Part shown: positions 1 through 56,667 of the stretch, piece by piece
How the letters are laid out: each line of letters begins with the position of its first letter
Position numbering within the stretch: position 1 is the first letter of the stretch
Assembly: GCA_964653765.1 (NCBI GenBank)
Contig: CAZZGQ010000002.1
Span: 1-56,667 of the forward strand
Source: an uncultured Elusimicrobia bacterium
Lineage (GTDB): Bacteria > Elusimicrobiota > Elusimicrobia > UBA1565 > UBA9628
DNA length: 56,667 nucleotides
Reading direction: 5' to 3'
The notes under the pieces: generated by a model
What the model was told of the DNA's origin: nothing
The model's database searches: none
The model's input: the letters and a program-made list of their open reading frames with translations, nothing else
Made by a program: the position numbers and the translations under genes

Positions 1-2
1 TG

Positions 3-938
3 GTGCGGGTGCCGATCCCGGGCGGCTGCTCGATCGGCTTGCGGCCGATCGACATCCACCTCAAGGGCTTCGCGGCGATGGGCGCGCGCCAGATCGCCGA
101 CCGCGGCGACATCATCCTCTCGGCCGCGCCGCAGCTCAAGGCGGGCCGCGTGAAGTTCAAGTTCCCGAGCGTGGGCGCCACCGAGCACCTCATGATGGCC
201 GCCGCCGCCTCGCCGGGCCGGACCGTGATCGAGAACGCGGCCCGCGAGCCGGAGATCGAGGACCTGGCGGAGTTCCTCAAGAAGCTCGGCGCCAAGGTGC
301 ACGGCGCCGGCACGCCGCGCGTCGTCGTCGAGGGGCAGCGCGCGCTCAAGGGCGCCCGGCACTCCGTCATGCCCGACCGCATCGAGGCCGGCACGTTCCT
401 GATCGCCTGCGCGGCGACGGGCGGCAAGCTGCGCCTCGAGGGCGCGCGGGCCAGGGACCTGACGGCCGTCATCGCCGCGCTGCGCAAAGCGGGGGCGAAG
501 ATCTCCGAGAGCGGCGGCGGGCTGACCGTGGAGATGAGCGGCCGGGCCAAGAGCGTTTCCATCAAGACGCAGCCGCATCCCGGCTTCCCGACGGACCTGC
601 AGGCCCCCTGGATGGCGCTCATGACGGTGGCGGGCGGCGCCAGCATCATCGCCGAGACCGTCTTCGAGAACCGCTTCATGCACGCCGCGGAGCTGGCGCG
701 CATGGGCGCCTCGATCGGCGTGGCGGGCGGCGAGGCCGCGATCGCCGGCGTGCCGAAGCTGACCGGCGCTCCCGTCATGGCGTCCGACCTGCGCGCCGGA
801 GCGGCGCTGCTGATCGCCGCGCTGACGGCGCAGGGTCAGACCACGATCCAGCGCGTCTACCACATCGACCGCGGCTACGAGCGCCTGGAGCGCAAGCTCG
901 TCCGCGCCGGCGCGCGCATCCGCCGCGTCAATAAATGA
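3..938 (+). CDS. murA: UDP-N-acetylglucosamine 1-carboxyvinyltransferase (5'-truncated by window edge)
   Basis: PGGCSIGLRPID.H (Cys115 loop), SVGATE, AAREPE, DRIEAGT, PGFPTDLQ, ETVFENRF, DLRAGA, HIDRGYE motifs. Confidence 0.97.
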   Translation: MRVPIPGGCSIGLRPIDIHLKGFAAMGARQIADRGDIILSAAPQLKAGRVKFKFPSVGATEHLMMAAAASPGRTVIENAAREPEIEDLAEFLKKLGAKVHGAGTPRVVVEGQRALKGARHSVMPDRIEAGTFLIACAATGGKLRLEGARARDLTAVIAALRKAGAKISESGGGLTVEMSGRAKSVSIKTQPHPGFPTDLQAPWMALMTVAGGASIIAETVFENRFMHAAELARMGASIGVAGGEAAIAGVPKLTGAPVMASDLRAGAALLIAALTAQGQTTIQRVYHIDRGYERLERKLVRAGARIRRVNK

Positions 939-2206
939 CCTACAAGCAGGCGCTGGCCGCCCTCGACGCGCGGCAGGAGACGCGCATCGAGCTGGGCCTG
1001 GACCGCGTCCGCGAGCGGCTGGAGCGGCTCGGGCATCCTGAGCGGCGGCTGCGCTGCTTCCACGTGGCGGGGACCAACGGGAAAGGCTCGACGTGCGCCA
1101 TCTTGGAGTCGGCGCTGCGGGCGGCGGGGCACAGGACGGGGTTTTATTCGTCGCCGCATCTGAGCGACGTGAGGGAAAGGATCAAGATCGCGGGGCGGCC
1201 CGTGGGGAAGGACGCGTTTGCCAAGGCGATCGGCAGGGTTTTAAAGGCTGATCCTGAAAAACGGCTGACGTATTTCGAATTGCTCACCATCGCGGCTTTC
1301 GTGATATTTTCCGCCGAGTCCTGCGACGCTGTGGTCCTAGAAACAGGACTCGGCGGAAGGCTCGATGCAACAAACGTAGTCGAGCGGCCGGCCGCCTCGA
1401 TCATCACCTCCATCGACTTCGACCACATGGCTTTTCTGGGGAACACGCTGGGAAAGATCGCCGCCGAGAAGGCCGGCATCGCCAAGAAAGGCGTGCCGTT
1501 GATCTGCCCGGCGCTGCCGCCGGAGGCGATGCGCGTGATCGAGCGCGCCGCCGAGGCCGCGGGAGCGAGGCTGATCGTGCTGCGCAAGGGCTGGAGCGCC
1601 GAGCGCGTGGATTGGAAGCGCCGGCTGCAGCGGCTGCGACGGCCGGACGGCCGCCGCTTCGAGCTCTCGCTGCTGGGCGACAAGCAGGGCGTCAACGCGG
1701 CTCTGGCCTGGGAGGCGCTGAGCGCGGGCTTGCCGGTGTCGGACGCCGCCCTGGCCCGGGGCCTCAAGCGCGTCGCCTGGCCGGGGCGCTTCGACGTGCG
1801 GCGGCTGGGCCCGAAGACGGCGATCCTCGACGGCGCGCATAACCCGGAGGCGGCCTCCAGCCTGGCCCGGACGTGGCGCGCCTCTCCGTGGGCGGCGCGC
1901 CCGGCGCGCTGGATCGTCGGGGTGCTGCGCGACAAGGACGCGAAGGCCGTCCTCAAGCCGCTGGCTGCGGCGCTCTCCGAGGTCGTCGTCGTCGAGCCGC
2001 CCAGCCCCCGCGCCCTGGCCGCCGCCGAGCTCGCCAAGCTCGTGCGCGCGCGCGCCCCGCGAGCGCGAGTCACCGTGGAGCCCGATGCCGAGACGGCGCT
2101 GCGCCGCTGGCGGCGCGAGGCGGCCGCGCCCAAGACCGCGGTCGTCTGCGGCTCGTTCTATCTGGTGGGCCAGGCGGCCCGCATCTTCGGAGGCAAGGGC
2201 AGATGA
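935..2206 (+). CDS. folC: Bifunctional folylpolyglutamate/dihydrofolate synthase
   Basis: HVAGTNGKGST P-loop, SPHL, ETGLGGRLDATN, EKAGI, WPGRF, LDGAHNP, CGSFYL; ATGA overlap with murA stop. Confidence 0.96.
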   Translation: MTYKQALAALDARQETRIELGLDRVRERLERLGHPERRLRCFHVAGTNGKGSTCAILESALRAAGHRTGFYSSPHLSDVRERIKIAGRPVGKDAFAKAIGRVLKADPEKRLTYFELLTIAAFVIFSAESCDAVVLETGLGGRLDATNVVERPAASIITSIDFDHMAFLGNTLGKIAAEKAGIAKKGVPLICPALPPEAMRVIERAAEAAGARLIVLRKGWSAERVDWKRRLQRLRRPDGRRFELSLLGDKQGVNAALAWEALSAGLPVSDAALARGLKRVAWPGRFDVRRLGPKTAILDGAHNPEAASSLARTWRASPWAARPARWIVGVLRDKDAKAVLKPLAAALSEVVVVEPPSPRALAAAELAKLVRARAPRARVTVEPDAETALRRWRREAAAPKTAVVCGSFYLVGQAARIFGGKGR

Positions 2207-3153
2207 TCACCGCGGCCGTCGGCGTCGACGTCGGGGGGACGTTCACCAAGATCGCCGCCGTCGATCGCAAGGGGAAGATCCGCCTGCAGGCGAGCCTGCC
2301 CTCGCAGCCGGCCGCCGGTCCCGCGGCCTTCGTGGACCGAGTCTGCGGCGTCATCGAGGCCTGGATCAAGAAAGAGGGCCTCAAGCCGCTCGGCGTCGGC
2401 CTCGGCTTGGCCGGCGACGTCGATTCCATCCGCGGCGAGCTGCGCCTGGCGCCCAACCTCCCCGGCTGGGGCGGCTTCCCGTTCAAACGCGCTCTGCAAG
2501 GGCGCCTCAAGACCTCGGTCGTGGTCGACAACGACGCCAACGCGGCGATCTGGGGCGGCTACTGCGTGGAGCTCAAGCGCAAGCCGCGCGACGTGGTGGG
2601 CATCACGCTCGGCACGGGCGTGGGCGGCGGATTGGTGGTCGACGGCAAGCTGTACCGCGGCGCGACGGGCTCGGCGGGCGAGATCGGCCACATGAAGGTG
2701 TCCCCCGGCGGCGAGTCCTGCCACTGCGGCGGCAAGGGCTGCCTGGAGGCCTACGGCGGCAGCTACGGCATCCTGCGCCTGGCGCGCCGCATGATCTCCG
2801 AAGACCCGCGCCGCGCGGCCCGCCTTCTCGAGATCTGCGGCGGCCCGAAGACCCTCGAGCCCAGGCACCTCTCGCAGGCGGCCGACGCCGGCGATCCCGT
2901 GGCGCAGGAGGTCTGGCTGCGCACGGGGCGCATGCTCGGGATCGGGCTGGAAAACCTGATCCTGGTGCTCAATCCCGACGTCGTGCTGATCCTCGGCGGG
3001 ATCTCTCGCGCCGGCCGGTGGCTGCTCGACCCGATCGAGGCCCACCTCGCCGGCTCGCCTTTCCGCACGCCCTTCGCCAAGGCGCGCGTGAAGATGGCCG
3101 ACGATCCGAACGTAGGCTGCGTGGGAGCGGCCTTGCTGGCGCTCGAGCCTTGA
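2203..3153 (+). CDS. ROK family sugar kinase (glucokinase-like)
   Basis: GVDVGGT, DNDANAA, GTGVGGG, GEIGH, Zn motif CHCGGKGCLE; start set at the ATGA overlap at 2203 (the ORF-track extension from 1873 overlaps folC). Confidence 0.93.
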   Translation: MITAAVGVDVGGTFTKIAAVDRKGKIRLQASLPSQPAAGPAAFVDRVCGVIEAWIKKEGLKPLGVGLGLAGDVDSIRGELRLAPNLPGWGGFPFKRALQGRLKTSVVVDNDANAAIWGGYCVELKRKPRDVVGITLGTGVGGGLVVDGKLYRGATGSAGEIGHMKVSPGGESCHCGGKGCLEAYGGSYGILRLARRMISEDPRRAARLLEICGGPKTLEPRHLSQAADAGDPVAQEVWLRTGRMLGIGLENLILVLNPDVVLILGGISRAGRWLLDPIEAHLAGSPFRTPFAKARVKMADDPNVGCVGAALLALEP

Positions 3154-5342
3154 TCCTCGTCTCCCTGGCGCTGGTCGCGGCCTCCTTGGCGTCCGCCCAG
3201 GACTATTCCCTTCCGCCGGCGCCCGTGGCCGTCTCCACGTCGACGACGCTGCTGCGCTACTCCGCCGACCACCTGGACTACGAGGCTTCCACCTCCAGCT
3301 TGCACTTGAAGGGCCACGTGGTCGTCCTGGACTCGACCCGCACCGTCACGAGCGACGAGCTTTGGGGCAACACGCGCACGCGCATGTTTCATTTCAAAGG
3401 GCACGTCCTGGTCGTCGACTCCACGCGCACCATCAAAGGCGACGAGTTCTGGGTGGACACGGTGGGCCGCTCCGGCCGCTCGGACGGGTATCTCTATGTC
3501 GAGGACAAGGTGGGCGCGGTCGCCAGCGAGCGCGGCGGCGACTTCGACTTCGACTCGGGCGACGGCCACCTTTATAAGACGGCGGCGGGGCACGGCTACT
3601 GGCGCGTCCACGCCCGCGAGGCCCAGATGAGCGGGCGCAAGAAGCTGGACTACCTGGGCGCCGACTTCACGAGCTGCGACGTTGTCCCGCCGCACTATCA
3701 CTTCCACGCCAGCAAGCTGAGGGTGCGCCCCGGAAAGAGCATGGTCGGCCGGAACGTGGTCTTCTACCTGGGACCGGTGCCGCTGTTCTACACGCCCTTC
3801 ATCTACAAGTCCTTATCCGGCGAGTCCAAGGTCCGCGTCAAGGCGCAGTTCGGCTACGATAGCCGCAACGGCGCTTTCGCGAAGACGACGCTGTACACGA
3901 CGATCAACCCCTTTCTCTACGACAAGGCGTACCTGGACTACTACTCGAAGGAGGGCGTGGGCCTGGGCAACGAGCTGGAGCATCGCAAAGGCGACAGCCG
4001 CAGCGTCGTCACCGGCTATCAGATCCACGAGTCCTCCGGCGTCGAGCGCTGGACGGCGGCCGTCAACGCCTACGAGACGTTCGGCAGCGCCGTCTCCGCC
4101 TTCCAAGTCCGCGTCCAGGGCCAGTCCGACGCGGACTTCAACAACCACTACGCCCGAAGCAGCACGTTCCGCGTCACGCCGGAGCTCATCAACGACGCCG
4201 CCTGGATCTACCGCAAGCCCAAGTACAACCTCCGCGTCAGCTACGCGCGGCACGACCTGCTGCAGCAGGACCTGTTCCACTACTTCAAGAACAGCGAAGA
4301 CACGCGCGTCGACGTCAATTCGGCGCAGTTCAACGTGGGCAAGCTGCCGTGGCTCAACAGCGTCAGCGGGTTCGCGAACAACAACTACACGCTGGGGCGG
4401 ACTTACTTGCAGCGCACGGCCGGCGGAAGCTGGGACGCGACCCGGACGATCAAGCTGTCGCGGAGCTTGGCCCTCGTGCCGCGGGTGGACTTCAGCGAGA
4501 CCTGGTACGACCAGACGGACGTCGCCATCGATCTCGCGCAGACGCGGCACGTCTATGACGCGACGATCGGCCGCTATACCGTGGGGGGGACGCTCCGGTG
4601 GTACACGCTGCTCGGGGCCTGGGACCTGGGGTACGGCTACACGAAGCGCCTCAAGGCGGACTCGTTCACGGATGACGCGGTGGCGGCGGACCACGGCGTC
4701 GAGCAGAACCTGCTCTCCTTGACGGACGCCTTCCGTCCTTCCCGCCAGATCCTGCTGCGGGCCTCCTCCGCCTACGACTTCCGCGTCTTCCGCGATCACA
4801 TGGTCGGGTTCCGCGACCGCGTCCAGCCCATCATCGGCGAGGCCATCTACACGCCGCGCCACACGTTCAACGTGACGGTGCGCAACGTCTACGGCCTGAC
4901 GTCGGGCGAGCAGAGCTTCATCGCGTCCCTGCTGCACGGCGACGAGCAGAAGTCCTTTTACTCGATCGGCGTGGGCTATAACGGCGGCAGCACCGGCACC
5001 TATTCCGCGGACACCGAGTTCGCCGTCGCCAACGCCTCGGGGACGTGGCGCCTGATCGCGGCGCTGCGCTCCCAGCTGGGCACGACCGGCGGACTGGGAG
5101 GCTTCTCGACGCGGCAGATCGTCCTCTTCGAGAAAGAGGTGTCGATCGTCAAAGCCTGGCACGACTTCAACACGCGCGCGATGGTCCGCTTCCGCCCCGG
5201 CGACGTGCGCGAGTACACCGTCCGCGTCGAGCTGCGCTTCGGCCCGCCCGGCCAGCCAAAGACGACGGTGCCGGTGGGTAGGCGCGACTGGGAGTCGGAG
5301 TGGTTCCCGGAGCGGACGTCCGGGCTCCATGACCGGCCTTAG
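3150..5342 (+). CDS. lptD: LPS-assembly outer-membrane protein LptD
   Basis: TTG start overlapping ROK stop; signal peptide (LILVSLALVAASLASAQ); beta-jellyroll N-domain with FTSCD..PPHYHF and PLFYTPF; long aromatic beta-strand C-domain (barrel). Confidence 0.85.
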   Translation: MILVSLALVAASLASAQDYSLPPAPVAVSTSTTLLRYSADHLDYEASTSSLHLKGHVVVLDSTRTVTSDELWGNTRTRMFHFKGHVLVVDSTRTIKGDEFWVDTVGRSGRSDGYLYVEDKVGAVASERGGDFDFDSGDGHLYKTAAGHGYWRVHAREAQMSGRKKLDYLGADFTSCDVVPPHYHFHASKLRVRPGKSMVGRNVVFYLGPVPLFYTPFIYKSLSGESKVRVKAQFGYDSRNGAFAKTTLYTTINPFLYDKAYLDYYSKEGVGLGNELEHRKGDSRSVVTGYQIHESSGVERWTAAVNAYETFGSAVSAFQVRVQGQSDADFNNHYARSSTFRVTPELINDAAWIYRKPKYNLRVSYARHDLLQQDLFHYFKNSEDTRVDVNSAQFNVGKLPWLNSVSGFANNNYTLGRTYLQRTAGGSWDATRTIKLSRSLALVPRVDFSETWYDQTDVAIDLAQTRHVYDATIGRYTVGGTLRWYTLLGAWDLGYGYTKRLKADSFTDDAVAADHGVEQNLLSLTDAFRPSRQILLRASSAYDFRVFRDHMVGFRDRVQPIIGEAIYTPRHTFNVTVRNVYGLTSGEQSFIASLLHGDEQKSFYSIGVGYNGGSTGTYSADTEFAVANASGTWRLIAALRSQLGTTGGLGGFSTRQIVLFEKEVSIVKAWHDFNTRAMVRFRPGDVREYTVRVELRFGPPGQPKTTVPVGRRDWESEWFPERTSGLHDRP

Positions 5343-5345
5343 AGC

Positions 5346-6599
5346 TTAGCGGGCTTCCGCGGGCAGGTCGGCGGTCCGTATGCCGAAGAGCGGCCAGCAG
5401 AGCAGGGCCAGGACGCCTTGCGCTCCAGCCATGGCCAACGCCGCGCCGGCGGCGCCCAGCCGGGGGATGAGGAGAAGGTCGAGGATCAAGTTGAAAGCGA
5501 TCGCGCCTACCGCCGCGGCCGCCGCCGCAGCGGAGCGCTTCGCGCCGATCAGGGCGTTGAGGGAAAAGTGGTTGATGAACATGAAAGGAAGCGCCAGCGA
5601 GAGCCAGATCAGGTATTTAGCCGTGCTGGCGTAGGCCGGGCCGTAGATCAAGCGCGTCCCCAGGCGCGCTCCTAAGGCGCAGGCCGTGGCCGCGAGACAG
5701 CCGCCGAGGAAAAGCTCCAGGCGCAGCCGGCTGGCGGTCTGGCGCACGGTGCCCTTCTGCAGGCCGGAAAAGACCGGCAGCGACGCGATCGCGAAGAGGC
5801 CGGGCAGCATCCCGATGCCGGCGATGACGCGCTCGGCGGCGAAGTAACGGCCCGTCTCGTCCGCCCCGACGCCAAACCACTTGAGGCAGGCGATGTCGAC
5901 GCGCGAGAAGCCGGCCAGCGCCAAGTTGATCAAGGCGAGGGCGGCCACCTCGCCCATCTCGGCGGACGGCCAGCGAGGCAGGGGCCACGATGCCGGGCGA
6001 GGCAGCGCGGTCACTTGGCGCGCGATCAATATCAGGCCGATAAGCGCGGCGAGCGCGTGCGCGAGCAAAAGCGCTAAGACCGCGGCGCCAACGGTCGGGC
6101 GAAGAGACAGCGCGGCCAAGCCGAGCCCCAACGTGAAGCAGCCGAGGACGAGCTTCATCCAGGACTCGACCTTCAGCTTTTCGTAGGCGAGGCAAAAATA
6201 GCTGAGCTGGTCGACGAGGTTGCGGCCCGCCGCTAACGCCAGGAAGAGAAGAACGATGCCCCGCTCGCTGGCAAAGGCCGGCCAGAGCGAGACTCCGGCC
6301 AGGAACAACGCGAACAGGACGACCTTGGCGTAGGTGATCTGGAGGAAGAGTGGCGCGCCCTTCGATTTGTCGCCGGCGACGTCTCGGGTCAGGAGGACGT
6401 TGAGGCCGCAGTCGCCGAGCGAAGCCAGGAACATCGCCGCGGCGTATCCGACGGAGAACCGCCCGAAGCTCGCCGCGCCCAGCCGGCGAGCGAGGAGGAT
6501 GAAGTAGACGATCTGGAATCCGCGGGAGGCCTCGGCGGCCGCCTTCCAGAGAAAATTGAGCCCGATGCGCCGTCGCGTCCCGCTCGCGGAGAGGGTCAT
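5346..6599 (-). CDS. wzx: Wzx/MOP-family polysaccharide flippase
   Basis: About 12 hydrophobic segments; LARRLG...FG, D.GL...L.RDVA, RVDI..L, G.Y.AA.R, L.P.LG..GAA.A; ATG at 6599 coupled to the upstream GT2 stop. Confidence 0.85.
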   Translation of the reverse strand: MTLSASGTRRRIGLNFLWKAAAEASRGFQIVYFILLARRLGAASFGRFSVGYAAAMFLASLGDCGLNVLLTRDVAGDKSKGAPLFLQITYAKVVLFALFLAGVSLWPAFASERGIVLLFLALAAGRNLVDQLSYFCLAYEKLKVESWMKLVLGCFTLGLGLAALSLRPTVGAAVLALLLAHALAALIGLILIARQVTALPRPASWPLPRWPSAEMGEVAALALINLALAGFSRVDIACLKWFGVGADETGRYFAAERVIAGIGMLPGLFAIASLPVFSGLQKGTVRQTASRLRLELFLGGCLAATACALGARLGTRLIYGPAYASTAKYLIWLSLALPFMFINHFSLNALIGAKRSAAAAAAAVGAIAFNLILDLLLIPRLGAAGAALAMAGAQGVLALLCWPLFGIRTADLPAEAR

Positions 6600-7447
6600 G
6601 AGCGGGCGGTCTCTGGGGCGTTCCAATCCCAGCCGTGCGCGGCGAAGTAAGCGCGGTTGAGCGCCTTGATCGCCGCGCTCTCCCAGGGAGGACGGTGCTT
6701 GTCGAAGTAGCGCGTCTGGGACCGCCGCACTTCGCGCCGCAGCCAGTCTGGCGCCGCCCCCCGCTCGGCGTAAGGCGCGGCGTGGACGGCTTGAGCGGCC
6801 GGGAGGTAATAGGTGGGGAAACCCGCCTGGCGCGCCCGGAAGCAAAAATCCACGTCCTCATAATACATGAAATAGCCGGTGTCGAACCCGCCGACGGCGT
6901 CAAAGACCTTGCGCGTGCAGGCCAGAAAGGCGCCGGTGACCCAGTTGACCCGCGCCGCGCCGGAGGGGGCCGGCGTGGGGGGGCGCAGATAGTATTTGCG
7001 GCGCGTCCTCGGCAGCGCCAGCCGAGCGAGCGTTCCTGCCAACGTCGGGAACGGGCCGCAGGACGGCTGCTCGGAGCCGTTCTCGGAGGACAGCCGGCCG
7101 CCGACGACTGCGTCTCGATCTGAGAGGAATCCTGCGATAGCGCGCAAGGAGCCTGGCGCGAGGTAGAGGTCTTGATTGACGACGACGAGGGCCCGGCCTT
7201 TGGCCTCAGAAGCCGCGCGGTTGACCGCTTGCGAAAAGCCGAGATTGGCCGCGTTCTTCAGTAGGCGGATGCCGGGTAGGTCCGCGACGAGGGAAGGCGT
7301 CTCGTCCAGGGAGGCGTTGTCGACGACCAGCGTCTCGACAGGCAGGTCCTGGGCCGCCGCTGTCGTTGCGTCGACGGCTCGACGGATCCACGGCGAGCCG
7401 TTGTGAGCCGGAATAAGGACGGACAGGGCGGGCTCGGCGGCGGCCAT
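6596..7447 (-). CDS. GT2 glycosyltransferase (WbbL/rhamnosyltransferase-like)
   Basis: SVLIPAHN, VVDNAS.D, N.GFSQAVN, VNQD, WVTGAFL, GGFD..YFMYYEDVDFCFR. Confidence 0.9.
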   Translation of the reverse strand: MAAAEPALSVLIPAHNGSPWIRRAVDATTAAAQDLPVETLVVDNASLDETPSLVADLPGIRLLKNAANLGFSQAVNRAASEAKGRALVVVNQDLYLAPGSLRAIAGFLSDRDAVVGGRLSSENGSEQPSCGPFPTLAGTLARLALPRTRRKYYLRPPTPAPSGAARVNWVTGAFLACTRKVFDAVGGFDTGYFMYYEDVDFCFRARQAGFPTYYLPAAQAVHAAPYAERGAAPDWLRREVRRSQTRYFDKHRPPWESAAIKALNRAYFAAHGWDWNAPETARS

Positions 7448-7493
7448 GAAAGTCCGATCCTATCAATTTCTCGTCAGCGGCGTTCTTTTTTAA

Positions 7494-7553
7494 TGTTAGA
7501 ATTGTCATTGCTACTTGACTATTAAATAAGCATCGAGATAATAACTCGAGGAG
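7494..7553 (+). promoter_or_regulatory. Sigma70-type promoter(s) and RBS for the main + strand cluster
   Basis: TTGACT (7515-7520)-N16-GATAAT (7537-7542); upstream extended -10 TGTTAGAAT (7494-7502); GAGGAG at 7548-7553, 6 nt before ATG 7560; AT-rich divergent gap. Confidence 0.7.
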
Positions 7554-7559
7554 AATCCA

Positions 7560-8435
7560 ATGACGCGTAAAATCGTCCGTTTCGGCAACCGCATCATCGC
7601 GCAGGGTAACGAGCCTTATATCATCGCTGAGATCGGGATTAATCACAACGGGTCGTTGGATACGGCCAAGAAGCTCATCGACGCGGCCAAGTCGGCGGGC
7701 TGCGACGCGGTCAAGTTCCAAAAACGCACGGTCGACATCGTGTACACGAAGGAAGAGCTGGCCAAGCCGCGGGAAAACCCTTTCGGGCCCACCAACGGCG
7801 ACCTCAAGCGCGGACTCGAGTTCGGCAAGAAGGAGTATGGAGAGATCGATCGTTACTGCAAGGAGCTGAAGATCGACTGGTTCGCTTCCTGTTGGGATGA
7901 GGGCTCCGTCGATTTCATGGAGGAGTTCGACCCCGTCTGCTACAAGATCGCCTCGGCCAGCCTGACCGACGACAACCTGCTGCGCCATCACCGAAAGACC
8001 GGCAGGCCCATCATTCTTTCGACGGGCATGAGCACCGATGCGCAGATCAAGCATGCAGTGGAGGTCTTGGGCCTCGATGATTTGGTGCTCATGCACGCGA
8101 CCAGCACCTATCCCTCCAAGCCGGAGGAATTGAATCTGGCCTGCATCGCGAAGTATATGGAGCGTTATCCTGTTCCGATCGGATACTCGGGGCATGAGGT
8201 CGGCCTGGCCACGACCTTCGCTGCCGCGGTGCTCGGCGCCTGCGTCATCGAGCGTCACATCACCCTGGACCGTTCCATGTGGGGCAGCGATCAGTCCGCC
8301 TCGGTGGAGCCCCAAGGGTTCGCTCGCCTAGTCCGCGATATTCGCGAGCACCGCGTGGCCTTGGGCGACGGCGTCAAGACGGTCTACCCAAGCGAGAAGC
8401 CCATCATCGAGAAGCTGCGCCGCGTGGGGAAGTGA
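7560..8435 (+). CDS. neuB: N-acetylneuraminate synthase family (NeuB/SpsE), short form without C-terminal AFP/SAF domain
   Basis: IIAEIGINHNG, DAVKFQ, YKIASASL, ILSTGM, HATSTYP, GYSGHE, IERHITLDR.MWGSDQ.AS; 291 aa. Confidence 0.93.
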   Translation: MTRKIVRFGNRIIAQGNEPYIIAEIGINHNGSLDTAKKLIDAAKSAGCDAVKFQKRTVDIVYTKEELAKPRENPFGPTNGDLKRGLEFGKKEYGEIDRYCKELKIDWFASCWDEGSVDFMEEFDPVCYKIASASLTDDNLLRHHRKTGRPIILSTGMSTDAQIKHAVEVLGLDDLVLMHATSTYPSKPEELNLACIAKYMERYPVPIGYSGHEVGLATTFAAAVLGACVIERHITLDRSMWGSDQSASVEPQGFARLVRDIREHRVALGDGVKTVYPSEKPIIEKLRRVGK

Positions 8436-8737
8436 CCTACTGCTTCGACATCGACGGCACTCTGTGCACCAATACGGAAGGTGCTTACGAGGATGCGGCC
8501 GGTTTCCCGGACGTCATAGAGCGCGTTAACGCGCTCTATGACGCCGGGCACCGCATCATTCTCTGCACGGCCCGGGGCTCCAAGACCGGCATCGATTGGC
8601 GCAAGGTGACGGAGCAGCAGATGCAGCGCTGGGGCGTTAGGTATCATGAACTGTGGTTCGGCAAGCCGACGGCCGACGTCTACGTCGACGACAAGGCCGT
8701 CAATATCAAGGATTGGATGATCAAGGAGCCGCGATGA
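8432..8737 (+). CDS. Minimal capless HAD-family phosphatase
   Basis: GTGA overlap; FDIDGT (motif I), CTARG (II), GKP (III), VYVDD (IV); 101 aa. Confidence 0.82.
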   Translation: MTYCFDIDGTLCTNTEGAYEDAAGFPDVIERVNALYDAGHRIILCTARGSKTGIDWRKVTEQQMQRWGVRYHELWFGKPTADVYVDDKAVNIKDWMIKEPR

Positions 8738-9720
8738 CACCGCATAGAGGACGCGTCGTCTATCTCAACGGTGAGTATGTGCCCGAGGCCTCGGCGCGCA
8801 TCTCGATCTACGACTCGGCGTTGATGTTCGGCGACATGGTCTTCGAGATGACCCGTTCCTTCAGCAAGAAGCAGTTCAAGCTGCGCGAGCACTTGGAGCG
8901 CCTCTACGCCTCCGTCCGCTTCGTGAACATCCCGCTCAAGATGCCGATCGAGAAGATGGAGAAGCTCTGCCAAGAGGTCATCGAGCGCAACGACCCTCTC
9001 TTCGAGAGCACCGACGAGCATCGCTTGATGATCAACGTCAGCCGCGGGCCCTTGTCCATCTACGCTCCCATCTTCGGCGGCAAGATGGAGCCGACGGTCG
9101 TCATCGCCGACTTTCCGCTCAAGTGGACGGTGGCTTCGATGGGGCCGCTCTTCGACACCGGCATCAACGCTGTCATCCCTTCCCAGCGCGCCATCCCGGC
9201 GACGCTGCTCGATCCCAAGGTCAAGAGCCGCAGTCGCCTCCATTACATGATGGCCAACATCGAGGTCTCGCAGGTCAAGGGCGACAACAACTGGGCGCTG
9301 CTCCTCGATCCTGAGGGTTTCATCGCCGAGGGCACCGGCGACAACATCTTCATCGTCAAGGATGGCGTCGTCATCACGCCCGAGCCGCGCAATATCCTGC
9401 GCGGCATCAGCCGGGCGTACATCTTCGAGCTCTGCGAGCAGCTCAAGCTCAAGTGTGTCGAGCGCAACATCGAGCCGTACGACATGCTCATGGCCGACGA
9501 GTCGTTCATGACCGGCACTCCGTTCTGTCTGCTGCCCGTCACGGCCCTTAACGGCACGGCGTTGGGTGACGGCAAAATGGGACCGATCACGCGCCGGCTG
9601 CTCGAGCGCTGGAGCAAGAACGTCGGGGTCGACGTCGAAAAGCAGATCAAGGATTGGGGCCGGGAGATCAGCTCGGCGGCCGCCGGGGCGCCCAGCCCTT
9701 ATCAATTCCGGCGCGGGTGA
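8734..9720 (+). CDS. PLP fold-type IV aminotransferase (BCAT/D-amino acid aminotransferase/PabC family)
   Basis: VYLNGEYV, FGD.VFE, HLERL..S, DPKVKS (Schiff-base Lys), EGTGDNIF, LRGISR, ESFMTGT. Confidence 0.9.
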   Translation: MTPHRGRVVYLNGEYVPEASARISIYDSALMFGDMVFEMTRSFSKKQFKLREHLERLYASVRFVNIPLKMPIEKMEKLCQEVIERNDPLFESTDEHRLMINVSRGPLSIYAPIFGGKMEPTVVIADFPLKWTVASMGPLFDTGINAVIPSQRAIPATLLDPKVKSRSRLHYMMANIEVSQVKGDNNWALLLDPEGFIAEGTGDNIFIVKDGVVITPEPRNILRGISRAYIFELCEQLKLKCVERNIEPYDMLMADESFMTGTPFCLLPVTALNGTALGDGKMGPITRRLLERWSKNVGVDVEKQIKDWGREISSAAAGAPSPYQFRRG

Positions 9721-10544
9721 CGACGAACCCGATCGGCATCATGCAGGGGCGTCTTTCGCCTCCTGCGCATGGACGGATACAGGCCTTCCCCGCGGATTCT
9801 TGGAAGCGCGAGCTCGAGTTGGCCGGCGACCTCGGACTGGCCCATATCGAGTGGGTCTATGACGTCGAGAGCGCCGACTCGTCGCCGCTGCTGACCGATC
9901 CGGGCGCGGTTCGCGAGGTCGTCCGCCGCACCGGCGTCAAGATCGCTGCCGTCTGCGGCGATTATTTCCGCGACTGTCCCGTGATTCGCGTCGATGCGCG
10001 GGGCTTGCGTGAGCGGGTTGAGCGCGTGGCGCGCCTATGCGCCGCCTGTCGTGAACTCGAAATCCCGGCTGTCATGATTCCCTTCGTCGATTTCTCGGCG
10101 ATCCAGGGCGAGGCCGAGCTTCCCGCTGTCGCCGCCGCTCTCAGGGAATGCCTGCGCCCGGCGCGTGAAGCGGGGATCAAAATCCTGCTGGAGACGAACC
10201 TCCAGCCCGCCCTTTACCGCAGACTTCTCGAGGACGTCGGCGATCCCGGGCTCGGCGTCAACTATGACATGGGCGACTGCGCTTCGCTAGGGCATGAGCC
10301 TGCCGCCGAACTCGGGCTTCTGGGTCCTTGGCTTCGCGGTGTCCATGTAAAGGACAGGCCGCTCGGCGGCTCGACGGTCCCGCTCGGTAGCGGCGCTGTC
10401 GACTTCCCAACGGTCTTTCGGGCATTGGACAAAGCGGGCTTCGCCGGGCCGATCACCCTTCAGACAGCACGCGCTGGCGACGAGCTCGAGCTGGCGCGCC
10501 GCAACCGCAGCTTCGTGCGGTCTCTTCTATGCCCAAGCGCGTGA
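9717..10544 (+). CDS. Xylose-isomerase-like TIM barrel (sugar phosphate isomerase/epimerase, AP-endonuclease-2 family)
   Basis: GTGA overlap; IGIMQGRLSP, LLET, NYD.GD, HVKD, G.G.VDF. Confidence 0.82.
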   Translation: MTTNPIGIMQGRLSPPAHGRIQAFPADSWKRELELAGDLGLAHIEWVYDVESADSSPLLTDPGAVREVVRRTGVKIAAVCGDYFRDCPVIRVDARGLRERVERVARLCAACRELEIPAVMIPFVDFSAIQGEAELPAVAAALRECLRPAREAGIKILLETNLQPALYRRLLEDVGDPGLGVNYDMGDCASLGHEPAAELGLLGPWLRGVHVKDRPLGGSTVPLGSGAVDFPTVFRALDKAGFAGPITLQTARAGDELELARRNRSFVRSLLCPSA

Positions 10545-11356
10545 CGCCGGCGGCTTTTTCGCTCAAGGGCCGGGTGGCTGTTGTGACGGGCGGCGCGGGC
10601 TTTTTGGGGCAACAGCATGCCCGGGCTCTGCATGCTCATGGCGCGGAGGTGGCGCTCGTCGACATCGATGAGGCCGCCGCCAAGAAGGCGGCGCGCCGCG
10701 TTGGTCGTCGCGCGGCGGGCTTCGCAGTCGACGTGACCTCGCCCGATTCGGTGCGTGCTCTGGAGCGGCGCGTGCGCGCCGCTCTCGGCGAGGTTGATAT
10801 CCTCCTCAATAACGCGGCGATTGACCCGAAGATCAAGGCGGGAGGCGAGGGTGTCGAGTTCTCCCGACTCGAGAACTTTCCGCTGGAGCAGTGGAACCGC
10901 GAGATTGCTGTCGGCTTGACGGGAGCTCTTCTGTGCAGCCAGGTCTTCGGCACGCGCATGGCGCAGCGAGGACGCGGAGTCATCCTCAACATCGCCTCGG
11001 ACCTGTCCGTGATCGCGCCTGATCAGCGTCTCTATCGCAAGTCCGGTTTGCCGAAGCACCGCCAGCCCGTCAAGCCCGTCACGTATTCTGCGATCAAGGC
11101 GGGGTTGGTCGGCCTCACTCGATACTTGGCGACTTATTGGGCCGAGGACGGAGTTCGAGTCAATGCGCTGTCACCTGGAGGGATGCGCAAGGATCAGCCC
11201 GAGGAGTTCGTGGCGAGGCTGTCATCGCTCATCCCAGCCGGCCGCATGGCCGAGCTCGACGAATACGGAGGAGCGGTCGTCTTTCTCGTCAGCGACGCTT
11301 CGTCTTACATGACCGGCCAAAACGTCGTGATTGACGGCGGCCGAAGCATCTGGTAG
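10529..11356 (+). CDS. SDR family oxidoreductase
   Basis: TGGAGFLG, NNAA, YSAIK, VRVNALSPGG, TGQNVVIDGG. Confidence 0.93.
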   Translation: MPKRVTPAAFSLKGRVAVVTGGAGFLGQQHARALHAHGAEVALVDIDEAAAKKAARRVGRRAAGFAVDVTSPDSVRALERRVRAALGEVDILLNNAAIDPKIKAGGEGVEFSRLENFPLEQWNREIAVGLTGALLCSQVFGTRMAQRGRGVILNIASDLSVIAPDQRLYRKSGLPKHRQPVKPVTYSAIKAGLVGLTRYLATYWAEDGVRVNALSPGGMRKDQPEEFVARLSSLIPAGRMAELDEYGGAVVFLVSDASSYMTGQNVVIDGGRSIW

Positions 11357-11364
11357 GGGGTACT

Positions 11365-12096
11365 ATGGCTAAACGGGTCGTCGGTATCATTCAGGCGCGC
11401 ATGGGATCGTCGCGGCTCCCGGGGAAATCGATGGAGCTGCTGGCCGGCAAGCCGTTGGTTTGGCAATTCCTCGAGCGAGTGAAGCGATCCAAGCGGCTCG
11501 ACGAGATCGTGCTGGCCACGACCACCAAGGCGCAGGACGACGTTCTAGAGCAGTTGGCGCGCGGCTGCGAGGTCAGCGTCTTCCGAGGTAGCGAGAACGA
11601 TCTAGTCGACCGCTATTTCCAGGCGGCGAAACGGTTCAAAGCCGACACGGTGGTGCGCTTGTGCGCCGACAATCCGGTCGTCGAGTCCGAAGAAGTCGAC
11701 CGGATCATCGAGTACTTCCCTATCTCCGGCGTGGATTTCGCGGCTAATACTCATAACATCCTCGACAACCAGTATCCCGACGGCCTGGGCGCCGAGATCT
11801 TCAGCTTCGAGAGCTTGGAGGAAATCTGGCGGGAGTCCACCGACCCTCGGCGCAGGGAGCACCCGCACACGAACTTCTACGAGCAGCCCGAGAAGTACAC
11901 GATCGGCACCGTGCCTTGCCCCGCCGGCTTCCGCAGGCCCGAGCTCAAGCTCGACGTCAATCTGCCCGAGGAGCTGGCTTTCCTGCAGACGATCTACGAT
12001 TACTGCTATCCGCGCAACGAGCGCTTCCATATCACGGATATTATTCGGTGGCACGATACAGTCTATAAGAAGGAGCCGCTAAGAGCGTCGAAATAG
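11365..12096 (+). CDS. Acylneuraminate-type cytidylyltransferase, SpsF/PseF-like
   Basis: IIQARMGSSRLPGKS, FRGSENDLVDRY, VRLCADNP, REH, LDV..PE.L. Confidence 0.9.
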   Translation: MAKRVVGIIQARMGSSRLPGKSMELLAGKPLVWQFLERVKRSKRLDEIVLATTTKAQDDVLEQLARGCEVSVFRGSENDLVDRYFQAAKRFKADTVVRLCADNPVVESEEVDRIIEYFPISGVDFAANTHNILDNQYPDGLGAEIFSFESLEEIWRESTDPRRREHPHTNFYEQPEKYTIGTVPCPAGFRRPELKLDVNLPEELAFLQTIYDYCYPRNERFHITDIIRWHDTVYKKEPLRASK

Positions 12097-12101
12097 TCGC
12101 C

Positions 12102-12893
12102 ATGAGCTTTACGTTAGAACGAATCAGGGATTTTTGGACGGACCAGGCGAAGACACATGGGCAATCGTATGCCGCTTCGTGGTCAGATCGCTACGCTATT
12201 GAGTTGGAGATCGAGACGCTGCTCAATTACGTAGCGCCAGGCGACCGTATGCTCGATATCGGATGCGCGAACGGTTTTTCAACGCTCCGAATTGTGAGTC
12301 AACGAGCTGTGTCAGTCGACGCGATAGACTATATTCCGGACATGGTTGAACAAGCCACGCGGCGCGCTGCTGATCTCGACGGACAACTTCAAGGATCGGT
12401 TCGATTTTCCGTCGGCGATGCAACTGCCCTTGAGCAAGAATCGGAATCCTACGACAAGGTCATGGCGATTCGAGTCGTCATAAACCTGCGTTCGTGGGAC
12501 AACCAAAAGAAAGCTCTACAAGAAGCGTCGCGAGTCCTAAAACGAGGCGGATTGCTTCTGCTATCAGAGGCGACTCTTCAGGGCTGGACCAAGCTCAACT
12601 CACTGCGGGCTACGTTTGGCCTTGCGCCTATCCCGATGCCTGCCTTCAATGAGTATCTAGATCAAGACCGAGTCGTCGATGCGCTCCGTGGGTCGATGGA
12701 TCTCGTCATGATCCGGAATTTCTCTAGCACTTACTTTCTGGGGACGCGCGTGCTTAAACCACTTGTATTTCCGATTGTCGGGCTTGCTGCTGAGATACCG
12801 AATCCGCAAACAGCATGGAACCGGTGGTTCTCGCGCTTGCCGGCCTTGGGGACATTCGGCACCCAAAAACTATTCGTTTTTCGAAAGAAGTAA
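12102..12893 (+). CDS. Class I SAM-dependent methyltransferase
   Basis: LDIGCANG, GDAT.L, RVLKRGG. Confidence 0.88.
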   Translation: MSFTLERIRDFWTDQAKTHGQSYAASWSDRYAIELEIETLLNYVAPGDRMLDIGCANGFSTLRIVSQRAVSVDAIDYIPDMVEQATRRAADLDGQLQGSVRFSVGDATALEQESESYDKVMAIRVVINLRSWDNQKKALQEASRVLKRGGLLLLSEATLQGWTKLNSLRATFGLAPIPMPAFNEYLDQDRVVDALRGSMDLVMIRNFSSTYFLGTRVLKPLVFPIVGLAAEIPNPQTAWNRWFSRLPALGTFGTQKLFVFRKK

Positions 12894-12922
12894 GGCCCTT
12901 CAGTCAATCGCCCTCGCGTAAC

Positions 12923-12931
12923 TGTTAAGAT
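12923..12931 (+). promoter_or_regulatory. Extended -10 element, possibly for a leaderless transcript
   Basis: TG-T-TAAGAT ending 6 nt before ATG 12938. Confidence 0.5.
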
Positions 12932-12937
12932 TTAAGG

Positions 12938-13891
12938 ATGCCATTGCTGTCCGTTGTTATTCCCGTTTATCGCGCTGAAGAGTGTCTGGAGGAGCTGCAT
13001 CGCCGCTTAACGAGTACGCTTGAGGCTTTGACCGAGGATTACGAGATAATCTTTGTCGAAGATGGCGGCGGCGATGGCTCCTGGAATCTTATTTCCGCTC
13101 TCGCTCAGCGCGATAGGCGTGTGCAAGGCCTGCAACTGAGCAGGAACTTCGGGCAACACTACGCCATCACCGCAGGCATCGATTACAGCATAGGCGACTG
13201 GGTTCTGGTGATGGATTGCGACTTACAAGATCCTCCCGAGGAGATACCTAGGCTCTACGCGAAAGCGCTGGAAGGCTATGACGTTGTTGTGGCTCGGCGC
13301 CAGGAGCGTACGGATCCGTTTATAAAGCTAGCTGCTTCCACGGCGTTCTATGCTGTTTTTCGCTATTTGTCAGACCTGCCCTATGACGGGCGCGTTGGGA
13401 ACTTCCGCCTCATATCTCGCCGCGTCGCCGATTCCTTTACTCGGATGCGCGAGCGCCTGCGACTTTTTAGCGGCATGGTCGACTGGATGGGATTTCCGAC
13501 GTCAGCGATCGACGTCATGCATGGAGAAAGGTTTGCGGGCAAGTCCAGCTATAATTTCCGAAAGCTCTTTGCGTTGGCAAAGGACGCCATTCTTGCGTAC
13601 TCGAATAAACCGCTGAAGTTAGCCGTCGGTCTAGGAATGAGCCTCAGTATGGCTTCCTTTTGTTTCGGCGCCTATTTCATCGTTCGAAAGTTAACCCAAG
13701 GTATTCCTGTCGTTGGTTGGACGAGCTTGATTGTGTCGATCTATTTCATGGGCGGCCTGATTCTGACGTTGTTAGGGGTAATAGGTATATATCTTGGCGA
13801 AACGTTCGACGAAACCAAACGCCGTCCCTTATACTTCGTCAGACGCGCGACGTTTGCCGAGTCCGCCCGCTCTGCAACGGCGGTACGGTGA
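12938..13891 (+). CDS. GT2 polyprenyl-phosphate glycosyltransferase (GtrB/ArnC/YkcC-like)
   Basis: SVVIPVY, VEDG.GD.SW, LSRNFGQHYA..AG, MDCDLQDPPE, GNFRLISR, two C-terminal TMs, E.KRRPLY. Confidence 0.92.
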   Translation: MPLLSVVIPVYRAEECLEELHRRLTSTLEALTEDYEIIFVEDGGGDGSWNLISALAQRDRRVQGLQLSRNFGQHYAITAGIDYSIGDWVLVMDCDLQDPPEEIPRLYAKALEGYDVVVARRQERTDPFIKLAASTAFYAVFRYLSDLPYDGRVGNFRLISRRVADSFTRMRERLRLFSGMVDWMGFPTSAIDVMHGERFAGKSSYNFRKLFALAKDAILAYSNKPLKLAVGLGMSLSMASFCFGAYFIVRKLTQGIPVVGWTSLIVSIYFMGGLILTLLGVIGIYLGETFDETKRRPLYFVRRATFAESARSATAVR

Positions 13892-14757
13892 CATGCCCGA
13901 TTTGCCGCCAAGGCCTTGCGGCGGACTGCACGGTTTGCGGTTTTCACGGCCGCGAGGGCGACGCTGGGATCTTTGAGGCGCTTCGTTCACCGTCGGCGGA
14001 GTTAGAATATCCGCATAGCGGTTACGACGAGCTCTTCCCGCTCGAGGATATCAGCTATTGGTTTCGGCATCGCGCTGCGATCATAGAGTCCGCGGTGCGC
14101 CGATGGCCATGGCGCCCGCCTCTTCTTGATGTGGGAGGCGGTAATGGCTTCCAAGCACAGCTATTGTCGAAGCTGGGAGATGGGGTTGTCCTGGTCGAGC
14201 CCGGCGTTCGCGGCTGCGAAAACGCGGCCGCTCGCGGCGTGGTGCCGATTGTCAGATCAACGCTAGAGGCCTTGCAGTTGCGCGAAGAATCCGTCGGAGC
14301 CATCGCCCTCTTTGATGTCTTAGAGCATCTGGCATTGCGCGAGAGCCTTCTTGCCGAGGCGCGAAGGGTTCTTCGAAAAGGCGGAAGACTTTACCTCACG
14401 GTGCCCGCCCTAGGCTGGCTTTGGAGCGCGGAAGACGTTCGCGCCGAGCACAAGCTGCGCTATACCGCGACTCGGTTGCGCGCAGAGCTTCTCGGGCAGG
14501 CATTCGAGGTCGAGCATCTGACTTATTTTTTCTTGCCGCTCGTGGCTCCGATTTTGGCTTTGCGGACACTCTTTTCATTGACCGGCATCGACAAAGCCCG
14601 GCTTGGGTACGAAAGGGAGCATTCGGGATCGGGGATTGCTGGGAAAGTCTTGCGGCAGCTTCTAGGATTCGAGGCTCGCTGGCTGGCGCGAGGCCATGCC
14701 CTGCCATTTGGTTCTTCCTTGCTGTGCGTAGCCAGAAAGACATCATCGTACAATTGA
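13888..14757 (+). CDS. SAM-dependent methyltransferase with N-terminal CxxC..CxxC ribbon
   Basis: GTGA overlap; CPIC..CTVC, YWF.HR, LDVGGGNG, FDVLEH, TVPA...LWS.ED..A.H.LRY. Confidence 0.85.
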   Translation: MTCPICRQGLAADCTVCGFHGREGDAGIFEALRSPSAELEYPHSGYDELFPLEDISYWFRHRAAIIESAVRRWPWRPPLLDVGGGNGFQAQLLSKLGDGVVLVEPGVRGCENAAARGVVPIVRSTLEALQLREESVGAIALFDVLEHLALRESLLAEARRVLRKGGRLYLTVPALGWLWSAEDVRAEHKLRYTATRLRAELLGQAFEVEHLTYFFLPLVAPILALRTLFSLTGIDKARLGYEREHSGSGIAGKVLRQLLGFEARWLARGHALPFGSSLLCVARKTSSYN

Positions 14758-14761
14758 TTTC

Positions 14762-16558
14762 ATGCTTTCGCACTCGCCACTGAAGGAGTCTGCGATTTTC
14801 TCTCGGCTTCGGCCCTATGCGCCGATCGTTTTCTTAGCCGTTTGCTGCGGTCTCGTCAGCGGATTTCCCCGATGGACGGGGGGCGGTACGCCCGGCCTCG
14901 CATCCAAACCTTTCTTCTTCGCCGACGAGGTCCAATATGCCGGCCTGGTCCAGTCCAGGCGAGACGGACTTGGTGATCCCTACTTGTACGAATACCGCAC
15001 GGCGAAGGTCCCATGGCCCGAGGTCACTGATAGACTGGCTGGCATGGCCGTCGATGCTGCGGGCGGGGTCGAGCGGCTGGTCCTCCTGACTGACTTTGTG
15101 GCGCCGATGGTCTGGTTTCTGTTGGCTTTCGCGCTATTGTTTTCAATCGGCTGCTCTCGAGAGCAGGCGGCGTTTCTTGCGCTCATCTACACGCTCGAGT
15201 TTTCGTTCTATTCAAACTGGGCAGCCGTGTCAACCGTAGGGGGCCGGGTCCTGGGCTTGCGCGATATCCTCATGCCTGGTCTTTGGAGGCCTCTTTCGGT
15301 GTCGCTGGGGATCGTCCCCACTCGCTTCCTGCACCCGTTGATCTCGAGGCCTTTCTTCCTGTTTACGCTGCTTTGTGTTTGGCGAGTTTGCCAGAAGGAG
15401 TCCTGGACATGGACGCTTCTCGGGGGCTTGGCACTCTCCGCCGGTTTCTATGTGCGGTTCTTTGACTGGACAACCGCGTACGCCATTGTCGTCTGGTGGT
15501 TGCTTTGGGCGCTCGTTTCCCGCGAATACGAGAAGGCTGTTCGTCTTGCCGGTGTTCTCGCCATATCCTTGCTCGCGGGTGTTCACTATTTTGTGAATCT
15601 GCTGGCTTGGTGCCGATATCGGGGCGGGGTAGATTCTTTAGGGCCCAGCTTCTATTCGACCATGACCAATTTTTGGCCGTCCACGTGGCGTTCGGCCTTA
15701 GTGGCCATCTTCGTTCTTGCGACGCTCTACGGGGGCAGGCGGCATCCTGCGGCGCGATGGTTGGGGTGGCCGATCTTTTTAGCCACCCTGCTGTTCATGA
15801 ATGCGGCTTCTTTTCTGGGCTTGGGCGCTGTCCAGCCTGGCCATTGGAGCTTCTACCATTTGGAGCCCTTGATCGTCTGCCTCTGCGCGGGGATATGCTT
15901 TCAGTGCGTCTCTCGTCTGGGGAAGGCGGCTATCCCGGCGCTCATACTTCTCACCGTCGTCCACAGTGCGGCCATTCAGGTCTCTTGGCGGCAAGCGCAT
16001 CCTGATCTCGCGCCGCAAGAGGGGTATCTCGCCGATTTGCGGACGGCTATGGCGCGTTTGCCGCTTCCTGCTTCGGGCGAGCGTAAGGTGATTCTTGGCG
16101 TGGAAGCGGACTGGATCCGTGTGCTCAGCGATCAATACAGTTTCCTGGCACTTCCCGGCTGGAGCGCGGCGAACCGGCCGGAGCTATTGAGGCGCTTGCT
16201 TATCGCCTATCGCATCTATGGCTATCCGGAATCGCACGTGCGGACGCTTTTCGAATTCGGAATGAACGCCGAGCTCGAGCAATTGATTTGGCCGACGGAG
16301 TGCAGCGCTCGTCCGGAGAGGCCCGGATGCCGATTAGATCCGAGGCTCGAACCAGTGTGGCTGAGTTTCTATCGATCCATCCCGGAAAATGTTGACGAAG
16401 CGGTGGCATGGACGCGGGCCCGATACCGGTTGGATCAGATTCTGCTGACGCCGGGCTTAGGCACGAAGACTACATTCGCTCGATTTTCACGCGCTCAATC
16501 TTTCCACTTGATAGGGCGAAGCGGCCGCGTGAGTCTCTGGGAAGTAAACCGTGGCTGA
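14762..16558 (+). CDS. Polytopic membrane protein, probable GT-C-type (lipid-phosphate-sugar-dependent) transferase
   Basis: About 12 hydrophobic segments; acidic ADE..Y after the first TM (GT-C-like); soluble C-terminal tail; follows GtrB-like gene. Confidence 0.55.
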   Translation: MLSHSPLKESAIFSRLRPYAPIVFLAVCCGLVSGFPRWTGGGTPGLASKPFFFADEVQYAGLVQSRRDGLGDPYLYEYRTAKVPWPEVTDRLAGMAVDAAGGVERLVLLTDFVAPMVWFLLAFALLFSIGCSREQAAFLALIYTLEFSFYSNWAAVSTVGGRVLGLRDILMPGLWRPLSVSLGIVPTRFLHPLISRPFFLFTLLCVWRVCQKESWTWTLLGGLALSAGFYVRFFDWTTAYAIVVWWLLWALVSREYEKAVRLAGVLAISLLAGVHYFVNLLAWCRYRGGVDSLGPSFYSTMTNFWPSTWRSALVAIFVLATLYGGRRHPAARWLGWPIFLATLLFMNAASFLGLGAVQPGHWSFYHLEPLIVCLCAGICFQCVSRLGKAAIPALILLTVVHSAAIQVSWRQAHPDLAPQEGYLADLRTAMARLPLPASGERKVILGVEADWIRVLSDQYSFLALPGWSAANRPELLRRLLIAYRIYGYPESHVRTLFEFGMNAELEQLIWPTECSARPERPGCRLDPRLEPVWLSFYRSIPENVDEAVAWTRARYRLDQILLTPGLGTKTTFARFSRAQSFHLIGRSGRVSLWEVNRG

Positions 16559-16588
16559 ATCGTTGGCGGAATAGGCGGCCGCAAGTTT

Positions 16589-16597
16589 TGATATTAT
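16589..16597 (+). promoter_or_regulatory. Extended -10 element upstream of wzz-like gene
   Basis: TG-A-TATTAT in an AT-rich intergenic gap. Confidence 0.4.
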
Positions 16598-16640
16598 TTA
16601 TATGCCTTCTTTGGCGCAATCTAGAATCGACGAGTCAAGA

Positions 16641-17873
16641 ATGAACCCTACATCGGTGCACGACGTCGAGAAGCGAGCCGTTGGACCACGCTCTTCCAGT
16701 CACGGTTCCGTTGAAGCCAACGAATTAGACTGGGTACCAATCGCGCAGTGCTTATGGCGGTCTAGGCGCATGATTGTGCGAGGAACATTTCTAACGACCG
16801 TTGTGGTCGGCTTTCTAAGCTTCTTGTCTCCCAACGTTTACGAGAGCCGCGCCTTTCTGCGCTTTGGAAAATCGGGAATCCCTACCGTAACTTATAACTC
16901 GAAGGTGCCGGTCATATTTAACGTAGGGCATTTTTTGGACTATTTGCACCAGAAGGGCCATTTTTCAGGTGAACAAACGGCGGCCATTGAAAAGTCGTTT
17001 AAAAGCCCTGCTGGACCCGCGGCGCTGCAGAAGAGCGCGGAGATCGCTTACGACACGGAAAAGTCGAAACTTCCAGAAGCTCCGCTTCCTCCCAATGTCC
17101 TTGGCCTTTGGATCACCGTCGAAAGTCGCGCGCCGGAGCAAGCTCATGAGTTCGCCGCGTTTTTGGGCGACTATGTCAAGGATTGTCTCTTGTTTGACGA
17201 CCTTGATCAGTATATTCACTCGAATTTTCTGGCGGCGAGCAATTCCGTGAGGACGACGGAAAACTCGGTGGCCGACACCAATTTTAACATACGCCGTCTG
17301 GGTGCCAAATTGTCCGACCTTCAGCAGATCAAGAGCATATATCCGACGGCTCCAGTGGCGCTTCCCTGGCCCTCCACCGCGGGGTCGGAATACATTTCTC
17401 CAGCGGTTTTGGATATTGAGACGCAAGCAAAAATGGCCGAGTTTCGTAATCGCCGCCTTTCGTTGGCACGAGAAGACGAAATGGAGCGAATTCGTTTGGA
17501 GTTTTTTACCAAGGCCAACGAACTGCTGAAGAATGACAAGTTTTCCGTGGGGGGCGATCTGTTCCGGCTCTTGCAGCGCTTAAAGATGGATTTTTTTAAG
17601 GGCCAAGATCTTTCGAAGGATTCGGTTAAGGAAGTGTTCAATAACATTAGCATCGAGCTCGATGCGATGGGCGAACGCTATCTTTCCGACGTGAGTCCCG
17701 AGAATCGAACGATGGCAGGATATTATTCCGCGCCAGTCAAGGTGAGGCCGCATCGTTTGAAGATCATTTTTACATCATTCTTCTTGTCTTTGTCTTTTTT
17801 CATCATTCTGGCTTTAAGCAGGGAGTGGTGGGATCAGGTAGAGTCTCAATTGCAGGGACAGCGCGCGCCTTAA
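16641..17873 (+). CDS. Wzz-like polysaccharide co-polymerase / chain-length determinant (alternative start 16602)
   Basis: N-terminal TM followed by P.VYESRA, coiled-coil middle, APVKVRPHRLKII followed by C-terminal TM. Confidence 0.72.
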   Translation: MNPTSVHDVEKRAVGPRSSSHGSVEANELDWVPIAQCLWRSRRMIVRGTFLTTVVVGFLSFLSPNVYESRAFLRFGKSGIPTVTYNSKVPVIFNVGHFLDYLHQKGHFSGEQTAAIEKSFKSPAGPAALQKSAEIAYDTEKSKLPEAPLPPNVLGLWITVESRAPEQAHEFAAFLGDYVKDCLLFDDLDQYIHSNFLAASNSVRTTENSVADTNFNIRRLGAKLSDLQQIKSIYPTAPVALPWPSTAGSEYISPAVLDIETQAKMAEFRNRRLSLAREDEMERIRLEFFTKANELLKNDKFSVGGDLFRLLQRLKMDFFKGQDLSKDSVKEVFNNISIELDAMGERYLSDVSPENRTMAGYYSAPVKVRPHRLKIIFTSFFLSLSFFIILALSREWWDQVESQLQGQRAP

Positions 17874-18938
17874 GTGAAGCGGCCATTAAGAGTCGGCATT
17901 GCCGGGTATGGCGTCATTGGCCAGCGCCGAAGGCAAGTCATCGACGCGCATCCCGCCCTTAAGCTAGTCGCCATTGGCGATAAGACTTTTAAACGGCGAG
18001 AGCGGTTGGGAAACGGCCCTCGACAGTATCACGACTGCAGGGATCTTGTTGCTGCCGAACAGCTAGACGTTTTGTTCGTTTGTCTCCCAAATTATCTCGC
18101 AGCGCCGATGACCCTGGCCGGCCTGAAACGTGGTTTTCATGTGTTCTGCGAGAAGCCGCCAGGCCGCACGCTTGCTGAGATAGACGCCGTGTATGAATAC
18201 ACCAAGCGCAGGCCAGACCTGAAATTGAAGTATGGCTTCAATCATCGATATCATGACTCGGTCCGCGACGCGTTAGAGATTCTGGCCAAAGGAGAACTCG
18301 GCCGCGTTATTAGTCTGCGAGGCGTCTATGGCAAAAGCAAGATCATCCCTTTTGCCGATGCGTGGCGGGGAAAGCGGAAATATGCCGGAGGAGGCATCCT
18401 TCTTGACCAGGGCATTCATATGGTCGACCTCATCCGTCTGTTCGCGGGGGAATTCGTCGACGTTCACAGTTTCATTTCAAACGATTTCTGGCGGCATGAC
18501 GTGGAGGATAACGCCTATGCGTTGATGCGCACGAGAACGGGCGTGGTGGCCATGGTTCATTCTTCTGCGACGTCTTGGCGCCATCGTTTCCATCTTGACG
18601 TGACGCTGGAGCGCGGCGCCTTGATCCTTTCTGGCATTCTTTCGGGCTCACGTAGTTACGGCGCTGAGACACTTACGGTGGTCTATGCCGGTCAGGATGA
18701 TTCCGGCGACCCTAAAGAGCAAACGACTCGCTACAATCAGGATCATTCTTGGCGCGATGAGATCGATGAATTCGTCGAGGCCATTCTTCAGAATAAACCC
18801 GTTTCAAACGGCTCTTGCGAGGATGCCGTCAAGACGATGGAGCTCATTTACCGTATTTACTGCGCGGATTCCGTTTGGCGGAGCGCCTACAAGTTGCGGG
18901 GCCGGTTGTCGGGCGATCTTGCCGGAGCCGCGCGGTGA
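17874..18938 (+). CDS. Gfo/Idh/MocA family oxidoreductase
   Basis: GIAGYGVIG, HVFCEKP, GFNHRY, GGGILLDQGIH.VD. Confidence 0.92.
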   Translation: MKRPLRVGIAGYGVIGQRRRQVIDAHPALKLVAIGDKTFKRRERLGNGPRQYHDCRDLVAAEQLDVLFVCLPNYLAAPMTLAGLKRGFHVFCEKPPGRTLAEIDAVYEYTKRRPDLKLKYGFNHRYHDSVRDALEILAKGELGRVISLRGVYGKSKIIPFADAWRGKRKYAGGGILLDQGIHMVDLIRLFAGEFVDVHSFISNDFWRHDVEDNAYALMRTRTGVVAMVHSSATSWRHRFHLDVTLERGALILSGILSGSRSYGAETLTVVYAGQDDSGDPKEQTTRYNQDHSWRDEIDEFVEAILQNKPVSNGSCEDAVKTMELIYRIYCADSVWRSAYKLRGRLSGDLAGAAR

Positions 18939-19654
18939 AACGACCGCTCTCCGGTAAACGTGCGCTTGTCACCGGTGGCACTCGTGGCATTGGCGCGGCG
19001 ATCGTGCGGCGGCTGTGTCAAGATGGCGCGAGCGTCACGGTGACTGGCACCCGATTGAACGGCGAAAAACCGAAGGGCTGTGCCTATTTTGCCGTCGATT
19101 TCGCCGATCGCCCGGCGACGGAGGATTTCGCGCGACAAATGGCGCGGCGAGGTTTCGACATATTGATCAACAATGCCGGCATAAACAAGATTTCCCGATT
19201 TCAAGATATCGATCCTAGAGATTATGATCGGATCCAAGAAGTCAACGCGCGCGCTCCCTTTTTGCTTTGCACGGCTCTAGTTCCTGGAATGACGGCCCGT
19301 CGGTGGGGGCGCATCGTCAACCTGACCTCTATTTTTGGCGTCGTGAGCAAGGAATGTCGCGGAGCGTATTCCGCCAGCAAATTCGCTCTCGATGGGATGA
19401 CGGCAAGCCTCGCTGCGGAAGTGGTCCCTTACGGCGTTCTGGCAAACTGCGTCGCTCCTGGGTTTATCGATACCGAACTGACACGCTCAGTCCTTGGGAA
19501 AGCAGGCATGAAGGAAATGGCTCGGGCCATACCCGCCAAGCGCTTGGGCCGCCCGGAGGAGATCGCGGCGCTCGTGGCCTGGCTCTGCGGACCAGAGAAT
19601 ACTTACATTAGCGGCCAGAATCTCGTCATCGACGGTGGTTTTAGTCGTGTCTGA
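18935..19654 (+). CDS. SDR family oxidoreductase (FabG-like)
   Basis: GTGA overlap; TGGTRGIG, NNAG, YSASK, NCVAPGFIDT, SGQNLVIDGG. Confidence 0.92.
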   Translation: MKRPLSGKRALVTGGTRGIGAAIVRRLCQDGASVTVTGTRLNGEKPKGCAYFAVDFADRPATEDFARQMARRGFDILINNAGINKISRFQDIDPRDYDRIQEVNARAPFLLCTALVPGMTARRWGRIVNLTSIFGVVSKECRGAYSASKFALDGMTASLAAEVVPYGVLANCVAPGFIDTELTRSVLGKAGMKEMARAIPAKRLGRPEEIAALVAWLCGPENTYISGQNLVIDGGFSRV

Positions 19655-20735
19655 TCTCATCGTCCAGTCGCATCGGGGTCCGTATGCGGCGCATTTCAGC
19701 GGCGAGTCGCTTGACGATTTGTTCCGCGCGCCGCGGCCTAACGCCCATTATATCGTCGATCAAAATGTGGCGAAGCTCTATGCGAAGGCTCTTCGTCCAG
19801 TTCTTGAAACACGCTCAGTCCTTCGCCTGGAGGCCACGGAAAGAGCCAAGACGCTTGAGTGTTTCACCGGGTATGTTGAGCATCTTGTCGCATCGGGAAT
19901 ACGCCGCGGCGATACTTTGGTCGCTATAGGTGGCGGCGTTATTCAGGACATCGTTTGCTTTCTTGGAGCCACGTTGTTGCGCGGGATCGATTGGGAATTT
20001 TATCCAACCACCTTACTGGCTCAGGCCGACTCTTGCATCGGGTCGAAGAGCTCAATTAACGTCGGTTCTGCGAAGAATGTCCTTGGCACATACACGCCGC
20101 CAAAACGCATCGTCATTAACGTCGGTTTTCTTGACACTCTCTCCGAGTGGGATAGGCGGTCTGGAGTGGGCGAGATGCTCAAGGTCCATGCGATTGAGGG
20201 GCCGGCGGCTTTTAACCGTATCGCAAGCGAATACTCGAGGCTTTTTTTAGATAAGGGTGCCCTGATTCAATACTTGCGTGATTCCCTCGAAATAAAGCGC
20301 CGGATCGTTGAAGTTGATGAATTCGATCGTGGGCCTCGCAACGTCATGAATTACGGCCACACTTTTGGGCATGCCATCGAATCGGCGACTGATTACGCCA
20401 TTCCCCATGGAATTGCCGTGACGATCGGCATGGACATGGCGAATTTCGTCGCTTGGAAGCTTGGGTTGAGCACCGGAGAAATCTATTTCCGTATGCGACC
20501 GACGCTTGCGGCCAACTACAAAGGCTATGAATCAACGAAGGTGCCGTTTGATTCTTTCCTCGCGGCGATCGGGAAAGACAAAAAAAATACGAAAGATCAG
20601 CTCGGGCTGATTCTGCCAGATGGCGAGGGCCGTGTGGCGAAGCGTTTTTGTTCAAACAACGAGGAGTTCCGCGCCAGTTGCGAAGAATACCTCGCTCACC
20701 AGCGTGAGCCCTTGCCGCTGGCAAAGGGTCAATAG
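19647..20735 (+). CDS. AroB-related (3-dehydroquinate synthase-like) sugar-phosphate cyclase (alternative start 19635)
   Basis: E..KT, GGGVIQD, RG....PTTLLAQ.DS.IG.K...N, KN..G, GEMLK, RN.MNYGHTFGHAIE, HG.AV..GM, DKK. Confidence 0.88.
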   Translation: MSDLIVQSHRGPYAAHFSGESLDDLFRAPRPNAHYIVDQNVAKLYAKALRPVLETRSVLRLEATERAKTLECFTGYVEHLVASGIRRGDTLVAIGGGVIQDIVCFLGATLLRGIDWEFYPTTLLAQADSCIGSKSSINVGSAKNVLGTYTPPKRIVINVGFLDTLSEWDRRSGVGEMLKVHAIEGPAAFNRIASEYSRLFLDKGALIQYLRDSLEIKRRIVEVDEFDRGPRNVMNYGHTFGHAIESATDYAIPHGIAVTIGMDMANFVAWKLGLSTGEIYFRMRPTLAANYKGYESTKVPFDSFLAAIGKDKKNTKDQLGLILPDGEGRVAKRFCSNNEEFRASCEEYLAHQREPLPLAKGQ

Positions 20736-20800
20736 GTCTCCCGCGGCGAGAACAGCGTGATCGCGGCGGTCAAGAAGTCGTATCCCGGCTAGAGCGATCG

Positions 20801-22615
20801 ATGTTCCTTGCGACCACCGCATTGAGCGAGTTCTGGGATACGCGCTCCAGTATTCTGTTCCTTGGATCCTGGTGCTGCCTGCACAGCCGGATCCGGCAGC
20901 TCAAGACGATAGAGCACGCCGTCTTGCCTTATCCGTTAGACGATAAAGCCGTCTTCGATGAGGCTGTCGAGTTCTGCGACGTCTTTTATGACAGGTCCTT
21001 ATCCATTCTAGCGAGGACGCTGAACGGCCTGCACGGGACCTCTCTCAGCGAACAGTATTGGCGCATCCTTCTTGGCCCGTGGCTTACCCATTACATCCAC
21101 GCTCTCTATGACCGCTACCTTTGCGTCCAGGCCGCGCGAGAGAGCTATGGCGTCCTCGAAACCATCGGGCTGGACGAGTCGTCGTATTTCGTGCCTCGAG
21201 ATGCCGACGATCTGCTCAGGTCCATCCATACGGACTCCTATAACCTGCAGCTTCTCACCGCGACGTGCGAGTTTATGGGTGTCCGAATCAACTCGAGAAA
21301 AGCCCTAGATGTGCGGTCCGAAACCATCGTGCTTTCTCATTGGCGCGCGCGGCTCAAGCTTCGAGCGAGAAGAGTGTTTGCGGGATGCCTCGCGCGCCTG
21401 CTTCCTCAGTCCGTTTTCCTTCGTGACGGCCAAATCTGGTATTTTTCCTCTTACCTTCCGCTTAGCGCTCGGTTCCGCCTCCTGCTGCAGACTCGCGGTA
21501 GGGCGGTGTTCGTTCCGTATCACCGTAATGGCCCGAAGTTCGGCGCGCCGAAGATGGACCGCGATCTGCGCGCAGGGCTGGCTCGCGCATTCGGCGAAGG
21601 CGAATTCGAGCGCCTCTTCGCCTCAACGCTCGCCGCGAATTTCCCATGGCTGTACCTCGAGGGCTATGCTCGTTATCTGGCGCAGTTGAAGCCGATGTTG
21701 AGCCTCTCGCCGCGGGCGCTCGTTGCCTCCACCAATACCGTGCCCTTCCAATTCATCGCGGCTCAGCTCAAAGAGAAGGCCGGGTCCAAGCTCATCAGCG
21801 TCCAACATGGCGGCTCCTTCGGAACGGTCAAGCATAGTCCGACGGAGAAGCACGATCAGATAGTCGCGGATGAATATTGGAGCTGGGGCTGGTCAGACGG
21901 TTTGGGCGGACGCGCCAGACCGGTTCCCGGCTTCTTGCTCGGTTCTAGTCGACGACGGGGTGCCAGACGCCGCATGACGGGTCCTATTCTCTATAGTGGC
22001 AATGATATGCCGCGATACGCCTATCGTCTCTGGAGTAATCCGATCGGACCGCAATGGGAAGAGTTCATCCAATGGCAGCACCGCTGGCTCAGGGCGCTTG
22101 GAGCCGAGGCGCGTTCGGAGCTCTTTATTAGACTCTATCCCCACGACCATTACCTTTGGGAGCAAAAGCAACGGCTGCTAGAGTCATTCCCTGATTTGAG
22201 GCATGATGACGGTATAGTGCCATTCGAAGAAGCACTTGACCGCTGCAAGCTGTTCGTAGCTGACAACAACCACACCACGTTATTGCAGGCTCTGTCGGCG
22301 GACAAGCCGACGGTTTTGTTTTGGGAGCCGCGCTTCAATGGGCTTCGCCCGTCTGCCGAGCCCTACTTCGCCCGATTGCGAGAAACAGGCGTATTGCACT
22401 ATTCTCCCGAAGATGCCGCACGCAAGGTCAATGAGGTCCGCTCTCAACCGATGGACTGGTGGCGGCAGCCCGATGTGAGGCGAGCTGTAGCTTCGTTCAG
22501 GAGGCAGTTTGCCCATACCGAAGCCGATACCACAGCGGCCTGGGGCGACTCCTTTCTTCGGCTGCTCCGCAACTCTGTAAACCCAGCCGATCCGTCCTTG
22601 CTTTCTCGTCGATAG
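20801..22615 (+). CDS. Putative glycan transferase, resembles LIC12162 family (GT-B-like C-terminus)
   Basis: MFLATTAL.E.W...ILFLG.WC N-terminus, W.ILLGPWL, QHGG, WGW, RLYP, N.TT.LQAL....PT. Confidence 0.72.
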   Translation: MFLATTALSEFWDTRSSILFLGSWCCLHSRIRQLKTIEHAVLPYPLDDKAVFDEAVEFCDVFYDRSLSILARTLNGLHGTSLSEQYWRILLGPWLTHYIHALYDRYLCVQAARESYGVLETIGLDESSYFVPRDADDLLRSIHTDSYNLQLLTATCEFMGVRINSRKALDVRSETIVLSHWRARLKLRARRVFAGCLARLLPQSVFLRDGQIWYFSSYLPLSARFRLLLQTRGRAVFVPYHRNGPKFGAPKMDRDLRAGLARAFGEGEFERLFASTLAANFPWLYLEGYARYLAQLKPMLSLSPRALVASTNTVPFQFIAAQLKEKAGSKLISVQHGGSFGTVKHSPTEKHDQIVADEYWSWGWSDGLGGRARPVPGFLLGSSRRRGARRRMTGPILYSGNDMPRYAYRLWSNPIGPQWEEFIQWQHRWLRALGAEARSELFIRLYPHDHYLWEQKQRLLESFPDLRHDDGIVPFEEALDRCKLFVADNNHTTLLQALSADKPTVLFWEPRFNGLRPSAEPYFARLRETGVLHYSPEDAARKVNEVRSQPMDWWRQPDVRRAVASFRRQFAHTEADTTAAWGDSFLRLLRNSVNPADPSLLSRR

Positions 22616-22637
22616 TCCCACTCCATTCTGCCTGATT

Positions 22638-22646
22638 TGATAAAAT
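22638..22646 (+). promoter_or_regulatory. Extended -10 element
   Basis: TG-A-TAAAAT in the 73-nt gap before ATG 22689. Confidence 0.5.
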
Positions 22647-22688
22647 CTTCAGGCCTCTCTTTAGACTGCCCATGCACATCGAATCCCA

Positions 22689-24551
22689 ATGACCAGCCTC
22701 TCAACGAGGGCGGTGTGTTTCCCAAAATTGAGCCTTGCGGCGCTTGTGCTTGCAAGGTTCAGGCTGCGAAGCGGGCTAGAGGTGCACTTCGAGGATTACC
22801 CGCTCTACGCGAAGGCTCTTTTGCGCTGGTTCCGCGTGCCCGAGCGGTGGATTTTGGCTACCTATAGCGCCGTCGCACAAGGATCTGTCCAGCGCCTTCC
22901 AAGAGGAGATGCCCTGCCTGACCAAGCTCGTTTGGTCCTGCAAGCGATGCAGCTGGCCGACGATCTAAGCGTTGGGATCGAGCCGTTGATCACTGATAGC
23001 CAATGGGGCGCCTTCGGCCGGGAATTCTTGGGCGCTGAGCCTGCCGCCGCCGCCACCATCAAGCGGTTTTCCTGGGATTGGGCTTGGCCTTTCGCAAAGA
23101 CCATCGTCATCGCACGCGCCATTGTATCGGCCGACCGTCCACTCGTTGCGATTTGGAGCCCCTCCATTCCGGAAAACTGGCGGCAAGCGTGCGACTCCGT
23201 GATCGAGCGCTCAGGCGTTGAGATTGTGTCGTGGCCCATGGGGGCGGCGGCTATTTGGCGTTTGTTTACCGGCTTGGCTTGGGCCGCACGTGTATTGGGT
23301 TTGACTATGGCGACGGTGATTCGACATGGCATCAGACGAGGCGGGGCCCGCCAATCAGCCCTCATGGGAATCGAGCTCGTTGATCCACGGCGAATGGGAG
23401 GAACCCCGGCCGATCTTGATTATTGGATTGATGGACGCAAGGTGAAGCGGGAAGACGTGTTGTTTTACATGCACGGAGCGCAGAGGAATTTTTTGAAGCG
23501 AATGGGCGTTGACTGCGACGAGATTTTGCCGCGGCTGCGAGGTCAAGGATATCGCGTCTTGGAGCTCTATCGTCTTCCCTTGTCCTTTGAGTCGATTCGC
23601 GAGATCTTGGGAGCGTTGAGAAAGCTGCCAATACTTTCCGGGGGAACTGGAGGTTTTGGCTCCGTCGTTTATGAGGCGTGGCGGGCCTTTTTGACTTACC
23701 TGCCGCTTTTTGACCATAGCACTCCTCTTAACATGGTTCACACGCCTTTCCCAAGTGGGTTTGCCGGACCCCGTCTTGATAGTGGCGTTATTACGGGTTT
23801 GTGCCGAAGCCGAGGAAGCCGCAGCGTCGGCTATCAAAACCGTTTCGTCTACGATACGTTTGAATTCGATTTTGACTGCTACGATCTCTTCTTGGCTTGG
23901 GGAGCAGGTTGGTGGGATTCTTGGAGGCCGTTCTTGTGCCGCGTCCGCGATGTCTTTGAAGTTGGATGCTCCAATCTCGCGACGCTAGGCGCTTCCGATC
24001 TTAAGGATCAAAGAACCGTCGTGGTTTTTGCCCAAGAGCTCAATGGGAACCATTATTCCGCGTCGTACAATTACAAGTTGCTGCGCGCCTGTGGAGAGCT
24101 GGCCCGCCGATATCCTCGATGCAAGTTTGTCGTCAAGATGAAGGATTTGCAGGACATTGATGCCATTCTCAGTGATGCCGATTTTCGCCGGTATTGCGAG
24201 ACGATCTCGAATTTTTCCTTTGCTCGACTGTCGCGTCACGAGTGCGCGGGGTTGCTGCGGCAAGCCGATATTGTGATCGCCGCGGCCTACACAACGCCAG
24301 GTGGCGACGCGCTCTTAGCAGGCAAGCCCGTCATTTTCTACAGCGAGCTTGGCGGAGGGTGCAAAGCGCTAACGTCGATCTCCGGCTTGGTGGCGGAGAC
24401 GCTGAGCGATCTTGAAGTCTACTTTGAGAACGCGCTTGCTTCGATCGATCGGGCGGGGAAGTGGCCGCTTGAAACCCTGCGCAGACTGGATCCGTACCGA
24501 GATGGGGCTGCGCGTGACCGGATTATAGAACGGATTTTACAGGAAGCTTAA
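22689..24551 (+). CDS. Putative glycan transferase, GT-B-like C-terminus (resembles PFTS-motif polysaccharide biosynthesis proteins)
   Basis: GYQ, D.FLAWG, VVKMK, ADIVI..AYTTPG.DALLAGKPVIFY, DPYRDG.A..RI (typical GT-B terminal helix). Confidence 0.6.
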   Translation: MTSLSTRAVCFPKLSLAALVLARFRLRSGLEVHFEDYPLYAKALLRWFRVPERWILATYSAVAQGSVQRLPRGDALPDQARLVLQAMQLADDLSVGIEPLITDSQWGAFGREFLGAEPAAAATIKRFSWDWAWPFAKTIVIARAIVSADRPLVAIWSPSIPENWRQACDSVIERSGVEIVSWPMGAAAIWRLFTGLAWAARVLGLTMATVIRHGIRRGGARQSALMGIELVDPRRMGGTPADLDYWIDGRKVKREDVLFYMHGAQRNFLKRMGVDCDEILPRLRGQGYRVLELYRLPLSFESIREILGALRKLPILSGGTGGFGSVVYEAWRAFLTYLPLFDHSTPLNMVHTPFPSGFAGPRLDSGVITGLCRSRGSRSVGYQNRFVYDTFEFDFDCYDLFLAWGAGWWDSWRPFLCRVRDVFEVGCSNLATLGASDLKDQRTVVVFAQELNGNHYSASYNYKLLRACGELARRYPRCKFVVKMKDLQDIDAILSDADFRRYCETISNFSFARLSRHECAGLLRQADIVIAAAYTTPGGDALLAGKPVIFYSELGGGCKALTSISGLVAETLSDLEVYFENALASIDRAGKWPLETLRRLDPYRDGAARDRIIERILQEA

Positions 24552-24557
24552 GAATCG

Positions 24558-25382
24558 ATGCTATCCGTTGACGCGTTGGCGCAAAAGAATATCGAGCATC
24601 ATTCCCGGCTCAGCGCCGAGCACGAGTGGGTCAAGGGATTTGTATCCGCCGAGGCGCTAAGGCGGGCCGTTCCAACTTCCGGGACGAAGACGCTCGAGGA
24701 ATTTGAATCCGGCTATTTTGGTCCCGAGGTGGGCCCCGTACGCCGCTATCTCGAGGCGCAGATGCATCGATATATTAGCCCTGTGGATGAGTTCTTGGAC
24801 ATGGGTTGCGGCGGGGTTTGGTGGAAAGAATCTTATTGGCCGATCCCCAAACGCGTGACAGGCGTCGAGATTAATCCCTTCGCGCTGTTGAGCTTGCGAG
24901 ACACTTATTGGGACCATCGGAGATATCGTCTCATTTATGCTCCCTATGGTTTAACCGAGCTGCCCGATCAGTCGTTTGATCTGGCGCTTTCGTCGAGCGT
25001 GCTCGGATACGTTCTGCCTTCCATCGCGCAGCTTCATATCGCAGAGCTGGCCCGCCTGACGCGTCGAGGGGGATACGCCGTCTTTAGTCGCGTGAAGGCC
25101 GCCAATATTTGGACGCATGGCAGCGGGACCCGCTTGCGAGAAATCTCTCCGGGCGTATTCGATTACGCCTATTCACAACGAGATCTGAGGCGCGAGATCA
25201 TGAGCCACGGATTTGTGATCGAGGAATCGCGCAGCGTTGGCCTGCGGCTTCCGTTGCCGTGGCGAGCTATTCAAACGCTTTATCGTCAAGGGTGGGCGGG
25301 CTTTATGGACGCGGCCGCGAATAGGCTATTTCCGATTTTCCCATTGCACCATCTCATCGTCGCGCGAAAGAGGGGATCATGA
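24558..25382 (+). CDS. Class I SAM-dependent methyltransferase
   Basis: LDMGCGG, GVEIN, LPDQSFDL.LS..VL.Y. Confidence 0.82.
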   Translation: MLSVDALAQKNIEHHSRLSAEHEWVKGFVSAEALRRAVPTSGTKTLEEFESGYFGPEVGPVRRYLEAQMHRYISPVDEFLDMGCGGVWWKESYWPIPKRVTGVEINPFALLSLRDTYWDHRRYRLIYAPYGLTELPDQSFDLALSSSVLGYVLPSIAQLHIAELARLTRRGGYAVFSRVKAANIWTHGSGTRLREISPGVFDYAYSQRDLRREIMSHGFVIEESRSVGLRLPLPWRAIQTLYRQGWAGFMDAAANRLFPIFPLHHLIVARKRGS

Positions 25383-26512
25383 CCATTCGTCCTAGGCGGG
25401 CTCTTTTAAATCCTGAATTGATCCGACCCAGCGCGTTGAGCTCCCAACCAAGAGATCCTAAGCTTCTTTGGCTCGATAAGAACGAGAACTTGGACCCTGA
25501 GCTCCTCTCTGTTTCCCGAAGGATTCTTCCCGAAATCTTGCCGCTTGCCCTGTCGACGTATCCGGAGGCAGGAGAAACGTATCGAAAGTTGGGCCGTTGG
25601 CTGGAAGTCAGTCCTGAGTCATTATTGCTGACGCCAGGAAGCGATGGCGCGATTCGTCTCGCCTTTGAGGCGTTCGTCGACTCCGGCGACCCCGTTGTGC
25701 ACACTCATCCAACCTTCGCGATGTACCCCGTTTACGGCCAGATGTTTGGGGCTCAGGTTCATCGCGTCGAATACCAGCGAATAGGCAACGCCCCATTCAT
25801 TGATCCCGAGGCAGTTGTTCGGCAGCTCAAGGCGCATCGCCCGAAGCTCTTGTGCTTGCCGAACCCCGACAGCCCTACGGGCACTGTTCTTGCGCCAGAG
25901 GCCATTGAGAGCCTCTTAAAAGAATGCGAGGCCGTTGGCGCCGTGCTGCTGCTTGATGAAGCCTATCACCCGTTTCACGATTGGTCGGCGGCTCCCTGGA
26001 CCAGGGAATACAAGAATTTGATTGTCGCAAGGACATTCGCCAAGGCCTGGGGTGTGGCCGGCCTTCGGATTGGTTATGCCGTGGCTCATCCAGAAACCAT
26101 CGCTCTATTGCACAAAATGAGACCGATGTATGAGACAAGCACGTTCGCCGTCGAGTTCGTTTCTCGACTGCTTGATCATGCGCCTGACATGATGCGATCC
26201 GTGGCTCGGATCAACGAAGGAAAGCAGTATTTTGCTGGCGAGATGAAGGCCTTGGGATTGGAGGTTCTACCGACGGCCGGGAACTTCCTTCATGTCGACT
26301 TCGGCGGTCGAGGGCCGGTTATTCATGCGGCGCTTTCCGGCAAAGTCCTCTATCGGCCGACCTTCGATCATCCCAGCCTCGCGGGATACAGCCGCTTCAC
26401 GGTCGCGCCGCGGCCCATCATGGCTCGCGTCGTCGAGATGATCAAGGCCGCTTTAAACCCAGAAGTTTCCCAGCCTCAGGGAGCTCCTCAAGCGCGCGAG
26501 GTCCGAAGTTAA
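25379..26512 (+). CDS. HisC/CobD-family PLP-dependent aminotransferase (class I/II)
   Basis: LDKNEN, GSDGAI, NPDSPTG, DEAY, RTFAKAWGVAGLRIG, GNF. Confidence 0.9.
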   Translation: MTIRPRRALLNPELIRPSALSSQPRDPKLLWLDKNENLDPELLSVSRRILPEILPLALSTYPEAGETYRKLGRWLEVSPESLLLTPGSDGAIRLAFEAFVDSGDPVVHTHPTFAMYPVYGQMFGAQVHRVEYQRIGNAPFIDPEAVVRQLKAHRPKLLCLPNPDSPTGTVLAPEAIESLLKECEAVGAVLLLDEAYHPFHDWSAAPWTREYKNLIVARTFAKAWGVAGLRIGYAVAHPETIALLHKMRPMYETSTFAVEFVSRLLDHAPDMMRSVARINEGKQYFAGEMKALGLEVLPTAGNFLHVDFGGRGPVIHAALSGKVLYRPTFDHPSLAGYSRFTVAPRPIMARVVEMIKAALNPEVSQPQGAPQAREVRS

Positions 26513-26520
26513 GTCTTCGC

Positions 26521-27468
26521 ATGAAACATCAAGTTTTGATTTCGCCGTCGTCGTTTGGAGACTGCGGCTCTGATCCGCTTCGGATTCTCGAGGAGGCTGG
26601 CTTTGAGCTCAAGTTCAATCCTTACAGACGAAAACTGGTGCGCGCGGAAGTCGTGGAGCTTGCGCAAGGCTGCCACGGCCTGATCGCCGGCGTCGAGCCA
26701 TTAGACAAGGAAGTTCTGGAGAAGCTACCCGAGCTTCGCTGCATCAGCCGCTGCGGCGCGGGGCTTGATAACGTGGATCTGAATTGTGCGCGGGAGCTTG
26801 GGATTTCCGTTCTTAATACGCCGGAGGGGCCAACGCGAGCCGTGGCGGAGTTAGCCGTTGGACTGACGTTCGCCTTGGCCAGGGCCATCCCACGGCGCGA
26901 CCGCGCCATGCGCGCAGGACGTTGGGATAAAAGCCTCGGCATGTTAATCGAAGGCAAGACAGTGGGCGTGATGGGCCTTGGCCGTATTGGTCGGGCCGTG
27001 GCGCTTTTGTTTCAGTCCCTGGGTTGCCGCATTCTTGGAAACGATGTGCGTCCCGACGTGTCATGGGCGCGAGAACATCACGTTGAGCTCGTTTCTTTTG
27101 AAGAGCTTCTCAAACAAGCCGATATCGTTTGCCTCCATGTTTCCCTTGGCGCAAACAGCGTCGGTTTGATTGGACGACCCGAGCTCGCGCTTTTGAAAGA
27201 AGGCGCGTTATTGGTCAATTTGTCGAGGGGCGAGGCGGTTGACGAGGCCGCGCTGATTGAGGCGCTTGATTCCGGGCGCCTAGCTGGAGCTGCGCTTGAC
27301 GTCTTCGCTCAGGAGCCCTATCGAGGACCTTTGCTACGCTACGACAACGTCGTTTTGTCGCCGCACGTTGGGTCCTATGCGCGGGAAGCTCGACTGCGCA
27401 TGGAAGTGGATGCGGCCCGTAATCTCATCGCAGGCATGGACCAGCGGCTTGAACGCAAGCAAGGGTAA
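26521..27468 (+). CDS. D-2-hydroxyacid dehydrogenase (SerA-like, no ACT domain)
   Basis: ISRCGAGLDNVD, AVAE, GLGRIG, LH, N.SRG..VDE, LDVF..EP, SPH. Confidence 0.9.
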   Translation: MKHQVLISPSSFGDCGSDPLRILEEAGFELKFNPYRRKLVRAEVVELAQGCHGLIAGVEPLDKEVLEKLPELRCISRCGAGLDNVDLNCARELGISVLNTPEGPTRAVAELAVGLTFALARAIPRRDRAMRAGRWDKSLGMLIEGKTVGVMGLGRIGRAVALLFQSLGCRILGNDVRPDVSWAREHHVELVSFEELLKQADIVCLHVSLGANSVGLIGRPELALLKEGALLVNLSRGEAVDEAALIEALDSGRLAGAALDVFAQEPYRGPLLRYDNVVLSPHVGSYAREARLRMEVDAARNLIAGMDQRLERKQG

Positions 27469-29146
27469 GTCCCATGTGCGCGCCAACGCCGCCATTTACG
27501 GCGGAGCGGGCATCATCGTCCAAATCTTTCGTCTTGTCCAAGAAGTCCTTTTGCGCCGACTGCTCACGACGGAGATCATCGGAATCATCGGCTTGGGCGA
27601 TTTGGTCCAAAGTTTCGCCAAGAGCTTGGATCTGGGCGTCGTTGTGGCCGCGGGACGAGATTTGCCGCTGCTTCGCGGAGCGGGACGCCTCGATGAGGAA
27701 GCGATCGCTCGGAGAACGGCTCTATGGGGCTATGTAGCGCAGGCCGTTATATTCGCTATCCCAGTCGTTGTTTACGCTCTCGTTGCCGTCACCGATCCCA
27801 ACATTCGCTGGGCCTTGTGTGCGGCCTCCCTCGTTCAGGTTTTGACCGCCGCCTGCGAGGCGCGGCAGCTGGTCCTTCAGTCCGTCCAGAATTTCGCGAG
27901 CTTAAGCCGCGTCAACCTCTCCTTCGCCTTGATCTATGCCGCTTGCGTTGTGAGCGGAGCGGAATTGTTTGGGCTGCGAGGGGTCCTTGTTGGGGGCGTG
28001 GCGGCCTGGATTGTTCAGACGTTTCTCCTGCGCCATTACATCGCCGGCTTAGTTCTTCAAGAGGGGCGTCTCGATTTCAGAGTATTAAAGAGTCTCATCA
28101 GCTTTGGCCTTCCCTTGAAGCTTTGTGATTATCCGACCGCGCTTGCATTTCTCGTTGACTCGATGATTGTTGGAAAGCTCTTCGGCCTTGAAGGATTGGC
28201 GATTTACTCGACGGCGCGCGCGTTCTTCAACCAAGCCCTCGAGCTTCCCACGCGGTTTGGAAGCGTCGTGCTGATGAGGCTGTATCATGACGACGCAGCC
28301 GAGGGAAGGGCAGTCTCGGCCGCTCAATTGGCTCGATTCCTTAAGGCGCAATATTTTCTCATCCTTCCGGTTTTGGTTTGCGGCTTTGCCGTTGGCCTTA
28401 GGTTCCTCGCCTCTTGTTTCCTGCCTCGTTACATGCCCACGGTTGCGGTGGCTGAAGTTCTTATTCTTGAGGCTTATTTTGTTCCGCAGATCAGCTTGAT
28501 GCGTAATTATTGGATCATCGACAAGAATCTGCGCCTAATCGCCGTCTCGGGAAGCTTGTGGCTCATCTCTCGCGTCGTTTTGCTGTATTGGCTGGCTGTC
28601 GGCCTGAAGCTTGGGCTTATCGGCGCCGCTTGGGCATGTGTCGCCAGCGCCATTGTCTATTACGCATTCCTTTTGATCGGGATCGGGCACCCGCTTTGGG
28701 GCGGTGCTGGCAGCACTCGGCTTGGCTTGTCGGCGATCATTTCGGCCGCCGTAGCGGCGATTGCTGTGCGACAATTGAATACTCCAATGCCAGCCGTTTT
28801 GACGGCAGCGATGCTTGTCGCCGTCCGTCAATTGACTGGAATGATGATGGTGATTTCTCCACTGATCCTTTTCGGCCTCCTTGTTGTCGTCGCCGAAGAC
28901 AATGACGTTGGTTCCGTTACTGTCTGTCTGCCGCGGCTGAGCTTGTGGGCTCTATTCTTTGCCAGGATCAAAAGGAGAAAACCACTGGACGTCTACTTCG
29001 AGGATTACACGCGCTATGCCAAGGCGCTCATGCGCTGGTTTGGCATCCCTGAATCTTGGTTGTTGATTTGCTACCAGCTTGTCGCTGGCCGCTCGGTTCG
29101 CCGATTGCCGCAACGAACCTTGGGGGTTCCATCCCTCTCGGCCTAA
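27449..29146 (+). CDS. wzx: Wzx flippase with an extra ~80-aa C-terminal extension (start TTG 27449 or GTG 27476)
   Basis: RRLL....G, DLG...A.GR.LP, LISFGLPL, D...VG.LFG..GLAIY, LGLIGAAWA; many TMs. Confidence 0.8.
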   Translation: MNASKGKSHVRANAAIYGGAGIIVQIFRLVQEVLLRRLLTTEIIGIIGLGDLVQSFAKSLDLGVVVAAGRDLPLLRGAGRLDEEAIARRTALWGYVAQAVIFAIPVVVYALVAVTDPNIRWALCAASLVQVLTAACEARQLVLQSVQNFASLSRVNLSFALIYAACVVSGAELFGLRGVLVGGVAAWIVQTFLLRHYIAGLVLQEGRLDFRVLKSLISFGLPLKLCDYPTALAFLVDSMIVGKLFGLEGLAIYSTARAFFNQALELPTRFGSVVLMRLYHDDAAEGRAVSAAQLARFLKAQYFLILPVLVCGFAVGLRFLASCFLPRYMPTVAVAEVLILEAYFVPQISLMRNYWIIDKNLRLIAVSGSLWLISRVVLLYWLAVGLKLGLIGAAWACVASAIVYYAFLLIGIGHPLWGGAGSTRLGLSAIISAAVAAIAVRQLNTPMPAVLTAAMLVAVRQLTGMMMVISPLILFGLLVVVAEDNDVGSVTVCLPRLSLWALFFARIKRRKPLDVYFEDYTRYAKALMRWFGIPESWLLICYQLVAGRSVRRLPQRTLGVPSLSA

Positions 29147-30561
29147 TCCTGCCAGTCCTTCCCCTTTTTGGGGCGGTTTACGTTTATTTCTTTGGGCTAA
29201 AAGCAAGTCCCATGCAGGCGCTCCTGGCCGCTCTTCTCTGTTTTTTGTTTTGGCCGAAGGTGGGCTTGCACCAGCCTCCTCTCCTAGAGGGGATGTCGGC
29301 CTATATTTTCATGTGGCCGATCACCACGAGCGCGCTCGCCTTAAGCGTCTGGCGACATGAAGGGAAGAGGCAGGCGTCGGTCGGCAAGGCGCTTGGACGA
29401 TGCCTTTTCATCGCCATAGCGGCCGTCACCGTCTCATTTACGGCCTCCTGGTTGGTCGACAAACAGGGTCTTGCTCCGTCCACGATCGAGCCGCGTTTGC
29501 GCGTTTATAATTTTCTCATCTTGCTGCAAGCAGGATGGTTTTCTTATTTGTTTTTGCGCAGCGTGCGCACCGCGCAGGATGCGCGCCGCGTATTAGAAAT
29601 CTTCGCCTTGGGCGGGGGCGTGATTGTCGCGGAGTCAATTGTATTCGCTTACCTGAAAATACCGTCGCCTGGCGGTTTGGCGTTCGATAAGACGGCAGGG
29701 CGTTTTCAGAGCTTCTTCTATTCCAGTTTCTCCACCGTGAATTTTTTTATGACCTTGGCGTTTTCGAGCATGATGTATATGTCCTTGACACGGCGTCGAG
29801 CGTGGCTGTTATTAACGGCGGCTTGCTTCTTGCCTGTGATGGCGACCTATGAGCGCGGACCGATTTGTGGGCTACTGTGCGTGGCTCTGGTGGCTTTCCT
29901 TGCGACGCGCCGGCGCAAACTGCGATGGTTGCTTTCGATCGCTGTTGTCGCCGCGGCGCTAGCCATCGCCTTTCCGCTATTCTCGGAAGGGTTGGGCCGC
30001 GTGATGGGGGGCTCGGTACGCAAGGATTATTTTTCCTCAGGCCAGGTTTCCGTGCGGCGCGCGATCTGGGCGCGTGGTCTGGATGTTGGAGTCGTAGCGT
30101 TTCCGTGGGGGGTCGGCCCTGGCCTGTTTTCGGAGCAGACGGACGCTGTAGCGATCTGGGTACCGCCGGAGCGGTTCGCCGGACCGGCGGATCGCCTGTT
30201 TTGGGAGACTTATAATAGCCTTGTTCATGGATGGTATCATTCCGATTTGCATAGCCTCTACATGACTTGGATTGTGGAAAATGGGCTTCTTGGGATCCTG
30301 ACTCTTGTCTTTGTGGCGTTTATTTTTGGAAGAAGCCTTCTGGCGCTCTTGCGTACTCCTATTCCCACCGGCGATGAACCGTGGCGAACCTATGCTTTAT
30401 GGGTTTGCTCTTGCGCCGCTTTCGCAGGCCTGGCCGTAGACTATGCTTTTGACGTCAATCCTTTTTTGTTTTTCATGCTGTTTCCCCTTTTGCACATCGG
30501 CAAGGTTTGCCAACGGACACTCAGGTACAATAGCGACGAGCAGGCCATGTCGATTTGTTAG
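29056..30561 (+). CDS. O-antigen polymerase/ligase family (Wzy/WaaL) membrane protein; start uncertain (29056-29212)
   Basis: About 12 TMs, TYERG, large loop with R..IW..GL..P.GVG.G.F, HSDLHSLY..W.VENG..G. Confidence 0.78.
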   Translation: MVVDLLPACRWPLGSPIAATNLGGSIPLGLILPVLPLFGAVYVYFFGLKASPMQALLAALLCFLFWPKVGLHQPPLLEGMSAYIFMWPITTSALALSVWRHEGKRQASVGKALGRCLFIAIAAVTVSFTASWLVDKQGLAPSTIEPRLRVYNFLILLQAGWFSYLFLRSVRTAQDARRVLEIFALGGGVIVAESIVFAYLKIPSPGGLAFDKTAGRFQSFFYSSFSTVNFFMTLAFSSMMYMSLTRRRAWLLLTAACFLPVMATYERGPICGLLCVALVAFLATRRRKLRWLLSIAVVAAALAIAFPLFSEGLGRVMGGSVRKDYFSSGQVSVRRAIWARGLDVGVVAFPWGVGPGLFSEQTDAVAIWVPPERFAGPADRLFWETYNSLVHGWYHSDLHSLYMTWIVENGLLGILTLVFVAFIFGRSLLALLRTPIPTGDEPWRTYALWVCSCAAFAGLAVDYAFDVNPFLFFMLFPLLHIGKVCQRTLRYNSDEQAMSIC

Positions 30562-30564
30562 AAT
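30556..30564 (+). promoter_or_regulatory. Extended -10 element overlapping the upstream stop codon
   Basis: TG-T-TAGAAT, 12 nt before GTG 30577. Confidence 0.45.
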
Positions 30565-30576
30565 CTTAATTGCGCT

Positions 30577-31443
30577 GTGGCTAGAATATTGCTAACCGGT
30601 GGACGCGGCATGGTGGGAAGCTATGCCAGCCGCGTTTTCACCAAAGATGAGGTCCTGGCTCTTGGATCCAACGAGCTCGATATCTGCTTGCCGGATCAGG
30701 TCGACGCTAAAATCGACGCTCTCCGACCCGATGTCGTTGTTCATTTGGCTGCGGCGACCAATGTCGATCGTTGCCAGACGGACCCCGCCTACGCGTTTCG
30801 CGTCAATGAGCAGGGAACGCGCAATATCTCTCGTGCCTGTTTGCGCCATAACTGTACTCTTGTTTACGCGAGCAGCGGCGCGGTTTTCGATGGTCGAAAA
30901 CTAGAGCCGTACCTCGAATCAGATCCGGTATCTCCAGCGAACACATATGGCGCCTCAAAGTTGGCGGGGGAAGTCGTCGTGCGCGACCTTGCCTGTCGAT
31001 GGTTTATCGCTCGCGCTGGCTGGGTTTTTGGCGGAGTCGACCGCGATGCTAAATTCGTCGGCAAACTCGCTGGCATGATGCTTTCCGGTCAAAAGCAGCT
31101 GAAGGTCGTCGACGACAAGATCGGGACCCCTACCTATGCTTTGGATTATCTACAAAGTATTCAAAGCTTGATTGGCGGCGCAGAAAGCGGAATCTATCAT
31201 CTCGGCAATATGGGTCTTGCCTCCCGTTTTGAGATCGCGCAGGAAATCCGCCGCATCCTGGACCTCAAGGACGTGGAAGTCGTTCCTGTTTCCTCCGATC
31301 AGTTCCCTCTTCCTGCGCCACGGGGACGTTCCGAGGCCATTGCCAGCTCCCACGGTGCTTTCGCGCGGCGTTCTTGGCAGAAAGCGCTGGAAGACTATCT
31401 CGTTCGGGAATACCTACCAGCCTATCCAGCCGTTACCGCCTAA
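30577..31443 (+). CDS. rfbD: dTDP-4-dehydrorhamnose reductase family
   Basis: TGGRGMVG, HLAA.T.VD.C..DP..A..VN, VFDG....PY.E.D..SP...YGASK.AGE, DD..GTPT, PAPR. Confidence 0.85.
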   Translation: MARILLTGGRGMVGSYASRVFTKDEVLALGSNELDICLPDQVDAKIDALRPDVVVHLAAATNVDRCQTDPAYAFRVNEQGTRNISRACLRHNCTLVYASSGAVFDGRKLEPYLESDPVSPANTYGASKLAGEVVVRDLACRWFIARAGWVFGGVDRDAKFVGKLAGMMLSGQKQLKVVDDKIGTPTYALDYLQSIQSLIGGAESGIYHLGNMGLASRFEIAQEIRRILDLKDVEVVPVSSDQFPLPAPRGRSEAIASSHGAFARRSWQKALEDYLVREYLPAYPAVTA

Positions 31444-32393
31444 TGCCTTTAGTCACCATAGCCATCTGCGCTTATAATGCGCAGCGCTACATTGAAGAAA
31501 CGCTCGAGAGCGCGCTGGCGCAAACGTTTCGCGACTTCGACGTTCTTGTCGTTGACGACGGCTCGACCGATGACACCCCAGGCATCGTCGGCCGCATGGC
31601 TCGGCGGCACTCTCGACTGAAATATTTTCGCCAAGAAAACGGAGGCTTAAGCAGCTCGCGCAACGCTTCGCTGCGAGTGGCGGAGGGCCAATGGCTTGCC
31701 ATCATCGATCACGACGACATTTGTCTTCCCGGACGGCTCGAGGCGCAGGTGGAGCAGGCCAGACGCTTTCCCGACGCCGCGCTTATTTTTTCGGATTCGG
31801 AGCATTTCATGGACGACGGTCGCGTTATCCGCAGCCAATTCCAGTATTTCAACCCTTGCGGCATTGATTTGACGGCGGGAGCTGCAGGGGCGCAGCTCCT
31901 GGTTCATGGAAACTTCATTGATTCGGAAACGGCTTTTTTCCAGCGGAAGGCGGCAATCGAGCTTGGGGGATTTGATCCCCGATACGCTTACGCCATGGAC
32001 TATGAGTTTTTTATTCGATTGGGCGCTCGGTTTCGCATCTCAGGAGTCGATCGCATATTGTCTCGCTGGAGACTCCATCCCAAGCAGTTGACTCAGACGA
32101 TCCCAGATAAGGTCGTAGCCGAGACGCGAGACATTCTTTCACGTTGGCTTGACTGGCCGGGGCTTGTTGGGGTGGCTCGGGCCGAGGTGAAACAGAGGTT
32201 ATTTTTGTTTGCGCTGCTTGAGCTTAGGGCCAAAATGGCTGGGTCTCGAATGACGCCAACCACGGCGGTGCTTCAGGACGTTCTCAGTGGAGCGCCAACG
32301 AGCCTTCTCGACCTCCAATGTCTCTCTCGTTTGGGAACGGAGAAATTTCGCCGAGTCTTGGGCGCGCGCCCTGCGCCTACCTTGAGAACATAG
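31443..32393 (+). CDS. GT2 glycosyltransferase
   Basis: TAATG overlap; VTIAICAYN, VVDDGSTD, N.GLS.SRN, IDHDD, GGFD......DYEF..R. Confidence 0.9.
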   Translation: MPLVTIAICAYNAQRYIEETLESALAQTFRDFDVLVVDDGSTDDTPGIVGRMARRHSRLKYFRQENGGLSSSRNASLRVAEGQWLAIIDHDDICLPGRLEAQVEQARRFPDAALIFSDSEHFMDDGRVIRSQFQYFNPCGIDLTAGAAGAQLLVHGNFIDSETAFFQRKAAIELGGFDPRYAYAMDYEFFIRLGARFRISGVDRILSRWRLHPKQLTQTIPDKVVAETRDILSRWLDWPGLVGVARAEVKQRLFLFALLELRAKMAGSRMTPTTAVLQDVLSGAPTSLLDLQCLSRLGTEKFRRVLGARPAPTLRT

Positions 32394-32398
32394 CCCAT

Positions 32399-33286
32399 AT
32401 GCCGAGCGGCTCGGATCGTTCCGTCTTCGCGCGGCGATTTGGCGTGACGTCGTTTTACCGCCTCGCGCAGCGGATGATGCGGTCTGTTTATTATTTTATC
32501 TTCGCCCGGAGGGCCTATAAGTTCGCCATCCGGCCGCTCATCGAGTTCAATACCTTGGACCAGTTTCGAGCCTTTTGCACGGGCTATCCAATTCTTGAGA
32601 ACTGCCAGGCCATCCGTCTTGAGCCCGCTCATTCCTTTGGCCAGCGGCTTCTTGTGATCGCCGCCCATCCCGACGACGAGACGGTGGGGATGGGGGGCAC
32701 CATGTTGAGAGCCCGCAAAGACGGGAATGACGTGCGGGTTCTCTATGTGACCGATGGCGGCAACGGCGGGCCTGGAACCTATCAAACGAATTGCGCGTTG
32801 CGGGAAGAAGAAGCCCGTTCGCAAAGCCAGGCTCTGGGCATCGCCCATGAATTTTTGGGCGCGCCTGACGGGCTATTTGAGGTCACGGAGGAGTTGGCGC
32901 GTTTGCTCGCGAACAAGATCGAGGACTATTCTCCAACCTCCTTGTTCATCCCATGGCTTCTCGAATCGAATCCAGCCCATCGTCAAGTCAACCATTTGCT
33001 GTTGAGAAGCCTTCAGCTGATACAGTTTGACGGAACGATATTCGCCTACAAGGTTTGGTCGAATCTGACTCCCAATACTTTTGTCGACGTCACGAGCGTA
33101 ATGGAGGAAAAACTCGCTGCCGTCGCCCGCTGGAAATCCCAGGTCGACATTTTTGACTACGTTCACTTCACGCGCGGCATGAACGCTCACGACAGCTATC
33201 TTCAGTCGGGACGAGGGTACGTCGAACCATTTTTTAATTTGCCTGCGAAAGATTATGTCGCTCTCCTTCGGCGTTACTACGGATAA
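32399..33286 (+). CDS. PIG-L/LmbE family de-N-acetylase
   Basis: IAAHPDDE..GMGGT, TDG..G, R..EA, H, K..A....SQ. Confidence 0.82.
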   Translation: MPSGSDRSVFARRFGVTSFYRLAQRMMRSVYYFIFARRAYKFAIRPLIEFNTLDQFRAFCTGYPILENCQAIRLEPAHSFGQRLLVIAAHPDDETVGMGGTMLRARKDGNDVRVLYVTDGGNGGPGTYQTNCALREEEARSQSQALGIAHEFLGAPDGLFEVTEELARLLANKIEDYSPTSLFIPWLLESNPAHRQVNHLLLRSLQLIQFDGTIFAYKVWSNLTPNTFVDVTSVMEEKLAAVARWKSQVDIFDYVHFTRGMNAHDSYLQSGRGYVEPFFNLPAKDYVALLRRYYG

Positions 33287-34301
33287 AGCCTTAGGCTCGA
33301 GTCTTGGGAGCGTCGTTTCTCCATTCGCCAACCCCACGGCGCGGCGAGTAGCCGCGCGCTACCTGGATTCTCGCGAGGCGGTTGACGCCTCTGGGACATG
33401 GAGGTCGACGCGGCGTTTTGGCGTTGGACTTCTCGAGCTGGTTGGGGCTTCCTACGCTGACTATCAGTCCCTGGCCAAAGGCCAGGCGGATCTCGAGGAT
33501 GTTGGGTTTGAGAAGAGCTTGAGCTTGCTTGGCCCCTTCGCGGAGGGAGACCCGTCTATCGTATTGATGGAGAGATGGGTGAAGGAGCGTGGTTTGCTTT
33601 GCCGGGCCGTGGCGCTCTCAAGCGCTCCGGTTCTTCGGATCACGGGATCATGGCAGGAGTATTGCGATTCCAAGCGGGGAAAATTTTGGCACAACCTCAA
33701 TCGCTCCCAACGTCAGATCGAATCGCAATTCGGTCCGCTCGAATTCAAGGTTCTCGAAAGGCCCGAAGACGTAGAGAAGGCTTTTCCGTCTTGTCTCGAG
33801 CTCTATCGCGCGAACTGGACGCGACTGACGTCGCGATCCTTCTTCTTGAGCGATTCGGGCGGCCGATTCCTTCATGATTTAATGGTTGAGTTGTCGCGCG
33901 AGGGTAAGGCCGAGATCTCGCGGCTTGAGCAAAGGGGCGAGCTCCTGGCGTTTTCCTGCGCGCTGAAGATGGATTCAATCTATTATTTTTACGTCTTCGC
34001 CACGAGTAAGCGTCCGGAATTCGAGCGCTTCTCCATTGGGAAGCTTTTCCTGAGACGGCTGCTGGAATCCGTCTTTTCGCGGGGAATGTGCGCGTTTGAC
34101 TTCATGGCTGGCGAGGAGCCGTATAAGTTCGAATGGACCCGCGCAAGCCGCAGCCGAGCGCTCTATTTGGTCGCCCCCGACACGCTGGCCGGTCGAGCGC
34201 GTCTTGAATATTTCCTGGCAGCGCGCGGCTTGGAAGCCAGGCTTAAGAACAACCAGATGTTGCGAGGCCTGTTGCAGCGCCTGTCTCTTTTGTTGCGATG
34301 A
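33255..34301 (+). CDS. GNAT family acyltransferase (CelD/BcsL-like)
   Basis: DY..L, W.EY...K....NL.R..R, SIG.L.L..L.E, FDFMAGEEPYK.EW. Confidence 0.8.
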   Translation: MSLSFGVTTDKALGSSLGSVVSPFANPTARRVAARYLDSREAVDASGTWRSTRRFGVGLLELVGASYADYQSLAKGQADLEDVGFEKSLSLLGPFAEGDPSIVLMERWVKERGLLCRAVALSSAPVLRITGSWQEYCDSKRGKFWHNLNRSQRQIESQFGPLEFKVLERPEDVEKAFPSCLELYRANWTRLTSRSFFLSDSGGRFLHDLMVELSREGKAEISRLEQRGELLAFSCALKMDSIYYFYVFATSKRPEFERFSIGKLFLRRLLESVFSRGMCAFDFMAGEEPYKFEWTRASRSRALYLVAPDTLAGRARLEYFLAARGLEARLKNNQMLRGLLQRLSLLLR

Positions 34302-35395
34302 GAATTACGGCCTCGCCAAGTCTAAGTTTTTCCGACATCCTGAAATTGTGGCGGCTTAAGCCTGCGTCTGATTCGAGGGCGGGCATGGCTTGGGTGGCCG
34401 ACGGCCGGACCGCTCTTGAGGCCGCCTTGCGTCATTGCGCAGGCGGCGGCCCGTGGCTCGTACCGGCCTATTGTTGCCCAGCCGTTCGGCAAACCTTCCT
34501 CGCCGCAGGCATACAAACCGAATACTATCCCGTGGACGAGTCCCTGGTTCCTGTTTGGGACTGCCTGAAAGCTAGGCTCGAACAGGGCGCGGCTGCGGGG
34601 ATCGTCATCATTCACTATTTCGGATTTCGAACGGACTGGACTCCGCTCAAGTCCCTCTTAGTATCGAGGAAAATTCCGCTCATCGAGGATTGCGCCCATC
34701 TTCCGATGCCTGATCCCGGCTGCGAGAATTTAGAGAGCGAGGCGCGGATCTATAGCCCGCGGAAATGGCTGCCGATTCCGCACGGCGGCATGCTAATGTT
34801 GAAGCACTTTGACGGCTCGCCGCAATCCCTATTTCAAAAAAGCACGCCCGATCTTGTTCCTCAGCTAGCACGCAGCGCCGCGTTCGCGCTTGAACGCGGT
34901 TTGCGTCTTAACCTGCGGGGGTGGCTGCTTTCTCTGCCGGCATTTGAGCGCCGCGTTGAAAGTCAAGACGCCGTTGGGCACGCCTATGGCCTGGCCATGG
35001 ATCCGCGCCTTGTCGCCTTCATCAAAAACGGCGCCCCGGCGGCGGCTGAGATCGCCCAGAAACAAAGAAACAATTACGAAGCCTTGGCGCACCACCTCAT
35101 CAGTCTGCCGTCACTTCGGTTGTGGCGGCGACCAATGCCAGAGGATTGTCCCTATACGTTGCCAGTCTTGCTTGATCCCGCGCGCCGAGATGGCCTTCTC
35201 CGGTATTGCCTTCGCAGGGGAGTGATGGCGAGAGCTTATTGGAGATCGCTTCCGCCCGAGGTCATGGCCAGCGCCGACTTCGAGACATCAAGACGGCTTT
35301 CGGAAAGCCTCCTTTGCCTTCCGATCCACTACCGGCTGAGCTCCTCCGATTTAGACCGGGTTCGCGCTGTTGTCGCGGCATTCTTTAACGAATAG
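34298..35395 (+). CDS. Divergent DegT/DnrJ/EryC1/StrS-like PLP-dependent enzyme
   Basis: GR.AL, VPAYCCP.V, IHYFG, LIEDCAH, YSPRKWLP...GG, S..LLCLPIH. Confidence 0.72.
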   Translation: MRITASPSLSFSDILKLWRLKPASDSRAGMAWVADGRTALEAALRHCAGGGPWLVPAYCCPAVRQTFLAAGIQTEYYPVDESLVPVWDCLKARLEQGAAAGIVIIHYFGFRTDWTPLKSLLVSRKIPLIEDCAHLPMPDPGCENLESEARIYSPRKWLPIPHGGMLMLKHFDGSPQSLFQKSTPDLVPQLARSAAFALERGLRLNLRGWLLSLPAFERRVESQDAVGHAYGLAMDPRLVAFIKNGAPAAAEIAQKQRNNYEALAHHLISLPSLRLWRRPMPEDCPYTLPVLLDPARRDGLLRYCLRRGVMARAYWRSLPPEVMASADFETSRRLSESLLCLPIHYRLSSSDLDRVRAVVAAFFNE

Positions 35396-36310
35396 AACCA
35401 GCCCCTCCTCGATCGGCAAGGCAGGAGAGTAGCCGAGTTCCTTGACGATCCGGTCGCTTTGGTAGATCGCGCGGCTTGTGAGGGCGTCGATTCGCGAGGG
35501 CGTCAAGGGAAGGCGTATTCTCAGTCTCTGCGCGAGGCTAGCGGGCCATCGCGCCAGGAACTCAGGAACGCGCAGCGTTGGAACAGGCTTGTCGAGCGCG
35601 CGCGCGATGATCGCGACGAAATGCTCGATGGTCAGATGGTCGGAAAGGTTGTAAATTCCGCCACTCGCACGACCGGCCAGTCCGCAAAGCATGAGCGCCT
35701 CAACGACATTATCGACATGAATGTAGTTGGCCGACGCCCCAGGCTCGCCCATGAAAAAAAATAGGCCGCTGTCGATCATCGCGATCATCTGCTGAAGCGA
35801 TTGGTTGGGCATTCCGGGGCCAAAGACGATGGACGGCCTCAAGACAACCCAAGAGGCCCCGGCCCGGCTTCTTTCCTCGATGACCAGATGCTCCGCGGCG
35901 GCTTTCGTCGTCTCGTATTCGCCAACTGGATGGATCGCCGCTTTCTCCGTCACGACTCCTTCGCGATGCGGCCCATACACGCCAACGCTGCTCAGTTGCA
36001 CCCACCGCGCGACGCGTCGCTGCGCCGCCCGTAATAAAATTTCCGTTCCCTCCACATGAACTTGCCGCATCCGCGCTTTGTCGCGCAGCTCGCCCGCACA
36101 ATGATAAAGGACGTCTGCGCCATCCAAGAATGCCTCAAGCGGCGTATCGCCATCGCCCAGATCGCCACGGTAAACCTGAACTTCCGGAGAGTGGGGAAAT
36201 CGACCAGGATCCTGGCGCGTCAACACGCGCACGGTATCTTTACGTTCGAGATGCCGCTGCGCGAGCTTGCGCCCGATGAATCCCGTGGCTCCGGTGATCG
36301 AGACGATCAT
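35351..36310 (-). CDS. NAD-dependent epimerase/dehydratase (extended SDR)
   Basis: TGATGFIG, HCAG, LSSVGVYG, YE.TK, LRPS.VFG. Confidence 0.9.
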   Translation of the reverse strand: MIVSITGATGFIGRKLAQRHLERKDTVRVLTRQDPGRFPHSPEVQVYRGDLGDGDTPLEAFLDGADVLYHCAGELRDKARMRQVHVEGTEILLRAAQRRVARWVQLSSVGVYGPHREGVVTEKAAIHPVGEYETTKAAAEHLVIEERSRAGASWVVLRPSIVFGPGMPNQSLQQMIAMIDSGLFFFMGEPGASANYIHVDNVVEALMLCGLAGRASGGIYNLSDHLTIEHFVAIIARALDKPVPTLRVPEFLARWPASLAQRLRIRLPLTPSRIDALTSRAIYQSDRIVKELGYSPALPIEEGLVLFVKECRDNSANPV

Positions 36311-36328
36311 TGGCCTTGCTTTGACCAG

Positions 36329-36919
36329 TTAAGGACGTTTTGCGATCTCCTTTGCTGGTATGCCAGCTACAATTGTCCAAGGAGCAATGCTTCTTGTAAC
36401 TACGGCCCCTGCACCGACTATGGCATGCGCGCCAATTGTAACGTTGGGTAGTACTACGACATGAGCGCCTATCCAAACATCATCTTCGATCTTAATCGTT
36501 CCCGATTCGTGACCTTGTCGGTTGATCGGCAAATCTCTGGAGGAAAATCGATGATTGCTTGTTCTTAAAATTGTATTGGGGCCAATCAGGACATCGTTGC
36601 CTATTAAAATTCGACCTCCATCAGCTGCTGATAAACTTACGTTGAAATTGAGGGACACAGAATTTCCTATCTGGATAAGACCATTGGCATTCGCATAGAT
36701 GCTCCCATTCCGCAACATGCCAAAGTTGTCCCCAATAGAAACATTTTTGCCTTCAACAACGAGAATCTGTTCGTCAAAGCAAGCATTTCGCCCGAGGCTG
36801 CTCAGTGTCATTTTTAGCCACATTCTTCTTGCTAGTCGTCCGATGCGACCAGGAAGACTGCGAACCAACGCATCCACCCAAGTAGTTAATTCTTCCGATA
36901 TTTTCTGCCAGAGCGCCAT
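36329..36919 (-). CDS. Hexapeptide-repeat (left-handed beta-helix) O-acyltransferase
   Basis: IGNDVLIGPN, NH.F, IEDDVWIGA.V.VLP.VTIG..AIVGAGAVVT, VAGIPAK; ATG 36919 preferred because the longer start overlaps the promoter. Confidence 0.9.
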   Translation of the reverse strand: MALWQKISEELTTWVDALVRSLPGRIGRLARRMWLKMTLSSLGRNACFDEQILVVEGKNVSIGDNFGMLRNGSIYANANGLIQIGNSVSLNFNVSLSAADGGRILIGNDVLIGPNTILRTSNHRFSSRDLPINRQGHESGTIKIEDDVWIGAHVVVLPNVTIGAHAIVGAGAVVTRSIAPWTIVAGIPAKEIAKRP

Positions 36920-36931
36920 GGAGTGATTTGA

Positions 36932-36960
36932 ATTATAGACGTACACAGTCGTTTCAGCAA
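36932..36960 (-). promoter_or_regulatory. Sigma70-type promoter for the inverted cassette
   Basis: Minus strand TTGCTG (36960-36955)-N17-TATAAT (36937-36932), 12 nt upstream of ATG 36919. Confidence 0.6.
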
Positions 36961-37020
36961 CAGTCTAATCTCGGCCTGAAATTTCGTAAAATAACTGTCA
37001 CTCGAACCCCAAAAGACGCT

Positions 37021-38184
37021 GTGCGAAAGAAAATCTGCTTTGTCGCGACTGCTGAGATGGCGATCGAGACTTTCCTTCTTGAGCATATTCGGGAGCTCGC
37101 CAAACACTGTGACGTGACGGTGATCCTCAACGCCACCGATCCGGGATTTTTGAAGGACGCCAGGGGCGTTCGGGTGATTCCCGTCGCCATCGAGCGGGAA
37201 ATTAGGCTTTGGCGGGATTGCCGGGCTTTGACGAAGTTGATTTCGATATTTCGAAGAGAACGCTTCGTAGCCGTTCATTCTATTATGCCGAAGTCCGGGT
37301 TACTGGCGATGTTGGCCGGGTATTGCGCGCAGATTCCGAGGAGAACGCATACCTTCACCGGTCAAGTGTGGGCCACCAAGACGGGTTTGGCGCGCTGGTT
37401 TTTTAAGGTTCTAGACCGGCTGCTCGTCGCCTGCGCAACTAATATCCTGGTTGACAGCGAATCTCAGCGAGCTTTTCTGGTCAGGGAGGGAATTGTTTCC
37501 GAGCGCAAGGCTCGGGTTCTGGGGCGTGGGTCCATCCAGGGCGTTGACTGCAAAAGGTTTCGCCCGGATTTTGCCGTTCGACGAGAGGTCAGGGGCGAGT
37601 TCGAAATGAGCGAGCCCGAAATCCTCATTTTGTTCTTGGGCCGGATGAACGTCGATAAGGGGCTGCTTGATCTGACGCGAGCCTTCGTCAGGATTTGCGA
37701 AGACCACGACGGCGTGCGCTTGCTCTTTATCGGACCTGATGAGCAGCGGATGCAAGAAAAGATTCTTGAAGAGGCGGGATCCTTGGCGAAGCGAATCTTG
37801 TTTAAGCCTTATACGCGAGAGCCCGAAAAATACATGGCGGCGGCGGATCTCTTTTGCCTTCCGAGTTACCGGGAGGGATTTGGTAGCGTGCTCATCGAGG
37901 CCTCCGCCGCTGGGGTGCCCGTCGCGGCCAGTCGGATTTACGGAGTGATCGATGCCGTTGAGGATGGAGCAACCGGTTTTCTCTTTGAGCCGCGCAACGT
38001 GGAGGAGCTGACTGCTGTCATTCGCAAGTTGATTGATGATTCCAGTTTGCGCAAGACCATGGGAGAATACGGTCGACAGCGAGCCTTGCGCGATTTTTCG
38101 AAAGAAGCGGTGGTGGCGGCCATGCTTGACTACTACGGCCAGATCATTGGCCGTTCGGAGAGGGAAGTCCTCTCCTATGCTTGA
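37021..38184 (+). CDS. GT4 glycosyltransferase (CapM/WbuB-like)
   Basis: KICFV.T, HSIMPKSG, HTFTG, GVD...F, FLGR...DKG..DL, PSYREGFG.VLIEA.A.G.PV. Confidence 0.9.
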   Translation: MRKKICFVATAEMAIETFLLEHIRELAKHCDVTVILNATDPGFLKDARGVRVIPVAIEREIRLWRDCRALTKLISIFRRERFVAVHSIMPKSGLLAMLAGYCAQIPRRTHTFTGQVWATKTGLARWFFKVLDRLLVACATNILVDSESQRAFLVREGIVSERKARVLGRGSIQGVDCKRFRPDFAVRREVRGEFEMSEPEILILFLGRMNVDKGLLDLTRAFVRICEDHDGVRLLFIGPDEQRMQEKILEEAGSLAKRILFKPYTREPEKYMAAADLFCLPSYREGFGSVLIEASAAGVPVAASRIYGVIDAVEDGATGFLFEPRNVEELTAVIRKLIDDSSLRKTMGEYGRQRALRDFSKEAVVAAMLDYYGQIIGRSEREVLSYA

Positions 38185-38187
38185 GTT

Positions 38188-38196
38188 TGGTATGAT
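38188..38196 (+). promoter_or_regulatory. Extended -10 element
   Basis: TG-G-TATGAT, 20 nt before ATG 38217. Confidence 0.45.
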
Positions 38197-38216
38197 AGGA
38201 CGATTTTAGACCTCAG

Positions 38217-39209
38217 ATGAAGGAAGCTGAAGTTCGCCCGCTCGACCTTTACAACCGTTACCTCGACTTAGCAAAACGGGACGCCAAGACCCTGATTGCC
38301 GAGCGGTCTGATTTTGTCGAAGTCGCTTGCTCTGCCTGCGCTGCGCGGCCGCACGTCGAGGCCTTCGAAAAACTGGGTTTTCGCTGGGTGGTCTGCCGGA
38401 CATGCGAGTCGCTCTATATATCGCCTCGTCCGACGCCGGAACAATTGCTCAACTTCTACAAGAACGGAGAGTCGGTGAAGTTTTGGAGCTCCGACTTTTT
38501 TCGGCAGACGGCCGAGGCCCGGCGAGAAAAGATGTTTCAGCCTCGGGCAAGGCTCGTGGCCGAGCTCGTGAATCGAGAGGCGTGGACCGGCGATAAGACG
38601 TTCGTCGATGTCGGCTCGGGCTATGGGATTTTCTTGGAGGAGATCCGCAAGCTTGGTGTTTTTAACGACATCGTTGGAGTCGAGCCCGGTCCGACGATGG
38701 CCCAGATCTGCCGAGAGAGAGGATTCCGAATCGTCCCAAAGATGGCCGAGGATGTCGTCGACGGCGATTGCCGCGCTGACGTCGCCACGGCTTTTGAGGT
38801 GCTCGAGCACGTCTTTGACCCGCTCAGGTTCTTGGCGGGAGTCCGGCGCCTGCTTAAGCCCGGAGGGCTGTTTCTTTATACGACCCTGACGGCCAGCGGA
38901 TTCGACATTCAAGTGTTGTGGGAAAGGTCCAACAGCGCTCACCCGCCTCATCATCTCAATCTGATTTCCGTCAAGGGGATGGAGCTGTTGCTCGAGCGAG
39001 CGGGATTCAGGCTCGTTGAGCTGGCCACTCCTGGCGAGCTTGACCTCGACATCGTGGCCAACATGGTTCGGGAGAATCCCGCGTTGCCGTTGCCTCGATT
39101 TGTCGCGGAAATGCTCAAGTCTTGCGACGACAAAGGGCGCAGGGAGTTCCAGTCCTTTCTGCGTAATAATCGCCTGAGCTCGCATATTCGCGTCGTCGCC
39201 CGCGCATGA
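38217..39209 (+). CDS. SAM-dependent methyltransferase with N-terminal Zn ribbon
   Basis: CSAC...CRTC..LY.SPRP, VDVGSG.G.FL, FEVLEH..DP, L.PGG. Confidence 0.86.
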   Translation: MKEAEVRPLDLYNRYLDLAKRDAKTLIAERSDFVEVACSACAARPHVEAFEKLGFRWVVCRTCESLYISPRPTPEQLLNFYKNGESVKFWSSDFFRQTAEARREKMFQPRARLVAELVNREAWTGDKTFVDVGSGYGIFLEEIRKLGVFNDIVGVEPGPTMAQICRERGFRIVPKMAEDVVDGDCRADVATAFEVLEHVFDPLRFLAGVRRLLKPGGLFLYTTLTASGFDIQVLWERSNSAHPPHHLNLISVKGMELLLERAGFRLVELATPGELDLDIVANMVRENPALPLPRFVAEMLKSCDDKGRREFQSFLRNNRLSSHIRVVARA

Positions 39210-40159
39210 CGCAAGCGAGCTTGACGCGCGTTCAGAAGCTGACCGTCGATGGGCAATCCGCTTTACGGCTAAACAACGGTCTGGTCCAAGTCGACGTCCT
39301 TCCCGAGCTTGGCGGCAAAATCTGGAATCTGATCCATGTCCCGTCGCAGACGCAGTGGATTTGGCACAATCCAAAAACTGCGCTCCAGAAGGTCGCGTCG
39401 GGTGCCAGCTACGATGACCATTGGGCGGGCGGCTGGGAAGAGCTTTTCCCAAACGACGCGGCCGGTATGTTCCAGGGCCGGAACCTTCCCGACCACGGCG
39501 AGTGGTGGAGTCGCCCCTGGAATGCCGAGGCTCTGGAGTCAGCCAGCGGACAATCGGCCGTGCGACTTTCGCTCGAGGGGAGCGTGTTGAGGGCGCGTTG
39601 CGAGAAACGCATCGAGGTTGCCGCCAACGCCGCGGAAGTCACGATCCGCTATCGAATCGAGAACCTGGAAGATAAGCCGATCCATTTTCTTTTCAAGCAG
39701 CATCTGGCCGTCGCAGTTACTCCGGAGCACCGTCTTGAAGTCCCAGGTGGTTTGGTCCGTCCGGTTGACCTAGACTTCAGTACGAGGCTTGGCGCGGAGG
39801 GGCCGTTTCCGTGGCCGCACGGTCTGGATCGTAAGGCTCAGCTGGTGGATCTCAGCGTCTTGCCCAAGCCTCAGGAGCGGCATCGCGAATTTGTCTATAT
39901 CGAACGCCTCACGGAGGGCGCCTGCGGCGTTCGCGACACGGTGACAGGACGCTCGCTGCGGTTAAAATTCTCCCAGAACACGTTTCCTTTTACCTGGCTT
40001 TTCTGCACGTATGGAGGCTGGCGGGACCTTTACACTGCCGTGCTCGAGCCATGCACCAATATGCCAAAGGATCTCAACGAGGCGTTCCGGCTCGGGAACT
40101 GCGCTTCGCTTGAGCCCGGCGAGTCATTAACGACCTCCGTCAGCGCCATTCTTTCATGA
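39206..40159 (+). CDS. Galactose-mutarotase-like (aldose 1-epimerase superfamily) protein
   Basis: P.LGGKI, GGWEELFP, DHGE, H, EP.T. Confidence 0.7.
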   Translation: MTQASLTRVQKLTVDGQSALRLNNGLVQVDVLPELGGKIWNLIHVPSQTQWIWHNPKTALQKVASGASYDDHWAGGWEELFPNDAAGMFQGRNLPDHGEWWSRPWNAEALESASGQSAVRLSLEGSVLRARCEKRIEVAANAAEVTIRYRIENLEDKPIHFLFKQHLAVAVTPEHRLEVPGGLVRPVDLDFSTRLGAEGPFPWPHGLDRKAQLVDLSVLPKPQERHREFVYIERLTEGACGVRDTVTGRSLRLKFSQNTFPFTWLFCTYGGWRDLYTAVLEPCTNMPKDLNEAFRLGNCASLEPGESLTTSVSAILS

Positions 40160-40908
40160 AGATCGTCGCCATCATCCCTGCGCGACTCAGCGCTTCCCGT
40201 TTCCCGCGCAAGCCCTTGGCGTCGATCCTGGGCCGCCCCATGATCGAGCACGTTTATCGGCGCACTCGGCTGTGCCGGTCTTTGGATGATGTCTATATCG
40301 CCACTTGCGATGAGGAGATTCGGCGGGTCGGCGAGAGCCTGGACGCGAAGGTGTCGATGACCTCGCCTCGACATGAACGCGCCAGCGACCGAGTGGCGGA
40401 GGCGGCGCGCTCTATTGAAGCGGACGTGATCGTCATGATTCAGGGCGATGAGCCGATGATCATCCCCGAGATGATCGATGGTGCCGTTGAACCGCTGCGC
40501 CGTGACCCGTCCGTGCTCTGCGCCAATCTTGCCGCGCCGATCAAGTCGGAGCGGGAATTCGCCGATCCAAACACCATCAAGGTGGTCATGGCCCAAAATG
40601 GCGACGCCCTTTATTTTTCCCGCGAGCCTATTCCGACGCGCCAGAAGTTCCCTTTTGGCGATCTTTCAGTCTACAAACAAGTTTGCGTCATTCCTTTCCG
40701 CCGGGAATTCTTGCTGCGCTATGCAGATTTGCCGCCCACGCCGCTTGAGCGAGCGGAATCGATCGATATGCTTCGCGCGCTCGAGCATGGTTATCCCATT
40801 CGGTTGGTCCGAACAGACGTGATGACTCATGCCGTCGATACCCCGGAAGATCAGCGGATCGTCGAGAAGATGATGCGCGCCGATCCGCTTGTTACCCAAT
40901 ATGCGTAA
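40156..40908 (+). CDS. kdsB: 3-deoxy-manno-octulosonate cytidylyltransferase family, paralogue 1
   Basis: IPARLSASRFPRKPL..I.G.PMI.HV, ASDRVAE, QGDEP, KVV, YFSR.PIP, LE..E.IDMLR.LE.G, VDTPED. Confidence 0.9.
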   Translation: MKIVAIIPARLSASRFPRKPLASILGRPMIEHVYRRTRLCRSLDDVYIATCDEEIRRVGESLDAKVSMTSPRHERASDRVAEAARSIEADVIVMIQGDEPMIIPEMIDGAVEPLRRDPSVLCANLAAPIKSEREFADPNTIKVVMAQNGDALYFSREPIPTRQKFPFGDLSVYKQVCVIPFRREFLLRYADLPPTPLERAESIDMLRALEHGYPIRLVRTDVMTHAVDTPEDQRIVEKMMRADPLVTQYA

Positions 40909-41872
40909 TCCAGCTTCTCCGTCAAAATTTCGCGTTTTGGTGTCGGCGCCTTACGCGATGCCGGTGATCGATCGTTACCGCAGCGTCCTTGAGCAAGCCG
41001 GCTGCGAGGTCGTCGTGGCCAAGGTCCGGGAACGTTTAAGCGAGGGCGAGCTTCTTGGCCTTGTGGTCGACGTTGATGGGATCATTTGCGGCGATGATCA
41101 GATCACGCTCCGCGTTCTTGAGGCCGCTCCACGTCTTAAGGTCATTTCAAAGTGGGGCACTGGCATCGACTCGATCGACGTGGAGGCCGCGCGCGCGCGA
41201 GGCGTTGCGGTTCGAAACACGCCTAATGCCTTCAGCGAGCCCGTCGCGGACACGGCGCTGGGGTATATGCTCTTGTTCGCGCGCCGCCTTGACACGATGA
41301 GTCAAGACATCCGAGCTGGCCGTTGGTCAAAGCCCGCGCTGTTCGCGTTGCGGGAAAAGACTCTTGGAATCATTGGCCTCGGCAATTGCGGGAAAGCCGT
41401 GGCGGGGCGGGCCGCGGCCTTTGGTATGCAGATCGTTGCCCATGACGTCGTCTCGCCGTCAAAGGAATTTCTGGCGCGATGCCCGGTTCGCTTGACAACG
41501 CTTGGGGAAGTGCTGGGAGCGGATTTCGTCACGATTCACGCCAATTTAAATCCCACGTCCTACCACCTGATCAACGATGCGGCGCTCGCGAAGATGAAAT
41601 CGACGGCTTACTTGATCAATACAGCGCGAGGACCGATTGTTGAAGAGGCCGCTCTTGTTCGAGCCCTCTCGGCCAAGCGCATCGCCGGAGCTGCCTTGGA
41701 TGTTTTTGAAAAGGAGCCTCTTCCGGAGGATAGCCCGCTTCGCCGATGCGACAATGTCTACTTCGCGCCGCATAACGCCAACAGCAGCCCTGAGGCGGCC
41801 GAGCGAGTCCATGAAAACACCATCGCCCAGCTGCTGAAGGACCTCCAAGCCGATCCGGTGGTAAGGGCCTAA
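40901..41872 (+). CDS. D-2-hydroxyacid dehydrogenase (SerA-like), paralogue 2
   Basis: SKWGTGIDSID, VAD, GLGNCG, INTARGPIV.E, LDVFEKEPLP, PHNA. Confidence 0.9.
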   Translation: MRNPASPSKFRVLVSAPYAMPVIDRYRSVLEQAGCEVVVAKVRERLSEGELLGLVVDVDGIICGDDQITLRVLEAAPRLKVISKWGTGIDSIDVEAARARGVAVRNTPNAFSEPVADTALGYMLLFARRLDTMSQDIRAGRWSKPALFALREKTLGIIGLGNCGKAVAGRAAAFGMQIVAHDVVSPSKEFLARCPVRLTTLGEVLGADFVTIHANLNPTSYHLINDAALAKMKSTAYLINTARGPIVEEAALVRALSAKRIAGAALDVFEKEPLPEDSPLRRCDNVYFAPHNANSSPEAAERVHENTIAQLLKDLQADPVVRA

Positions 41873-41875
41873 GCC

Positions 41876-43822
41876 ATGCCTGAGACATCCGTCATCATCC
41901 GCGCGTTTAACGAGGCCAAACATCTTCCCAGGCTTTTTGACGCGTTGAAGCGTCAAACATACCGCGATTTCGAGACCGTCGTCGTTGATTCCGGCTCCTA
42001 TGACGCGACGCGCGACATCGCTCGTCAGAACGCGGACCGGCTGATCGAGATCCAGCAGCATGATTTCACGTTTGGGCATTCGCTTAACGTCGGCATTGAA
42101 AATAGCGGCGGCCGTTTTCTTGCCATCATCTCTGCGCATGCGGCGCCAACGAATTCCGAGTGGCTGGGAAACCTGATCGAACCCCTTCGCTCCGATCGCA
42201 CGGCTATGGTCTACGGGCGCCAGATCGGCGACCACCAGACTAAGCTTGGGGAGTTCGTCGATTTCTTGCGAACCTTTGGGACTGAAAAGAAGGTTCTAGT
42301 GGCGCCCGATTTCTTCGCCAACAACGCGAATTCGGTGCTGCGCCGGGATTTGTGGCAGCGCCGCCGTTTTGACGAGAATCTGCCAGGCCTCGAGGACATC
42401 GAGTGGGTGAAGTTTTTCATGGAGCAGGGCTATCAAGTTGTTTATGAGCCGAAGTCCTGCGTCTTTCATGTTCACGAGGAAACGTGGTCGCAAGTGCGCC
42501 GTCGCTATTATCGAGAAGGACAAGCCGCGAAGTGGATTGGAATCGCCGGACGGCGCGATCTGCCCAAGCTCTTCTTTCGAGAGATGCGTTCCTTGGTTGG
42601 CGATTTTTTCTGGACCATAAAACATGGGCGGTCGAGCCGGCCGATGGATATCGTTCGTTGGCGTTACGAGAAGCTGAGAGGTTCTAGCTCCGGCATATTG
42701 GACGGCGCGGCGATGCAAAACCCGGCGACCCGAAGGCAACTGTTGTTTGATCGCTCCTACAAGGCTGTCGTCGTGAGAGCTCCAGGCAAGGCCAGCCTCG
42801 AGGATGTTGAGATGCCGGCGCTCAAGCCTGGAGAGGTGCTTGTGAAGGTCGCCTACCAGGGAATTTGCGCTACGGACCGCGAAGTTTTCGAGGGAACCTT
42901 AGGGTACTATAAAGACGGTCTGGCCAAATATCCGATCGTGCCTGGGCATGAGTTTTCGGGCACCGTCGCGGCTTGTGGCGCCCGCATCGAGGATCTTCCC
43001 CATGGCAGCCCGGTCGTAGTTGAGTGCATTCAGGGATGCGGCAATTGCCCGCAATGCCGACAAGGGCGGAGTATCGGATGCGTTCAGAGACGCGAGGTGG
43101 GCGTCATCGGGAAAGACGGCGGTTACGCGGAGTTCGTGATAACGCCAAGAAAGTTCGTTCATGTTCTTCCGGCAGGGATGGATCTGCGCAAGGCCTGTCT
43201 GTGCGAGCCCACCGCTGTCGTCTTGAAGGGGCTGCGCCGATTGGCTGGAGCGCGGCTAGGAGCTCGTTTGGGCGAGTGCGCTGTCATCGGCGCTGGAACC
43301 ATTGGGCATTTGGCCGCCAGGATCTTGGAACTGCGTGGAAACCGAGTCACCATCTTCGACCGGGATCCTCGGCGCCTTGAGCCGTTTAACGGCAGCTCCA
43401 TTGGAACAAGCCGGGACGTGGATGATTTGACCCGATTCCAAACGGTCATAGAAGCGACCGGCGATCAAGAGGCCTTGGAGGACGTGCTGCGCAAATCCGC
43501 CGCCGGCACCACGATTCTATTGCTGGGGCTGCCCTATGCGCGCCGGGAATTCAGCTTTGAAAATATCGTCGGCTACGATCTGGCGGTCGTGGGCTCCGTC
43601 GGGAGCGGGTCCGAGGACTTCCGAGAGGCGCTGAAGGTCCTTCCTGAGTTAGACGTGCCCGCTTTTTACGGCGCGGTCTTTCCATTGGCGGACTATGAGC
43701 TCGCATGGCAGGCGGCCCGCGAGAGAAAATCGATCAAGGTGATGCTCGAGGTGAGTCGGCCTGAAGCCGCGCAGGCCGACTCACGCGAAGTGGCGACGGC
43801 TTCTGCTAATGGCCCGAAGTGA
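41876..43822 (+). CDS. Fusion: GT2 glycosyltransferase + Zn-dependent medium-chain dehydrogenase (MDR)
   Basis: N-half SVIIRAFNE, VVDSGS.D, ISAH, EDIEW; C-half from about aa 295 GICATD, GHE, CxxCxxC...C, GAGTIG; one uninterrupted frame. Confidence 0.85.
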   Translation: MPETSVIIRAFNEAKHLPRLFDALKRQTYRDFETVVVDSGSYDATRDIARQNADRLIEIQQHDFTFGHSLNVGIENSGGRFLAIISAHAAPTNSEWLGNLIEPLRSDRTAMVYGRQIGDHQTKLGEFVDFLRTFGTEKKVLVAPDFFANNANSVLRRDLWQRRRFDENLPGLEDIEWVKFFMEQGYQVVYEPKSCVFHVHEETWSQVRRRYYREGQAAKWIGIAGRRDLPKLFFREMRSLVGDFFWTIKHGRSSRPMDIVRWRYEKLRGSSSGILDGAAMQNPATRRQLLFDRSYKAVVVRAPGKASLEDVEMPALKPGEVLVKVAYQGICATDREVFEGTLGYYKDGLAKYPIVPGHEFSGTVAACGARIEDLPHGSPVVVECIQGCGNCPQCRQGRSIGCVQRREVGVIGKDGGYAEFVITPRKFVHVLPAGMDLRKACLCEPTAVVLKGLRRLAGARLGARLGECAVIGAGTIGHLAARILELRGNRVTIFDRDPRRLEPFNGSSIGTSRDVDDLTRFQTVIEATGDQEALEDVLRKSAAGTTILLLGLPYARREFSFENIVGYDLAVVGSVGSGSEDFREALKVLPELDVPAFYGAVFPLADYELAWQAARERKSIKVMLEVSRPEAAQADSREVATASANGPK

Positions 43823-45641
43823 CGACTCGCCGATTATCGTTGCTTTGCCCAGAGAGGCCGCCCGCCTAGCCAAGGGAATTGGCCGAGACCGAGAGTGGTG
43901 TTATCTCGGCTCCTCCATTCGTCGGCGAGAGCGCGTTTCTGCCGTTCTCAATAGCGAGCGCAGGGTCTCCGTTGCTCGAGAAATTGATCTGATCGCGGGC
44001 AGATGCAAACAACCGTTCCTGGACTGGCTTGAGAGCGTTGGACGTCTCCAACGCGATCGCCTGGGTTGGTGGACCTCGACGTTAGCCTCACGCAGCTCGC
44101 TGCAGACCGATCTTTTTCTTCAATTCTGTTACGCTGAGCTCATTCGGAGTTGGATTGCAGAGCGCCGTGGGCCGGTGGTTGTTGTTGTCGAGGATCCCTG
44201 GCTGATTTTATTCCTCAAGCGGCGCTTTCCAGACGAATCCGGGCTGGTCTTCTTTGGCGGATTGCCGATGGGCCTTTGCACTAATACGCTCTACTGGCTG
44301 GCGCGAGCGCCTTTGTCCGTCGCCCATACCCTGGCTTATGCCCTCGCCGCTTTCATGCTGGGTGGCCTTATTCGGCGTCGTGAGCCTCGGGAGGGTGGCG
44401 CGTCCGTCTTGATTCATACTTGGATCGATGGCCGATCCGTGTCCCAAAGAGGCGTCTTTCAGGACCCTTACACGGGAAGGCTGGAGTCATTTTTCACGTC
44501 ACGCGGGCAAACGGTGTTGCGTTTGACGCATTGGCACATCCCGCCCACTTTAATCCCGCGCCTGAAATCATTCTGGCAAGACTTCCTCCTGGCGCCTCAC
44601 TATTTGCGTCTAAGCGATATCCTTCACGCCGTGACGTCTCGTTTTACCCTCTCTAATCTGGATTCCATCCCGCGGATGCTTGGCTGGGATATGCGCCCTC
44701 TGCTACGTCGAGAAATGCTTCATGAGTGGGGCCATCCGGCCTATTCGCGATACCGGCTCACTTATCTATGCCTGCGCAGAATGGCCAGCCAATGGGCCAG
44801 TCAGGTCAAGTGCATCGTTTATCCCTTTGAAAACCTGCCTTGGGAAAAAATGCTTTGCCTGGCCTGGCGAGAAGCGTCGCCAACGGTTCGCCTTGTTGGT
44901 TATCAGCATTCGAGCGTGCCGCCGCTGCTGCTGAACTATTTTCTCGGTCAGCGTGAAAGCGAAATCATGCCATTGCCGGACCAGGTGATCGCAAACAGCA
45001 GTTATAATGAGGCACTTCTCAGGAGCGGCGGTTATCCGTCGGTGCTTAACGGGGGGGCCCTGCGCTACGAGCACTTGTTTTTGGACCTTTCGGCGGCCGA
45101 AGGGAGGAAGATTTCATCCGACGCGGATCGGTTCGTGCTTGTGGTTTTCCCGACGTGCGTGCCTTATGCCGAAGCCCTGTTTTTTGACGTCATGGAGACG
45201 TTTAAAGATCCGCTTCATGTCCCGGGGGCTCAGCGGCCCGTGCCGATCGTATTGAAATTTCATCCAGTGCTCCCGTTCAAAATAGTCGCACCCGCAAACG
45301 CGCGGCTGCCGCGCTGGGTTTCCGTCTCGGAGCAATCTCTCGACCAATTGCTTCCCAAGGCGGGAGTTCTACTTTATGTTCCGCACACGACGAGCTGGTG
45401 GGAGGCTTTTATCGCTGGCGTTCCGGTATTAAAATATCAGACCGATATGCTTGACGTGGATTCGTCTTCCGCCTTGGACGGAGACGCCCCTCGGATTTGC
45501 AGGCGAGAAACGATTCGCGATGAGATCGCAAGCGCGCTTTCGCGCGGGAAGACGGGAAAGTGCCCGGAGCATCAGCTGGAGAAGTTTTTTGGACGAGTTA
45601 ACGAAAACCTTTGGCTTCAAATGACGGGGGAACTTCGATGA
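43809..45641 (+). CDS. Putative glycan transferase, GT-B-like C-terminus (resembles LIC13510-type surface carbohydrate proteins)
   Basis: D.Y.G.L, YPFEN.PWEK....AWR, GYQHS, G..RY, LKFHP, T....EA..AGVP. Confidence 0.58.
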   Translation: MARSDDSPIIVALPREAARLAKGIGRDREWCYLGSSIRRRERVSAVLNSERRVSVAREIDLIAGRCKQPFLDWLESVGRLQRDRLGWWTSTLASRSSLQTDLFLQFCYAELIRSWIAERRGPVVVVVEDPWLILFLKRRFPDESGLVFFGGLPMGLCTNTLYWLARAPLSVAHTLAYALAAFMLGGLIRRREPREGGASVLIHTWIDGRSVSQRGVFQDPYTGRLESFFTSRGQTVLRLTHWHIPPTLIPRLKSFWQDFLLAPHYLRLSDILHAVTSRFTLSNLDSIPRMLGWDMRPLLRREMLHEWGHPAYSRYRLTYLCLRRMASQWASQVKCIVYPFENLPWEKMLCLAWREASPTVRLVGYQHSSVPPLLLNYFLGQRESEIMPLPDQVIANSSYNEALLRSGGYPSVLNGGALRYEHLFLDLSAAEGRKISSDADRFVLVVFPTCVPYAEALFFDVMETFKDPLHVPGAQRPVPIVLKFHPVLPFKIVAPANARLPRWVSVSEQSLDQLLPKAGVLLYVPHTTSWWEAFIAGVPVLKYQTDMLDVDSSSALDGDAPRICRRETIRDEIASALSRGKTGKCPEHQLEKFFGRVNENLWLQMTGELR

Positions 45642-46741
45642 AAAAGATTGTCCATGTCGCGGTGATCGGCTGCGGCCGCATTTCTGGCCATCATTGTCGC
45701 TCCATTGTCGAGGCGCCGGGCGTAAAGCTCGCGGCGGTATGCGATCTGGACGAGAAAAAGGCGCAGGCTTACGCCAAGGAGTTCTCGGTTCCGTGTTTTA
45801 CCAACTATCGCGAGATGTTGCGGAGAATTCCAGAGGTCGACGTGGTCGCTGTCATCACGCCCTCCGGCATGCATTATGAGCACTCATTGGAAATCCTCGA
45901 TACCTATCGTAAACACGTGATCGTTGAAAAACCTACTTTTATGCGCCCGAGCCAGGCGCGGCGTGTTTTTGCGCTTGCCCGCCGCCTTGGGCTTCAAGTA
46001 TTTCCCGTTTTTCAAAATCGCCACAACCTTGCCGTTCAACGGGTGCTTCGCGGTCTTCAGTCGGGCGAATTGGGAAAACCCAGAATCATTTCCGTGCGAG
46101 TGCGTTGGTGCCGCCCCCAACGTTACTATGAAATGGCGCCGTGGCGGGGGACGTTTGCCCAAGATGGTGGAGCGCTGACCAATCAGGGAATCCACCACAT
46201 TGACTTACTGCGGCTTTTCGGGGGAGAAGTTCGCCGGGTCAACTGCCTTATGCGAACGTTGGGTGTGGATATCGAGGTCGAAGACACCGCTCTTGCGACC
46301 GTCCAGTTTAAGAATGACGTGGTCGGCGCAGTCGAGGTCACGACAGCGGCAAGGCCAAGCGACTTCGAGGCCTCATTATCGCTAGTCTGCGAGAATGGGT
46401 TGGCCCAGATTGGAGGAATCGCCGTCAACGAGCTTCAGATCTTCACGCCCGACCCGTCGGCTTGCGTGGCGCATTCCGAGGATTTTAGCGGCTGCATTTA
46501 CGGCAACGGGCATAAGCAGATCTATCGGGAAATCAGCGCCTTCTTCAACGAGGGCGTTCCGTTTTCCGTAGCGGAAAGCGATAGCACGAGCACTCTTCAG
46601 CTGCTCAACGCCTTCTATCGCTCCGATGAGGCGCGCGAATGGGTGGAGGTCGATTCCGAGGGAGAGTCTACTCGTTTGGGGCGCGAGGATGAGTCATTGG
46701 CCAGCTTATACCGCAGCCAGCCCGAAGTGGTTCGAGCATGA
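45638..46741 (+). CDS. Gfo/Idh/MocA oxidoreductase (WlbA/WbpB-like)
   Basis: ATGA overlap; IGCGRIS..H, TPSGMH, EKP, FQNR.N, WRGT...DGG...NQ.IH.ID, VED. Confidence 0.9.
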   Translation: MKKIVHVAVIGCGRISGHHCRSIVEAPGVKLAAVCDLDEKKAQAYAKEFSVPCFTNYREMLRRIPEVDVVAVITPSGMHYEHSLEILDTYRKHVIVEKPTFMRPSQARRVFALARRLGLQVFPVFQNRHNLAVQRVLRGLQSGELGKPRIISVRVRWCRPQRYYEMAPWRGTFAQDGGALTNQGIHHIDLLRLFGGEVRRVNCLMRTLGVDIEVEDTALATVQFKNDVVGAVEVTTAARPSDFEASLSLVCENGLAQIGGIAVNELQIFTPDPSACVAHSEDFSGCIYGNGHKQIYREISAFFNEGVPFSVAESDSTSTLQLLNAFYRSDEAREWVEVDSEGESTRLGREDESLASLYRSQPEVVRA

Positions 46742-47514
46742 CGCGGGAGAAAATCGTCGGAATTGTGCCGGCGCGGATGGCGGCGTCTCGTTTTCCTGGA
46801 AAGCCGCTACATCCTATTCTCGGCCGGCCAATGATTGAACATGTATTTAGACGCGCTGAGCGCTTTAAAGGGTGGGACGGACTGCATCTGGCGACGTGCG
46901 ACGGCGCGATCGCCGATTTTGGTCACTCCAAGGGTTGGTCGGTGATAATGACAAGCGATAAGCACACTCGCTGCTTGGACCGGATTGCCGAGGCTGCCGG
47001 CAAGTGCGGCTTAAAACTCGCGCCAACGGACATTGTCGTTTGCGTTCAAGGCGACGAGCCAATGCTGCATCCAGACATGATCGCGGCAGCGATCCAGCCC
47101 CTAAAAAAGGATCGCCAAGCGCATGGAACCATCTTGGCGATGGAGATCGCGCAGCGCGAGCAGTTTGAGAATCCGGACACAGTCAAGATCGTCTACAACA
47201 AGGAAGGCGAGGTGCTTTACACGTCGCGCGCGCCCGTACCGTATTGCAAAGGCACGTTCTCCGTCGATCATGGGGCGAGGAGAATCTATGGCATTTTCGC
47301 GTTTCGCTGGAACGCGTTAAAGACTTTTACGAGGATGAAAGAAGGTCGCCTTGAACGGCTTGAATCGTGCGACAGCAATCGCCTGCTTGACGGAAAAGTC
47401 AGACAGAGAATCGCGCCGTATCCGTTCCGTCCTTCGTTTTCCGTTGATAGTCCGGCCGATATCCACCTCGTGGAGGAACACATGCGGAAGGATCCGCTAT
47501 GGGGGCGGTATTAG
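46738..47514 (+). CDS. kdsB: 3-deoxy-manno-octulosonate cytidylyltransferase family, paralogue 2
   Basis: VPARMAASRFPGKPL, DRIAEA, QGDEP, Y.SRAP.P, LE..ES.D.NR, SVDSP.D. Confidence 0.85.
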   Translation: MTREKIVGIVPARMAASRFPGKPLHPILGRPMIEHVFRRAERFKGWDGLHLATCDGAIADFGHSKGWSVIMTSDKHTRCLDRIAEAAGKCGLKLAPTDIVVCVQGDEPMLHPDMIAAAIQPLKKDRQAHGTILAMEIAQREQFENPDTVKIVYNKEGEVLYTSRAPVPYCKGTFSVDHGARRIYGIFAFRWNALKTFTRMKEGRLERLESCDSNRLLDGKVRQRIAPYPFRPSFSVDSPADIHLVEEHMRKDPLWGRY

Positions 47515-47515
47515 C

Positions 47516-48253
47516 GTGAGTACGGTTCGGAAAATCATTTCTCGAATCAGAAGTTGGAAGCAGGAGTTGACGGCGCCGCAGCAATTCAGGATGCAGTATT
47601 ACTCGAATCTGAAAACGCTGAGGACGGATTCGAAGCGCCCAGTTCTTAAGGAATTCCATTGCGATGCCACGGATCACCCAGTTTCCTACGTGGATTTCGA
47701 GTGCTCCTTCGCGGCTCGCCACATCGGCAAGAAAAATCCGACAACGATCCTGGACATTGGATCATATCGGCATTTCATTTTGGGATTGCAGGCAAAATAT
47801 AAGGTGACGACCCTCGATGTGCGGCCCAGGCCGAAAGCGACCGATAACGAGGTCGTCATCACCGGGGATGCCAAGCGATTGGATCTTCCGGACAACTCCA
47901 TTGACGCCGTTGTATCGCTGTGCGCCATAGAGCATTTTGGCTTGGGACGATACGGGGACGAATTTGATTTGAGCGGCGATAAGAAGGCCTGCCAAGAAAT
48001 GATCCGAGTCTTAAATCCAGGCGGAGTTTTGATCCTCACGACGACGATCACGCAAGGAAGCGCCCTGACCGTTTTTAACGCGCACCGCATCTACGATTAC
48101 GCGGCGATCCAGGCGTTGCTCGCTCCGCTTGAACGCGTCGAGGAGGCGTTCTTTAGTCATAATAAAGGCGGATGGTGCTCGCGTGAGGAGGTTTCGAGCG
48201 TGCCTGGGATTTGGGACGTCTACTGCGGCTGTTGGAAAAAGCCGGCAAATTAA
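47516..48253 (+). CDS. DUF268-like SAM-dependent methyltransferase-fold protein
   Basis: LDIGS, LD.R, SLCAIEHFGLGRYGD, HR.Y. Confidence 0.72.
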   Translation: MSTVRKIISRIRSWKQELTAPQQFRMQYYSNLKTLRTDSKRPVLKEFHCDATDHPVSYVDFECSFAARHIGKKNPTTILDIGSYRHFILGLQAKYKVTTLDVRPRPKATDNEVVITGDAKRLDLPDNSIDAVVSLCAIEHFGLGRYGDEFDLSGDKKACQEMIRVLNPGGVLILTTTITQGSALTVFNAHRIYDYAAIQALLAPLERVEEAFFSHNKGGWCSREEVSSVPGIWDVYCGCWKKPAN

Positions 48254-48263
48254 GAGGCAGAGA

Positions 48264-49601
48264 GTGAGGCTTCAGTCGACGTGGGTCGAGAAAAGCGCCA
48301 AAGCAGCGGCGCTTTGGATCATCGTCCTGATTTGGGCCTTGCATTTAGTCTATCCGATGCAGCGGCTTCAAGACGCACGATGGCTGATTTTCGGCAATAG
48401 TGTTCCGATTTATTTCTTCTTCATTGTCCCGCCCGTTTTGATCGCGGGGATTTTAACCGTGCTCTTCAAGCGCCAGTGGTCTAAATGGGAGCTGCTGTGG
48501 CTTGCTCTGCCCTTGATCTGCCTGCCTGGGGTTTTTGTCAGCACGGATCGCCTGTGGTCGCTGCGGCAATGGTCGAGCTTTATGATCCGCGGCCCGATTC
48601 CCGGCGGCGTCCTTTTTTTTGCGGCGCGCGCCCGCTCGCGCAGTTTCATCGTCGCTTGGATATACCCAGCGATCCTCGCGGCGGCTCTGATTGGTCTTGT
48701 GGAAGTGCTCTTTCATTTCAATCCCATTTGGAAAGACTTCAGCAACGTGATCCAAGAGACGGGCCAGATCACCAATCCTTTTTACCGCCCAGGTTATCAA
48801 ATGGCGCCGCCGACGCCGCCAAGGGGTACGCAGGGCAATAGAATTCCTTATGCGGCGACGCTGGTTGGTTTTTTCCCGCTGGGAATTTGGGTGCTCAAGC
48901 ATAAGAAATGGCCCCCGACGACCGCCTACGCGGCGGTTTGCTTGCTTTCATCCATTCTGATCTTGGCGGGATCAAGATCGGCTTGGATGGGGTTAGGTGT
49001 CAGTCTGGTATTGATGGCGTCCACGGGCCTTATTAAAAGCAGATTCGAATGGTTGAGCATTGCCGGTAGCGTTCTCTTCCTCTTGGGCGCCGCGTGCGCA
49101 TTGCCTGGTCCCCGCCATGCGCTGTGGAGCCGACTCCATTCGTTCCATTTCGCGGAAAACGGAATTCGTACCCGCCTTTACGGGTGGGAGACCGCCCGGA
49201 TGTTGAAGGATTGTTGGGCCTGGGGGGTTGGTTACGGCCAATATCCAAGCGCCGCCGATCGTTATTATCGCGGTCCCCGATGGCTGCCTTATTTCCACGG
49301 ACAAACTTGGATTGGAACGCCCGATAGTCAATATCTTCGATGGGCGATCGAGAATGGCATTTTGAGTTTGACCTTACTCGCCGCTTTTTTTGCAGGCCTT
49401 ATCCGCGAGAGTTGGGCCAGGATTCAATCTATTGCAGACGCCGAGGCGGTCGACTTTTACAAAGCACTGCTGGCCGGATGGGCGGCGGTCGCCACCACTT
49501 TTATGTTCTTTGATGGGTATTATTGGGGAGCCTGCAATATGACGTTCTGGGCCTTGCTGGGGTTATTCGCCACAAGCCTCGACGGCGCTGAGCTATGGTA
49601 G
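48264..49601 (+). CDS. O-antigen ligase (WaaL)-family membrane protein
   Basis: About 12 TMs, GTQGN, LAGSRSAW, R...W......GVG.GQY, SQYL.W..ENG. Confidence 0.78.
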   Translation: MRLQSTWVEKSAKAAALWIIVLIWALHLVYPMQRLQDARWLIFGNSVPIYFFFIVPPVLIAGILTVLFKRQWSKWELLWLALPLICLPGVFVSTDRLWSLRQWSSFMIRGPIPGGVLFFAARARSRSFIVAWIYPAILAAALIGLVEVLFHFNPIWKDFSNVIQETGQITNPFYRPGYQMAPPTPPRGTQGNRIPYAATLVGFFPLGIWVLKHKKWPPTTAYAAVCLLSSILILAGSRSAWMGLGVSLVLMASTGLIKSRFEWLSIAGSVLFLLGAACALPGPRHALWSRLHSFHFAENGIRTRLYGWETARMLKDCWAWGVGYGQYPSAADRYYRGPRWLPYFHGQTWIGTPDSQYLRWAIENGILSLTLLAAFFAGLIRESWARIQSIADAEAVDFYKALLAGWAAVATTFMFFDGYYWGACNMTFWALLGLFATSLDGAELW

Positions 49602-50596
49602 AGTCTGTAAACCGCATGCCCTCGGTCCTCGTAACAGGAGCCACTGGTTTTGTGGGACGGGCGCTCTCCGCGAGGTTGCTAGCGGACGGCTGGCATGTTC
49701 GCGCGGCGATGCGTCAACCGGGTGACAAGCACCGGTTATTCCCTGGGGTTGAGCCGGTTCTTGTGGGCTCGATTGGGACTCCCATCTCGTGGGAACCCGC
49801 CTTATCGGGAGTACAAACGGTGGTCCATCTTGCCGCGAGGGCTCATGTCATGTCCGATAAGGCCTCCGATCCCTTGGCAGTCTATCGAGAGATTAACGTC
49901 CAGGGAACTCGCCAATTGGCGCGGGCTGCCGCCGCTGCAGGGACCGTCCAGTTCATCTATTTAAGCTCCGTCAAAGTCAACGGCGAGGGCACCACTCGGC
50001 CCTACACCGAAAAGGATTTACCTGAGCCTGAGGATCCCTACGGAATAAGCAAATGGGAATCTGAGCAAGTGCTGCGCCAGATCGCGGCAGACTCTTGTCT
50101 CGTGCCTGTGGTACTGAGGCCTCCACTGATTTATGGGCCTGGAGTCAGAGCTAATTTCCTCAAGCTCATGGAAGCTGCGGCCAGAGGGCTCCCGTTGCCG
50201 CTGGCTTCGGTTCACAATAGGCGCAGCTTGATTTTCCTGGGGAACCTGGTTGATGCGATAGCAGCTTGCTTGGGACGGTATCCTTCCGCGCCCCGCACGT
50301 TTCTCGTCAGCGATGGCGAGGATATATCAACCGCGGATCTCGTCCGGCGCATGGCGCAGTCTTCGGGACGGAGGGCCCGACTTTTCGCCTGTCCACCGGC
50401 CGTCCTCGGTGCGGCGGCCCGTCTGGTGGGGCGCGCCGCTGAAGCCAAAAGACTTCTGGGCAGTCTCACCGTCGACTCTTCGGCCATTCGTGCGGAGCTC
50501 AGATGGCGTCCGCCTTATACGATGGCGAGAGGGTTGGAAGAAACCTCGTCATGGTACTGGAGCGGTCGCGCAAAGAGGGCTGTGGCCAGGGCATGA
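49595..50596 (+). CDS. NAD-dependent 4-epimerase/4-reductase (WbpV/WbpK-like)
   Basis: TGATGFVG, HLAARAHV, SSVKVNGE, P.DPYG.SK.E.E, RPPL.YGPGV.ANF, NRRS.I...NL. Confidence 0.88.
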   Translation: MVESVNRMPSVLVTGATGFVGRALSARLLADGWHVRAAMRQPGDKHRLFPGVEPVLVGSIGTPISWEPALSGVQTVVHLAARAHVMSDKASDPLAVYREINVQGTRQLARAAAAAGTVQFIYLSSVKVNGEGTTRPYTEKDLPEPEDPYGISKWESEQVLRQIAADSCLVPVVLRPPLIYGPGVRANFLKLMEAAARGLPLPLASVHNRRSLIFLGNLVDAIAACLGRYPSAPRTFLVSDGEDISTADLVRRMAQSSGRRARLFACPPAVLGAAARLVGRAAEAKRLLGSLTVDSSAIRAELRWRPPYTMARGLEETSSWYWSGRAKRAVARA

Positions 50597-51645
50597 GCAG
50601 CGAAATATTGACGGTGAGCTATGCGCTTGCCGCCTTTGCCGCGGCGGCCGGCTCTTGGGCGTTAGCCCGTTGGTACGACCGGATCCCCCTTGTTGACATC
50701 CCTAACCAGCGGAGTTCTCATCGAATGCCCAAGCCGAGATCCGGAGGGATCGCCATACTCCTGGGATTGCTGGCAGGATCGACCCTCATCGCCTTGGTCG
50801 ATCGGCCATTCTTTGGGACGGCTACGTCATGGATCTTGGGTGGCGGCGCGGCCTTCTTTCTTTTAGGCCTTCTCGATGACGTGTTTTGTCTTCCGGAATG
50901 GTCAAGGCTTCTGGCGCAGGTCGTATTGGCGATCGCGATTTCGACCTGGGGGCTTGGATTGCGGTTCATCGAGCTGCCCGGGATGAAGCCGTGGCCGCTT
51001 CCCAAGATGGCTTCTATTGCGCTCACATCGTTCTGGTACGTCGGTTTCGTCAATCTATTTAACTTCATGGATGGGACCGATGGCATGGCCGCTGGAGAGG
51101 CCGCGCTTGCGGGTCTTGCGATGGCGTTCCTCGGCGGGAATCTTCTTCCGCTGCTTGTTTCCGCCGCGGCGTTCGGCTTTCTTTTGACTAACTATCCGCC
51201 GGCTCTCATATTTATGGGCGACAGCGGCAGCTATCTTCTAGGCTTCTTGTTGGCCGCTTCCGCGATTATGGGCGAAAGGAGCGGGGTTCCTTTTGTGGCG
51301 TTTATCCTGGTCCTGGGAACTTTCATCACTGACACGACCGTTACGTTATTCCGGCGAATGCTCGCAGGGGAGCGCTGGTTTAAGGCGCACCGTTCGCATT
51401 ATTATCAGAAGCTGACCGATCTCGGCATGAGCCATGCGCGTGTTCTTGGAATCAATCTGACCCTGACGATCGTCTTGAGTCTCAGTGCCTTTGTCTATGT
51501 CATGCAAAGCGCCTTGATCCAGCTGGGCATCCTTGGGGGCTGGCTGATGGCCTTCCTGTGCGGGATACGCTGGATCCATAGGCAAAAGAAACCCTCCGAT
51601 TTAAAGCGGCCTTCTGCTATGGCTTATGAGTTGAGCTCGCAATGA
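50593..51645 (+). CDS. MraY/WecA/WbpL-family undecaprenyl-phosphate sugar-1-phosphate transferase (initiating)
   Basis: D.PN.RSSH..P.PR.GG, GLLDD, NLFNFMDG.DG, FMGDSGS, AHR.H.YQ. Confidence 0.92.
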   Translation: MSSEILTVSYALAAFAAAAGSWALARWYDRIPLVDIPNQRSSHRMPKPRSGGIAILLGLLAGSTLIALVDRPFFGTATSWILGGGAAFFLLGLLDDVFCLPEWSRLLAQVVLAIAISTWGLGLRFIELPGMKPWPLPKMASIALTSFWYVGFVNLFNFMDGTDGMAAGEAALAGLAMAFLGGNLLPLLVSAAAFGFLLTNYPPALIFMGDSGSYLLGFLLAASAIMGERSGVPFVAFILVLGTFITDTTVTLFRRMLAGERWFKAHRSHYYQKLTDLGMSHARVLGINLTLTIVLSLSAFVYVMQSALIQLGILGGWLMAFLCGIRWIHRQKKPSDLKRPSAMAYELSSQ

Positions 51646-51693
51646 GAAATCAATCGGGCTGCTTCGTCCCAAGCAACGGCGTGGGCAGCAACA

Positions 51694-51702
51694 TGATAGA
51701 AT
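51694..51702 (+). promoter_or_regulatory. Extended -10 element, possibly for a leaderless transcript
   Basis: TG-A-TAGAAT ending 6 nt before ATG 51709. Confidence 0.5.
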
Positions 51703-51708
51703 AGGCAG

Positions 51709-53613
51709 ATGTTGCGTCCCAGCATGAATCAGAGGCGTCTTCTCGTAATCGCTTTTGACGCTGTCGTCGTTGTCGTCGCCTATGTCCTCGCCTTCCTGCT
51801 GCGCTTCGATCTGCGGCTTAACTGGGACAATCTGGCCATCATCCGGGCGACGTTTCCGTGCCTTGCACCGTATCTCGTCTCTTTCTGGGCATTTTCGATG
51901 TATCAAGGTATCTACTATTTCTCGAGCTTCGAGGACCTGCTCAACATCACGCAAGGTGTTCTCGCGGGGGCTCTTGTTAGCGGTGCGGCGATCCTCTTCT
52001 TTAGACAGGGTCAGTTCCCGCGGTCCGTGCTGTTCATTCACCCGATCATCACGTTCCTAGGAGTGGGTTGGATCCGCTTCGGCATCCGCCTCATCAAGAG
52101 TCGTCTGAACATGCCCCGTATATATTCCGGCGGATACCGCGATGTCCTGATCATCGGTGCCGGAGAGCTCGCTGAGGGCTTGGTCCGGCAGATGCGCAGA
52201 ACCAAGGAGCCGCGGTATCGCGTCGTGGGCTTCATCGACGATGACCGGGATAAGTGGGGGCGCCGCATCCACGGCTCCCCCGTCTTTGGCGGCCACAAGT
52301 CCATTGCCGAGGTTTTTGAGCGGCATCACGTAGACGAAATTGTTATCACCATCGCGACGCGCCGGGCTGAGGTGGTTCGCGCCGTGATGGAGAGCCTCCG
52401 CGACTGCGAGCAGAAGCCGCAGGTCAAGATTGCGCCCGCCCTCGATGAGATGTTGCGCGCGCCGAATATCGACGCCGGCTCGTTGCGCAAGGTCCGGCCG
52501 GCCGACCTTCTCAATCGCGACGTTGTCCGCTTGGATATGACCCGGATCGCGCATTTCATCCAGGGCAAGACTGTGCTGGTCACCGGCGCTGGTGGGACGA
52601 TCGGGTCCGAACTCTGCCGGCAGGTGCTGCAATATGGTCCGGGTCGGCTCGTCCTCATCGAGAGCCATGCCACGTCCCTCTTCTACTCTGCGAGTGAGCT
52701 CACGGCAAGGGCGCCGCAGGGCGTGGAGATCGTACCGGTGTTGGGCGACATCCGGGATCAGGCTTTGATCGACCACGTCTTCAAGTGGTACAAGCCTCAA
52801 GTCGTGCTTCACGCCGCGGCGCATAAGCACGTCCATCAGCTCGAGTTCAACGTCCCTGAGGGAATCAGCAATAACGTGCTGGGGACGTATTACCTGGCCT
52901 GTGCCGCTAGGAAGTATGAGGCGGAGGCCCTTCTGCTTGTGTCGACCGACAAGGCTGTCAAGCCCTCGAGCGTCATGGGGGCAACCAAGCGCGCCGCAGA
53001 GCTTATCCTCAAGAGCTTCTCAGCGCTAGGGGGCAAGACGCGCTTTGTCTCCGTCCGTTTCGGGAACGTGCTGGGCAGCTCGGGCTCCGTGCTCGAGATC
53101 TTCCAACGGCAGATTGCCGCCGGCGGGCCGATCACCGTGACGCATCCTGACGTCACGCGATACTTCATGACCGTCGAGGAAGCCGTCCAGTTGATCCTTC
53201 AGGCCGCGACGATGGCTCGCGGGGGCGAGATCTTCGTGCTCAAGATGGGCACTCCTGTCCGGATCCTCGACATGGCGCGCAACCTCCTCCTTCTTTCCGG
53301 CCTCGAGCCCGGCAAGGATATCCGAATCCAGTTTACCGGCCTCAAGCAAGGGGAAAAGCTTGAAGAGGAGCTGATGGAGGATCCCGCGCACTGTGATGAC
53401 TCCGAGCATCCGTCCATCATGATCCTTCGGCCGGGAGCCGACCCTGCTACTCAGATCGAGAAGAAGATAGTCGATCTTGAGATCCTCAGCCGGACGGCCG
53501 GCTCCAGAACCTTGATCGCCAAGCTGCGGGAGCTCGTGCCGACCTTCGTTCCAGACGCCCACCACGAAGACCCTCAAGGCCGGACTGAGCCGGCGGCTGC
53601 TAACCCCAACTAA
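51709..53613 (+). CDS. Membrane-anchored UDP-GlcNAc 4,6-dehydratase (WbpM/PglF/CapD family)
   Basis: 4 N-terminal TMs, GAG..G, TGAGGTIGSELC.Q, HAAAHKHV, STDKAV.P.SVMGATKR, VRFGNVLGSSGSV, RYFMT..EA. Confidence 0.95.
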   Translation: MLRPSMNQRRLLVIAFDAVVVVVAYVLAFLLRFDLRLNWDNLAIIRATFPCLAPYLVSFWAFSMYQGIYYFSSFEDLLNITQGVLAGALVSGAAILFFRQGQFPRSVLFIHPIITFLGVGWIRFGIRLIKSRLNMPRIYSGGYRDVLIIGAGELAEGLVRQMRRTKEPRYRVVGFIDDDRDKWGRRIHGSPVFGGHKSIAEVFERHHVDEIVITIATRRAEVVRAVMESLRDCEQKPQVKIAPALDEMLRAPNIDAGSLRKVRPADLLNRDVVRLDMTRIAHFIQGKTVLVTGAGGTIGSELCRQVLQYGPGRLVLIESHATSLFYSASELTARAPQGVEIVPVLGDIRDQALIDHVFKWYKPQVVLHAAAHKHVHQLEFNVPEGISNNVLGTYYLACAARKYEAEALLLVSTDKAVKPSSVMGATKRAAELILKSFSALGGKTRFVSVRFGNVLGSSGSVLEIFQRQIAAGGPITVTHPDVTRYFMTVEEAVQLILQAATMARGGEIFVLKMGTPVRILDMARNLLLLSGLEPGKDIRIQFTGLKQGEKLEEELMEDPAHCDDSEHPSIMILRPGADPATQIEKKIVDLEILSRTAGSRTLIAKLRELVPTFVPDAHHEDPQGRTEPAAANPN

Positions 53614-53618
53614 TAACC

Positions 53619-54377
53619 GTGGGCAATATCTCCTACCAGACCGCCGAACTGGCGCGTTATTTTGACGGCTACCGAAATAAGTGGTCTGATTTCTATCCTT
53701 CCGAACGCTGGGTCATCGAGCGAGTGGCCACGGAATCGGCGGGGCTCGGACGAGTCCTCGATGTGGGCTGCGCCCAGGGAGGGCTCGGGAAGGCTCTGGC
53801 GCAGCAGAAGCTCCTGCGATCCTACGCCGGCATTGATATCAATGGGCCAGCCATCGCCGGGGCTTTGCAAGAAAGCACTCGTCTAGGCGTGCCGACCCGC
53901 TTCGAATGCGCCGATATCCTCAAAGGAGCGGCGTTTCGACGAGAATCATTCGATACCGTTTTTAATCTGAGCTGCGCCGATTGGAATGTGGAGACGAATC
54001 GGATCATCGATGCGTCCTGGCGCAAAGTAGCTCCGGAAGGTCATCTCATCATTTCTCTACGCCTGACCGGCGGCAAGGGGATCAACGATATCCGTCGAAG
54101 CTATCAGCCGATCGTTAGCGAGGGGGCGGCTCAGGAGTCCGCCGAGCGCGCCAACTACGTCGTCTTCAACGTCAACGACGCGCTAAGGCTGTTTGCTCTT
54201 CTTCCTCGCGCTGAGCGCCTCTTAGCCTACGGCTACTGGGGCAAGCCGTCCTCGACCGCGGTAACGCCCTACCAATCGCTGGTATTCGCGGTATTCGCGA
54301 TCAAGAAGGGCGTTGAGGATCGGAAGACGCCTTCGTCGGAGTTGCGCTTACCCCTGTCGCTCTGGGAAGTCGCTTAA
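53619..54377 (+). CDS. Class I SAM-dependent methyltransferase
   Basis: YPSE..V, VLDVGCAQGG, Y.GIDI. Confidence 0.8.
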   Translation: MGNISYQTAELARYFDGYRNKWSDFYPSERWVIERVATESAGLGRVLDVGCAQGGLGKALAQQKLLRSYAGIDINGPAIAGALQESTRLGVPTRFECADILKGAAFRRESFDTVFNLSCADWNVETNRIIDASWRKVAPEGHLIISLRLTGGKGINDIRRSYQPIVSEGAAQESAERANYVVFNVNDALRLFALLPRAERLLAYGYWGKPSSTAVTPYQSLVFAVFAIKKGVEDRKTPSSELRLPLSLWEVA

Positions 54378-55519
54378 CAGCTTAGCGCTGTCGCCGGGCG
54401 CTGAGAGCGGGCGTTCTGGACAGCAGCGGCGAAGCGCCCCAGGAAGACCTTGCGGTCGAAGCGCTCGGCGTGCGCGCGGATTGCCATCCGGTCGAAAGTG
54501 ATGCTTTCGGCTCGGCGTAGGGCCTCCGCCATTGAATCAGCCGTCTGCGCCGGAAACAGGACGCCGGTGGCCCCGTCGATGACGGTCTCGAGCGCGCCTC
54601 CCCGGCCGAAGGCGATGACAGGCTTACCACAAGCCATAGCCTCCACGGCCGAGATGCCGAAGTCTTCGTCCTGAGGGAAGAGCAGGGCGCGGCAACCCTG
54701 GTAGAGGTCGCGCAGCTCCTCGTTGGAGCGCCAGCCTAAGAATTCTGTCTGGGTCCCTTGCGCCAAGCGGCGCAGGCTCTTCTCGTCGTTGCCGATGCCG
54801 ACGATCTTGAGCCGGGCGCCCAGGATACTGCAGGCGTCGATGGCCACGTCGACGCGCTTGTAGGGCACCAGGGCTCCTGCGACCAGATAGTAGCCTTCTT
54901 CTCGCGGAGGCTTGTCCGAGGGGGTGAAGAAGTCGGTGTCTACGGGCGGGTAAATCACCTCGGCGTCTCGATCGTAGCTTTTCTGGATGCGGTCGCGGAC
55001 GTTCCCGCTGTTGGCGATGAAATAGTCCACTGAGCGGCTGGACTGAACGTCCCAGCGCATCAGCCAGGGCCGCAATAGTCTTGCTCCCGGCCTCAACCAG
55101 GACAGCGATCCTTGATTAAAATAATTCTCGAATTGATAATGCAGATAGCGCATCGGCGTGTGGCAGTAGCATACGTGGAGCGGACGCTTGTCGCTGGACT
55201 TGGAGCTTGTTTTGGCGCCCTTGGCGACGCAGTGGCTCGAGGAGATGACGAGGTCGTAGCCCGACAGGTCGAACGTTTCCACCGCTTGCGGCATGAGAGG
55301 CAGAAGGTAGCGGTAATAGGACCGCACCAACGGCAGGCGCTGAAGCCAGGAGGGCTTGATAGGCATTCGAGCGAGCTTGCCGCCGATCCTGTCTTTATCG
55401 TAAAGCAGGGTGAAGATCTCAGCTTGGGGGAACAGCTCGCAGATGGCCTCCAGCACCTTCTCGCCGCCGCGCATCCCGAGCAGCCAGTCGTGAACGACAG
55501 CGACCTTGAGATCGTTCAT
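54374..55519 (-). CDS. GT4 glycosyltransferase (WbaZ/RfbU-like mannosyltransferase family)
   Basis: VVHDWL..MRGGEKVL, SSSHCVAKG, YCHTPMRY, VIYPPVD, LVPYKR.D, EDFGI..VEAMACG.PVIA...GGA.ETV. Confidence 0.92.
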   Translation of the reverse strand: MNDLKVAVVHDWLLGMRGGEKVLEAICELFPQAEIFTLLYDKDRIGGKLARMPIKPSWLQRLPLVRSYYRYLLPLMPQAVETFDLSGYDLVISSSHCVAKGAKTSSKSSDKRPLHVCYCHTPMRYLHYQFENYFNQGSLSWLRPGARLLRPWLMRWDVQSSRSVDYFIANSGNVRDRIQKSYDRDAEVIYPPVDTDFFTPSDKPPREEGYYLVAGALVPYKRVDVAIDACSILGARLKIVGIGNDEKSLRRLAQGTQTEFLGWRSNEELRDLYQGCRALLFPQDEDFGISAVEAMACGKPVIAFGRGGALETVIDGATGVLFPAQTADSMAEALRRAESITFDRMAIRAHAERFDRKVFLGRFAAAVQNARSQRPATALSC

Positions 55520-55520
55520 C

Positions 55521-56225
55521 CTACCTGGGGCGCGCCGCTTCCAAATGGATTTTCAGAAGATGCGGCAGCACTTCGATCTTCGTGATGCCGTTAGGTAGAT
55601 TGAAAGGCCGGGTCATGTCCAAGGGCGGGCGTTGATGCTTGCCGACGGCCTCAAGGATCGATTGGATCCACGAGTCTGGGATCGTGACGCCTTTGATCTT
55701 GGCGTCGACGATCTTCACGTAGACCTTGCCCTTGGCGGAGCTCACCAAGCAAGCGAGGGACGCCGAGTTGTCGACCGCTAGGTAGCGTTTGAGGACTTGA
55801 GCCAAGGCGGACTCCGACTCGGAGCCCAAGAACTTTAGCGAGCCGACCCCGAACTGGACCAGCGCCTGCGCCTTGATGATGTGATCCGGCTCGAGCTGAA
55901 CGGCGCCGGCTTTGACGGTGACCTCTTTGACCTTCCCGGAGCGGCCTTGATCGCGGATCCAGTGGTCGATATAGGCGTTCACTTCGTCCTCCGTCAAGGC
56001 GAAGGTTTCTTCGTGGACGCCGGCTCGAGTTTTAGCGGGCTTATTGCGCCGGATGGTCTCGATCATCCTGTCGATCTTGGAGATCGCAATCTGCTGAGGG
56101 GAAGCCTGGGCCGTAGGAGCCGCATTGACCCTGCCCGAGGCCGAAGCTCGCGGAGCGTTGGTCCCAGCGGGGGCGGCCGCCGAGACGCCGATCGCCAAGA
56201 CGGTCAAAAAGCTAGCACTCTTCAT
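55521..56225 (-). CDS. Hypothetical exported protein (signal peptide; LTEDEVNAY helix followed by beta-rich region)
   Basis: MKSASFLTVLAIGVSAAA signal-like start; GC-rich host-like codon usage; no recognised catalytic motif. Confidence 0.65.
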   Translation of the reverse strand: MKSASFLTVLAIGVSAAAPAGTNAPRASASGRVNAAPTAQASPQQIAISKIDRMIETIRRNKPAKTRAGVHEETFALTEDEVNAYIDHWIRDQGRSGKVKEVTVKAGAVQLEPDHIIKAQALVQFGVGSLKFLGSESESALAQVLKRYLAVDNSASLACLVSSAKGKVYVKIVDAKIKGVTIPDSWIQSILEAVGKHQRPPLDMTRPFNLPNGITKIEVLPHLLKIHLEAARPR

Positions 56226-56251
56226 TCGATCCCATGCGCACGATTCGAACG

Positions 56252-56313
56252 ATTTTATCATATTGGGTCTTGCCTTCGAGGCGCCGAGCCCGCCCGCGCA
56301 AAAATGATAAACT
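56252..56313. promoter_or_regulatory. Back-to-back extended -10 elements of a divergent promoter
   Basis: Minus TG-A-TAAAAT (56260-56252); plus TG-A-TAAACT (56305-56313), 7 nt before ATG 56321. Confidence 0.5.
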
Positions 56314-56320
56314 GGCCTCC

Positions 56321-56667
56321 ATGAGCGACAACCCCCTCTGGCTCGTCACCGGCGGCGCCGGCTTCATCGGCTCCAACATCGCCGAGGCCCTGGTGAAGCA
56401 GGGCAAGCGCGTGCGCATCCTGGACAACCTATCGACGGGCAAACTCGAGTTCATGGCGGGCTTCAAGGACAAGGTCGAGTTCCTGAAGGGCGACATCCGC
56501 GCCTTCGAGGACTGCAAGCGGGCGGTGGCCGGCTGCGACTATGTGCTGCACCAGGCCGCCATCCGCGCCGTCGCCAAGTCGGTGGACCGGCCGCAGGAGA
56601 CGCACGAGAGCAACGCCACGGGCACGCTCAACATGCTGCTCGCCGCCAAGGAGGCCAAGGTCAAGCG
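56321..56667 (+). CDS. NAD-dependent epimerase (WbpP-like UDP-GlcNAc/GalNAc 4-epimerase family), 3'-truncated; absent from the ORF track
   Basis: My translation: MSDNPLWLVTGGAGFIGSNIAEALVKQG..VRILDNLSTG..GDIR..VLHQAA..V.KSV..P..T...N..GTLNML. Confidence 0.88.
   Translation, partial: MSDNPLWLVTGGAGFIGSNIAEALVKQGKRVRILDNLSTGKLEFMAGFKDKVEFLKGDIRAFEDCKRAVAGCDYVLHQAAIRAVAKSVDRPQETHESNATGTLNMLLAAKEAKVK

Follow-up and report, generated by a model that had tools for sequence, protein, structure and literature searches.

A conserved operon proposed to make a CMP-activated amino-ulosonic acid by a phosphate route in an uncultured Elusimicrobia bacterium

We analyzed a 56,667-nt stretch of DNA (the window) and propose that the genes at positions 7560–12893 encode a phosphate-route pathway to a CMP-activated amino-ulosonic acid, destined for the large surface-glycan locus that surrounds them. 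We give this reading a probability of about 0.55, its steps being inferred throughout from sequence and genomic context. In the proposed pathway, a NeuB-family synthase (NeuB') would condense PEP with an aldose phosphate drawn from housekeeping enzymes, either mannose-6-P to give a C9 Kdn-type acid or D-glycero-D-manno-heptose-7-P to give a C10 acid, yielding a terminally phosphorylated ulosonate. A small HAD phosphatase (mini-HAD) would take off the terminal phosphate, a short-chain dehydrogenase (SDR) would turn one secondary hydroxyl into a ketone, a UlaE/YcjR-like TIM barrel would abstract a proton adjacent to this ketone, thereby epimerizing or isomerizing the neighboring carbon, and a fold-type IV aminotransferase (AT4) would convert the ketone to an amine. 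An SpsF-type cytidylyltransferase would then yield the CMP-sugar, which the adjoining methyltransferase may methylate and a LIC12162-type transferase may attach. The first-pass annotation had described a nonulosonate module of this kind, and its reading is partly supported by our results.

Operon architecture and genomic setting

Positions 7560–12096 form a tightly packed operon of six plus-strand genes, which confirms the coupled gene families named in the first-pass annotation. The operon opens with NeuB' (7560–8435; PF03102, 256 bits; 291 aa, without a SAF domain), followed by the HAD-like phosphatase (8432–8737; 101 aa, GTG start), AT4 (8734–9720; PF01063, 166 bits; 328 aa), the AP_endonuc_2 TIM barrel (9717–10544; PF01261, 94 bits; 275 aa), the SDR (10529–11356; PF13561 and PF00106; 275 aa) and the CTP_transf_3 cytidylyltransferase (11365–12096; PF02348, 104 bits; 243 aa). 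The first three junctions, as read in the sequence, are stop-start overlaps (GTGA, ATGA and GTGA, respectively); the TIM barrel and SDR genes share 16 nt, and the SDR and cytidylyltransferase genes are separated by 8 nt. A start of AT4 at 8731 was replaced, as the ATG stands at 8734. The operon had been thought to end at 12096, but a plus-strand SAM-dependent methyltransferase gene (12102–12893; Methyltransf_25/31/11; 263 aa) follows after a gap of only 5 nt. This gene is probably a member of the operon, which would then span 7560–12893, and its product may N- or O-methylate the sugar. Methyltransferases also adjoin several sister cassettes.

Upstream of the synthase, the AT-rich gap that separates it from a divergent minus-strand GT2 gene (6596–7447) contains a plus-strand sigma-70-like promoter candidate (7515–7542; TTGACT-16-GATAAT, 10/12 matches), and a GAGGAG ribosome-binding site lies near 7547, between this candidate and the synthase. 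Three promoter-like sites of such quality occur in the region against 2.0 expected, making the candidate weak taken alone. A LIC12162-family transferase is encoded 8.7 kb downstream of the cassette (20801–22615, plus strand; TIGR04331, 428 bits, above cut-off; 604 aa) and is a candidate for transferring the CMP-sugar; a gene of the same family stands directly 3' of the AT4 cassette in three sister loci (L045, L054 and L057).

The first-pass annotation had recognized no NeuC, Pse or Leg gene set in the window. No complete set is indeed found there, and NeuC, LegG and PseG are absent, but isolated pieces are present, all far from the cassette: a PglF-like 4,6-dehydratase (51709–53613), a weak DegT-like protein (34298–35395) and a hexapeptide acyltransferase (36329–36946, minus strand). 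A complete Leg or Pse pathway elsewhere in the genome, together with a NeuB preference for unphosphorylated sugars, had been named as evidence against the module. A complete-looking Leg-type locus does exist: contig C6 encodes a LegC-family aminotransferase and a PtmE-like nucleotidyltransferase along with NeuC and a full-length NeuB (464 bits, above cut-off). This locus has a synthase of its own, however, and does not explain the cassette away. Like this locus and other NeuB/LegI/PseI pathways fed by NDP-HexNAc, the operon combines a PF03102 condensation of PEP and an aldose with CMP activation, and LIC12162-family transferases are found near both. Unlike them, its synthase lacks the SAF domain and falls below the equivalog cut-offs, and the operon contains a phosphatase but neither a NeuC-like hydrolyzing epimerase nor a DegT aminotransferase.

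The presence of the Leg-type locus, and the mosaic nature of the window, a 50-kb glycan island in which many unrelated modules are gathered, could also indicate that the C6 legionaminic pathway uses the short NeuB as a spare or degenerate synthase, or that this enzyme makes plain Kdn, with AT4, the TIM barrel and the SDR as unrelated neighbors. We regard this as very unlikely: the C6 locus already includes a full-length NeuB that exceeds the equivalog cut-off, the six cassette genes are coupled by overlapping or near-abutting junctions, and the gene set recurs across distant phyla, an archaeon included.

Indeed, the window operon is one copy of a widespread conserved gene set. We read 12 AT4 contexts (the window, L004, L024, L043, L044, L045, L046, L054, L055, the P0200 locus, L057 and L058), in which AT4 orthologs share 65–78% identity, and all 12 carry AT4, a NeuB-family synthase and a CTP_transf_3 gene in one gene string; the TIM barrel and one or more SDRs are also present in 10. 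These cassettes occur in Bacteroidota, Coxiellaceae, Peptococcaceae, Rhodospirillaceae, Elusimicrobiota and a Nitrosotalea archaeon, and this recurrence across phyla shows more than a chance cluster.

The synthase, the phosphatase and the phosphate route

NeuB' stays under the equivalog cut-offs of both NeuB (248.5 < 399.65) and PseI (208.7 < 340.25) and has relatives at 72–77% identity across many phyla. It carries both His motifs (GYSGHE and IERHITLD) and aligns over its full length with the characterized Kdn-9-P synthase of Prymnesium parvum (32% identity; 1e-42), which is a Man-6-P-specific, SAF-less enzyme of about 310 aa (PMC6200933). The P. parvum enzyme scores 142 bits against NeuB' and 99 bits against the genome's canonical NeuB, but NeuB' is no closer to it than to some canonical NeuBs (125–158 bits), and its placement in the tree is a long-branch result. 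The phosphatases of sister cassettes belong to the KdsC/YrbI family, which is of the Kdn-9-P type (TIGR01670; 124.7 > 106.95), and are often fused with a GmhA-like isomerase or a cytidylyltransferase; these phosphatases support a sugar-phosphate route.

The phosphatase of the window is not a member of the Kdn-9-P phosphatase family but belongs to another, 100-aa HAD subfamily. Pfam and NCBIfam searches with the mini-HAD returned exclusively sub-threshold matches, and its identity as a HAD relies on intact HAD motifs, invariant in 25 homologs (D6xD8GT10, T46, K78 and D86D87), and on its fold. The best structural match of the model (pLDDT 89.5) is AfhF, the D-arabinose 1,5-diphosphate phosphatase of phage HY126 (35% identity; TM 0.75), suggesting that the mini-HAD may strip the terminal phosphate. 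Taken together, the SAF-less synthase, the P. parvum match, the KdsC/YrbI phosphatases of sister cassettes and the sugar-bisphosphate-phosphatase-like fold of the mini-HAD make the Kdn-like phosphorylated route of the first-pass annotation the best reading of the cassette. Phosphate-route markers are not universal: three of the 12 AT4 cassettes (L046, L054 and the P0200 locus) present no HAD and no such marker nearby, and the HAD is also absent from L055. The window cassette contains no isomerase gene that would point to a particular sugar phosphate; elsewhere in the genome, contigs C42 and C164 carry GmhA-like genes and contig C120 a KpsF-like one. Either a hexose-6-P or a heptose-7-P may serve as the substrate.

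This scheme resembles the synthesis of CMP-Kdn via Kdn-9-phosphate, for which Bacteroides thetaiotaomicron uses BT1714 as synthase, BT1713 as phosphatase and BT1715 as synthetase, and P. parvum has enzymes for the Kdn-9-P synthase and CMP-Kdn synthetase steps (PMC6200933). Both schemes combine a NeuB-family synthase, a HAD phosphatase and a cytidylyltransferase with no NeuC-type step, and the HADs of sister cassettes are of the KdsC/Kdn-9-P-phosphatase family. Unlike the CMP-Kdn pathway, however, the window has a synthase only about 32% identical to that of P. parvum and a HAD of another subfamily, and adds AT4, the TIM barrel, the SDR and the methyltransferase. Many sister cassettes also encode a GmhA-like, heptose-type isomerase, which raises the possibility of a C10 chain instead of a C9 one.

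The cytidylyltransferase is SpsF-type with a KdsB-like N-terminus, and its best solved relative is deposited merely as "cytidylyltransferase" (6OEW; 1e-28). Orthologs 54–74% identical were found in four of the 10 other AT4 cassettes with DNA read (L004, L045, L057 and L058). In Bacillus subtilis, spsF is required for legionaminic acid transfer (PMC7439481), and we propose that the window enzyme is a CMP-ulosonate synthetase.

Oxidation, epimerization and amination

AT4 scores below the IlvE cut-off (184 < 245.55), and a stronger class IV paralog, likely IlvE, sits on contig C381. Since AT4 orthologs were found in only one of 40 relatives, AT4 appears to be an extra paralog rather than a housekeeping enzyme. 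Across at least 120 clusters, archaea among them, its orthologs share 70–92% identity. Like archaeal and thermophile branched-chain aminotransferases (BCATs; PDB 5CM0/5E25 and 5MQZ), AT4 is of fold-type IV, with about 40% identity over the full length, and retains the catalytic Lys, the PLP-binding Glu and the Arg of the FE(G/M)xR motif. Unlike them, it is embedded in ulosonic-acid cassettes in the contexts read and its pocket is changed: among 121 sequences, the FEG to FEM substitution is invariant and the alpha-carboxylate loop is altered from GTAA to GTPF, with an invariant Pro and a conserved Thr. We propose that AT4 aminates a keto-ulosonate.

The BCAT-like nature of AT4 raises the alternative that it aminates the C2 alpha-keto acid of the NeuB' product, the natural substrate class of such enzymes, to give a polyhydroxylated alpha-amino acid while the cytidylyltransferase serves another substrate; consistent with this, AT4 has no invariant partners besides the synthase and the cytidylyltransferase, and two cassettes are without any SDR. 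Amination at C2 would nevertheless destroy the anomeric center needed by KdsB/NeuA-type cytidylyltransferases, yet one is adjacent in 12/12 contexts. The SDR-less cassettes hold a radical-SAM/SPASM protein beside AT4 that is able to supply a ketone, and the alpha-carboxylate loop is itself modified. This alternative appears unlikely.

The SDR is classical and PtmA/PRK09186-like (PRK09186, 153 bits, below cut-off). Its orthologs are 52–65% identical in eight of the nine other TIM-bearing AT4 cassettes with DNA read, and 33% identical in the Nitrosotalea cassette (L044); the second, FabG-like SDR of other TIM-bearing AT4 cassettes is missing from the window cassette. The SDR would oxidize a secondary alcohol to a ketone. 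The TIM barrel model (pLDDT 92.8) matched UlaE, an L-xylulose-5-P 3-epimerase, first in Foldseek (TM 0.85), then ketose 3-epimerases and the 3-keto-glucoside 4-epimerase YcjR (6WN6; identity about 17–18%), which makes it a putative epimerase or isomerase of keto sugars, working beside the newly formed carbonyl. Seven orthologs share invariant E159, D184, H210, K212-D213-R214 and Q249. In this alignment of orthologs, the expected fourth metal-binding Glu position is apparently an invariant Gln; if so, a two-base mechanism of epimerization cannot be taken for granted.

In L046 and L054, a conserved 266-aa, BtrN-sized radical-SAM/SPASM protein beside AT4 replaces the SDR/TIM pair and may represent a second kind of oxidant. 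The alternation of SDR/TIM or radical-SAM protein beside AT4 supports oxidation, then (epimerization), then amination, in line with the first-pass annotation; the dehydration that it also invoked found no specific support. Where AT4 is missing, cassettes hold a further SDR or an aldo-keto reductase in its stead, suggesting that reduction takes the place of amination.

The first-pass annotation placed these steps after formation of the C–C bond, and the synthases support this indirectly. NeuB' is 72–73% identical to the synthases of AT4 cassettes and up to 72–74% identical to the closest AT4-less ones, and none of 322 alignment columns separates AT4+ (n = 3) from AT4- (n = 16) synthases. With no AT4-specific residue in NeuB', tailoring probably follows condensation. 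In a related genome (G003), the mini-HAD, AT4 and cytidylyltransferase are 72–74% identical to those of the window while the synthase is of another clade (56%), and AT4, 72–73% conserved, partners three synthase types (clades A and B and, in L055, a SAF-bearing fusion). From these comparisons, we consider that the SDR, TIM barrel and AT4 steps come after condensation with somewhat better than even odds.

Alternatively, the SDR, TIM barrel and AT4 could act first on a sugar phosphate, with NeuB' then condensing the amino-sugar phosphate with PEP before the mini-HAD and cytidylyltransferase act. The closest fold of the TIM barrel is UlaE, which acts on a sugar phosphate, and tailoring before dephosphorylation or condensation would fit such a substrate. 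The mini-HAD always lies directly upstream of AT4 (4/4 contexts seen), and a fusion of cytidylyltransferase and HAD in L006 fits consecutive steps for these two enzymes. Kanosamine-6-P is made by NtdC and NtdA, where the logic of oxidation, transamination and HAD action on sugar phosphates is established. An amino-substrate synthase should differ, though, from the synthases of cassettes without AT4 and the TIM barrel, which NeuB' matches so closely, and the three synthase types paired with AT4 also argue against this order, which we consider less likely.

Precedents for the tailoring steps

Tailoring after condensation has a precedent in Kdo8N of Shewanella oneidensis, for which KdnB and KdnA are described as oxidizing and transaminating the finished 3-deoxy-ulosonic acid (Gattis 2013, as cited in PMC5125639); the window would likewise supply a surface glycan with an amino-ulosonic acid. 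KdnB is an iron-type alcohol dehydrogenase acting on the primary C8 alcohol. Unlike Kdo8N synthesis, the cassettes would rely on an SDR or radical-SAM enzyme for oxidation and on a fold-type IV aminotransferase for amination, with a TIM-barrel epimerase as a further part, and the acid would come from a NeuB-type rather than a KdsA-type synthase.

Similarly, YcjR of E. coli is reported to act on 3-keto sugars between two dehydrogenases, YcjQ and YcjS, as a TIM-barrel 3-keto-glucoside 4-epimerase (Mabanglo 2020, as cited in PMC11543891). The AP_endonuc_2 TIM barrel of the window is proposed to work in the same way, beside a ketone from a partner dehydrogenase, and AT4-less sister cassettes show a comparable SDR-TIM-SDR make-up. 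The E. coli system is catabolic, acts on glucosides and uses dehydrogenases that are not SDRs, unlike the window, where the final step would be transamination instead of reduction.

KdnA is a fold-type I aminotransferase and, to our knowledge, so are all known sugar aminotransferases; the role proposed for AT4 is therefore without precedent. If true, it would bring into sugar synthesis a type of enzyme, the fold-type IV aminotransferase, previously unlinked to it.

Gene string and genomic setting

The GC-content of the window is about 70% in its first 6 kb, 62-64% over the nonulosonate cassette and 53-59% over the rest of the surface-glycan island, which spans roughly 50 kb of this draft genome (4.04 Mb, 626 contigs, completeness of about 88%). 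The fall in GC-content at the island and the presence of an ortholog of the cassette's class IV aminotransferase (AT4) in only one of 40 related genomes are consistent with horizontal acquisition.

The first-pass annotation had described six coupled genes at 7560-12096, and our family searches and reading of the junctions confirmed this module. A sigma-70-like site (7515-7542, forward strand) stands in the AT-rich gap before the NeuB-family synthase, hereafter NeuB' (7560-8435), which is followed on the same strand by a 101-aa HAD protein, the mini-HAD (8432-8737), AT4 (8734-9720), a xylose-isomerase-like TIM barrel (9717-10544), an SDR (10529-11356), a cytidylyltransferase (11365-12096) and a methyltransferase (12102-12893). 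The successive junctions are GTGA, ATGA, GTGA, a 16-nt overlap, an 8-nt gap and a 5-nt gap. The module was thus borne out as a whole, but the start of AT4 was corrected to 8734 and the methyltransferase was added to the unit. The cytidylyltransferase, which shares the operon of NeuB' and begins 8 nt after the SDR, is assigned by family to the CMP-ulosonate synthetases (CTP_transf_3; PF02348, 103.7 bits against a cut-off of 22.6). Two more CTP_transf_3 genes, both KdsB-like, are found in the island (40156-40908 and 46738-47514), with no synthase beside either.

NeuB' is the sole PF03102 gene in the window. An AroB-like cassette (17874-20735) was considered as its partner and rejected, since an AroB-like gene lies within 9 kb in none of the NeuB' or AT4 loci that we searched. 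The island further encodes a PglF-like membrane 4,6-dehydratase (51709-53613), a WecA/WbpL-like initiating transferase (50503-51645), a weakly matching DegT-like protein (34298-35395) and a hexapeptide acyltransferase (36329-36946, reverse strand), a set that could supply a first sugar of the diamino-trideoxyhexose (bacillosamine) type. Genes of the LIC12162 family (TIGR04331/PF27859) are present in the window (20801-22615) and directly after the AT4 cassette in three sister loci: L045 (10630-12348), the only one to reach the BLAST threshold, and L054 (9971-11830) and L057 (10862-12760), both identified by faint Pfam matches. These proteins are good candidates for CMP-ulosonate transferases.

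A short synthase and a proposed phosphate-type route

NeuB' is 291 aa long and lacks a SAF domain (no match to PF08666), its match stopping at position 276 of the 329 of the model. Its scores fall under both equivalog cut-offs (TIGR03569, 248.5 against 399.65; TIGR03586, 208.7 against 340.25). By score and by domain content, NeuB' is therefore not a canonical Neu5Ac, legionaminate or pseudaminate synthase. It belongs to a very large family, with relatives 72-77% identical in Nitrospirota, Acidobacteriota, Chloroflexota, Myxococcota, Peregrinibacteria, Peptococcaceae and archaea.

The first-pass annotation had counted a complete legionaminic or pseudaminic acid pathway elsewhere in the genome against its reading of the cassette, and a complete-looking legionaminic-type locus is indeed present on another contig, C6 (about 6.7-16 kb; L003:3710-12960). 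This locus encodes a LIC12162-family transferase, a LegC-family aminotransferase, a CBS-nucleotidyltransferase (PtmE-like), a formyltransferase, NeuC, a 706-aa fusion with a PseC-like C-terminus and a full-length NeuB, which scores above the equivalog cut-off (464.5 bits). The formyltransferase suggests that the product is an N-formylated legionaminic acid derivative. The C6 locus is nevertheless self-sufficient and leaves the short synthase of the window unexplained.

The sole characterized enzyme in our comparison, the Kdn-9-P synthase of Prymnesium parvum, is specific for Man-6-P (sequence from the supplement of PMC6200933) and likewise lacks a SAF domain. It aligns with NeuB' over the full length (32% identity, 142 bits, against 99 bits with the C6 NeuB), and NeuB' is about equally distant from some canonical NeuB proteins as from this enzyme. 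The likeness is suggestive, not decisive, of a Kdn-9-P-type route. We relied here on pairwise scores and set aside the position of the P. parvum synthase in the tree, where its branch length of 7.2 carries a risk of long-branch artefact.

In the 24 loci that searches with the synthase yielded, it is most often accompanied by a HAD protein of 150-180 aa and a GmhA-like SIS isomerase. The HAD of these sister loci scores above the cut-off of the KdsC/YrbI subfamily and is matched by the Kdn-9-P phosphatase model as well, and the isomerase scores slightly below the GmhA cut-off. L004 encodes a fusion of HAD and isomerase and L006 one of HAD and cytidylyltransferase, a make-up that mirrors the KdsD-KdsA-KdsC-KdsB and Kdn routes. 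We sought a SIS/GmhA-type isomerase in the window to fix the substrate and found none; the isomerases of this genome lie on other contigs (GmhA-like on C42 and C164, KpsF-like on C120). The locus is thus compatible with either a hexose phosphate, which would lead to a C9 acid, or a heptose phosphate, which would lead to a C10 acid.

The HAD of the window did not match the KdsC/YrbI-type models (TIGR01670 and NF058599), and its best matches are sub-threshold (TIGR01689, 29.5 bits against 162; PF25109, 26.1 bits against 27.6). The motif residues D6, D8, T10, T46, K78 and D86-D87 are invariant across 25 mini-HAD homologs, from a family with 714 members in our search. Using Foldseek on the predicted structure (pLDDT 89.5), the nearest solved relative was the phage D-arabinose 1,5-diphosphate phosphatase AfhF (35% identity), and other matches included the T4 Pnkp phosphatase and GmhB. 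With its four motifs and the Rossmann-like core of the model, the mini-HAD is predicted to be a phosphatase of the HAD superfamily. It directly precedes AT4 in all four contexts in which it was seen.

The core of the cassette follows the known phosphate-route logic of Kdn. However, the Kdn route (BT1714/BT1713/BT1715) uses a KdsC/YrbI-type phosphatase, as do the sister cassettes, whereas the window carries a different HAD of about 100 aa. In addition, three enzymes yield unmodified Kdn in that route, whereas the window adds an aminotransferase, a TIM barrel, an SDR and a methyltransferase that are coupled in the operon and conserved with it. These two differences place the cassette outside the Kdn pathway as defined.

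Proposed amination and order of tailoring

AT4 is the most conserved member of the cassette: its orthologs form at least 120 clusters at 70-92% identity, among them clusters from Coxiellaceae, Elusimicrobiota and Nitrosotalea/Nitrosopumilales archaea. It is a fold-type IV enzyme (PF01063, 166.2 bits against 28.5). In a residue mapping against an E. coli reference sequence, the catalytic lysine K162 is kept in 120 of 121 sequences and the PLP-binding glutamate of the IAEG motif is conserved. Of two changes in the substrate pocket, FEG to FEM is invariant, and GTAA to GTPF is invariant at its proline and conserved at its threonine. The branched-chain specificity residues Y95/R97 and Y164 were not usable, since HMMER and MAFFT disagree at these positions; we kept the catalytic lysine, FEM-TR and GTPF. 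AT4 scores below the IlvE cut-off (TIGR01122, 184.2 against 245.55) and a second class IV gene with a higher family score is present on contig C381. Together with its rarity among the related genomes, this indicates that AT4 is not the housekeeping branched-chain aminotransferase.

We read 12 AT4 contexts, and each of them has a CTP_transf_3 gene and a NeuB-family synthase in the gene string of AT4. Ten of the 12 also encode the TIM barrel together with a PtmA-like SDR, and a FabG-like SDR accompanies these in nine of the 10, the window being the exception. An SDR found elsewhere in the island (18815-19654) was rejected as the absent FabG-like enzyme, since with 27% identity it is not an ortholog. 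An analogy to PtmA/PtmF, with PtmF as a SIS isomerase, was also dropped because the published listing gives PtmF as an oxidoreductase. The AT4 cassettes of L046 (8136-12202) and L054 (6139-13325) have neither TIM barrel nor SDRs. Instead, the gene after AT4 encodes a conserved radical-SAM/SPASM protein of 266 aa, with 73% identity between L046 and L054, and the same string includes a B12-binding radical-SAM enzyme. In size, the 266-aa protein resembles BtrN and other radical-SAM alcohol dehydrogenases. The occurrence of two unrelated kinds of oxidant beside AT4 argues that AT4 aminates a ketone derived from a secondary alcohol.

Among cultured, annotated plasmids, we found no AT4 ortholog (best match 36%); relatives of NeuB' (54-60%) are present there in Methylomagnum, Hymenobacter and Nonomuraea, with other partners. 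The Methylomagnum ishizawai plasmid pRS11DPr1 (L047; NZ_AP019784.1:164562-172230) encodes a synthase 57% identical to NeuB' with an SpsF-like cytidylyltransferase, a split transketolase, a class III aminotransferase, an SDR and a HAD-IIIA protein; it is a further tailoring variant, in a methanotroph that can be grown.

The TIM barrel presents the AP_endonuc_2 fold (PF01261, 94.3 bits against 31.1). The best match of a model built with seven orthologs (pLDDT 92.8) was the L-xylulose-5-P 3-epimerase UlaE (TM 0.85), and ketose 3-epimerases and the 3-keto-glucoside 4-epimerase YcjR were within its top 25 matches. These enzymes remove a proton next to a sugar carbonyl. Epimerases of this family have a Glu-Asp-His-Glu metal site whose two glutamates act as bases on opposite faces. 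In the TIM barrel of the window, E159, D184 and H210 are invariant, and by sequence alignment the position expected to hold the fourth residue, the second catalytic glutamate, is apparently an invariant Gln249. Given this apparent substitution, either isomerase or eliminase chemistry is possible. YcjR acts between two dehydrogenases (Mabanglo et al. 2020, cited in PMC11543891), a make-up shared by the AT4-less cassettes L006 (SDR-TIM-SDR-SDR) and L007 (AKR-TIM-SDR). In AT4 cassettes, the last reduction seems to have given way to transamination.

We further compared synthases from cassettes with and without AT4. NeuB' shares 72-73% identity with the two other AT4-cassette synthases of its clade, and 72-74% with the closest synthases from cassettes without AT4, some of which also lack the TIM barrel. 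None of 322 alignment columns separates the three synthases with AT4 from the 16 without. The cassette of G003, a genome of the same family, is syntenic with that of the window (L045/L056; G003:C5:5144-10557), with an additional FabG-like SDR, and identity to the window is 72-74% for the mini-HAD, AT4 and the cytidylyltransferase. The G003 synthase belongs to another clade and is 56% identical to NeuB', so the synthase seems to have been swapped within a conserved cassette. In the AT4 cassette of L055 (2861-9692), NeuB, SAF and an AP_endonuc_2 TIM barrel are fused in one protein of 630 aa. Next to it are genes for a GmhA-like isomerase, a GHMP (HddA-like) kinase and an NTP-transferase, and then those for a TIM barrel, a cytidylyltransferase, AT4 and two SDRs; this locus could be a version of the pathway fed by a heptose nucleotide.

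An interchangeable synthase without adaptation to AT4 fits tailoring downstream of C-C bond formation. A precedent for tailoring after condensation is Kdo8N (Gattis et al. 2013, cited in PMC5125639). Alternatively, the sugar phosphate might be tailored before condensation. The UlaE-like fold of the TIM barrel and the adjacency of the mini-HAD and AT4 speak for this order, which we consider rather unlikely given the interchangeable synthases.

A possible second route to amino-ulosonic acids

To our knowledge, whenever bacteria make the amino forms (Neu, Leg, Pse and relatives) by a characterized route, the precursor is nucleotide-linked HexNAc and the aminotransferases are of fold-type I; the enzyme family of AT4 is known to us only from amino-acid and amine metabolism. 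Our literature search found no report in which nonulosonic acids are connected with class IV aminotransferases or with xylose-isomerase-like proteins. The cassette points to a different logic, in which a keto acid would first be made from a plain sugar phosphate and nitrogen added afterwards. One possible reading, with a probability of roughly 40%, is that the mini-HAD, AT4, TIM barrel and SDR constitute an undescribed tailoring unit, which needs no NDP-HexNAc precursor and makes a new amino-ulosonic acid out of a Kdn-type or heptose-derived C10 ulosonic acid. Sugar biosynthesis would thereby gain in AT4 its first dedicated fold-type IV aminotransferase, and the cassette would be a second, independent route to sialic-acid-like amino sugars, common to bacteria of many phyla and ammonia-oxidizing archaea.

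The interest of the cassette lies in this predicted chemistry, a fold-type IV sugar aminotransferase leading to an NDP-sugar-independent amino-ulosonic acid. The genes are small and look soluble, and they are highly conserved, bacterial and archaeal copies being 65-78% identical, so that the proposal is directly testable in vitro. Sialic-acid-like sugars affect how phages, hosts and other microbes see a microbe. A result would give a function to hundreds of metagenomic genes annotated as "branched-chain aminotransferase" or "N-acetylneuraminate synthase", and it may help to assign the unexplained CMP-linked ulosonic acids detected by mass spectrometry in environmental bacteria (bioRxiv 10.64898/2026.04.20.719630).

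Follow-up and report, generated by a model that had tools for sequence, protein, structure and literature searches.

The 56,667-nucleotide stretch of DNA analyzed here (the window), from an uncultured Elusimicrobia bacterium, carries on its plus strand genes for, in this order, a NeuB-family ulosonate synthase, a small HAD phosphatase, an aminotransferase that we call AT4, a TIM barrel, an SDR, and a CMP-transferase, with overlapping start/stop pairs along the operon stretch. The synthase (positions 7560 to 8435, 291 amino acids) has PF03102 as its sole domain (256 bits), is without the C-terminal SAF domain, and falls under the NeuB and PseI equivalog cut-offs (248 versus 400 and 209 versus 340, respectively). 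The 113-bp gap before neuB holds a promoter-like site, TTGACT-16-GATAAT (7515 to 7542, plus strand), which is a possible operon start, with 10 of 12 positions agreeing in what is a consensus match only, the number of sites found in this region not exceeding the shuffled expectation. The synthase stop overlaps the start of the HAD gene (GTGA, 8432 to 8435), which encodes a minimal phosphatase of 101 amino acids (8432 to 8737) with the motifs DIDGT, TARG, and GKP..DD; its similarity to HAD_PNKP and to TIGR01689, the EcbF/BcbF capsule phosphatase model, is weak, and it is 79% identical to its homologue in a related locus, L083.

AT4 itself occupies positions 8734 to 9720 of the plus strand, open from its ATG to a TGA, and encodes a fold-type IV PLP aminotransferase of 328 amino acids. 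An AAGGAG lies 7 nucleotides 5' of the ATG, which shares four bases with the stop of the HAD gene (ATGA, 8734 to 8737), and the AT4 stop in turn shares four bases with the GTG start of the TIM-barrel gene (GTGA, 9717 to 9720), a start with which the N termini of homologues agree. The initial annotation had described an enzyme of the BCAT/DAAT/PabC fold with an intact lysine, coupled on both sides within a neuB operon; the two overlaps and the invariance of the catalytic lysine, K164, bear this out.

Downstream, on the same strand, lie a xylose-isomerase-like TIM barrel (AP_endonuc_2; 9717 to 10544; PF01261, 94 bits), resembling ketose(-phosphate) 3-epimerases and closest among solved structures to the UlaE L-ribulose-5-P 3-epimerase (3cqh, E 2e-8); a classical SDR oxidoreductase (10529 to 11356; adh_short_C2, 166 bits); and a CTP_transf_3 cytidylyltransferase of the CMP-ulosonate synthetase type (11365 to 12096; PF02348, 104 bits), which is KdsB/PseF-like but below cut-offs. 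The TIM barrel shares just 40% identity with the L083 copy, against 79 to 92% for the neighboring genes. Directly 3' of the CTP_transf_3 gene is a SAM-dependent methyltransferase (12102 to 12893, plus strand; Methyltransf_25/31/11), a possible tailoring step whose membership in the module is uncertain; it accompanies AT4 in only 1 of 80 loci. Farther along, a 604-amino-acid LIC12162-family protein (20801 to 22615, plus strand) is 29 to 31% identical, over its full length, to our protein cluster 17. A gene of this type lies near AT4 in 7 of 51 loci, and the L083 homologue carries PF27859 (LIC12162), while a Pfam search of the window copy gave no match at E 0.001; the family could at most be put forward as a candidate transferase for the pathway product. 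The window holds no GmhA-like SIS and no KdsC-like HAD gene, both of which are encoded elsewhere in the genome.

AT4 belongs to the class IV (fold-type IV) PLP enzymes, and its catalytic lysine, Lys164, is intact. The only Pfam family that it matches is Aminotran_4 (PF01063), at 166.2 bits against a cut-off of 28.5 and over profile positions 2 to 222 of 223. Its AlphaFold (AF2) model (pLDDT 84, pTM 0.85) has as its top Foldseek matches the archaeal BCATs 5mqz, 5e25, and 5cm0 (34% identity), followed by (R)-amine transaminases, and the best 50 matches are all fold-IV transaminases, with target-normalized TM-scores of about 0.73 to 0.86. K164, Glu199, and Arg56, which correspond to BCAT K159, E193, and R59, are invariant in family alignments of 70 and 42 sequences.

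AT4 is not the housekeeping IlvE of the cell, because a true IlvE is encoded elsewhere and AT4 stays under the equivalog cut-offs. The second Aminotran_4 gene of the genome, on contig C381, passes both ilvE_I TIGR01122 (306 against 245.55) and PRK08320 (425 against 363), which upholds the earlier suggestion of an enzyme dedicated to the neuB operon and speaks against the housekeeping role that the initial annotation had tied to a genome with no other ilvE. AT4 scores 184 against 245.55 for TIGR01122, 163 against 279 for NF005146, 181 against 518 for NF009126, and 210 against 363 for PRK08320; it also falls short of the DAAT models (TIGR01121, 119 against 277; PRK06680, 143 against 320) and of the PabC models (73 to 114 bits, with cut-offs of 177 to 308), and it is below cut-off in all 19 NCBIfam models that it matched. 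When 148 class IV proteins are placed in a tree, those relatives of AT4 that bear the family motifs group in a clade of 59 (SH-aLRT 99), apart from the BCATs of E. coli, Geoglobus, and its own genome.

The family is marked by the motifs FEMTR (residues 37 to 41 of AT4), DEHR (94 to 97), K-x-K164-S-R-S-R168, and T262-P-F and by a conserved C-terminal extension ending in PYxF. Numbered on an E. coli IlvE sequence, in which K159, Y95, R97, F36, G38, R40, E193, T257, and A258 stand at the expected indices, the IlvE pocket set F36-E-G38-x-R40, Y95-x-R97, Y164, and G-T257-A-A is kept in the AT4 family only at F36, E37, R40, R97, and T257. The family instead reads FEM-T-R, E95-H-R97, R168, and G-T-P-F at these positions, all invariant, so that BCAT pocket residues have been swapped for other fixed ones (G38M, Y31F, Y95E, and Y164R), with a second arginine, R166, beside the Y164R change and a GTAA-to-GTPF turn. 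The arginines R41 and R97 of AT4, whose equivalents bind substrate carboxylates in BCATs, are likewise invariant; their retention fits a glutamate donor and would equally fit a 2-keto-acid acceptor.

The neighborhood of AT4 was compared in those 51 cellular loci in which the gene is flanked by 5 kb or more on either side. A CTP_transf_3 gene lies within 6 kb in all 51 and a NeuB synthase nearby in 49, so the co-occurrence with neuB that had been proposed as a check was indeed found. Within the same 6 kb, an SDR is present in 36 loci and a radical-SAM/SPASM protein in 12, never both. Two of the three remaining loci (L036 and L077) have an Fe-ADH in the operon, and the third is taken to be L037, in which the gene-order listing places a radical-SAM gene further along. 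Every one of the 51 loci thus has a candidate dehydrogenase: an SDR in 36, a radical-SAM/SPASM protein in 13 (one more than 6 kb away), and an Fe-ADH in 2; an Fe-ADH stands beside NeuB and AT4 in L063 as well as in L036 and L077. Across 122 loci including IMG/VR, 68 had an SDR only, 39 a radical SAM only, 1 both, and 14 neither, many of the last being incomplete. The AT4 tree calls for at least 10 switches of dehydrogenase type, and AT4 does not co-vary with that type: no alignment column separates SDR from radical-SAM loci, which therefore appear to share one AT4 substrate.

SDRs turn up in many glycan loci, and because every locus counted here carries AT4, the number of SDRs is weak evidence by itself; the case for a dehydrogenase partner comes from the conserved gene order, the mutual exclusion with radical SAM, and the substitution by Fe-ADH. 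SDR orthologues adjoin AT4/TIM in 36 of the 51 loci, and the TIM barrel is present in 33, of which 32 also have the SDR. It is also possible that the radical-SAM protein acts not as a dehydrogenase but as an epimerase, a methylase, or a dehydratase. The phosphatase is more variable, with a small-HAD homologue at the same position in 9 loci, a KdsC/Kdn-9-P-phosphatase-like HAD in 16, and one or the other in 25; for the KdsC-like HAD of related loci, the top model is Kdn-9-P phosphatase, below its cut-off (88 against 180 bits).

Taking sequence and gene context together, we consider it probable that AT4 is the transaminase of a CMP-ulosonic-acid pathway and aminates a carbonyl made by its partner dehydrogenase on the ulosonic acid or a precursor. 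That this happens after the NeuB step is a tentative proposal, to which we give somewhat less than an even chance. In such a pathway, the SAF-less NeuB would condense PEP with a sugar phosphate, and the small HAD would remove the phosphate. The SDR would then turn one hydroxyl into a carbonyl, the keto intermediate being the substrate of the TIM-barrel epimerase/isomerase, and AT4 in its PMP form would convert the carbonyl to an amine; an amino acid (probably L-glutamate) would serve as the donor that recharges AT4. Finally, the CTP_transf_3 enzyme would make a CMP-amino-ulosonate for transfer to a surface glycan. Of the three roles raised by the initial annotation, amination of C2, amination of an oxidized position, and supply of a D-amino-acid substituent, it is the second that is favored by the presence, in all 51 loci, of a dehydrogenase from one of three unrelated families. 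Candidates for the sugar include omega-amino and higher-carbon ulosonic acids, a kind of compound that mass spectrometry now detects but to which no genes are assigned (bioRxiv 10.64898/2026.04.20.719630).

The order of the steps may differ from this scheme. AT4 might aminate a keto sugar phosphate before NeuB, which would then condense the amino-sugar phosphate with PEP, a sub-case of the preferred reading that we hold to be unlikely. The model for it is the logic of kanosamine synthesis, with the dehydrogenase NtdC, the aminotransferase NtdA, and the phosphatase NtdB. A phosphatase is indeed present in many modules, the TIM barrel is nearest to a ketose-phosphate 3-epimerase, R166 and R168 are additional arginines that could hold a phosphate, and reaction order is not fixed by gene order. 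However, neither a phosphatase nor an SIS gene is found nearby in about half of the 51 loci, and the loci share no conserved acyltransferase, although NeuB makes poor use of free 2-amino aldoses that are not N-acylated. The amination of Kdo8N, moreover, takes place on the free acid, after the synthase (PMC5125639), and the Fe-ADH variant of the AT4 loci mirrors it. The C2 role had been argued from the action of fold IV enzymes on 2-keto acids: with the ulosonate, itself a 2-oxo acid, in its open-chain form, AT4 would transaminate the keto group at C2 and yield a polyhydroxylated alpha-amino acid, not a CMP-sugar. This would suit the invariance of the carboxylate-binding R97 and R41, the lack of co-variation between AT4 and dehydrogenase type, and the fact that NeuB, AT4, and CTP_transf_3 form the constant trio, the NeuB product being the sole ketone available without oxidation. 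We nevertheless find it improbable, because the CMP-transferase needs an intact C2 keto/anomeric center: in all known members of CTP_transf_3, the group activated is the anomeric hydroxyl at C2 of a 2-ulosonic acid, and amination at C2 would destroy the substrate of an enzyme encoded at every locus. It would also leave the equally constant dehydrogenase unexplained, and the BCAT alpha-carboxylate pocket is altered in AT4 (Y95E and TAA to TPF).

Two further readings take AT4 out of sugar transamination altogether. The enzyme might carry out other PMP/PLP sugar chemistry, such as a ColD/E1-like deoxygenation, a PabC-like elimination, or an epimerization, given that fold-type IV includes the lyase PabC, whose models AT4 matches at up to 114 bits, that the substrate pockets are heavily remodeled, and that deoxygenation would be in keeping with radical-SAM and TIM partners. 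In ColD and E1, which are fold-I PMP dehydratases, the catalytic lysine is replaced by histidine, whereas in AT4 it is invariant; the top sequence and structure matches are true transaminases, and R41 and R97, needed for an amino/keto acid co-substrate, are kept, all of which makes this reading highly improbable in our view. The D-amino-acid role, in which AT4 would make a D- or otherwise unusual amino acid later attached as an N-acyl group, is taken here together with that of a spare branched-chain aminotransferase within the island. Both would agree with the BCAT/DAAT fold and with the JGI label "branched-chain amino acid aminotransferase" on relatives, and some nonulosonic acids do bear D-alanyl groups. 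We find them barely credible: no ATP-grasp, ligase, or acyltransferase is among the neighbor families conserved across 80 loci, AT4 is under all BCAT and DAAT cut-offs in a genome that has its own IlvE, and 62 to 75% identity over two domains of life, together with the long stretches of invariant motif and the unchanging gene context, speaks for a single, specific substrate that has been conserved. Phosphonate chemistry, raised by matches of the Fe-ADH to PsrA, was rejected for lack of a PEP mutase among the conserved neighbor families, as was AT4 working in reverse to supply an aldehyde to NeuB, for which there is no plausible amine precursor.

The preferred pathway, amination of a carbonyl made by the partner dehydrogenase, has its closest parallel in Kdo8N synthesis in Shewanella oneidensis, where a hydroxyl of the ulosonic acid is oxidized by KdnB, a member of the Fe-ADH family, and transaminated by KdnA before CMP activation (Gattis et al. 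2013, cited in PMC5125639). The window similarly encodes a dehydrogenase (the SDR), an ulosonate synthase, and a CMP-activating enzyme beside the aminotransferase, and the three Fe-ADH loci recall KdnB itself. In contrast, KdnA is of fold-type I and KdsA a member of the DAHP-synthase family, while AT4 is of fold-type IV and its loci use a NeuB-type synthase, with an SDR or radical SAM as the usual oxidant. The resemblance is one of logic and not of descent: Aminotran_4 is the sole family that AT4 matches, and the NeuB family the sole one for the synthase. The CMP-Kdn pathway of Bacteroides thetaiotaomicron, with its Kdn-9-P synthase BT1714, Kdn-9-P phosphatase BT1713, and CMP-Kdn synthetase, shares with the AT4 loci the sugar-phosphate route of NeuB-type synthase, HAD phosphatase, and cytidylyltransferase but is without a dehydrogenase or aminotransferase, and the HAD of the window is a different, minimal one. 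In nonulosonic-acid and deoxy-amino-sugar pathways, DegT/DnrJ/EryC1 enzymes (PseC, LegC, and PglE) also aminate keto sugars that a dehydrogenase or dehydratase supplies. These are of fold-type I and act on NDP-4-keto sugars before a NeuB-type condensation, whereas AT4 has no PF01041 match and its module has no NDP-sugar dehydratase or hydrolyzing 2-epimerase.

Within fold IV, AT4 shares with the BCATs of Geoglobus acetivorans (5cm0/5e25) and Archaeoglobus fulgidus (5mqz), at about 34 to 40% identity, the fold, the catalytic lysine, the PLP-binding glutamate, the phosphate-binding residues, and the equivalents of R40 and R97; it differs in its altered pocket, its PYxF extension, and its constant setting in an ulosonate gene cluster. 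The (R)-amine transaminases (Arthrobacter ATA-117, 3wwh; Aspergillus, 4ce5) aminate ketones without an adjacent carboxylate, which indicates that fold IV is capable of the chemistry proposed for AT4. Those in the PDB match AT4 at about 94 to 111 bits, below the archaeal BCATs. AT4 groups with BCAT-like sequences and keeps R97; the retained arginine argues against membership in that class. To our knowledge, the characterized (R)-amine transaminases, fungal and actinobacterial, have been used as biocatalysts and not studied in sugar pathways.

The best 80 of 302 matches, a set chosen by similarity to AT4 and not a random sample, include relatives with 62 to 92% identity from no fewer than 22 named phyla, bacterial and archaeal. 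At least 302 species genomes match a few exact AT4 peptide patterns, and public metagenomes hold thousands of sequences. Remoter relatives, at about 38% identity, were found on a phage contig (L119, the one IMG/VR contig whose phage genes were checked), where the four genes NeuB-AT4-rSAM-CTP lie between replication genes and terminase/portal genes. GenBank phages gave only host ilvE-like matches at less than 30% identity, and PLSDB plasmids gave no AT4 match. Relatives that lack the motifs (P0168 type) are not in a sugar context, which limits the sugar-linked clade to the FEM/KxRSR branch. CMP-C10 ulosonic acids have been reported in Magnetospirillum gryphiswaldense; a homologue search from a Rhodospirillaceae member of the family returned no named Magnetospirillum protein.

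All characterized sugar aminotransferases that we know of are built on the fold-type I scaffold. Full-text literature searches for class IV, fold IV, or branched-chain aminotransferases together with NeuB or nonulosonic/ulosonic sugars returned no paper on an AT4-type enzyme, and a study of Leptospira NulO lists aminotransferases with class IV not mentioned (PMC3438082). We see about an even chance that AT4 founds a new functional class, the fold-type IV aminotransferases for ulosonic acids. Such an enzyme would form, with the SAF-less NeuB and the CMP-transferase, the constant core of a cassette that moves horizontally, can take any one of three unrelated dehydrogenases (SDR with TIM, radical SAM, or Fe-ADH), is also phage encoded, and leads to the display of a CMP-amino-ulosonic acid in more than 20 phyla of Bacteria and Archaea.

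If true, the fold-IV AT4 would be an independent invention of sugar amination. Because the AT4 family is widespread, its pathway probably yields a molecule that is common on microbial surfaces but still without a name. Surveys by mass spectrometry report CMP-linked ulosonic acids to which no genes are assigned, and the four-to-eight-gene cassette is a candidate source of these. The interchangeable dehydrogenases would amount to a natural experiment, in which non-homologous enzymes are swapped around a fixed pathway core.

The aminotransferase gene, here called AT4, runs on the forward strand from an ATG at 8734 to a TGA at 9720 as an open frame of 328 residues. Its ATG, with an AAGGAG 7 nt upstream, shares four bases (ATGA) with the TGA stop of the gene upstream, which encodes a HAD protein of 101 aa, and its TGA shares four bases (GTGA) with the GTG start of the TIM-barrel gene (9717-10544, forward), a start that is credible because TIM homologues begin at equivalent residues. 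The same four-base overlap joins NeuB, the synthase gene of the operon (7560-8435, forward), to the HAD gene, while the SDR gene (10529-11356, forward) has 16 bases in common with the TIM gene and is followed after 8 bases by the cytidylyltransferase gene (11365-12096, forward). The 113 bp preceding neuB contain a promoter-like site, identified solely by its match to the consensus. The protein matches Pfam Aminotran_4 with 166 bits, and its AlphaFold model (pLDDT 84, pTM 0.85) best matches the archaeal branched-chain aminotransferases (BCATs) 5mqz, 5e25 and 5cm0 (34% identity), with (R)-amine transaminases next; a PDB sequence search agrees. The initial annotation, which described a fold-type IV enzyme with an intact Lys, coupled on both sides within a neuB operon, was correct in every point of this observation.

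The genome assembly (4.04 Mb, 626 contigs, 87.7% complete; the window is contig C2) contains a second Aminotran_4 gene, on contig C381, which passes the curated cut-offs of ilvE_I (306 against 245.55) and PRK08320 (425 against 363). AT4 is 32% identical to this IlvE and falls below the cut-off on all 19 NCBIfam models that it matched. The absence of any other ilvE had been named as grounds for a housekeeping role; since a true IlvE is encoded on C381, these grounds do not refute a role in sugar biosynthesis. That AT4 is itself a spare IlvE is contradicted by the missed cut-offs, its altered pockets and its constant gene context.

Two alignments were made: the first compared 70 family members with the BCAT of Geoglobus and the IlvE proteins of E. 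coli and of this genome, and the second comprised 42 sequences. In the former, the Schiff-base Lys K164 (BCAT K159) is invariant, as are E199 (E193), R56 (R59), F37-E38, R41 (R40), R97 and T262 (T257). Equally invariant are the replacements of BCAT Y31 by F32, of G38 by M39, of Y95-I96 by E95-H96 (motif DEHR), of Y164 by R168, with a further R166 (K-S-R-S-R), and of A258-A259 of the carboxylate-binding turn by P263-F264. The family also has an additional conserved C-terminal tail ending PYxF. From the retained catalytic residues and the fixed replacements, we infer that the cofactor chemistry is intact and that both substrate pockets have been rebuilt in one fixed way. An amino acid such as glutamate would be a suitable co-substrate for the retained R41 and R97, and the pair of new arginines hints at an anionic partner. 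A role as a PMP-dependent dehydratase or lyase is less likely, as the invariant Lys and the closest relatives favor ordinary transamination.

Gene context was scored by tblastn, with the window neighbors and neighbor clusters as queries, in 51 cellular loci where AT4 is flanked by 5 kb or more in each direction, all of them AT4 bearing and chosen by similarity to AT4. The co-occurrence with neuB that had been proposed as a check was seen in this set: 49 of the 51 loci have NeuB (or a NeuB-SAF-TIM fusion) no more than 6 kb from AT4, and every one has a CTP_transf_3 cytidylyltransferase at such a distance. Within the same distance, a module-type SDR was found in 36 loci, a count that may include unrelated SDRs picked up by tblastn, and an approximately 270-aa radical-SAM/SPASM protein (CxxxCxxC) was found in 12, the two never jointly. 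A TIM barrel was present in 33 loci (32 of them with the SDR), a GmhA-like SIS isomerase in 22, and a phosphatase, either the small HAD of the window type or a KdsC-like HAD whose best model is Kdn-9-phosphate phosphatase, in 25. Two of the three loci with neither SDR nor radical SAM within 6 kb (L036 and L077) have an iron-containing alcohol dehydrogenase in the operon, adjoining NeuB and AT4, and L063 has one as well. We take the third locus to be L037, where the gene-order listing places a radical-SAM gene further along. Taken together, these counts offer AT4 one candidate dehydrogenase per complete locus, drawn from three unrelated families (for L037, from the gene-order listing). The iron-dependent family is also that of KdnB, the Kdo 8-oxidase that opens Kdo8N synthesis (PMC5125639). 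The loci in which it replaces the SDR/TIM or radical-SAM genes (L077:5252-8972, L036:5053-8990 and L063:12-2581) are alphaproteobacterial, two being marine single-cell genomes.

Among all 122 loci scored, IMG/VR loci included, 68 had the SDR without the radical SAM, 39 had the radical SAM without the SDR, one had both and 14 had neither (many of these end early), and the dehydrogenase state switches at least 10 times along the AT4 tree. No alignment column separating SDR-type from radical-SAM-type AT4 was found in this set, and AT4 thus seems, from its sequence, to see the same substrate with either partner. Both genes occur, by Pfam annotation, in L090 (1-9935), a possibly viral locus where a distant AT4 (47 to 50% identity) lies beside a 542-aa RecA_N protein, a metallophosphatase and several small ORFs. 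A 630-aa fusion in L078 (3958-5850) combines NeuB and a SAF region (NeuB_NnaB model positions 1 to 327 of 329) with about 290 additional C-terminal residues, in which the motifs are TIM-barrel-like by eye only. Such fusions also occur in L005, L013, L015, L022, L026, L074 and L079-L081. In all of these loci, L078 included, the fusion lies upstream of the AT4 cassette, adjoining a CBS-GHMP kinase (HddA-like), an HddC-like nucleotidyltransferase and a GmhA-like isomerase; the hosts include Flavobacteria and Leptospira perolatii.

In the pathway that we propose, NeuB would condense PEP with a sugar (phosphate), the HAD would take off the phosphate, the SDR would turn a single hydroxyl into a carbonyl, and the TIM barrel, which resembles UlaE, would epimerize or isomerize beside it. 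AT4 would aminate this carbonyl before the cytidylyltransferase activates the amino-ulosonate. That one radical-SAM enzyme can take the place of the SDR and TIM barrel (and any further SDR) may be explained if both routes yield the same keto intermediate. Precedents would be the radical-SAM dehydrogenase BtrN and the NAD-dependent NeoA, which stand in a similar relation in 2-deoxystreptamine synthesis, and the radical-SAM diol dehydratase AprD4. No N-acyltransferase was found among the conserved neighbor families, so that the amine of the product might remain free or else be methylated by the adjacent methyltransferase.

Of the roles that the initial annotation had offered, amination of an oxidized ring position is the one favored by the candidate dehydrogenase in each complete locus. 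Amination of C2 of an open-chain ulosonate draws some support from the retained R97 but clashes with the CMP-transferase present in 51 of 51 loci and leaves the universal dehydrogenase without explanation. The supply of a D-amino-acid substituent is not favored, as there is no conserved ligase.

A search of 5.8 billion proteins gave 6,458 matches to AT4, the best 120 all 70 to 92% identical, and a search with exact peptide patterns gave matches in 302 species genomes. The 80 best of these 302 matches (62 to 75% identity) comprise 71 bacteria and 7 archaea from 22 named phyla, among them Nitrosopumilus, Methanoregula, Nanoarchaeota, Patescibacteria, Leptospira perolatii, Coxiellaceae and Omnitrophota. 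The 59 sequences that carry the FEM/KxRSR motifs group as one clade (SH-aLRT 99) in a tree of 148 class IV proteins, with canonical BCATs outside it. The high-identity core is a subclade of 17 (SH-aLRT 99) whose very short branches across domains indicate horizontal transfer. Relatives that lack the motifs lie outside sugar loci.

The window itself looks like a large glycan island gained by horizontal transfer. At 59%, the GC content of C2 ranks lowest among the 249 contigs that reach 5 kb, compared to 68% for the genome, and within the window it goes from 69.7% (bases 1 to 6000) through 62% (operon) to 56.5% (about 12.1 to 52 kb). NeuB, HAD, AT4, SDR and cytidylyltransferase are 79 to 92% identical to those of L083, the 92% relative, but the TIM barrel (L083:10992-11837) is only 40% identical, which suggests recombination or replacement inside the operon; L083 also carries an extra SDR between its TIM and SDR genes. 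Two further CTP_transf_3 genes lie at 40156-40908 (166 bits), followed by a D-2-hydroxyacid dehydrogenase (40889-41872), and at 46738-47514 (134 bits), preceded by a Gfo/Idh/MocA oxidoreductase (45611-46741); no further NeuB accompanies them in the window. A Gfo/Idh/MocA oxidoreductase, an SDR and a member of the 3-dehydroquinate synthase family, which might be a sugar-phosphate cyclase, lie at 17874-20735, just before a LIC12162-family gene. A class I/II aminotransferase with a D-2-hydroxyacid dehydrogenase is found at 25379-27468, and 41876-43822 encodes a 648-aa protein in which a GT2 glycosyltransferase domain is fused to a zinc-type alcohol dehydrogenase (ADH_N/Glu_dehyd_C). Contig C6 of the same genome carries, at about 6.7 to 28.5 kb, a second ulosonate locus. 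It lacks AT4 but includes an SDR, a cytidylyltransferase of the CTPa type, a NeuB that has the SAF region, and another gene of the LIC12162 family.

To our knowledge, the fold of AT4 differs from that of every known sugar aminotransferase, and we found no paper on an AT4-type enzyme in full-text searches. A homologue search from a Rhodospirillaceae member gave no named Magnetospirillum protein, so that no link was made to the CMP-C10 ulosonic acids reported for Magnetospirillum gryphiswaldense. The logic of the pathway is that of KdnB/KdnA, the dehydrogenase and aminotransferase of the Kdo8N route, joined to a NeuB pathway that proceeds via phosphates, as does Kdn synthesis in Bacteroides. The dehydrogenase of the AT4 loci is interchangeable. 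The same cassettes occur in 43 IMG/VR loci, and no family member was found in cultured-phage and plasmid collections. In the one IMG/VR contig checked for phage genes (L119, from an uncultured phage; AT4 38% identical to that of the window), NeuB, AT4, radical SAM and cytidylyltransferase occupy 7055-11055, between a replication initiator with an HNH endonuclease and a terminase large subunit with a portal gene. The cassette therefore appears to be self-sufficient with these four genes, fed by common host metabolites.

Follow-up and report, generated by a model that had tools for sequence, protein, structure and literature searches.

Candidate transferases for CMP-activated acidic sugars in a bacterial surface-polysaccharide gene island

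Which enzymes attach the acidic sugars that three cytidylyltransferases of a single surface-polysaccharide gene island would activate? To our knowledge, most gene clusters for legionaminic or pseudaminic acid lack an assigned transferase. The island lies inside the window, by which we mean the whole stretch of 56,667 nt that was analysed. Very few of the enzymes that join nonulosonic acids and Kdo-like sugars to the surface glycans of bacteria are known (PMC5420450). An initial annotation of this DNA had matched the three cytidylyltransferases with three unclassified proteins of about 600 residues, called orphans B, C and E here, and had suggested that these are CMP-dependent glycosyltransferases, each for a different acidic sugar. 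All six open reading frames were found with the coordinates and lengths it reported, on the + strand, as are the other window genes given below with start and end coordinates. The window also encodes GT2, GT4 and WecA enzymes for NDP-sugars together with UDP-sugar-type tailoring enzymes (PglF-like, DegT and epimerases), and the island carries two Wzy.

The three cytidylyltransferases all belong to CTP_transf_3 (PF02348), membership being an HMM score above the Pfam gathering cut-off of 22.6 bits, so this part of the initial annotation stands. Cytidylyltransferase 1 (11365..12096; 103.7 bits) is SpsF/NeuA-like and reached no NCBIfam equivalog or KdsB-subfamily cut-off. Cytidylyltransferases 2 (40156..40908; 165.9 bits) and 3 (46738..47514; 134 bits) are KdsB-like and 40% identical to one another; the former passes NF009905 (298.7 versus a cut-off of 255) and TIGR00466 (159.1 versus 155.2), and the latter passes NF003952 alone among the NCBIfam KdsB models (212.3 versus 193). 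As a stronger KdsB (181 bits to PF02348), the housekeeping enzyme to which cytidylyltransferase 2 is 35% identical, adjoins kdsA on contig C9, the two KdsB-like copies of the window are paralogues of KdsB by score, with putative substrates.

In agreement with the initial annotation, no canonical sialyl- or Kdo-transferase was recognised in the window: models of GT30, GT38, GT42, GT52, GT80 and GT107 matched none of its ORFs of at least 150 residues at E ≤ 0.01, and PF05159 (GT107 KpsC/KpsS) matched no window ORF. The genome as a whole encodes no KpsC/KpsS (PF05159), no Maf/DUF115 protein (PF01973) and no BFO_1060-type transferase. Its only WaaA (PF04413; C9:21819-22343) lies outside the window beside the housekeeping kdsA and kdsB, and apart from this enzyme there is no other CMP-sugar transferase type among those searched. 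The claim of a single synthase holds for the window, where NeuB (7560..8435) is the sole one, but not for the genome, since contig C6 carries another NeuB and, with it, an Epimerase_2, the fourth non-housekeeping cytidylyltransferase of the genome and a further protein of the LIC12162 family, to which orphan B belongs. (An apparent 552-residue cytidylyltransferase fusion on C6 was rejected, as reading from stop to stop in high-GC DNA had extended the frame beyond the real domain, its C-terminal ~235 residues.) Hence the 3:3 match of activators and orphans becomes 4:4 genome-wide, with two NeuB proteins and exactly four orphans, although it is no general rule, as related loci have activator to orphan counts of 2:2, 2:3 and 4:2. 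The suggestion that at least two donors would come from routes other than NeuB does not require an exotic pathway, because the housekeeping kdsA, kdsB and waaA genes on C9 can supply Kdo.

None of the three orphans had a match in the local Pfam copy, and none has a transmembrane segment. Only two of them are unclassified as had been thought. Orphan B (20801..22615; 604 residues), a putative soluble transferase, is by score a member of the curated but uncharacterised LIC12162 family (TIGR04331), which it matches at 427.8 bits (cut-off 225) with residues 3-581 covering model positions 1-581 of 585; its assignment to PF27859 comes from precomputed annotation. It is 31% identical to the second LIC12162 copy on C6. 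Orphans C and E reach no curated cut-off. Orphan C (22689..24551; 620 residues, soluble) did not match TIGR04417 at E ≤ 0.1; this model weakly matches 43 of 63 orphan C relatives (best E 7e-11), which suggests that orphan C is a distant, sub-threshold sister of TIGR04417 (PFTS motif). One of the 63 relatives weakly matches PF07388 (E=0.073). A word-indexed search had found only four relatives of orphan C, but the idea of an ultra-rare family was rejected when an exhaustive HMMER search gave 156 representatives at E ≤ 1e-3. Orphan E (43809..45641; 610 residues, soluble) is a distant relative of TIGR04326, which it matches over residues 322-588 only, in its C-terminal half, at 68.7 bits, below the cut-off of 250; all 32 of its relatives are likewise sub-threshold. 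Two further ORFs of ~600 residues lacking Pfam matches (at 14762 and 27296) were rejected as transferase paralogues, both being polytopic membrane proteins.

The motifs that had been noticed in the orphans are real and conserved within each family. They comprise Q335-H336 in orphan B, Q383 in orphan C and Q366-H367 in orphan E; a strand that ends R-x-Y in B and K-x-K-D-P in C and carries an invariant K483-x-H485-P486 in the E family; and a T-T...A...G/D-K/V-P helix in all three families. The collinear profile-profile links among the families (C to E at 94% probability, B to E at 65% and B to C weak) support their common ancestry. Searching PDB sequences with each orphan on its own gave nothing, and profile searches gave a marginal KpsC match for E alone, with no usable result for B or C. 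In the literature we found no functional study of LIC12162, TIGR04331, TIGR04326, TIGR04417, TIGR04396, DUF6716 or PF27859.

The GT-B-like character attributed to all three orphans is borne out by predicted structures for two of them, C and E. Their AF2 models were of high confidence (C, pLDDT 93.6 and pTM 0.93; E, pLDDT 91.1 and pTM 0.91), and Foldseek searches of the PDB gave 86 matches for C and 177 for E at E ≤ 1e-3, with best values of about 1e-7 and with the top 50 in both cases consisting entirely of GT-B enzymes. The top matches are generic (UDP-GlcNAc 2-epimerases, with TM of 0.5-0.6, GT1 enzymes and MurG). WaaA ranks 10 for orphan C, and neither list has a CMP-dependent enzyme specifically at its top.

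The gene modules around the orphans recur elsewhere. The NeuB-family synthase is a short form of 291 residues (PF03102, 256.3 bits) and makes up one module with a class-IV aminotransferase, a xylose-isomerase-like TIM barrel protein and an SDR (8653..11356) and with cytidylyltransferase 1. This gene order is kept in five related loci, in two of which the module ends in orthologues of cytidylyltransferase 1 with 80-84% identity. Directly upstream of orphan B lies a trio encoding a GFO/IDH/MocA oxidoreductase, an SDR and an AroB-related cyclase/phospholyase (TIGR04425; 17874..20735), which in four other loci stands together with a KdsB-like cytidylyltransferase and a 2-hydroxyacid dehydrogenase. 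A link of this cassette to bradyrhizose found no support and was rejected. The class I/II aminotransferase and 2-hydroxyacid dehydrogenase 1 downstream of orphan C (25379..27468) have orthologues that are part of the AroB-type module elsewhere, the best matches lying beside KdsB-like genes in four loci. The second activator block is headed by a methyltransferase and a DUF4432 protein (38217..40159), and orthologues of the methyltransferase come after KdsB-like genes in three loci. Between cytidylyltransferase 2 and orphan E lie 2-hydroxyacid dehydrogenase 2 and a GT2::zinc-ADH fusion (40889..43822). A second GFO/IDH/MocA oxidoreductase (GFO2; 45611..46741) is translationally coupled to cytidylyltransferase 3, and this pair recurs in two loci.

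In other loci, genes of all three orphan families lie in close association with CTP_transf_3 genes, and the outcome that would have refuted the proposal, homologues commonly found in loci lacking cytidylyltransferases, was not what we saw. Among 40 LIC12162 loci drawn from many phyla, all flanked by 8 kb or more on either side, CTP_transf_3 was present in 38 (median distance 3.3 kb) and NeuB in 36, whereas the control, an RmlA-type nucleotidyltransferase, was present in 11 of the same loci. Every C-family locus with both flanks has NeuB and a cytidylyltransferase (the linked class-IV aminotransferase module was seen in two incomplete loci), and for 9 of the 10 contexts of E-clade proteins a CTP_transf_3 lay no more than 8-10 kb away. 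A fixed pairing of orphan family with activator type was rejected, as the type of the nearest cytidylyltransferase varies; LIC12162 proteins adjoin NeuA-like, SpsF-like or KdsB-like activators.

Given the GT fold modelled for two of them and the position beside activators in most of the related loci examined across many bacterial phyla, the three orphans are candidates that probably attach CMP-activated acidic sugars. The reading we favour, with a probability of roughly 0.58, is that they are soluble GT-B enzymes of three distantly related families that transfer CMP-activated 2-ulosonic acids onto undecaprenyl-linked repeat units at the cytoplasmic face of the membrane. These acceptors would be built by the glycan island with its two Wzy, and as donors the enzymes would use a nonulosonate made by way of NeuB, along with Kdo-like acids that the two KdsB paralogues activate. 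We infer the CMP donor from gene context and from one weak motif match to KpsC (E=0.023). As a tentative, low-confidence assignment, orphan C may serve the NeuB/class-IV aminotransferase/cytidylyltransferase 1 module, orphan E cytidylyltransferase 2, and orphan B the AroB-type cassette with GFO2 and cytidylyltransferase 3. The second of these pairings is based on conserved synteny, the order cytidylyltransferase, 2-hydroxyacid dehydrogenase, GT2/ADH and E homologue being identical in another locus.

A more far-reaching proposal, which we regard as doubtful, is that there are three CMP-acidic sugars, each with a dedicated transferase from a large, unrecognised superfamily comprising TIGR04331, TIGR04326, TIGR04417 and their sisters, and that two of these sugars are made without a NeuB/KdsA-type synthase. 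One sugar would then arise through the conserved module of KdsB-like, GFO, SDR, AroB-related and 2-hydroxyacid dehydrogenase proteins, which might, for instance, oxidise an aldose at C1/C2 to give a 2-ulosonate or subject a Kdo-8-P-like precursor to remodelling of the AroB type. Relatives rely on an HpcH/HpaI pyruvate aldolase instead.

Judged by co-occurrence, an enzyme that donates an ulosonate looks the same as one that glycosylates an ulosonate acceptor. The orphans could be GT-B transferases with UDP-, GDP- or dTDP-sugar donors that act on an ulosonate acceptor or a neighbouring residue, in which case their proximity to cytidylyltransferases would merely reflect the ulosonate in the glycan. 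The structural neighbours, mostly UDP-/TDP-dependent GT-B enzymes, are in keeping with such donors, as are the UDP-sugar-type tailoring enzymes in the window and the loci in which orphans outnumber activators (such as that with two activators and three orphans). We nevertheless consider this unlikely, because the CMP-sugars would be left with no transferase of the types searched in a genome that lacks KpsC/S, Maf and BFO_1060-type proteins and whose only WaaA is housekeeping, because the NDP-sugars are already served by the GT2, GT4 and WecA enzymes, and because the K-x-H-P of the E family aligns weakly with KpsC.

It is quite improbable that the orphans are TagF/TagB-like phosphotransferases or polymerases, which would move a phospho-linked unit (an alditol-, glycerate- or sugar-phosphate) and no glycosyl residue from a cytidine-nucleotide donor. 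TagF is among the structural matches of orphan C (rank 26, E=2.6e-5), a TagB-like domain occurs in genetically validated nonulosonate transferases of Tannerella (PMC5420450), E-family genes often follow an HAD phosphatase gene (one homologue is fused to the phosphatase), and one related locus has a cytidylyltransferase::2-hydroxyacid dehydrogenase fusion. However, CTP_transf_3 activators of the KdsB/NeuA type make CMP-ulosonates rather than CDP-alcohols, two of those in the window pass KdsB cut-offs, and Glyphos_transf matches only 1 of 63 C-family members (E=0.23). Least credible are non-transferases, that is, NeuC/LegG/PseG-like nucleotide-sugar hydrolases or 2-epimerases feeding a hexose to the synthase: UDP-GlcNAc 2-epimerases, including NeuC (5xvs), head both Foldseek lists, the window's NeuB module lacks NeuC, LegG and PseG, 4-5 genomes with LIC12162 next to NeuB have no Epimerase_2 at all, and Epimerase_2 weakly matches 3 of 63 C relatives, but 2-epimerases are generic neighbours of any GT-B enzyme at those TM scores, at least three LIC12162 loci, probably a fourth, and also the C6 locus of this genome have a genuine Epimerase_2 within them or at their edge, and the E clade is located in NeuB-less KdsB-type modules, where no such hydrolase is needed.

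As transferases of CMP-activated acidic sugars, the three orphans are a testable candidate set and no new kind of system. Three families from many phyla that nearly always neighbour a CMP-sugar synthetase are strong candidates, cheap to test, for the missing transfer step. Their confirmation would make proper annotation of O-antigen and capsule loci possible and would provide new glyco-engineering tools to install sialic-acid-like sugars. The KdsB-like/AroB-like/2-hydroxyacid dehydrogenase module points to an acidic sugar.

Among known systems, the LIC12162 family is the one of which an orphan, B, is a full-length member. A clinical Herbaspirillum strain has a LIC12162-family gene downstream of its neu genes (PMC6679464), a genomic habit like that of orphan B, although the family is a computational grouping and orphan B follows the AroB-type cassette rather than NeuB. 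The 'surface carbohydrate biosynthesis' families TIGR04326 (LIC13510) and TIGR04417 resemble the orphans in size (~600 residues), loci and C-terminal domain. True TIGR04326 proteins (>500 bits) end the KdsB-like/GFO/AroB/2-hydroxyacid dehydrogenase module in three loci, and in a fourth that place is held by an E protein. Both families are uncharacterised, however, and orphan E is sub-threshold to the first and orphan C unmatched by the second.

The KpsC/KpsS beta-Kdo transferases (GT107; PF05159; PDB 6mgc and 8fuw) have a GT-B-type C-terminal nucleotide-binding domain that is also found in orphan E. In the marginal profile match, which covers residues 145-254 only of the KpsC chain, the K-x-H-P and ...EA..aG.PV helix of the E family align with KVHP and EALLAGKPV, and the genomic partner of the E family is a KdsB-like paralogue of CMP-Kdo synthetase. 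Capsule_synth (PF05159) marginally matches 5 of 32 orphan E relatives, though not the window protein itself. In contrast to KpsC, orphan E lacks the tandem GT107 module, its N-terminal two thirds are unrelated, and the His-Pro motif is absent from families B and C. The transferases of pseudaminic or legionaminic acid derivatives in Tannerella forsythia (Tanf_01245/TFUB4_00887/BFO_1060; NF046086) are ~445 residues long versus ~600 for the orphans. NF046086 gives weak, sub-threshold matches in a minority of orphan relatives (7/32, 3/63 and 2/49), which we down-weighted as a link to validated nonulosonate transferases since the model also responds below threshold in 8 of 14 control genomes. These Tannerella proteins, whose knock-outs lose the terminal nonulosonate (PMC5420450), are soluble GT-B/TagB-like enzymes of two domains, with genes immediately downstream of a CMP-nonulosonate locus, and are the closest case with genetic evidence.

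Pfam and NCBIfam scans of 52 ORFs of the window outlined a surface-glycan island (~7.5-54.4 kb), which lies mostly on the plus strand with three genes on the minus strand. It opens with a NeuB-to-cytidylyltransferase gene set (module I) in the order NeuB (7560), class-IV aminotransferase, TIM-barrel protein, SDR and cytidylyltransferase 1 (11365), followed by a GtrB-like GT2, methyltransferases, a 598-aa membrane protein and then Wzz. The 598-aa protein (14762-16558) is polytopic; neither Pfam nor NCBIfam gave a match for it, and homologues were absent from the ~100 related loci examined. A GFO/IDH/MocA oxidoreductase (GFO), an SDR and an AroB-related enzyme (TIGR04425, 462 bits) occupy 17874-20735, and are succeeded by two orphan proteins, B (20801, 604 aa) and C (22689, 620 aa), then by a methyltransferase, an aminotransferase, a 2-hydroxyacid dehydrogenase, Wzx and Wzy. 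Next come NDP-sugar tailoring genes of ordinary type, along with enzymes of the GT2 and GT4 families, and then a second block with, in this order, a methyltransferase, DUF4432, cytidylyltransferase 2 (40156), a 2-hydroxyacid dehydrogenase, a GT2::zinc-alcohol dehydrogenase fusion, orphan E (43809, 610 aa), another GFO and cytidylyltransferase 3 (46738). This block is followed by another Wzy, WecA and PglF. The fusion (41876-43822) is kept in the same slot of a related locus (L102:6399-8339, 646 aa), with the 2-hydroxyacid dehydrogenase on one side and the E-family gene on the other.

At 53-61%, the GC content across 12000-54000 is below that of the NeuB module and left flank (62-72%), and the island contains two Wzy, one Wzx and one Wzz, with an extra Wzx-like gene at 5346-6845 on the minus strand. 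The GC contrast and this Wzy/Wzx/Wzz set suggest a horizontally acquired locus that either makes two repeat units or is a composite of two clusters. At its C-terminal end (residues 543-606), the Wzx-like flippase (27296-29146) has a 64-residue copy of the orphan C N-terminus (residues 9-72; 58% identical, E = 3e-18), which looks like the scar of a second C-type gene that was deleted or recombined.

The initial annotation suggested that the three orphans are unclassified CMP-dependent glycosyltransferases, given their 3:3 match to three activating enzymes. The inventory itself was correct: all three cytidylyltransferases are CTP_transf_3 proteins (Pfam), and the three orphans are soluble proteins lacking a match in the Pfam copy searched. 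Cytidylyltransferases 2 and 3 exceed the KdsB-subfamily cut-offs (NCBIfam) and are 40% identical to one another; cytidylyltransferase 2 and the housekeeping KdsB are 35% identical. Orphan B, however, is not unclassified, but a full-length member of the LIC12162 family (TIGR04331, 427.8 bits versus a cut-off of 225; PF27859), which is curated and uncharacterised. Orphan E, for which a word-indexed search gave 35 relatives, scored 68.7 bits on TIGR04326 (cut-off 250) over its C-terminal half only. An exhaustive HMMER search gave 156 representatives for orphan C, which belongs to no curated family; TIGR04417 ("PFTS motif protein") was weakly matched by 43 of 63 of its relatives and not by the window protein.

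Pairwise BLAST among the orphans gave no significant similarity. The three motifs that had been noted as reminiscent of CMP-sugar transferases are real, being invariant or near-invariant columns in every orphan family alignment. Profile-profile comparison places these columns collinearly, with a probability of 94% for C against E (121 columns) and 65% for B against E; the match of B to C is weak but likewise collinear, over 202 columns. AlphaFold2 models built with the family alignments were confident for E (pLDDT 91.1, pTM 0.91) and C (pLDDT 93.6, pTM 0.93), and the top 50 Foldseek matches of each in the PDB were GT-B enzymes throughout, with E-values to about 1e-7 and target-normalised TM scores of 0.5-0.6. 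These included UDP-GlcNAc 2-epimerases, GT1 enzymes and MurG and, for C, WaaA (rank 10) and TagF (rank 26). Hence, two of the three orphans have a predicted GT-B fold, a result silent on the donor. One metagenomic E-family protein (P0024, 816 aa) carries a fused HAD phosphatase domain, and separate HAD genes lie directly upstream of E homologues in L004, L103 and L104 and one gene further upstream in L148.

Linkage to cytidylyltransferases was scored with purpose-built HMMs (CTP_transf_3, NeuB and, as control, an RmlA-type nucleotidyltransferase) in 80 LIC12162 loci from many phyla. CTP_transf_3 was present in 64, NeuB in 51 and the control in 17; in the 40 loci flanked on each side by 8 kb or more the counts were 38, 36 and 11, and the median distance from LIC12162 to CTP_transf_3 was 3.3 kb. 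Of the 16 loci without a cytidylyltransferase, 14 fall short of 8 kb on one flank or both. All four C-family loci with both flanks intact contain NeuB and a cytidylyltransferase. Four incomplete ones hold a cytidylyltransferase, and two others have a linked class-IV aminotransferase alone at the contig edge, one with the TIM barrel and SDR; L001 and L003 follow the pattern of the other C-family loci. For the E clade, CTP_transf_3 lies within 8-10 kb in nine of ten contexts (the window, L004, L025, L051, L102, L103, L104, L148 and L150, but not L149), and L102 has the gene order of the window (cytidylyltransferase, 2-hydroxyacid dehydrogenase, GT2/ADH, E). By these counts, homologues of the orphans are not commonly found without cytidylyltransferases.

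The 3:3 match holds in the window and does not extend to a strict rule. A core conserved in several phyla (NeuB, cytidylyltransferase, class-IV aminotransferase..., LIC12162, KdsB-like cytidylyltransferase, methyltransferase, GFO, (AroB-like), 2-hydroxyacid dehydrogenase, TIGR04326) has two activators and two orphans. Over the whole 60-kb regions around it, two genomes show four activators against two detectable orphans, and in another related locus (G001) two activators accompany three orphans (C, B and E). The activator nearest LIC12162 is NeuA-like in 35 loci, SpsF-like in 13 and KdsB-like in 16. A further nonulosonate locus, of classical type, lies on the minus strand of another contig of the source genome (C6:6713-29440), with a NeuA-like cytidylyltransferase (~27.8-28.5 kb), NeuB (12831-13892), Epimerase_2 (11743-12762) and another LIC12162 protein (6713-8488), which shares 31% identity with orphan B. 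Counting the window as well, the genome has four non-housekeeping activators and four orphans, a 4:4 tally, alongside two NeuB. No KpsC/KpsS, Maf/DUF115 or BFO_1060-type gene was found in the genome (87.7% complete), and the sole WaaA sits with kdsA and kdsB on contig C9; GT52, GT80 and GT42 were sought within the window and gave no match there. Within the scope of these searches, no candidates other than the orphans emerged for consuming the CMP-sugars.

Non-NeuB routes had also been proposed for at least two of the donors. Kdo from the housekeeping KdsA would be the trivial source for the KdsB-like enzymes, although conserved partner genes hint at modified 2-keto acids. The GFO, SDR and AroB-related (TIGR04425) trio is kept across phyla (L039, L040, L051 and L084 besides the window), accompanied by a KdsB-like cytidylyltransferase and a 2-hydroxyacid dehydrogenase. 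A 592-aa protein (L103:1250-3028) is CTP_transf_3 fused to a 2-hydroxyacid dehydrogenase, from which we argue that the dehydrogenases adjoining KdsB-like genes (40889 and 26521 in the window) act in the same substrate pathway. HpcH/HpaI class-II pyruvate aldolases occur in NeuB-less loci, adjoining the activator in two (L103:4142-4951 and L150:4885-5664) and the E homologue in another (L149:7205-7984), and possibly provide a PEP-independent route to 2-keto-3-deoxy sugar acids. Speculatively, the GFO, dehydrogenase and AroB-like partners, the fusion and the aldolases would point to modified or differently made 2-keto acids.

A tentative pairing, which we consider rather doubtful as a whole, would assign C to module I, since C-family genes accompany that module where flanks suffice, E to cytidylyltransferase 2, given the L102 synteny, and B to an AroB-type module split into three pieces: GFO1, SDR and AroB-like (17874-20735), aminotransferase and 2-hydroxyacid dehydrogenase 1 (25379-27468), and GFO2 and cytidylyltransferase 3 (45611-47514). 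In L040 the genes of this module are contiguous, with LIC12162 the sole orphan and the cytidylyltransferase-3 orthologue the sole activator.

We regard the orphans as GT-B proteins whose families are uncharacterised or uncurated and which are very probably dedicated to CMP-ulosonate-containing glycans. Most likely they are the CMP-dependent transferases, a reading to which we give a probability of a little under 0.6. Alternatively, they could be acceptor-side GT-B enzymes using NDP-sugars, with which the linkage to cytidylyltransferases would be compatible, or TagF-like phosphotransferases. They could also be NeuC/PseG-like hydrolases, a reading weakened by the genuine Epimerase_2 found inside LIC12162 loci or at their margin (L065, L028, L012 and probably L070) and in the C6 locus.

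None of the literature searched characterises the orphan families; one paper raised the possibility of Neu5Ac transfer by a LIC12162 protein, as a suggestion only (PMC6679464). Families B, C and E gave weak matches to NF046086, the family of genetically validated Tannerella Pse/Leg transferases (PMC5420450), to which we give little weight because sub-threshold matches also occur in 8 of 14 control genomes. Capsule_synth was matched by 5 of 32 E relatives and DUF6716 by five. In GT107, GT52 and GT80 enzymes a His-Pro motif contacts the CMP phosphate. This motif is not kept in the B and C family alignments, whereas the E-family profile gives a marginal match to KpsC (PDB 8fuw, 6mgc; E = 0.023), its invariant K-x-H-P aligning with the KpsC KVHP and its next helix with EALLAGKPV.

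Follow-up and report, generated by a model that had tools for sequence, protein, structure and literature searches.

Gene organization of the locus

The window was the whole 56,667-nt stretch of a contig from an uncultured Elusimicrobia bacterium. As listed in Table 1, four tightly packed genes on the + strand encoded a Gfo/Idh/MocA oxidoreductase, a short-chain dehydrogenase/reductase (SDR), a 3-dehydroquinate synthase (DHQS)-like enzyme and a LIC12162-family transferase; all four were real genes, as the first-pass annotation had described them. The start of the Gfo gene was directly abutted by the stop of a Wzz-like gene. The SDR was listed among the open reading frames as 18815-19654, and its start was revised to GTG 18935; this is most likely the true start, because start and Gfo stop then overlap in the sequence GTGA and the protein has the usual KRALVTGGTRGIG N-terminus. 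The Gfo, SDR and DHQS-like genes were translationally coupled, with overlaps of 4 nt at the first junction and of 8 nt (start GTG 19647) or 20 nt (start 19635) at the second, and a 65-nt spacer separated the DHQS-like gene from the LIC12162 gene.

The wider inventory given earlier was also recovered: the PEP-dependent ulosonate synthase was the NeuB-like synthase, the IolE/AsbF-fold enzyme was a xylose-isomerase-like TIM barrel, and three PLP enzymes and three CMP-transferase-family genes were found. No shikimate gene was detected in the window.

Table 1. Features of the window discussed in the text (L numbers, related loci)
Feature	Position	Strand	Evidence or remark
NeuB-like synthase	7560-8435		
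PLP enzyme	8653-9720		
Xylose-isomerase-like TIM barrel	9654-10544		
CMP-transferase-family gene	11365-12096		
Wzz-like chain-length-determinant protein, 423 aa	16602..17873	+	weak PF02706 match; ~2 TM segments by crude count
Gfo/Idh/MocA NAD-dependent oxidoreductase, first Gfo of the cassette	17874..18938	+	PF01408, PF22725, PF02894; E down to 3.5e-24
FabG-like SDR	18935..19654	+	PF13561, PF00106
DHQS-like enzyme, TIGR04425	19635..20735 (likely start GTG 19647)	+	PF01761, PF24621; TIGR04425 E = 1e-138
LIC12162-family transferase (TIGR04331/PF27859)	20801..22615	+	TIGR04331 427.8 bits, E = 7e-128
620-aa soluble protein, very rare family	22689..24551	+	no Pfam or NCBIfam match
SAM-dependent methyltransferase	24558..25382	+	PF08241
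HisC-like class I/II PLP aminotransferase, orthologue of cassette 'AT12'	25379..26512	+	hisC 202 bits, below cut-off
PGDH-like D-2-hydroxyacid dehydrogenase (2HADH) of the cassette	26521..27468	+	PGDH 228 bits, below cut-off
PLP enzyme	34298-35395		weak DegT-like match
SAM methyltransferase, orthologue of the 331-aa methyltransferase of related cassettes	38217..39209	+	52% identity to L023, L036; Pfam family of cluster representative
Second KdsB-like cytidylyltransferase	40156-40908	+	NF009905 298.7 bits, cut-off 255
Second PGDH-like 2-hydroxyacid dehydrogenase, directly after second KdsB-like gene	40889-41872	+	PGDH 232 bits
Distant LIC13510-like (TIGR04326) surface-carbohydrate protein	43809..45641	+	68.7 bits, below cut-off 250
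Second Gfo/Idh/MocA oxidoreductase	45611..46741	+	NCBIfam matches; 65-68% identity to L080, L048, L049, L025
KdsB-like cytidylyltransferase	46738..47514	+	NF009905 222.9 bits; 64-67% identity to cassette CMP-transferase of L080, L039, L032, L049

The DHQS-like enzyme and its family

The DHQS-like protein scored 462.1 bits against TIGR04425 (cut-off 400) but only 249.1 bits against AroB (EC 4.2.3.4, TIGR01357; cut-off 305), whose fold it shares at ~30-38% identity. TIGR04425 is the NCBIfam model 'AroB-related putative sugar phosphate phospholyase (cyclizing)', a curated but uncharacterised hypothetical equivalog. In a tree the protein fell inside the family clade with 100/100 support, adjoining AroB on a long separate branch. 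With PF01761 and PF24621 matched and no shikimate genes around it, the enzyme was indeed a DHQS-superfamily member outside the shikimate context.

The motifs quoted in the first-pass annotation (GGGVIQD, DSCIGSK, GEMLK, GHTFGH and PHGI) were all present in the translation. The "pocket differences" from AroB read from them were not peculiar to this gene; they were invariant signatures of the whole TIGR04425 family. Nor did they indicate a changed substrate class, as the DAHP-binding residues were all retained. At least 12 family-specific substitutions (including Q104, C108, F122, C134, S137, S139, S140, P155 and D231) flanked the NAD and substrate loops, whereas the catalytic, NAD, metal and DAHP-binding residues of AroB were all conserved in the protein and its family. 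These included the carboxylate-binding Arg and equivalents of the phosphate ligands, Lys250 and Arg264, whose roles we take to be those of the A. nidulans DHQS structure.

The locus had been proposed as a candidate for a new system, but it was not a one-off, since TIGR04425 members occurred in at least 589 species genomes (none in 14 model genomes). In the loci examined, these genes always lay within glycan or flagellin-glycosylation loci. A literature search found no publication describing the function of the TIGR04425 enzyme or its cassette.

Composition of the cassette in related loci

Among 49 complete loci, the partners of the DHQS-like gene were an SDR (48 loci), a PGDH-like 2HADH (43), a Gfo (42), a CMP-transferase of KdsB/NeuA type (42) and a GmhA-like isomerase (32). 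An HpcH pyruvate aldolase was present in 22 loci, each time with a KdsB-like enzyme, and a HisC-like aminotransferase in 12; the two never occurred in one locus. True NeuB or HpcH genes lay within 10 kb in 29 of the 49, while 15 loci had a CMP-transferase without either aldolase within that distance. A genuine member of the 6-phosphogluconolactonase family (153.6 bits, exceeding the cut-off) was encoded in some loci, as would fit oxidation of a sugar phosphate at C1.

The window shared the usual neighbours and, as claimed earlier, coupled the DHQS-like gene to Gfo and SDR oxidoreductases in a glycan island with CMP-transferases. It was the aminotransferase variant (variant 2) of the cassette, dispersed across a low-GC glycan island of 40 kb: partner genes that elsewhere form one block were spread over about 30 kb, with the 2HADH shifted downstream, 6 kb from the DHQS-like gene. 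The GmhA-like isomerase was absent from the window, and no clear orthologue was found elsewhere in the assembly. An SDR directly upstream of the DHQS-like gene was the rule in related loci. The first Gfo had a median identity of 56% to the Gfo of those loci; its best NCBIfam match was IolG (105 bits, far under the cut-off), and its closest PDB entries were inositol 2-dehydrogenase, glucose-fructose oxidoreductase and aldose 1-dehydrogenases. The 2HADH was 45-50% identical to cassette 2HADH genes and matched phosphoglycerate dehydrogenase best in the PDB (223 bits).

Variant-2 partners were recognised further downstream. The aminotransferase was 66-69% identical to those of variant-2 loci L035 and L049, with histidinol-phosphate aminotransferases as top PDB matches, and the second Gfo was the orthologue of the Gfo located between aminotransferase and CMP-transferase in such loci. 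The KdsB-like enzyme encoded next to it is most likely the activating enzyme for the cassette product. The second KdsB-like gene (~44% identical to cassette genes) and the second PGDH-like gene (~35%) were paralogous genes of cassette type.

The transferase after the DHQS-like gene had been called an orphan of GT-B-like fold. A distant GT-B-like fold was borne out by an AlphaFold model (pLDDT 91, pTM 0.92), with Foldseek PDB matches to BshA, MurG and TagF (E ~1e-5, target TM ~0.5), but the protein was not an orphan, belonging to TIGR04331/PF27859. Its gene accompanied the cassette in only 5 of 49 loci, a loose association. The following 620-aa protein, with only four homologues found, gave a low-confidence model with weak matches to a GT-B C-domain and, by hhalign, a collinear, non-significant match to the LIC12162 family; it is possibly a second GT-B-like transferase. 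The distant TIGR04326-like protein could serve as a transferase in the aminotransferase variant, and true TIGR04326 members closed the variant-2 cassette in other loci.

A putative acid-sugar pathway and its alternatives

The earlier interpretation was thus partly supported: the gene setting stood, and novelty and the reading of the motifs did not. We consider the region, with a probability of about 75%, to be a non-shikimate member of the TIGR04425 cassette making a CMP-activated acid sugar. It is a local, rearranged copy of a widespread bacterial surface-glycan cassette, unrelated to aromatic amino-acid synthesis, in which a DHQS look-alike probably helps to build an unusual acidic cell-surface sugar. 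The product of the DHQS-like enzyme and SDR is best read as a CMP-activatable seven-carbon acid sugar, tentatively 7-deoxy and uncyclised.

In the proposed route, a DAHP-like hept-2-ulosonate 7-phosphate would be formed from pyruvate and a tetrose phosphate in HpcH loci or, in aldolase-free loci including this one, by two oxidations of a heptose 7-phosphate, with Gfo acting first, on C1, and the PGDH-like 2HADH next, on C2. The 15 loci with a CMP-transferase and no aldolase imply that there the oxidoreductases must supply the keto-acid. With bound NAD+ and a metal, the DHQS-like enzyme would transiently oxidise C5 and release the phosphate from C7 by elimination; conserved residues were in place for these steps and for binding carboxylate and phosphate. 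The coupled SDR would reduce the intermediate in place of ring closure, giving a 7-deoxy-heptulosonic acid. In this variant, the second Gfo and the aminotransferase may install an amino group and methyltransferases decorate the sugar, after which the KdsB-like enzyme would produce the CMP-sugar and the LIC12162 protein, perhaps with the 620-aa and TIGR04326-like proteins, would link it to a Wzy-dependent polymer. The roles of Gfo, GmhA-like isomerase and 2HADH are guesses from family precedent, and the route does not explain why Gfo and 2HADH are retained in HpcH loci. The full route, non-cyclising detail included, has somewhat less than an even chance; that detail taken separately is tentative, at odds no better and perhaps slightly worse.

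The route has partial parallels. As in the CMP-Kdo (KdsD, KdsA, KdsC, KdsB) and nonulosonic-acid (NeuB, NeuA) pathways, an acidic keto-sugar would be activated by a KdsB/NeuA-family enzyme and passed to a dedicated transferase. Unlike the CMP-Kdo pathway, the cassette lacked KdsA and KdsC; a class II pyruvate aldolase or oxidation would supply its keto-acid, and its phosphate would be lost through a DHQS-like lyase and a reductase, not a phosphatase. By analogy with NDP-hexose 4,6-dehydratase and 4-ketoreductase, transient NAD+ oxidation beside a leaving group, elimination and a partner reductase would yield a terminal methyl, but here the fold is DHQS and not SDR, the leaving group would be phosphate and not water, and the substrate would not be nucleotide-linked. 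The 1,3,4,5-tetrahydroxyhexyl side chain of caryophyllose in Mycobacterium marinum is proposed to originate from a C7 polyhydroxy α-keto acid of 3,7-dideoxy-heptulosonate skeleton, made by the HpcH-family aldolase MMAR_2331 (PMC9306805; PMC5706390). This is a chemical precedent for a bacterial need of 3,7-dideoxy-heptulosonate and supports the route, although that acid serves as a carboligase donor (ThDP enzyme MMAR_2332) and not as a CMP-sugar; no ThDP enzyme was found in the window or in 80 related loci.

The first-pass annotation had instead envisaged a true cyclase. On such a reading, the complete DHQS reaction with a DAHP-like acid as substrate would give a dehydroquinate-like carbocycle, the SDR would reduce its ketone, Gfo and aminotransferase would convert it to an aminocyclitol carboxylic acid, and this, CMP-esterified at its tertiary carbinol, would enter the glycan as a carba-ulosonic acid. 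Since every AroB residue was kept, including those used after phosphate loss, ordinary DHQS chemistry, aldol ring closure included, is what one would expect by default, and Bartlett and Satake reportedly found in 1988 that the enol-pyranose intermediate of DHQS cyclises spontaneously. In the tree, TIGR04425 was also AroB's nearest relative, cyclisation is assumed in its curators' name, and the top Gfo matches were inositol dehydrogenases. The tertiary carbinol and carboxylate of a quinate-like ring could mimic the Kdo anomeric centre, but a carbocycle esterified with CMP lacks the ring oxygen that stabilises glycosyl transfer and would donate poorly or not at all. Moreover, the pairing of HpcH aldolase with the KdsB-like enzyme indicates that a 2-keto-acid handle is made and used, and ring closure would destroy it ahead of the KdsB-like step; together with the near-universal KdsB/NeuA-type partner, this argues that the 2-keto-acid anomeric centre survives. 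A tertiary alcohol is also not a possible substrate for the PGDH-like dehydrogenase. In favour of a carbocycle, caryose and bradyrhizose are carbocyclic LPS sugars for which we know of no genes; against it, neither a DHQS nor a cyclase gene is named in the main text of the paper on bradyrhizose. Small, DMB-unreactive CMP-linked species reported from Magnetospirillum gryphiswaldense (SugarBase preprint) offer no more than a lead, and only 8 of 22 genomes of one Magnetospirillum genus carried the gene. Cyclisation is a serious, though less likely, alternative.

Less probable still, the enzyme might strip the terminal phosphate of a C8-C10 ulosonate phosphate, or of a heptose phosphate later extended by a NeuB-like or HpcH aldolase, with an omega-deoxy ulosonic acid of higher carbon number, akin to the nonulosonic acids, as the result. 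The NeuB-like synthase of the window, the NeuB or HpcH genes near 29 loci and the GmhA-like isomerase, suggestive of heptose phosphates, fit this, as do the unassigned CMP-linked C10 α-keto acids reported in a Magnetospirillum, a group in which the cassette occurs. However, the carboxylate- and phosphate-binding residues were arranged as in AroB, which fits a seven-carbon acid but not a phosphate far out along an extended tail; the 15 aldolase-free loci also speak against it, and the NeuB-like gene of the window lay in a separate module 10 kb off, with its own CMP-transferase.

An ordinary DHQS paralogue converting DAHP to 3-dehydroquinate, as sole DHQS or for a quinate- or shikimate-derived glycan substituent, is quite improbable. 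A separate canonical aroB, suggested earlier as a check, was not found in this assembly (87.7% complete), and this, with the retained DAHP-binding residues, favours such a role. Yet neither aroA nor aroC was detectable there, so there would be no shikimate pathway to serve, and 9 of 10 other carrier genomes checked had their own canonical aroB. The sub-cut-off AroB score, long branch, substitutions beside the NAD and substrate loops and constant glycosylation context point the same way.

Finally, a synthase acting on S7P or a hexose phosphate (like EEVS, DDGS, DOIS or EboD) and yielding a neutral cyclitol with no connection to the CMP-transferases is very improbable: the superfamily, with its NAD+-dependent oxidation and phosphate elimination on a sugar phosphate, is shared, and many loci held the S7P-related GmhA-like isomerase, but the Arg and Lys for the DAHP carboxylate, replaced in those cyclases with their neutral substrates, were invariant in TIGR04425. 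PDB scores to DOIS (93 bits), EEVS (88) and DDGS (67) were far under that to AroB (146). A 2026 superfamily review lists no member tied to glycans, and none of these enzymes, EVS and EboD (DEIS) included, is associated with CMP-transferases or glycan loci. A separate EboD-like gene was present in this genome, on another contig.

The DHQS-like protein and its active site

The four genes described in the first-pass annotation, encoding a Gfo/Idh/MocA oxidoreductase (Gfo), an SDR, a dehydroquinate synthase (DHQS)-like protein and a LIC12162-type protein, were confirmed, and every motif quoted there was present in the translation. The start codon of the Gfo gene directly abutted the stop of a Wzz-like gene, the Gfo and SDR genes overlapped by GTGA, the SDR and DHQS-like genes overlapped by 8 nt (with start 19647), and a spacer of 65 nt separated the DHQS-like and LIC12162 genes.

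The DHQS-like protein scored 462.1 bits (E = 1e-138, profile positions 1–346 of 348) against TIGR04425 (curated cut-off 400 bits) and 249.1 bits (248.8 in the genome search) against the AroB model TIGR01357, below its cut-off of 305 bits, indicating that by HMM score it belonged to TIGR04425 and not to AroB. TIGR04425 is a hypothetical equivalog curated in NCBIfam as [quoted passage not shown]. In a maximum-likelihood tree, a check suggested by the first-pass annotation and run here with AroB, 30 family members including the window protein formed one clade beside and separate from AroB (support 100/100), with a long stem branch (2.95) and short branches within the family. The best 120 database relatives of the protein were all 58–74% identical, and its scores against solved structures were 146 bits for AroB, 93 for DOIS, 88 for EEVS ValA and 67 for DDGS.

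Residues of 18 TIGR04425 members were aligned with those of nine canonical AroBs, the latter from genomes carrying both. R116, D132, K138, N148, E180, K183 and K221 (presumably R130, D146, K152, N162, E194, K197 and K250 in A. nidulans) and R235, N239, H242, H246, H258 and K317 (which we take to be R264, N268, H271, H275, H287 and K356) were conserved in both groups, and no DHQS residue that binds NAD, metal, phosphate or carboxylate had been lost. Since the phosphate ligands and the carboxylate-binding Lys/Arg were kept, the substrate should be DAHP-like, namely a hept-2-ulosonate 7-phosphate, not S7P or G6P. The pocket differences from AroB reported earlier (G to Q104, S to C134 and G to S137) were real but were family-wide signatures, not peculiar to the window gene. 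C108, F122, S139, S140, P155 and D231 were further signatures throughout TIGR04425, and PHGI (HGE in most AroB sequences) recurred in its consensus.

Partner genes in related loci and in the window

Proteins of 80 related loci were clustered, and partners were counted by tblastn in the 49 loci with at least 8 kb on both flanks. An SDR gene was found in 48/49 loci, almost always directly upstream of the DHQS-like gene, and a PGDH-like D-2-hydroxyacid dehydrogenase (2HADH) gene in 43/49, usually directly downstream; Gfo and a CMP-transferase (KdsB-like or PseF-like) were each encoded in 42/49, and a divergent GmhA-like SIS isomerase in 32/49. An HpcH/HpaI pyruvate aldolase (22/49) and a HisC-like aminotransferase (12/49) never occurred together. 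Less frequent were a LIC13510-family protein (10/49), true NeuB (9/49) and a LIC12162-family protein (5/49); a 6-phosphogluconolactonase-family gene occurred in some loci, and a ThDP enzyme in none of the 80. HpcH-type loci were marked by a 331-aa methyltransferase, and aminotransferase-type loci by a 256-aa methyltransferase, a second Gfo and often LIC13510; both variants carried a KdsB-like gene, which belonged to one shared orthologue group (L006–L085, 49 of these loci with full flanks). In fifteen loci that encoded a CMP-transferase, no HpcH or NeuB aldolase was found within 10 kb. The mutual exclusion of HpcH and the HisC-like protein, fully explained by none of the routes drawn, may offer the strongest hint about the pathway.

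Judged by gene content, the window is an aminotransferase variant of this cassette with its partner genes scattered. SDR and Gfo genes were adjacent and coupled to the DHQS-like gene, the 2HADH gene was 6.8 kb from it, and the orthologues of the second Gfo and of the KdsB-like protein were encoded 26–27 kb away. KdsB-like genes of the window scored 298.7 and 222.9 bits (cut-off 255). No GmhA-like or HpcH gene was found in the window; the rest of the assembly had two GmhA-like genes, neither of them a clear cassette orthologue. KdsA and KdsC genes were also absent from the window, which argued against a CMP-Kdo pathway there.

Coordinates of cassette, island and related features (window positions unless a contig is named)
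Feature	Position	Strand	Remarks
Five-gene module in higher-GC flank	7560–12096
Gfo/Idh/MocA oxidoreductase	17874–18938	+
FabG-like SDR	18815–19654 (ORF as listed)	+	true start almost certainly GTG 18935, not 18815
DHQS-like protein	19635 or 19647 to 20735	+
LIC12162 protein	20801–22615	+	604 aa
620-aa soluble protein	22689–24551		between LIC12162 gene and methyltransferase gene
HisC-like aminotransferase	25379–26512		66–69% identical to that of two related loci (L035, L049)
PGDH-like 2HADH	26521–27468		45–50% identical to cassette 2HADH
616-aa membrane ORF	27296–29146
Wzy_C protein, first	29056–30561
DUF4432 protein	39206–40159		overlaps start of KdsB-like gene at 40156
GT2–alcohol dehydrogenase fusion	41876–43822		648 aa
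Second Gfo	45611–46741		65–68% identical to Gfo of related aminotransferase-type loci
KdsB-like protein	46738–47514		64–67% identical to cassette genes of related aminotransferase-type loci
Wzy_C protein, second	48129–49601
Other DHQS-superfamily gene	contig C161 (L130), 2310–4025	−	very divergent; sole other one in the assembly
Its upstream neighbour ORF	contig C161, 3494–4819		overlapping; matches uncharacterised protein AF_1765 (PDB 3guw)
DAHP_synth_1-family gene	contig C9, 6501–7277		301-aa frame

The last gene of the four had been called an orphan GT-B-like transferase. It was not an orphan: the protein scored 427.8 bits against TIGR04331 (cut-off 225; positions 1–581 of 585), and its database relatives carried PF27859. 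A GT-B-like fold is possible: its confident model (pLDDT 91) gave distant matches (E = 1.5e-5, ~11% identity) to the solved GT-B enzymes BshA, MurG and TagF, the last a teichoic-acid polymerase, with a TM score of 0.34 when normalised by query and 0.51 by target. The closest relative (59% identity) was located in a NeuB-type glycan locus with no DHQS gene in the portion examined, suggesting that LIC12162 is a general ulosonic-acid-locus protein and not a dedicated partner of the cassette.

The adjacent 620-aa protein had no Pfam or NCBIfam match and only four homologues (55–63% identity) in a search of 5.8 billion proteins; one of them shared a 35.7-kb contig with the closest LIC12162 relative. 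Its model (pLDDT 61) was too weak to interpret; the C-terminal half was weakly GT-B-like, and a profile of the protein gave no significant match to the LIC12162 family. Residues 9–72 (22713–22904) were 58% identical to residues 543–606 (28922–29113) of the 616-aa membrane ORF, where this ORF overlaps the start of the first Wzy_C gene. The matching stretch may be a duplicated gene-start remnant or a mis-joined ORF; no DNA repeat was detected between 22.6 and 30.7 kb.

A putative pathway to a CMP-activated acid

The conserved DHQS machinery and its conserved partners occurred in a non-shikimate context. To our knowledge, enzymes of the KdsB/NeuA family act only on 2-ulosonic acids, at the anomeric C2-OH. 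Because a gene of this family accompanied the cassette in 42 of the 49 loci, we infer that the cassette makes a CMP-activated acid. Active-site conservation points to a seven-carbon acid that still carries a terminal phosphate when it reaches the DHQS-like enzyme. HpcH loci would form it from pyruvate and a tetrose phosphate, giving heptulosonate 7-phosphate. For aldolase-free loci a single route, built on family precedents, was apparent: the GmhA-like isomerase would make an aldoheptose 7-phosphate, Gfo would oxidise C1, like glucose-fructose oxidoreductase and aldose 1-dehydrogenases, and the PGDH-like 2HADH would oxidise C2 of the omega-phospho-aldonate, like SerA and PdxB on their own substrates; the 6-phosphogluconolactonase-family gene of some loci would fit with oxidation at C1. 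The DHQS-like enzyme would then oxidise C5 transiently and eliminate the phosphate, and the coupled SDR would reduce the resulting ketone to yield a 7-deoxy-heptulosonic acid with no ring closure.

Such a non-cyclising outcome is the reading preferred here, though at less than even odds, because the handle for KdsB must survive, because the aldolase builds that very handle in 22 loci, because a carbocycle linked to CMP would donate poorly in glycosyl transfer, and because DHQS and SDR are invariably paired, much as dehydratase and reductase are in 6-deoxy-sugar pathways. A need for a 7-deoxy-heptulosonate-type skeleton is already thought to exist in bacteria, in the caryophyllose pathway: a C7 alpha-keto acid from the HpcH-family aldolase MMAR_2331 was proposed as the source of the caryophyllose side chain (1,3,4,5-tetrahydroxyhexyl; PMC9306805, PMC5706390).

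True ring closure by the TIGR04425 enzyme, the carbocycle of the first-pass annotation, was a serious rival, and one we hold to be unlikely. The full AroB site was kept, Gfo was equally close to inositol dehydrogenases, and the DHQS intermediate is known to cyclise by itself; the same points on the CMP handle and donor weigh on the other side. It is similarly doubtful that a carba-ulosonic or aminocyclitol-carboxylic acid is CMP-esterified by the KdsB-like enzyme and installed in LPS, capsule or flagellin glycans by LIC12162-/LIC13510-type pseudo-glycosyltransferases across many phyla. A link to bradyrhizose was dropped, as the main text of the sole paper on its gene cluster contained neither “dehydroquinate” nor “cyclase”.

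If the DHQS-like protein were the only aroB of its genome, it might serve the shikimate pathway. Canonical aroB, aroA and aroC were not detected in the 87.7%-complete source assembly (4.04 Mb, 626 contigs with the window as contig C2, 12% of the genome possibly missing), where the aroA search gave a MurA cross-hit only. The separate aroB sought following the first-pass annotation was not detected here but was present above cut-off in 9 of 10 other carrier genomes, apart from the TIGR04425 gene; in the tenth it was frame-shifted. In the source assembly the DHQS-like gene was neither accompanied by a detectable aroA or aroC nor the sole DHQS-superfamily gene. The service of shikimate by an only aroB was dropped as a likely reading, although absence from an assembly of this completeness is not proof. 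The source organism may have no shikimate pathway, or the aro contigs may be missing from the assembly. The other DHQS-superfamily gene scored 270 bits against NF004852 (below cut-off) and 77 bits against AroB structures. Its neighbour matches AF_1765, which we take to be TatD-like; next to such a gene, the divergent DHQS-superfamily gene would be EboD-like rather than AroB, and the two genes resemble the EboD–EboB pair of the cryptic ebo cluster more than anything of the shikimate pathway. The single DAHP_synth_1-family gene in the assembly could be KdsA. An S7P- or hexose-phosphate-cyclase type (EEVS, EVS, DDGS, DOIS or DEIS) was rejected, the equivalents of the carboxylate-binding Arg and Lys being invariant and AroB being closer.

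No publication was found on the function of the TIGR04425 or TIGR04331/LIC12162 families, no assayed TIGR04425 member was found in the literature, and a search linking DHQS with O-antigen gene clusters or M. marinum lipooligosaccharide found nothing on function. A superfamily review of February 2026 names only DHQS, DOIS, EEVS, EVS, DDGS and EboD/DEIS, with the unrelated myo-inositol-phosphate synthase. No TIGR04425 member above cut-off was found in any of 14 model genomes checked, which probably accounts for the lack of assays to date. The family has been curated for years and is functionally uncharacterised; the window is one more member and a rearranged copy, and the value lies in the family and the chemistry of its enzyme, not in the window locus. 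If non-cyclising, the DHQS fold would have been repurposed as a phosphate-eliminating “deoxygenase” making a seven-carbon sialic-acid-like CMP-sugar; if the carbocycle were true, bacterial surface glycans would have their first genetically defined pathway to a carbocyclic residue. Either would be new biochemistry. The cassette product would serve as a surface antigen and, in some loci, decorate flagellin, and its identity would help the annotation of O-antigen and capsule loci and the reading of unassigned CMP-sugars in mass spectrometry data. For Magnetospirillum gryphiswaldense, the SugarBase preprint describes CMP-linked C10 keto-acids of unassigned identity together with small CMP species that are DMB-negative; a tie between these and the cassette is a lead only, as the TIGR04425 gene was found in just 8 of 22 genomes of that genus.

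Distribution of the family and the glycan island

Family-specific peptide patterns matched at least 589 species-representative genomes, so that the cassette extends over hundreds of species. Among the matches listed were Elusimicrobiota, Desulfuromonadota, Alpha-, Beta-, Gamma- and Zetaproteobacteria, Acidobacteriota, Actinomycetota, Planctomycetota, Bdellovibrionota, Leptospirales, Bacteroidota and Patescibacteria. Cultured carriers included Magnetospirillum sp. LM-5, Paramagnetospirillum caucaseum SO-1, Hyphobacterium lacteum and Aquirufa echingensis. The Actinomycetota were also covered by two 401-genome scans, which yielded only AroB cross-hits apart from three genomes (G011, G012 and G304) whose members were real or close to the cut-off; a search of a plasmid collection gave no match. 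Patchiness within a genus, as in Magnetospirillum, is typical of surface-glycan genes. TIGR04425 genes were located in O-antigen or capsule loci, and on a Geopsychrobacteraceae chromosome in a flagellin-glycosylation island with a Maf-like protein. The Geopsychrobacteraceae genome behind loci L009 and L011 had three AroB-model matches in the TIGR04425 score range (243–254 bits) and two AroB-type matches above cut-off; the copy examined was downstream of flgK, flagellin, csrA and fliW in such an island.

GC content of the window was 68–72% in the first 6 kb and 53–59% between ~12 and 52 kb. This 40-kb glycan island (~12000–52000), almost unidirectional and set in a 62–72% GC background, contained a WecA-like initiating transferase, a PglF-like dehydratase, a Wzz-like protein, GT2 and GT4 transferases, many methyltransferases, two Wzy_C proteins and duplicated cassette-type genes. 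These features suggest horizontal acquisition, and two polymer systems were possibly merged into one locus.

The separate module in the higher-GC flank encoded a short NeuB-like synthase, a class IV (IlvE-like) aminotransferase, a xylose-isomerase-like TIM barrel, an SDR and a divergent CMP-transferase, and is probably another unusual ulosonic-acid pathway. Its NeuB-like synthase (291 aa, 248.5 bits against a cut-off of 399.65) apparently lacked the C-terminal SAF domain and was 10 kb upstream of the cassette, which argued against a nonulosonic-acid pathway in the cassette itself. NeuB, SAF and TIM-barrel parts were fused in one 639-aa protein on a related contig (L096).

Between a PGDH-like gene and a LIC13510-like gene lay the 648-aa fusion, with an N-terminal GT2 and a C-terminal zinc-type alcohol dehydrogenase resembling scyllo-inosose 3-dehydrogenase or threonine dehydrogenase. 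The DUF4432 protein, presumably of galactose-mutarotase-like fold, may act as an anomerase or epimerase on the precursor of a CMP-sugar.
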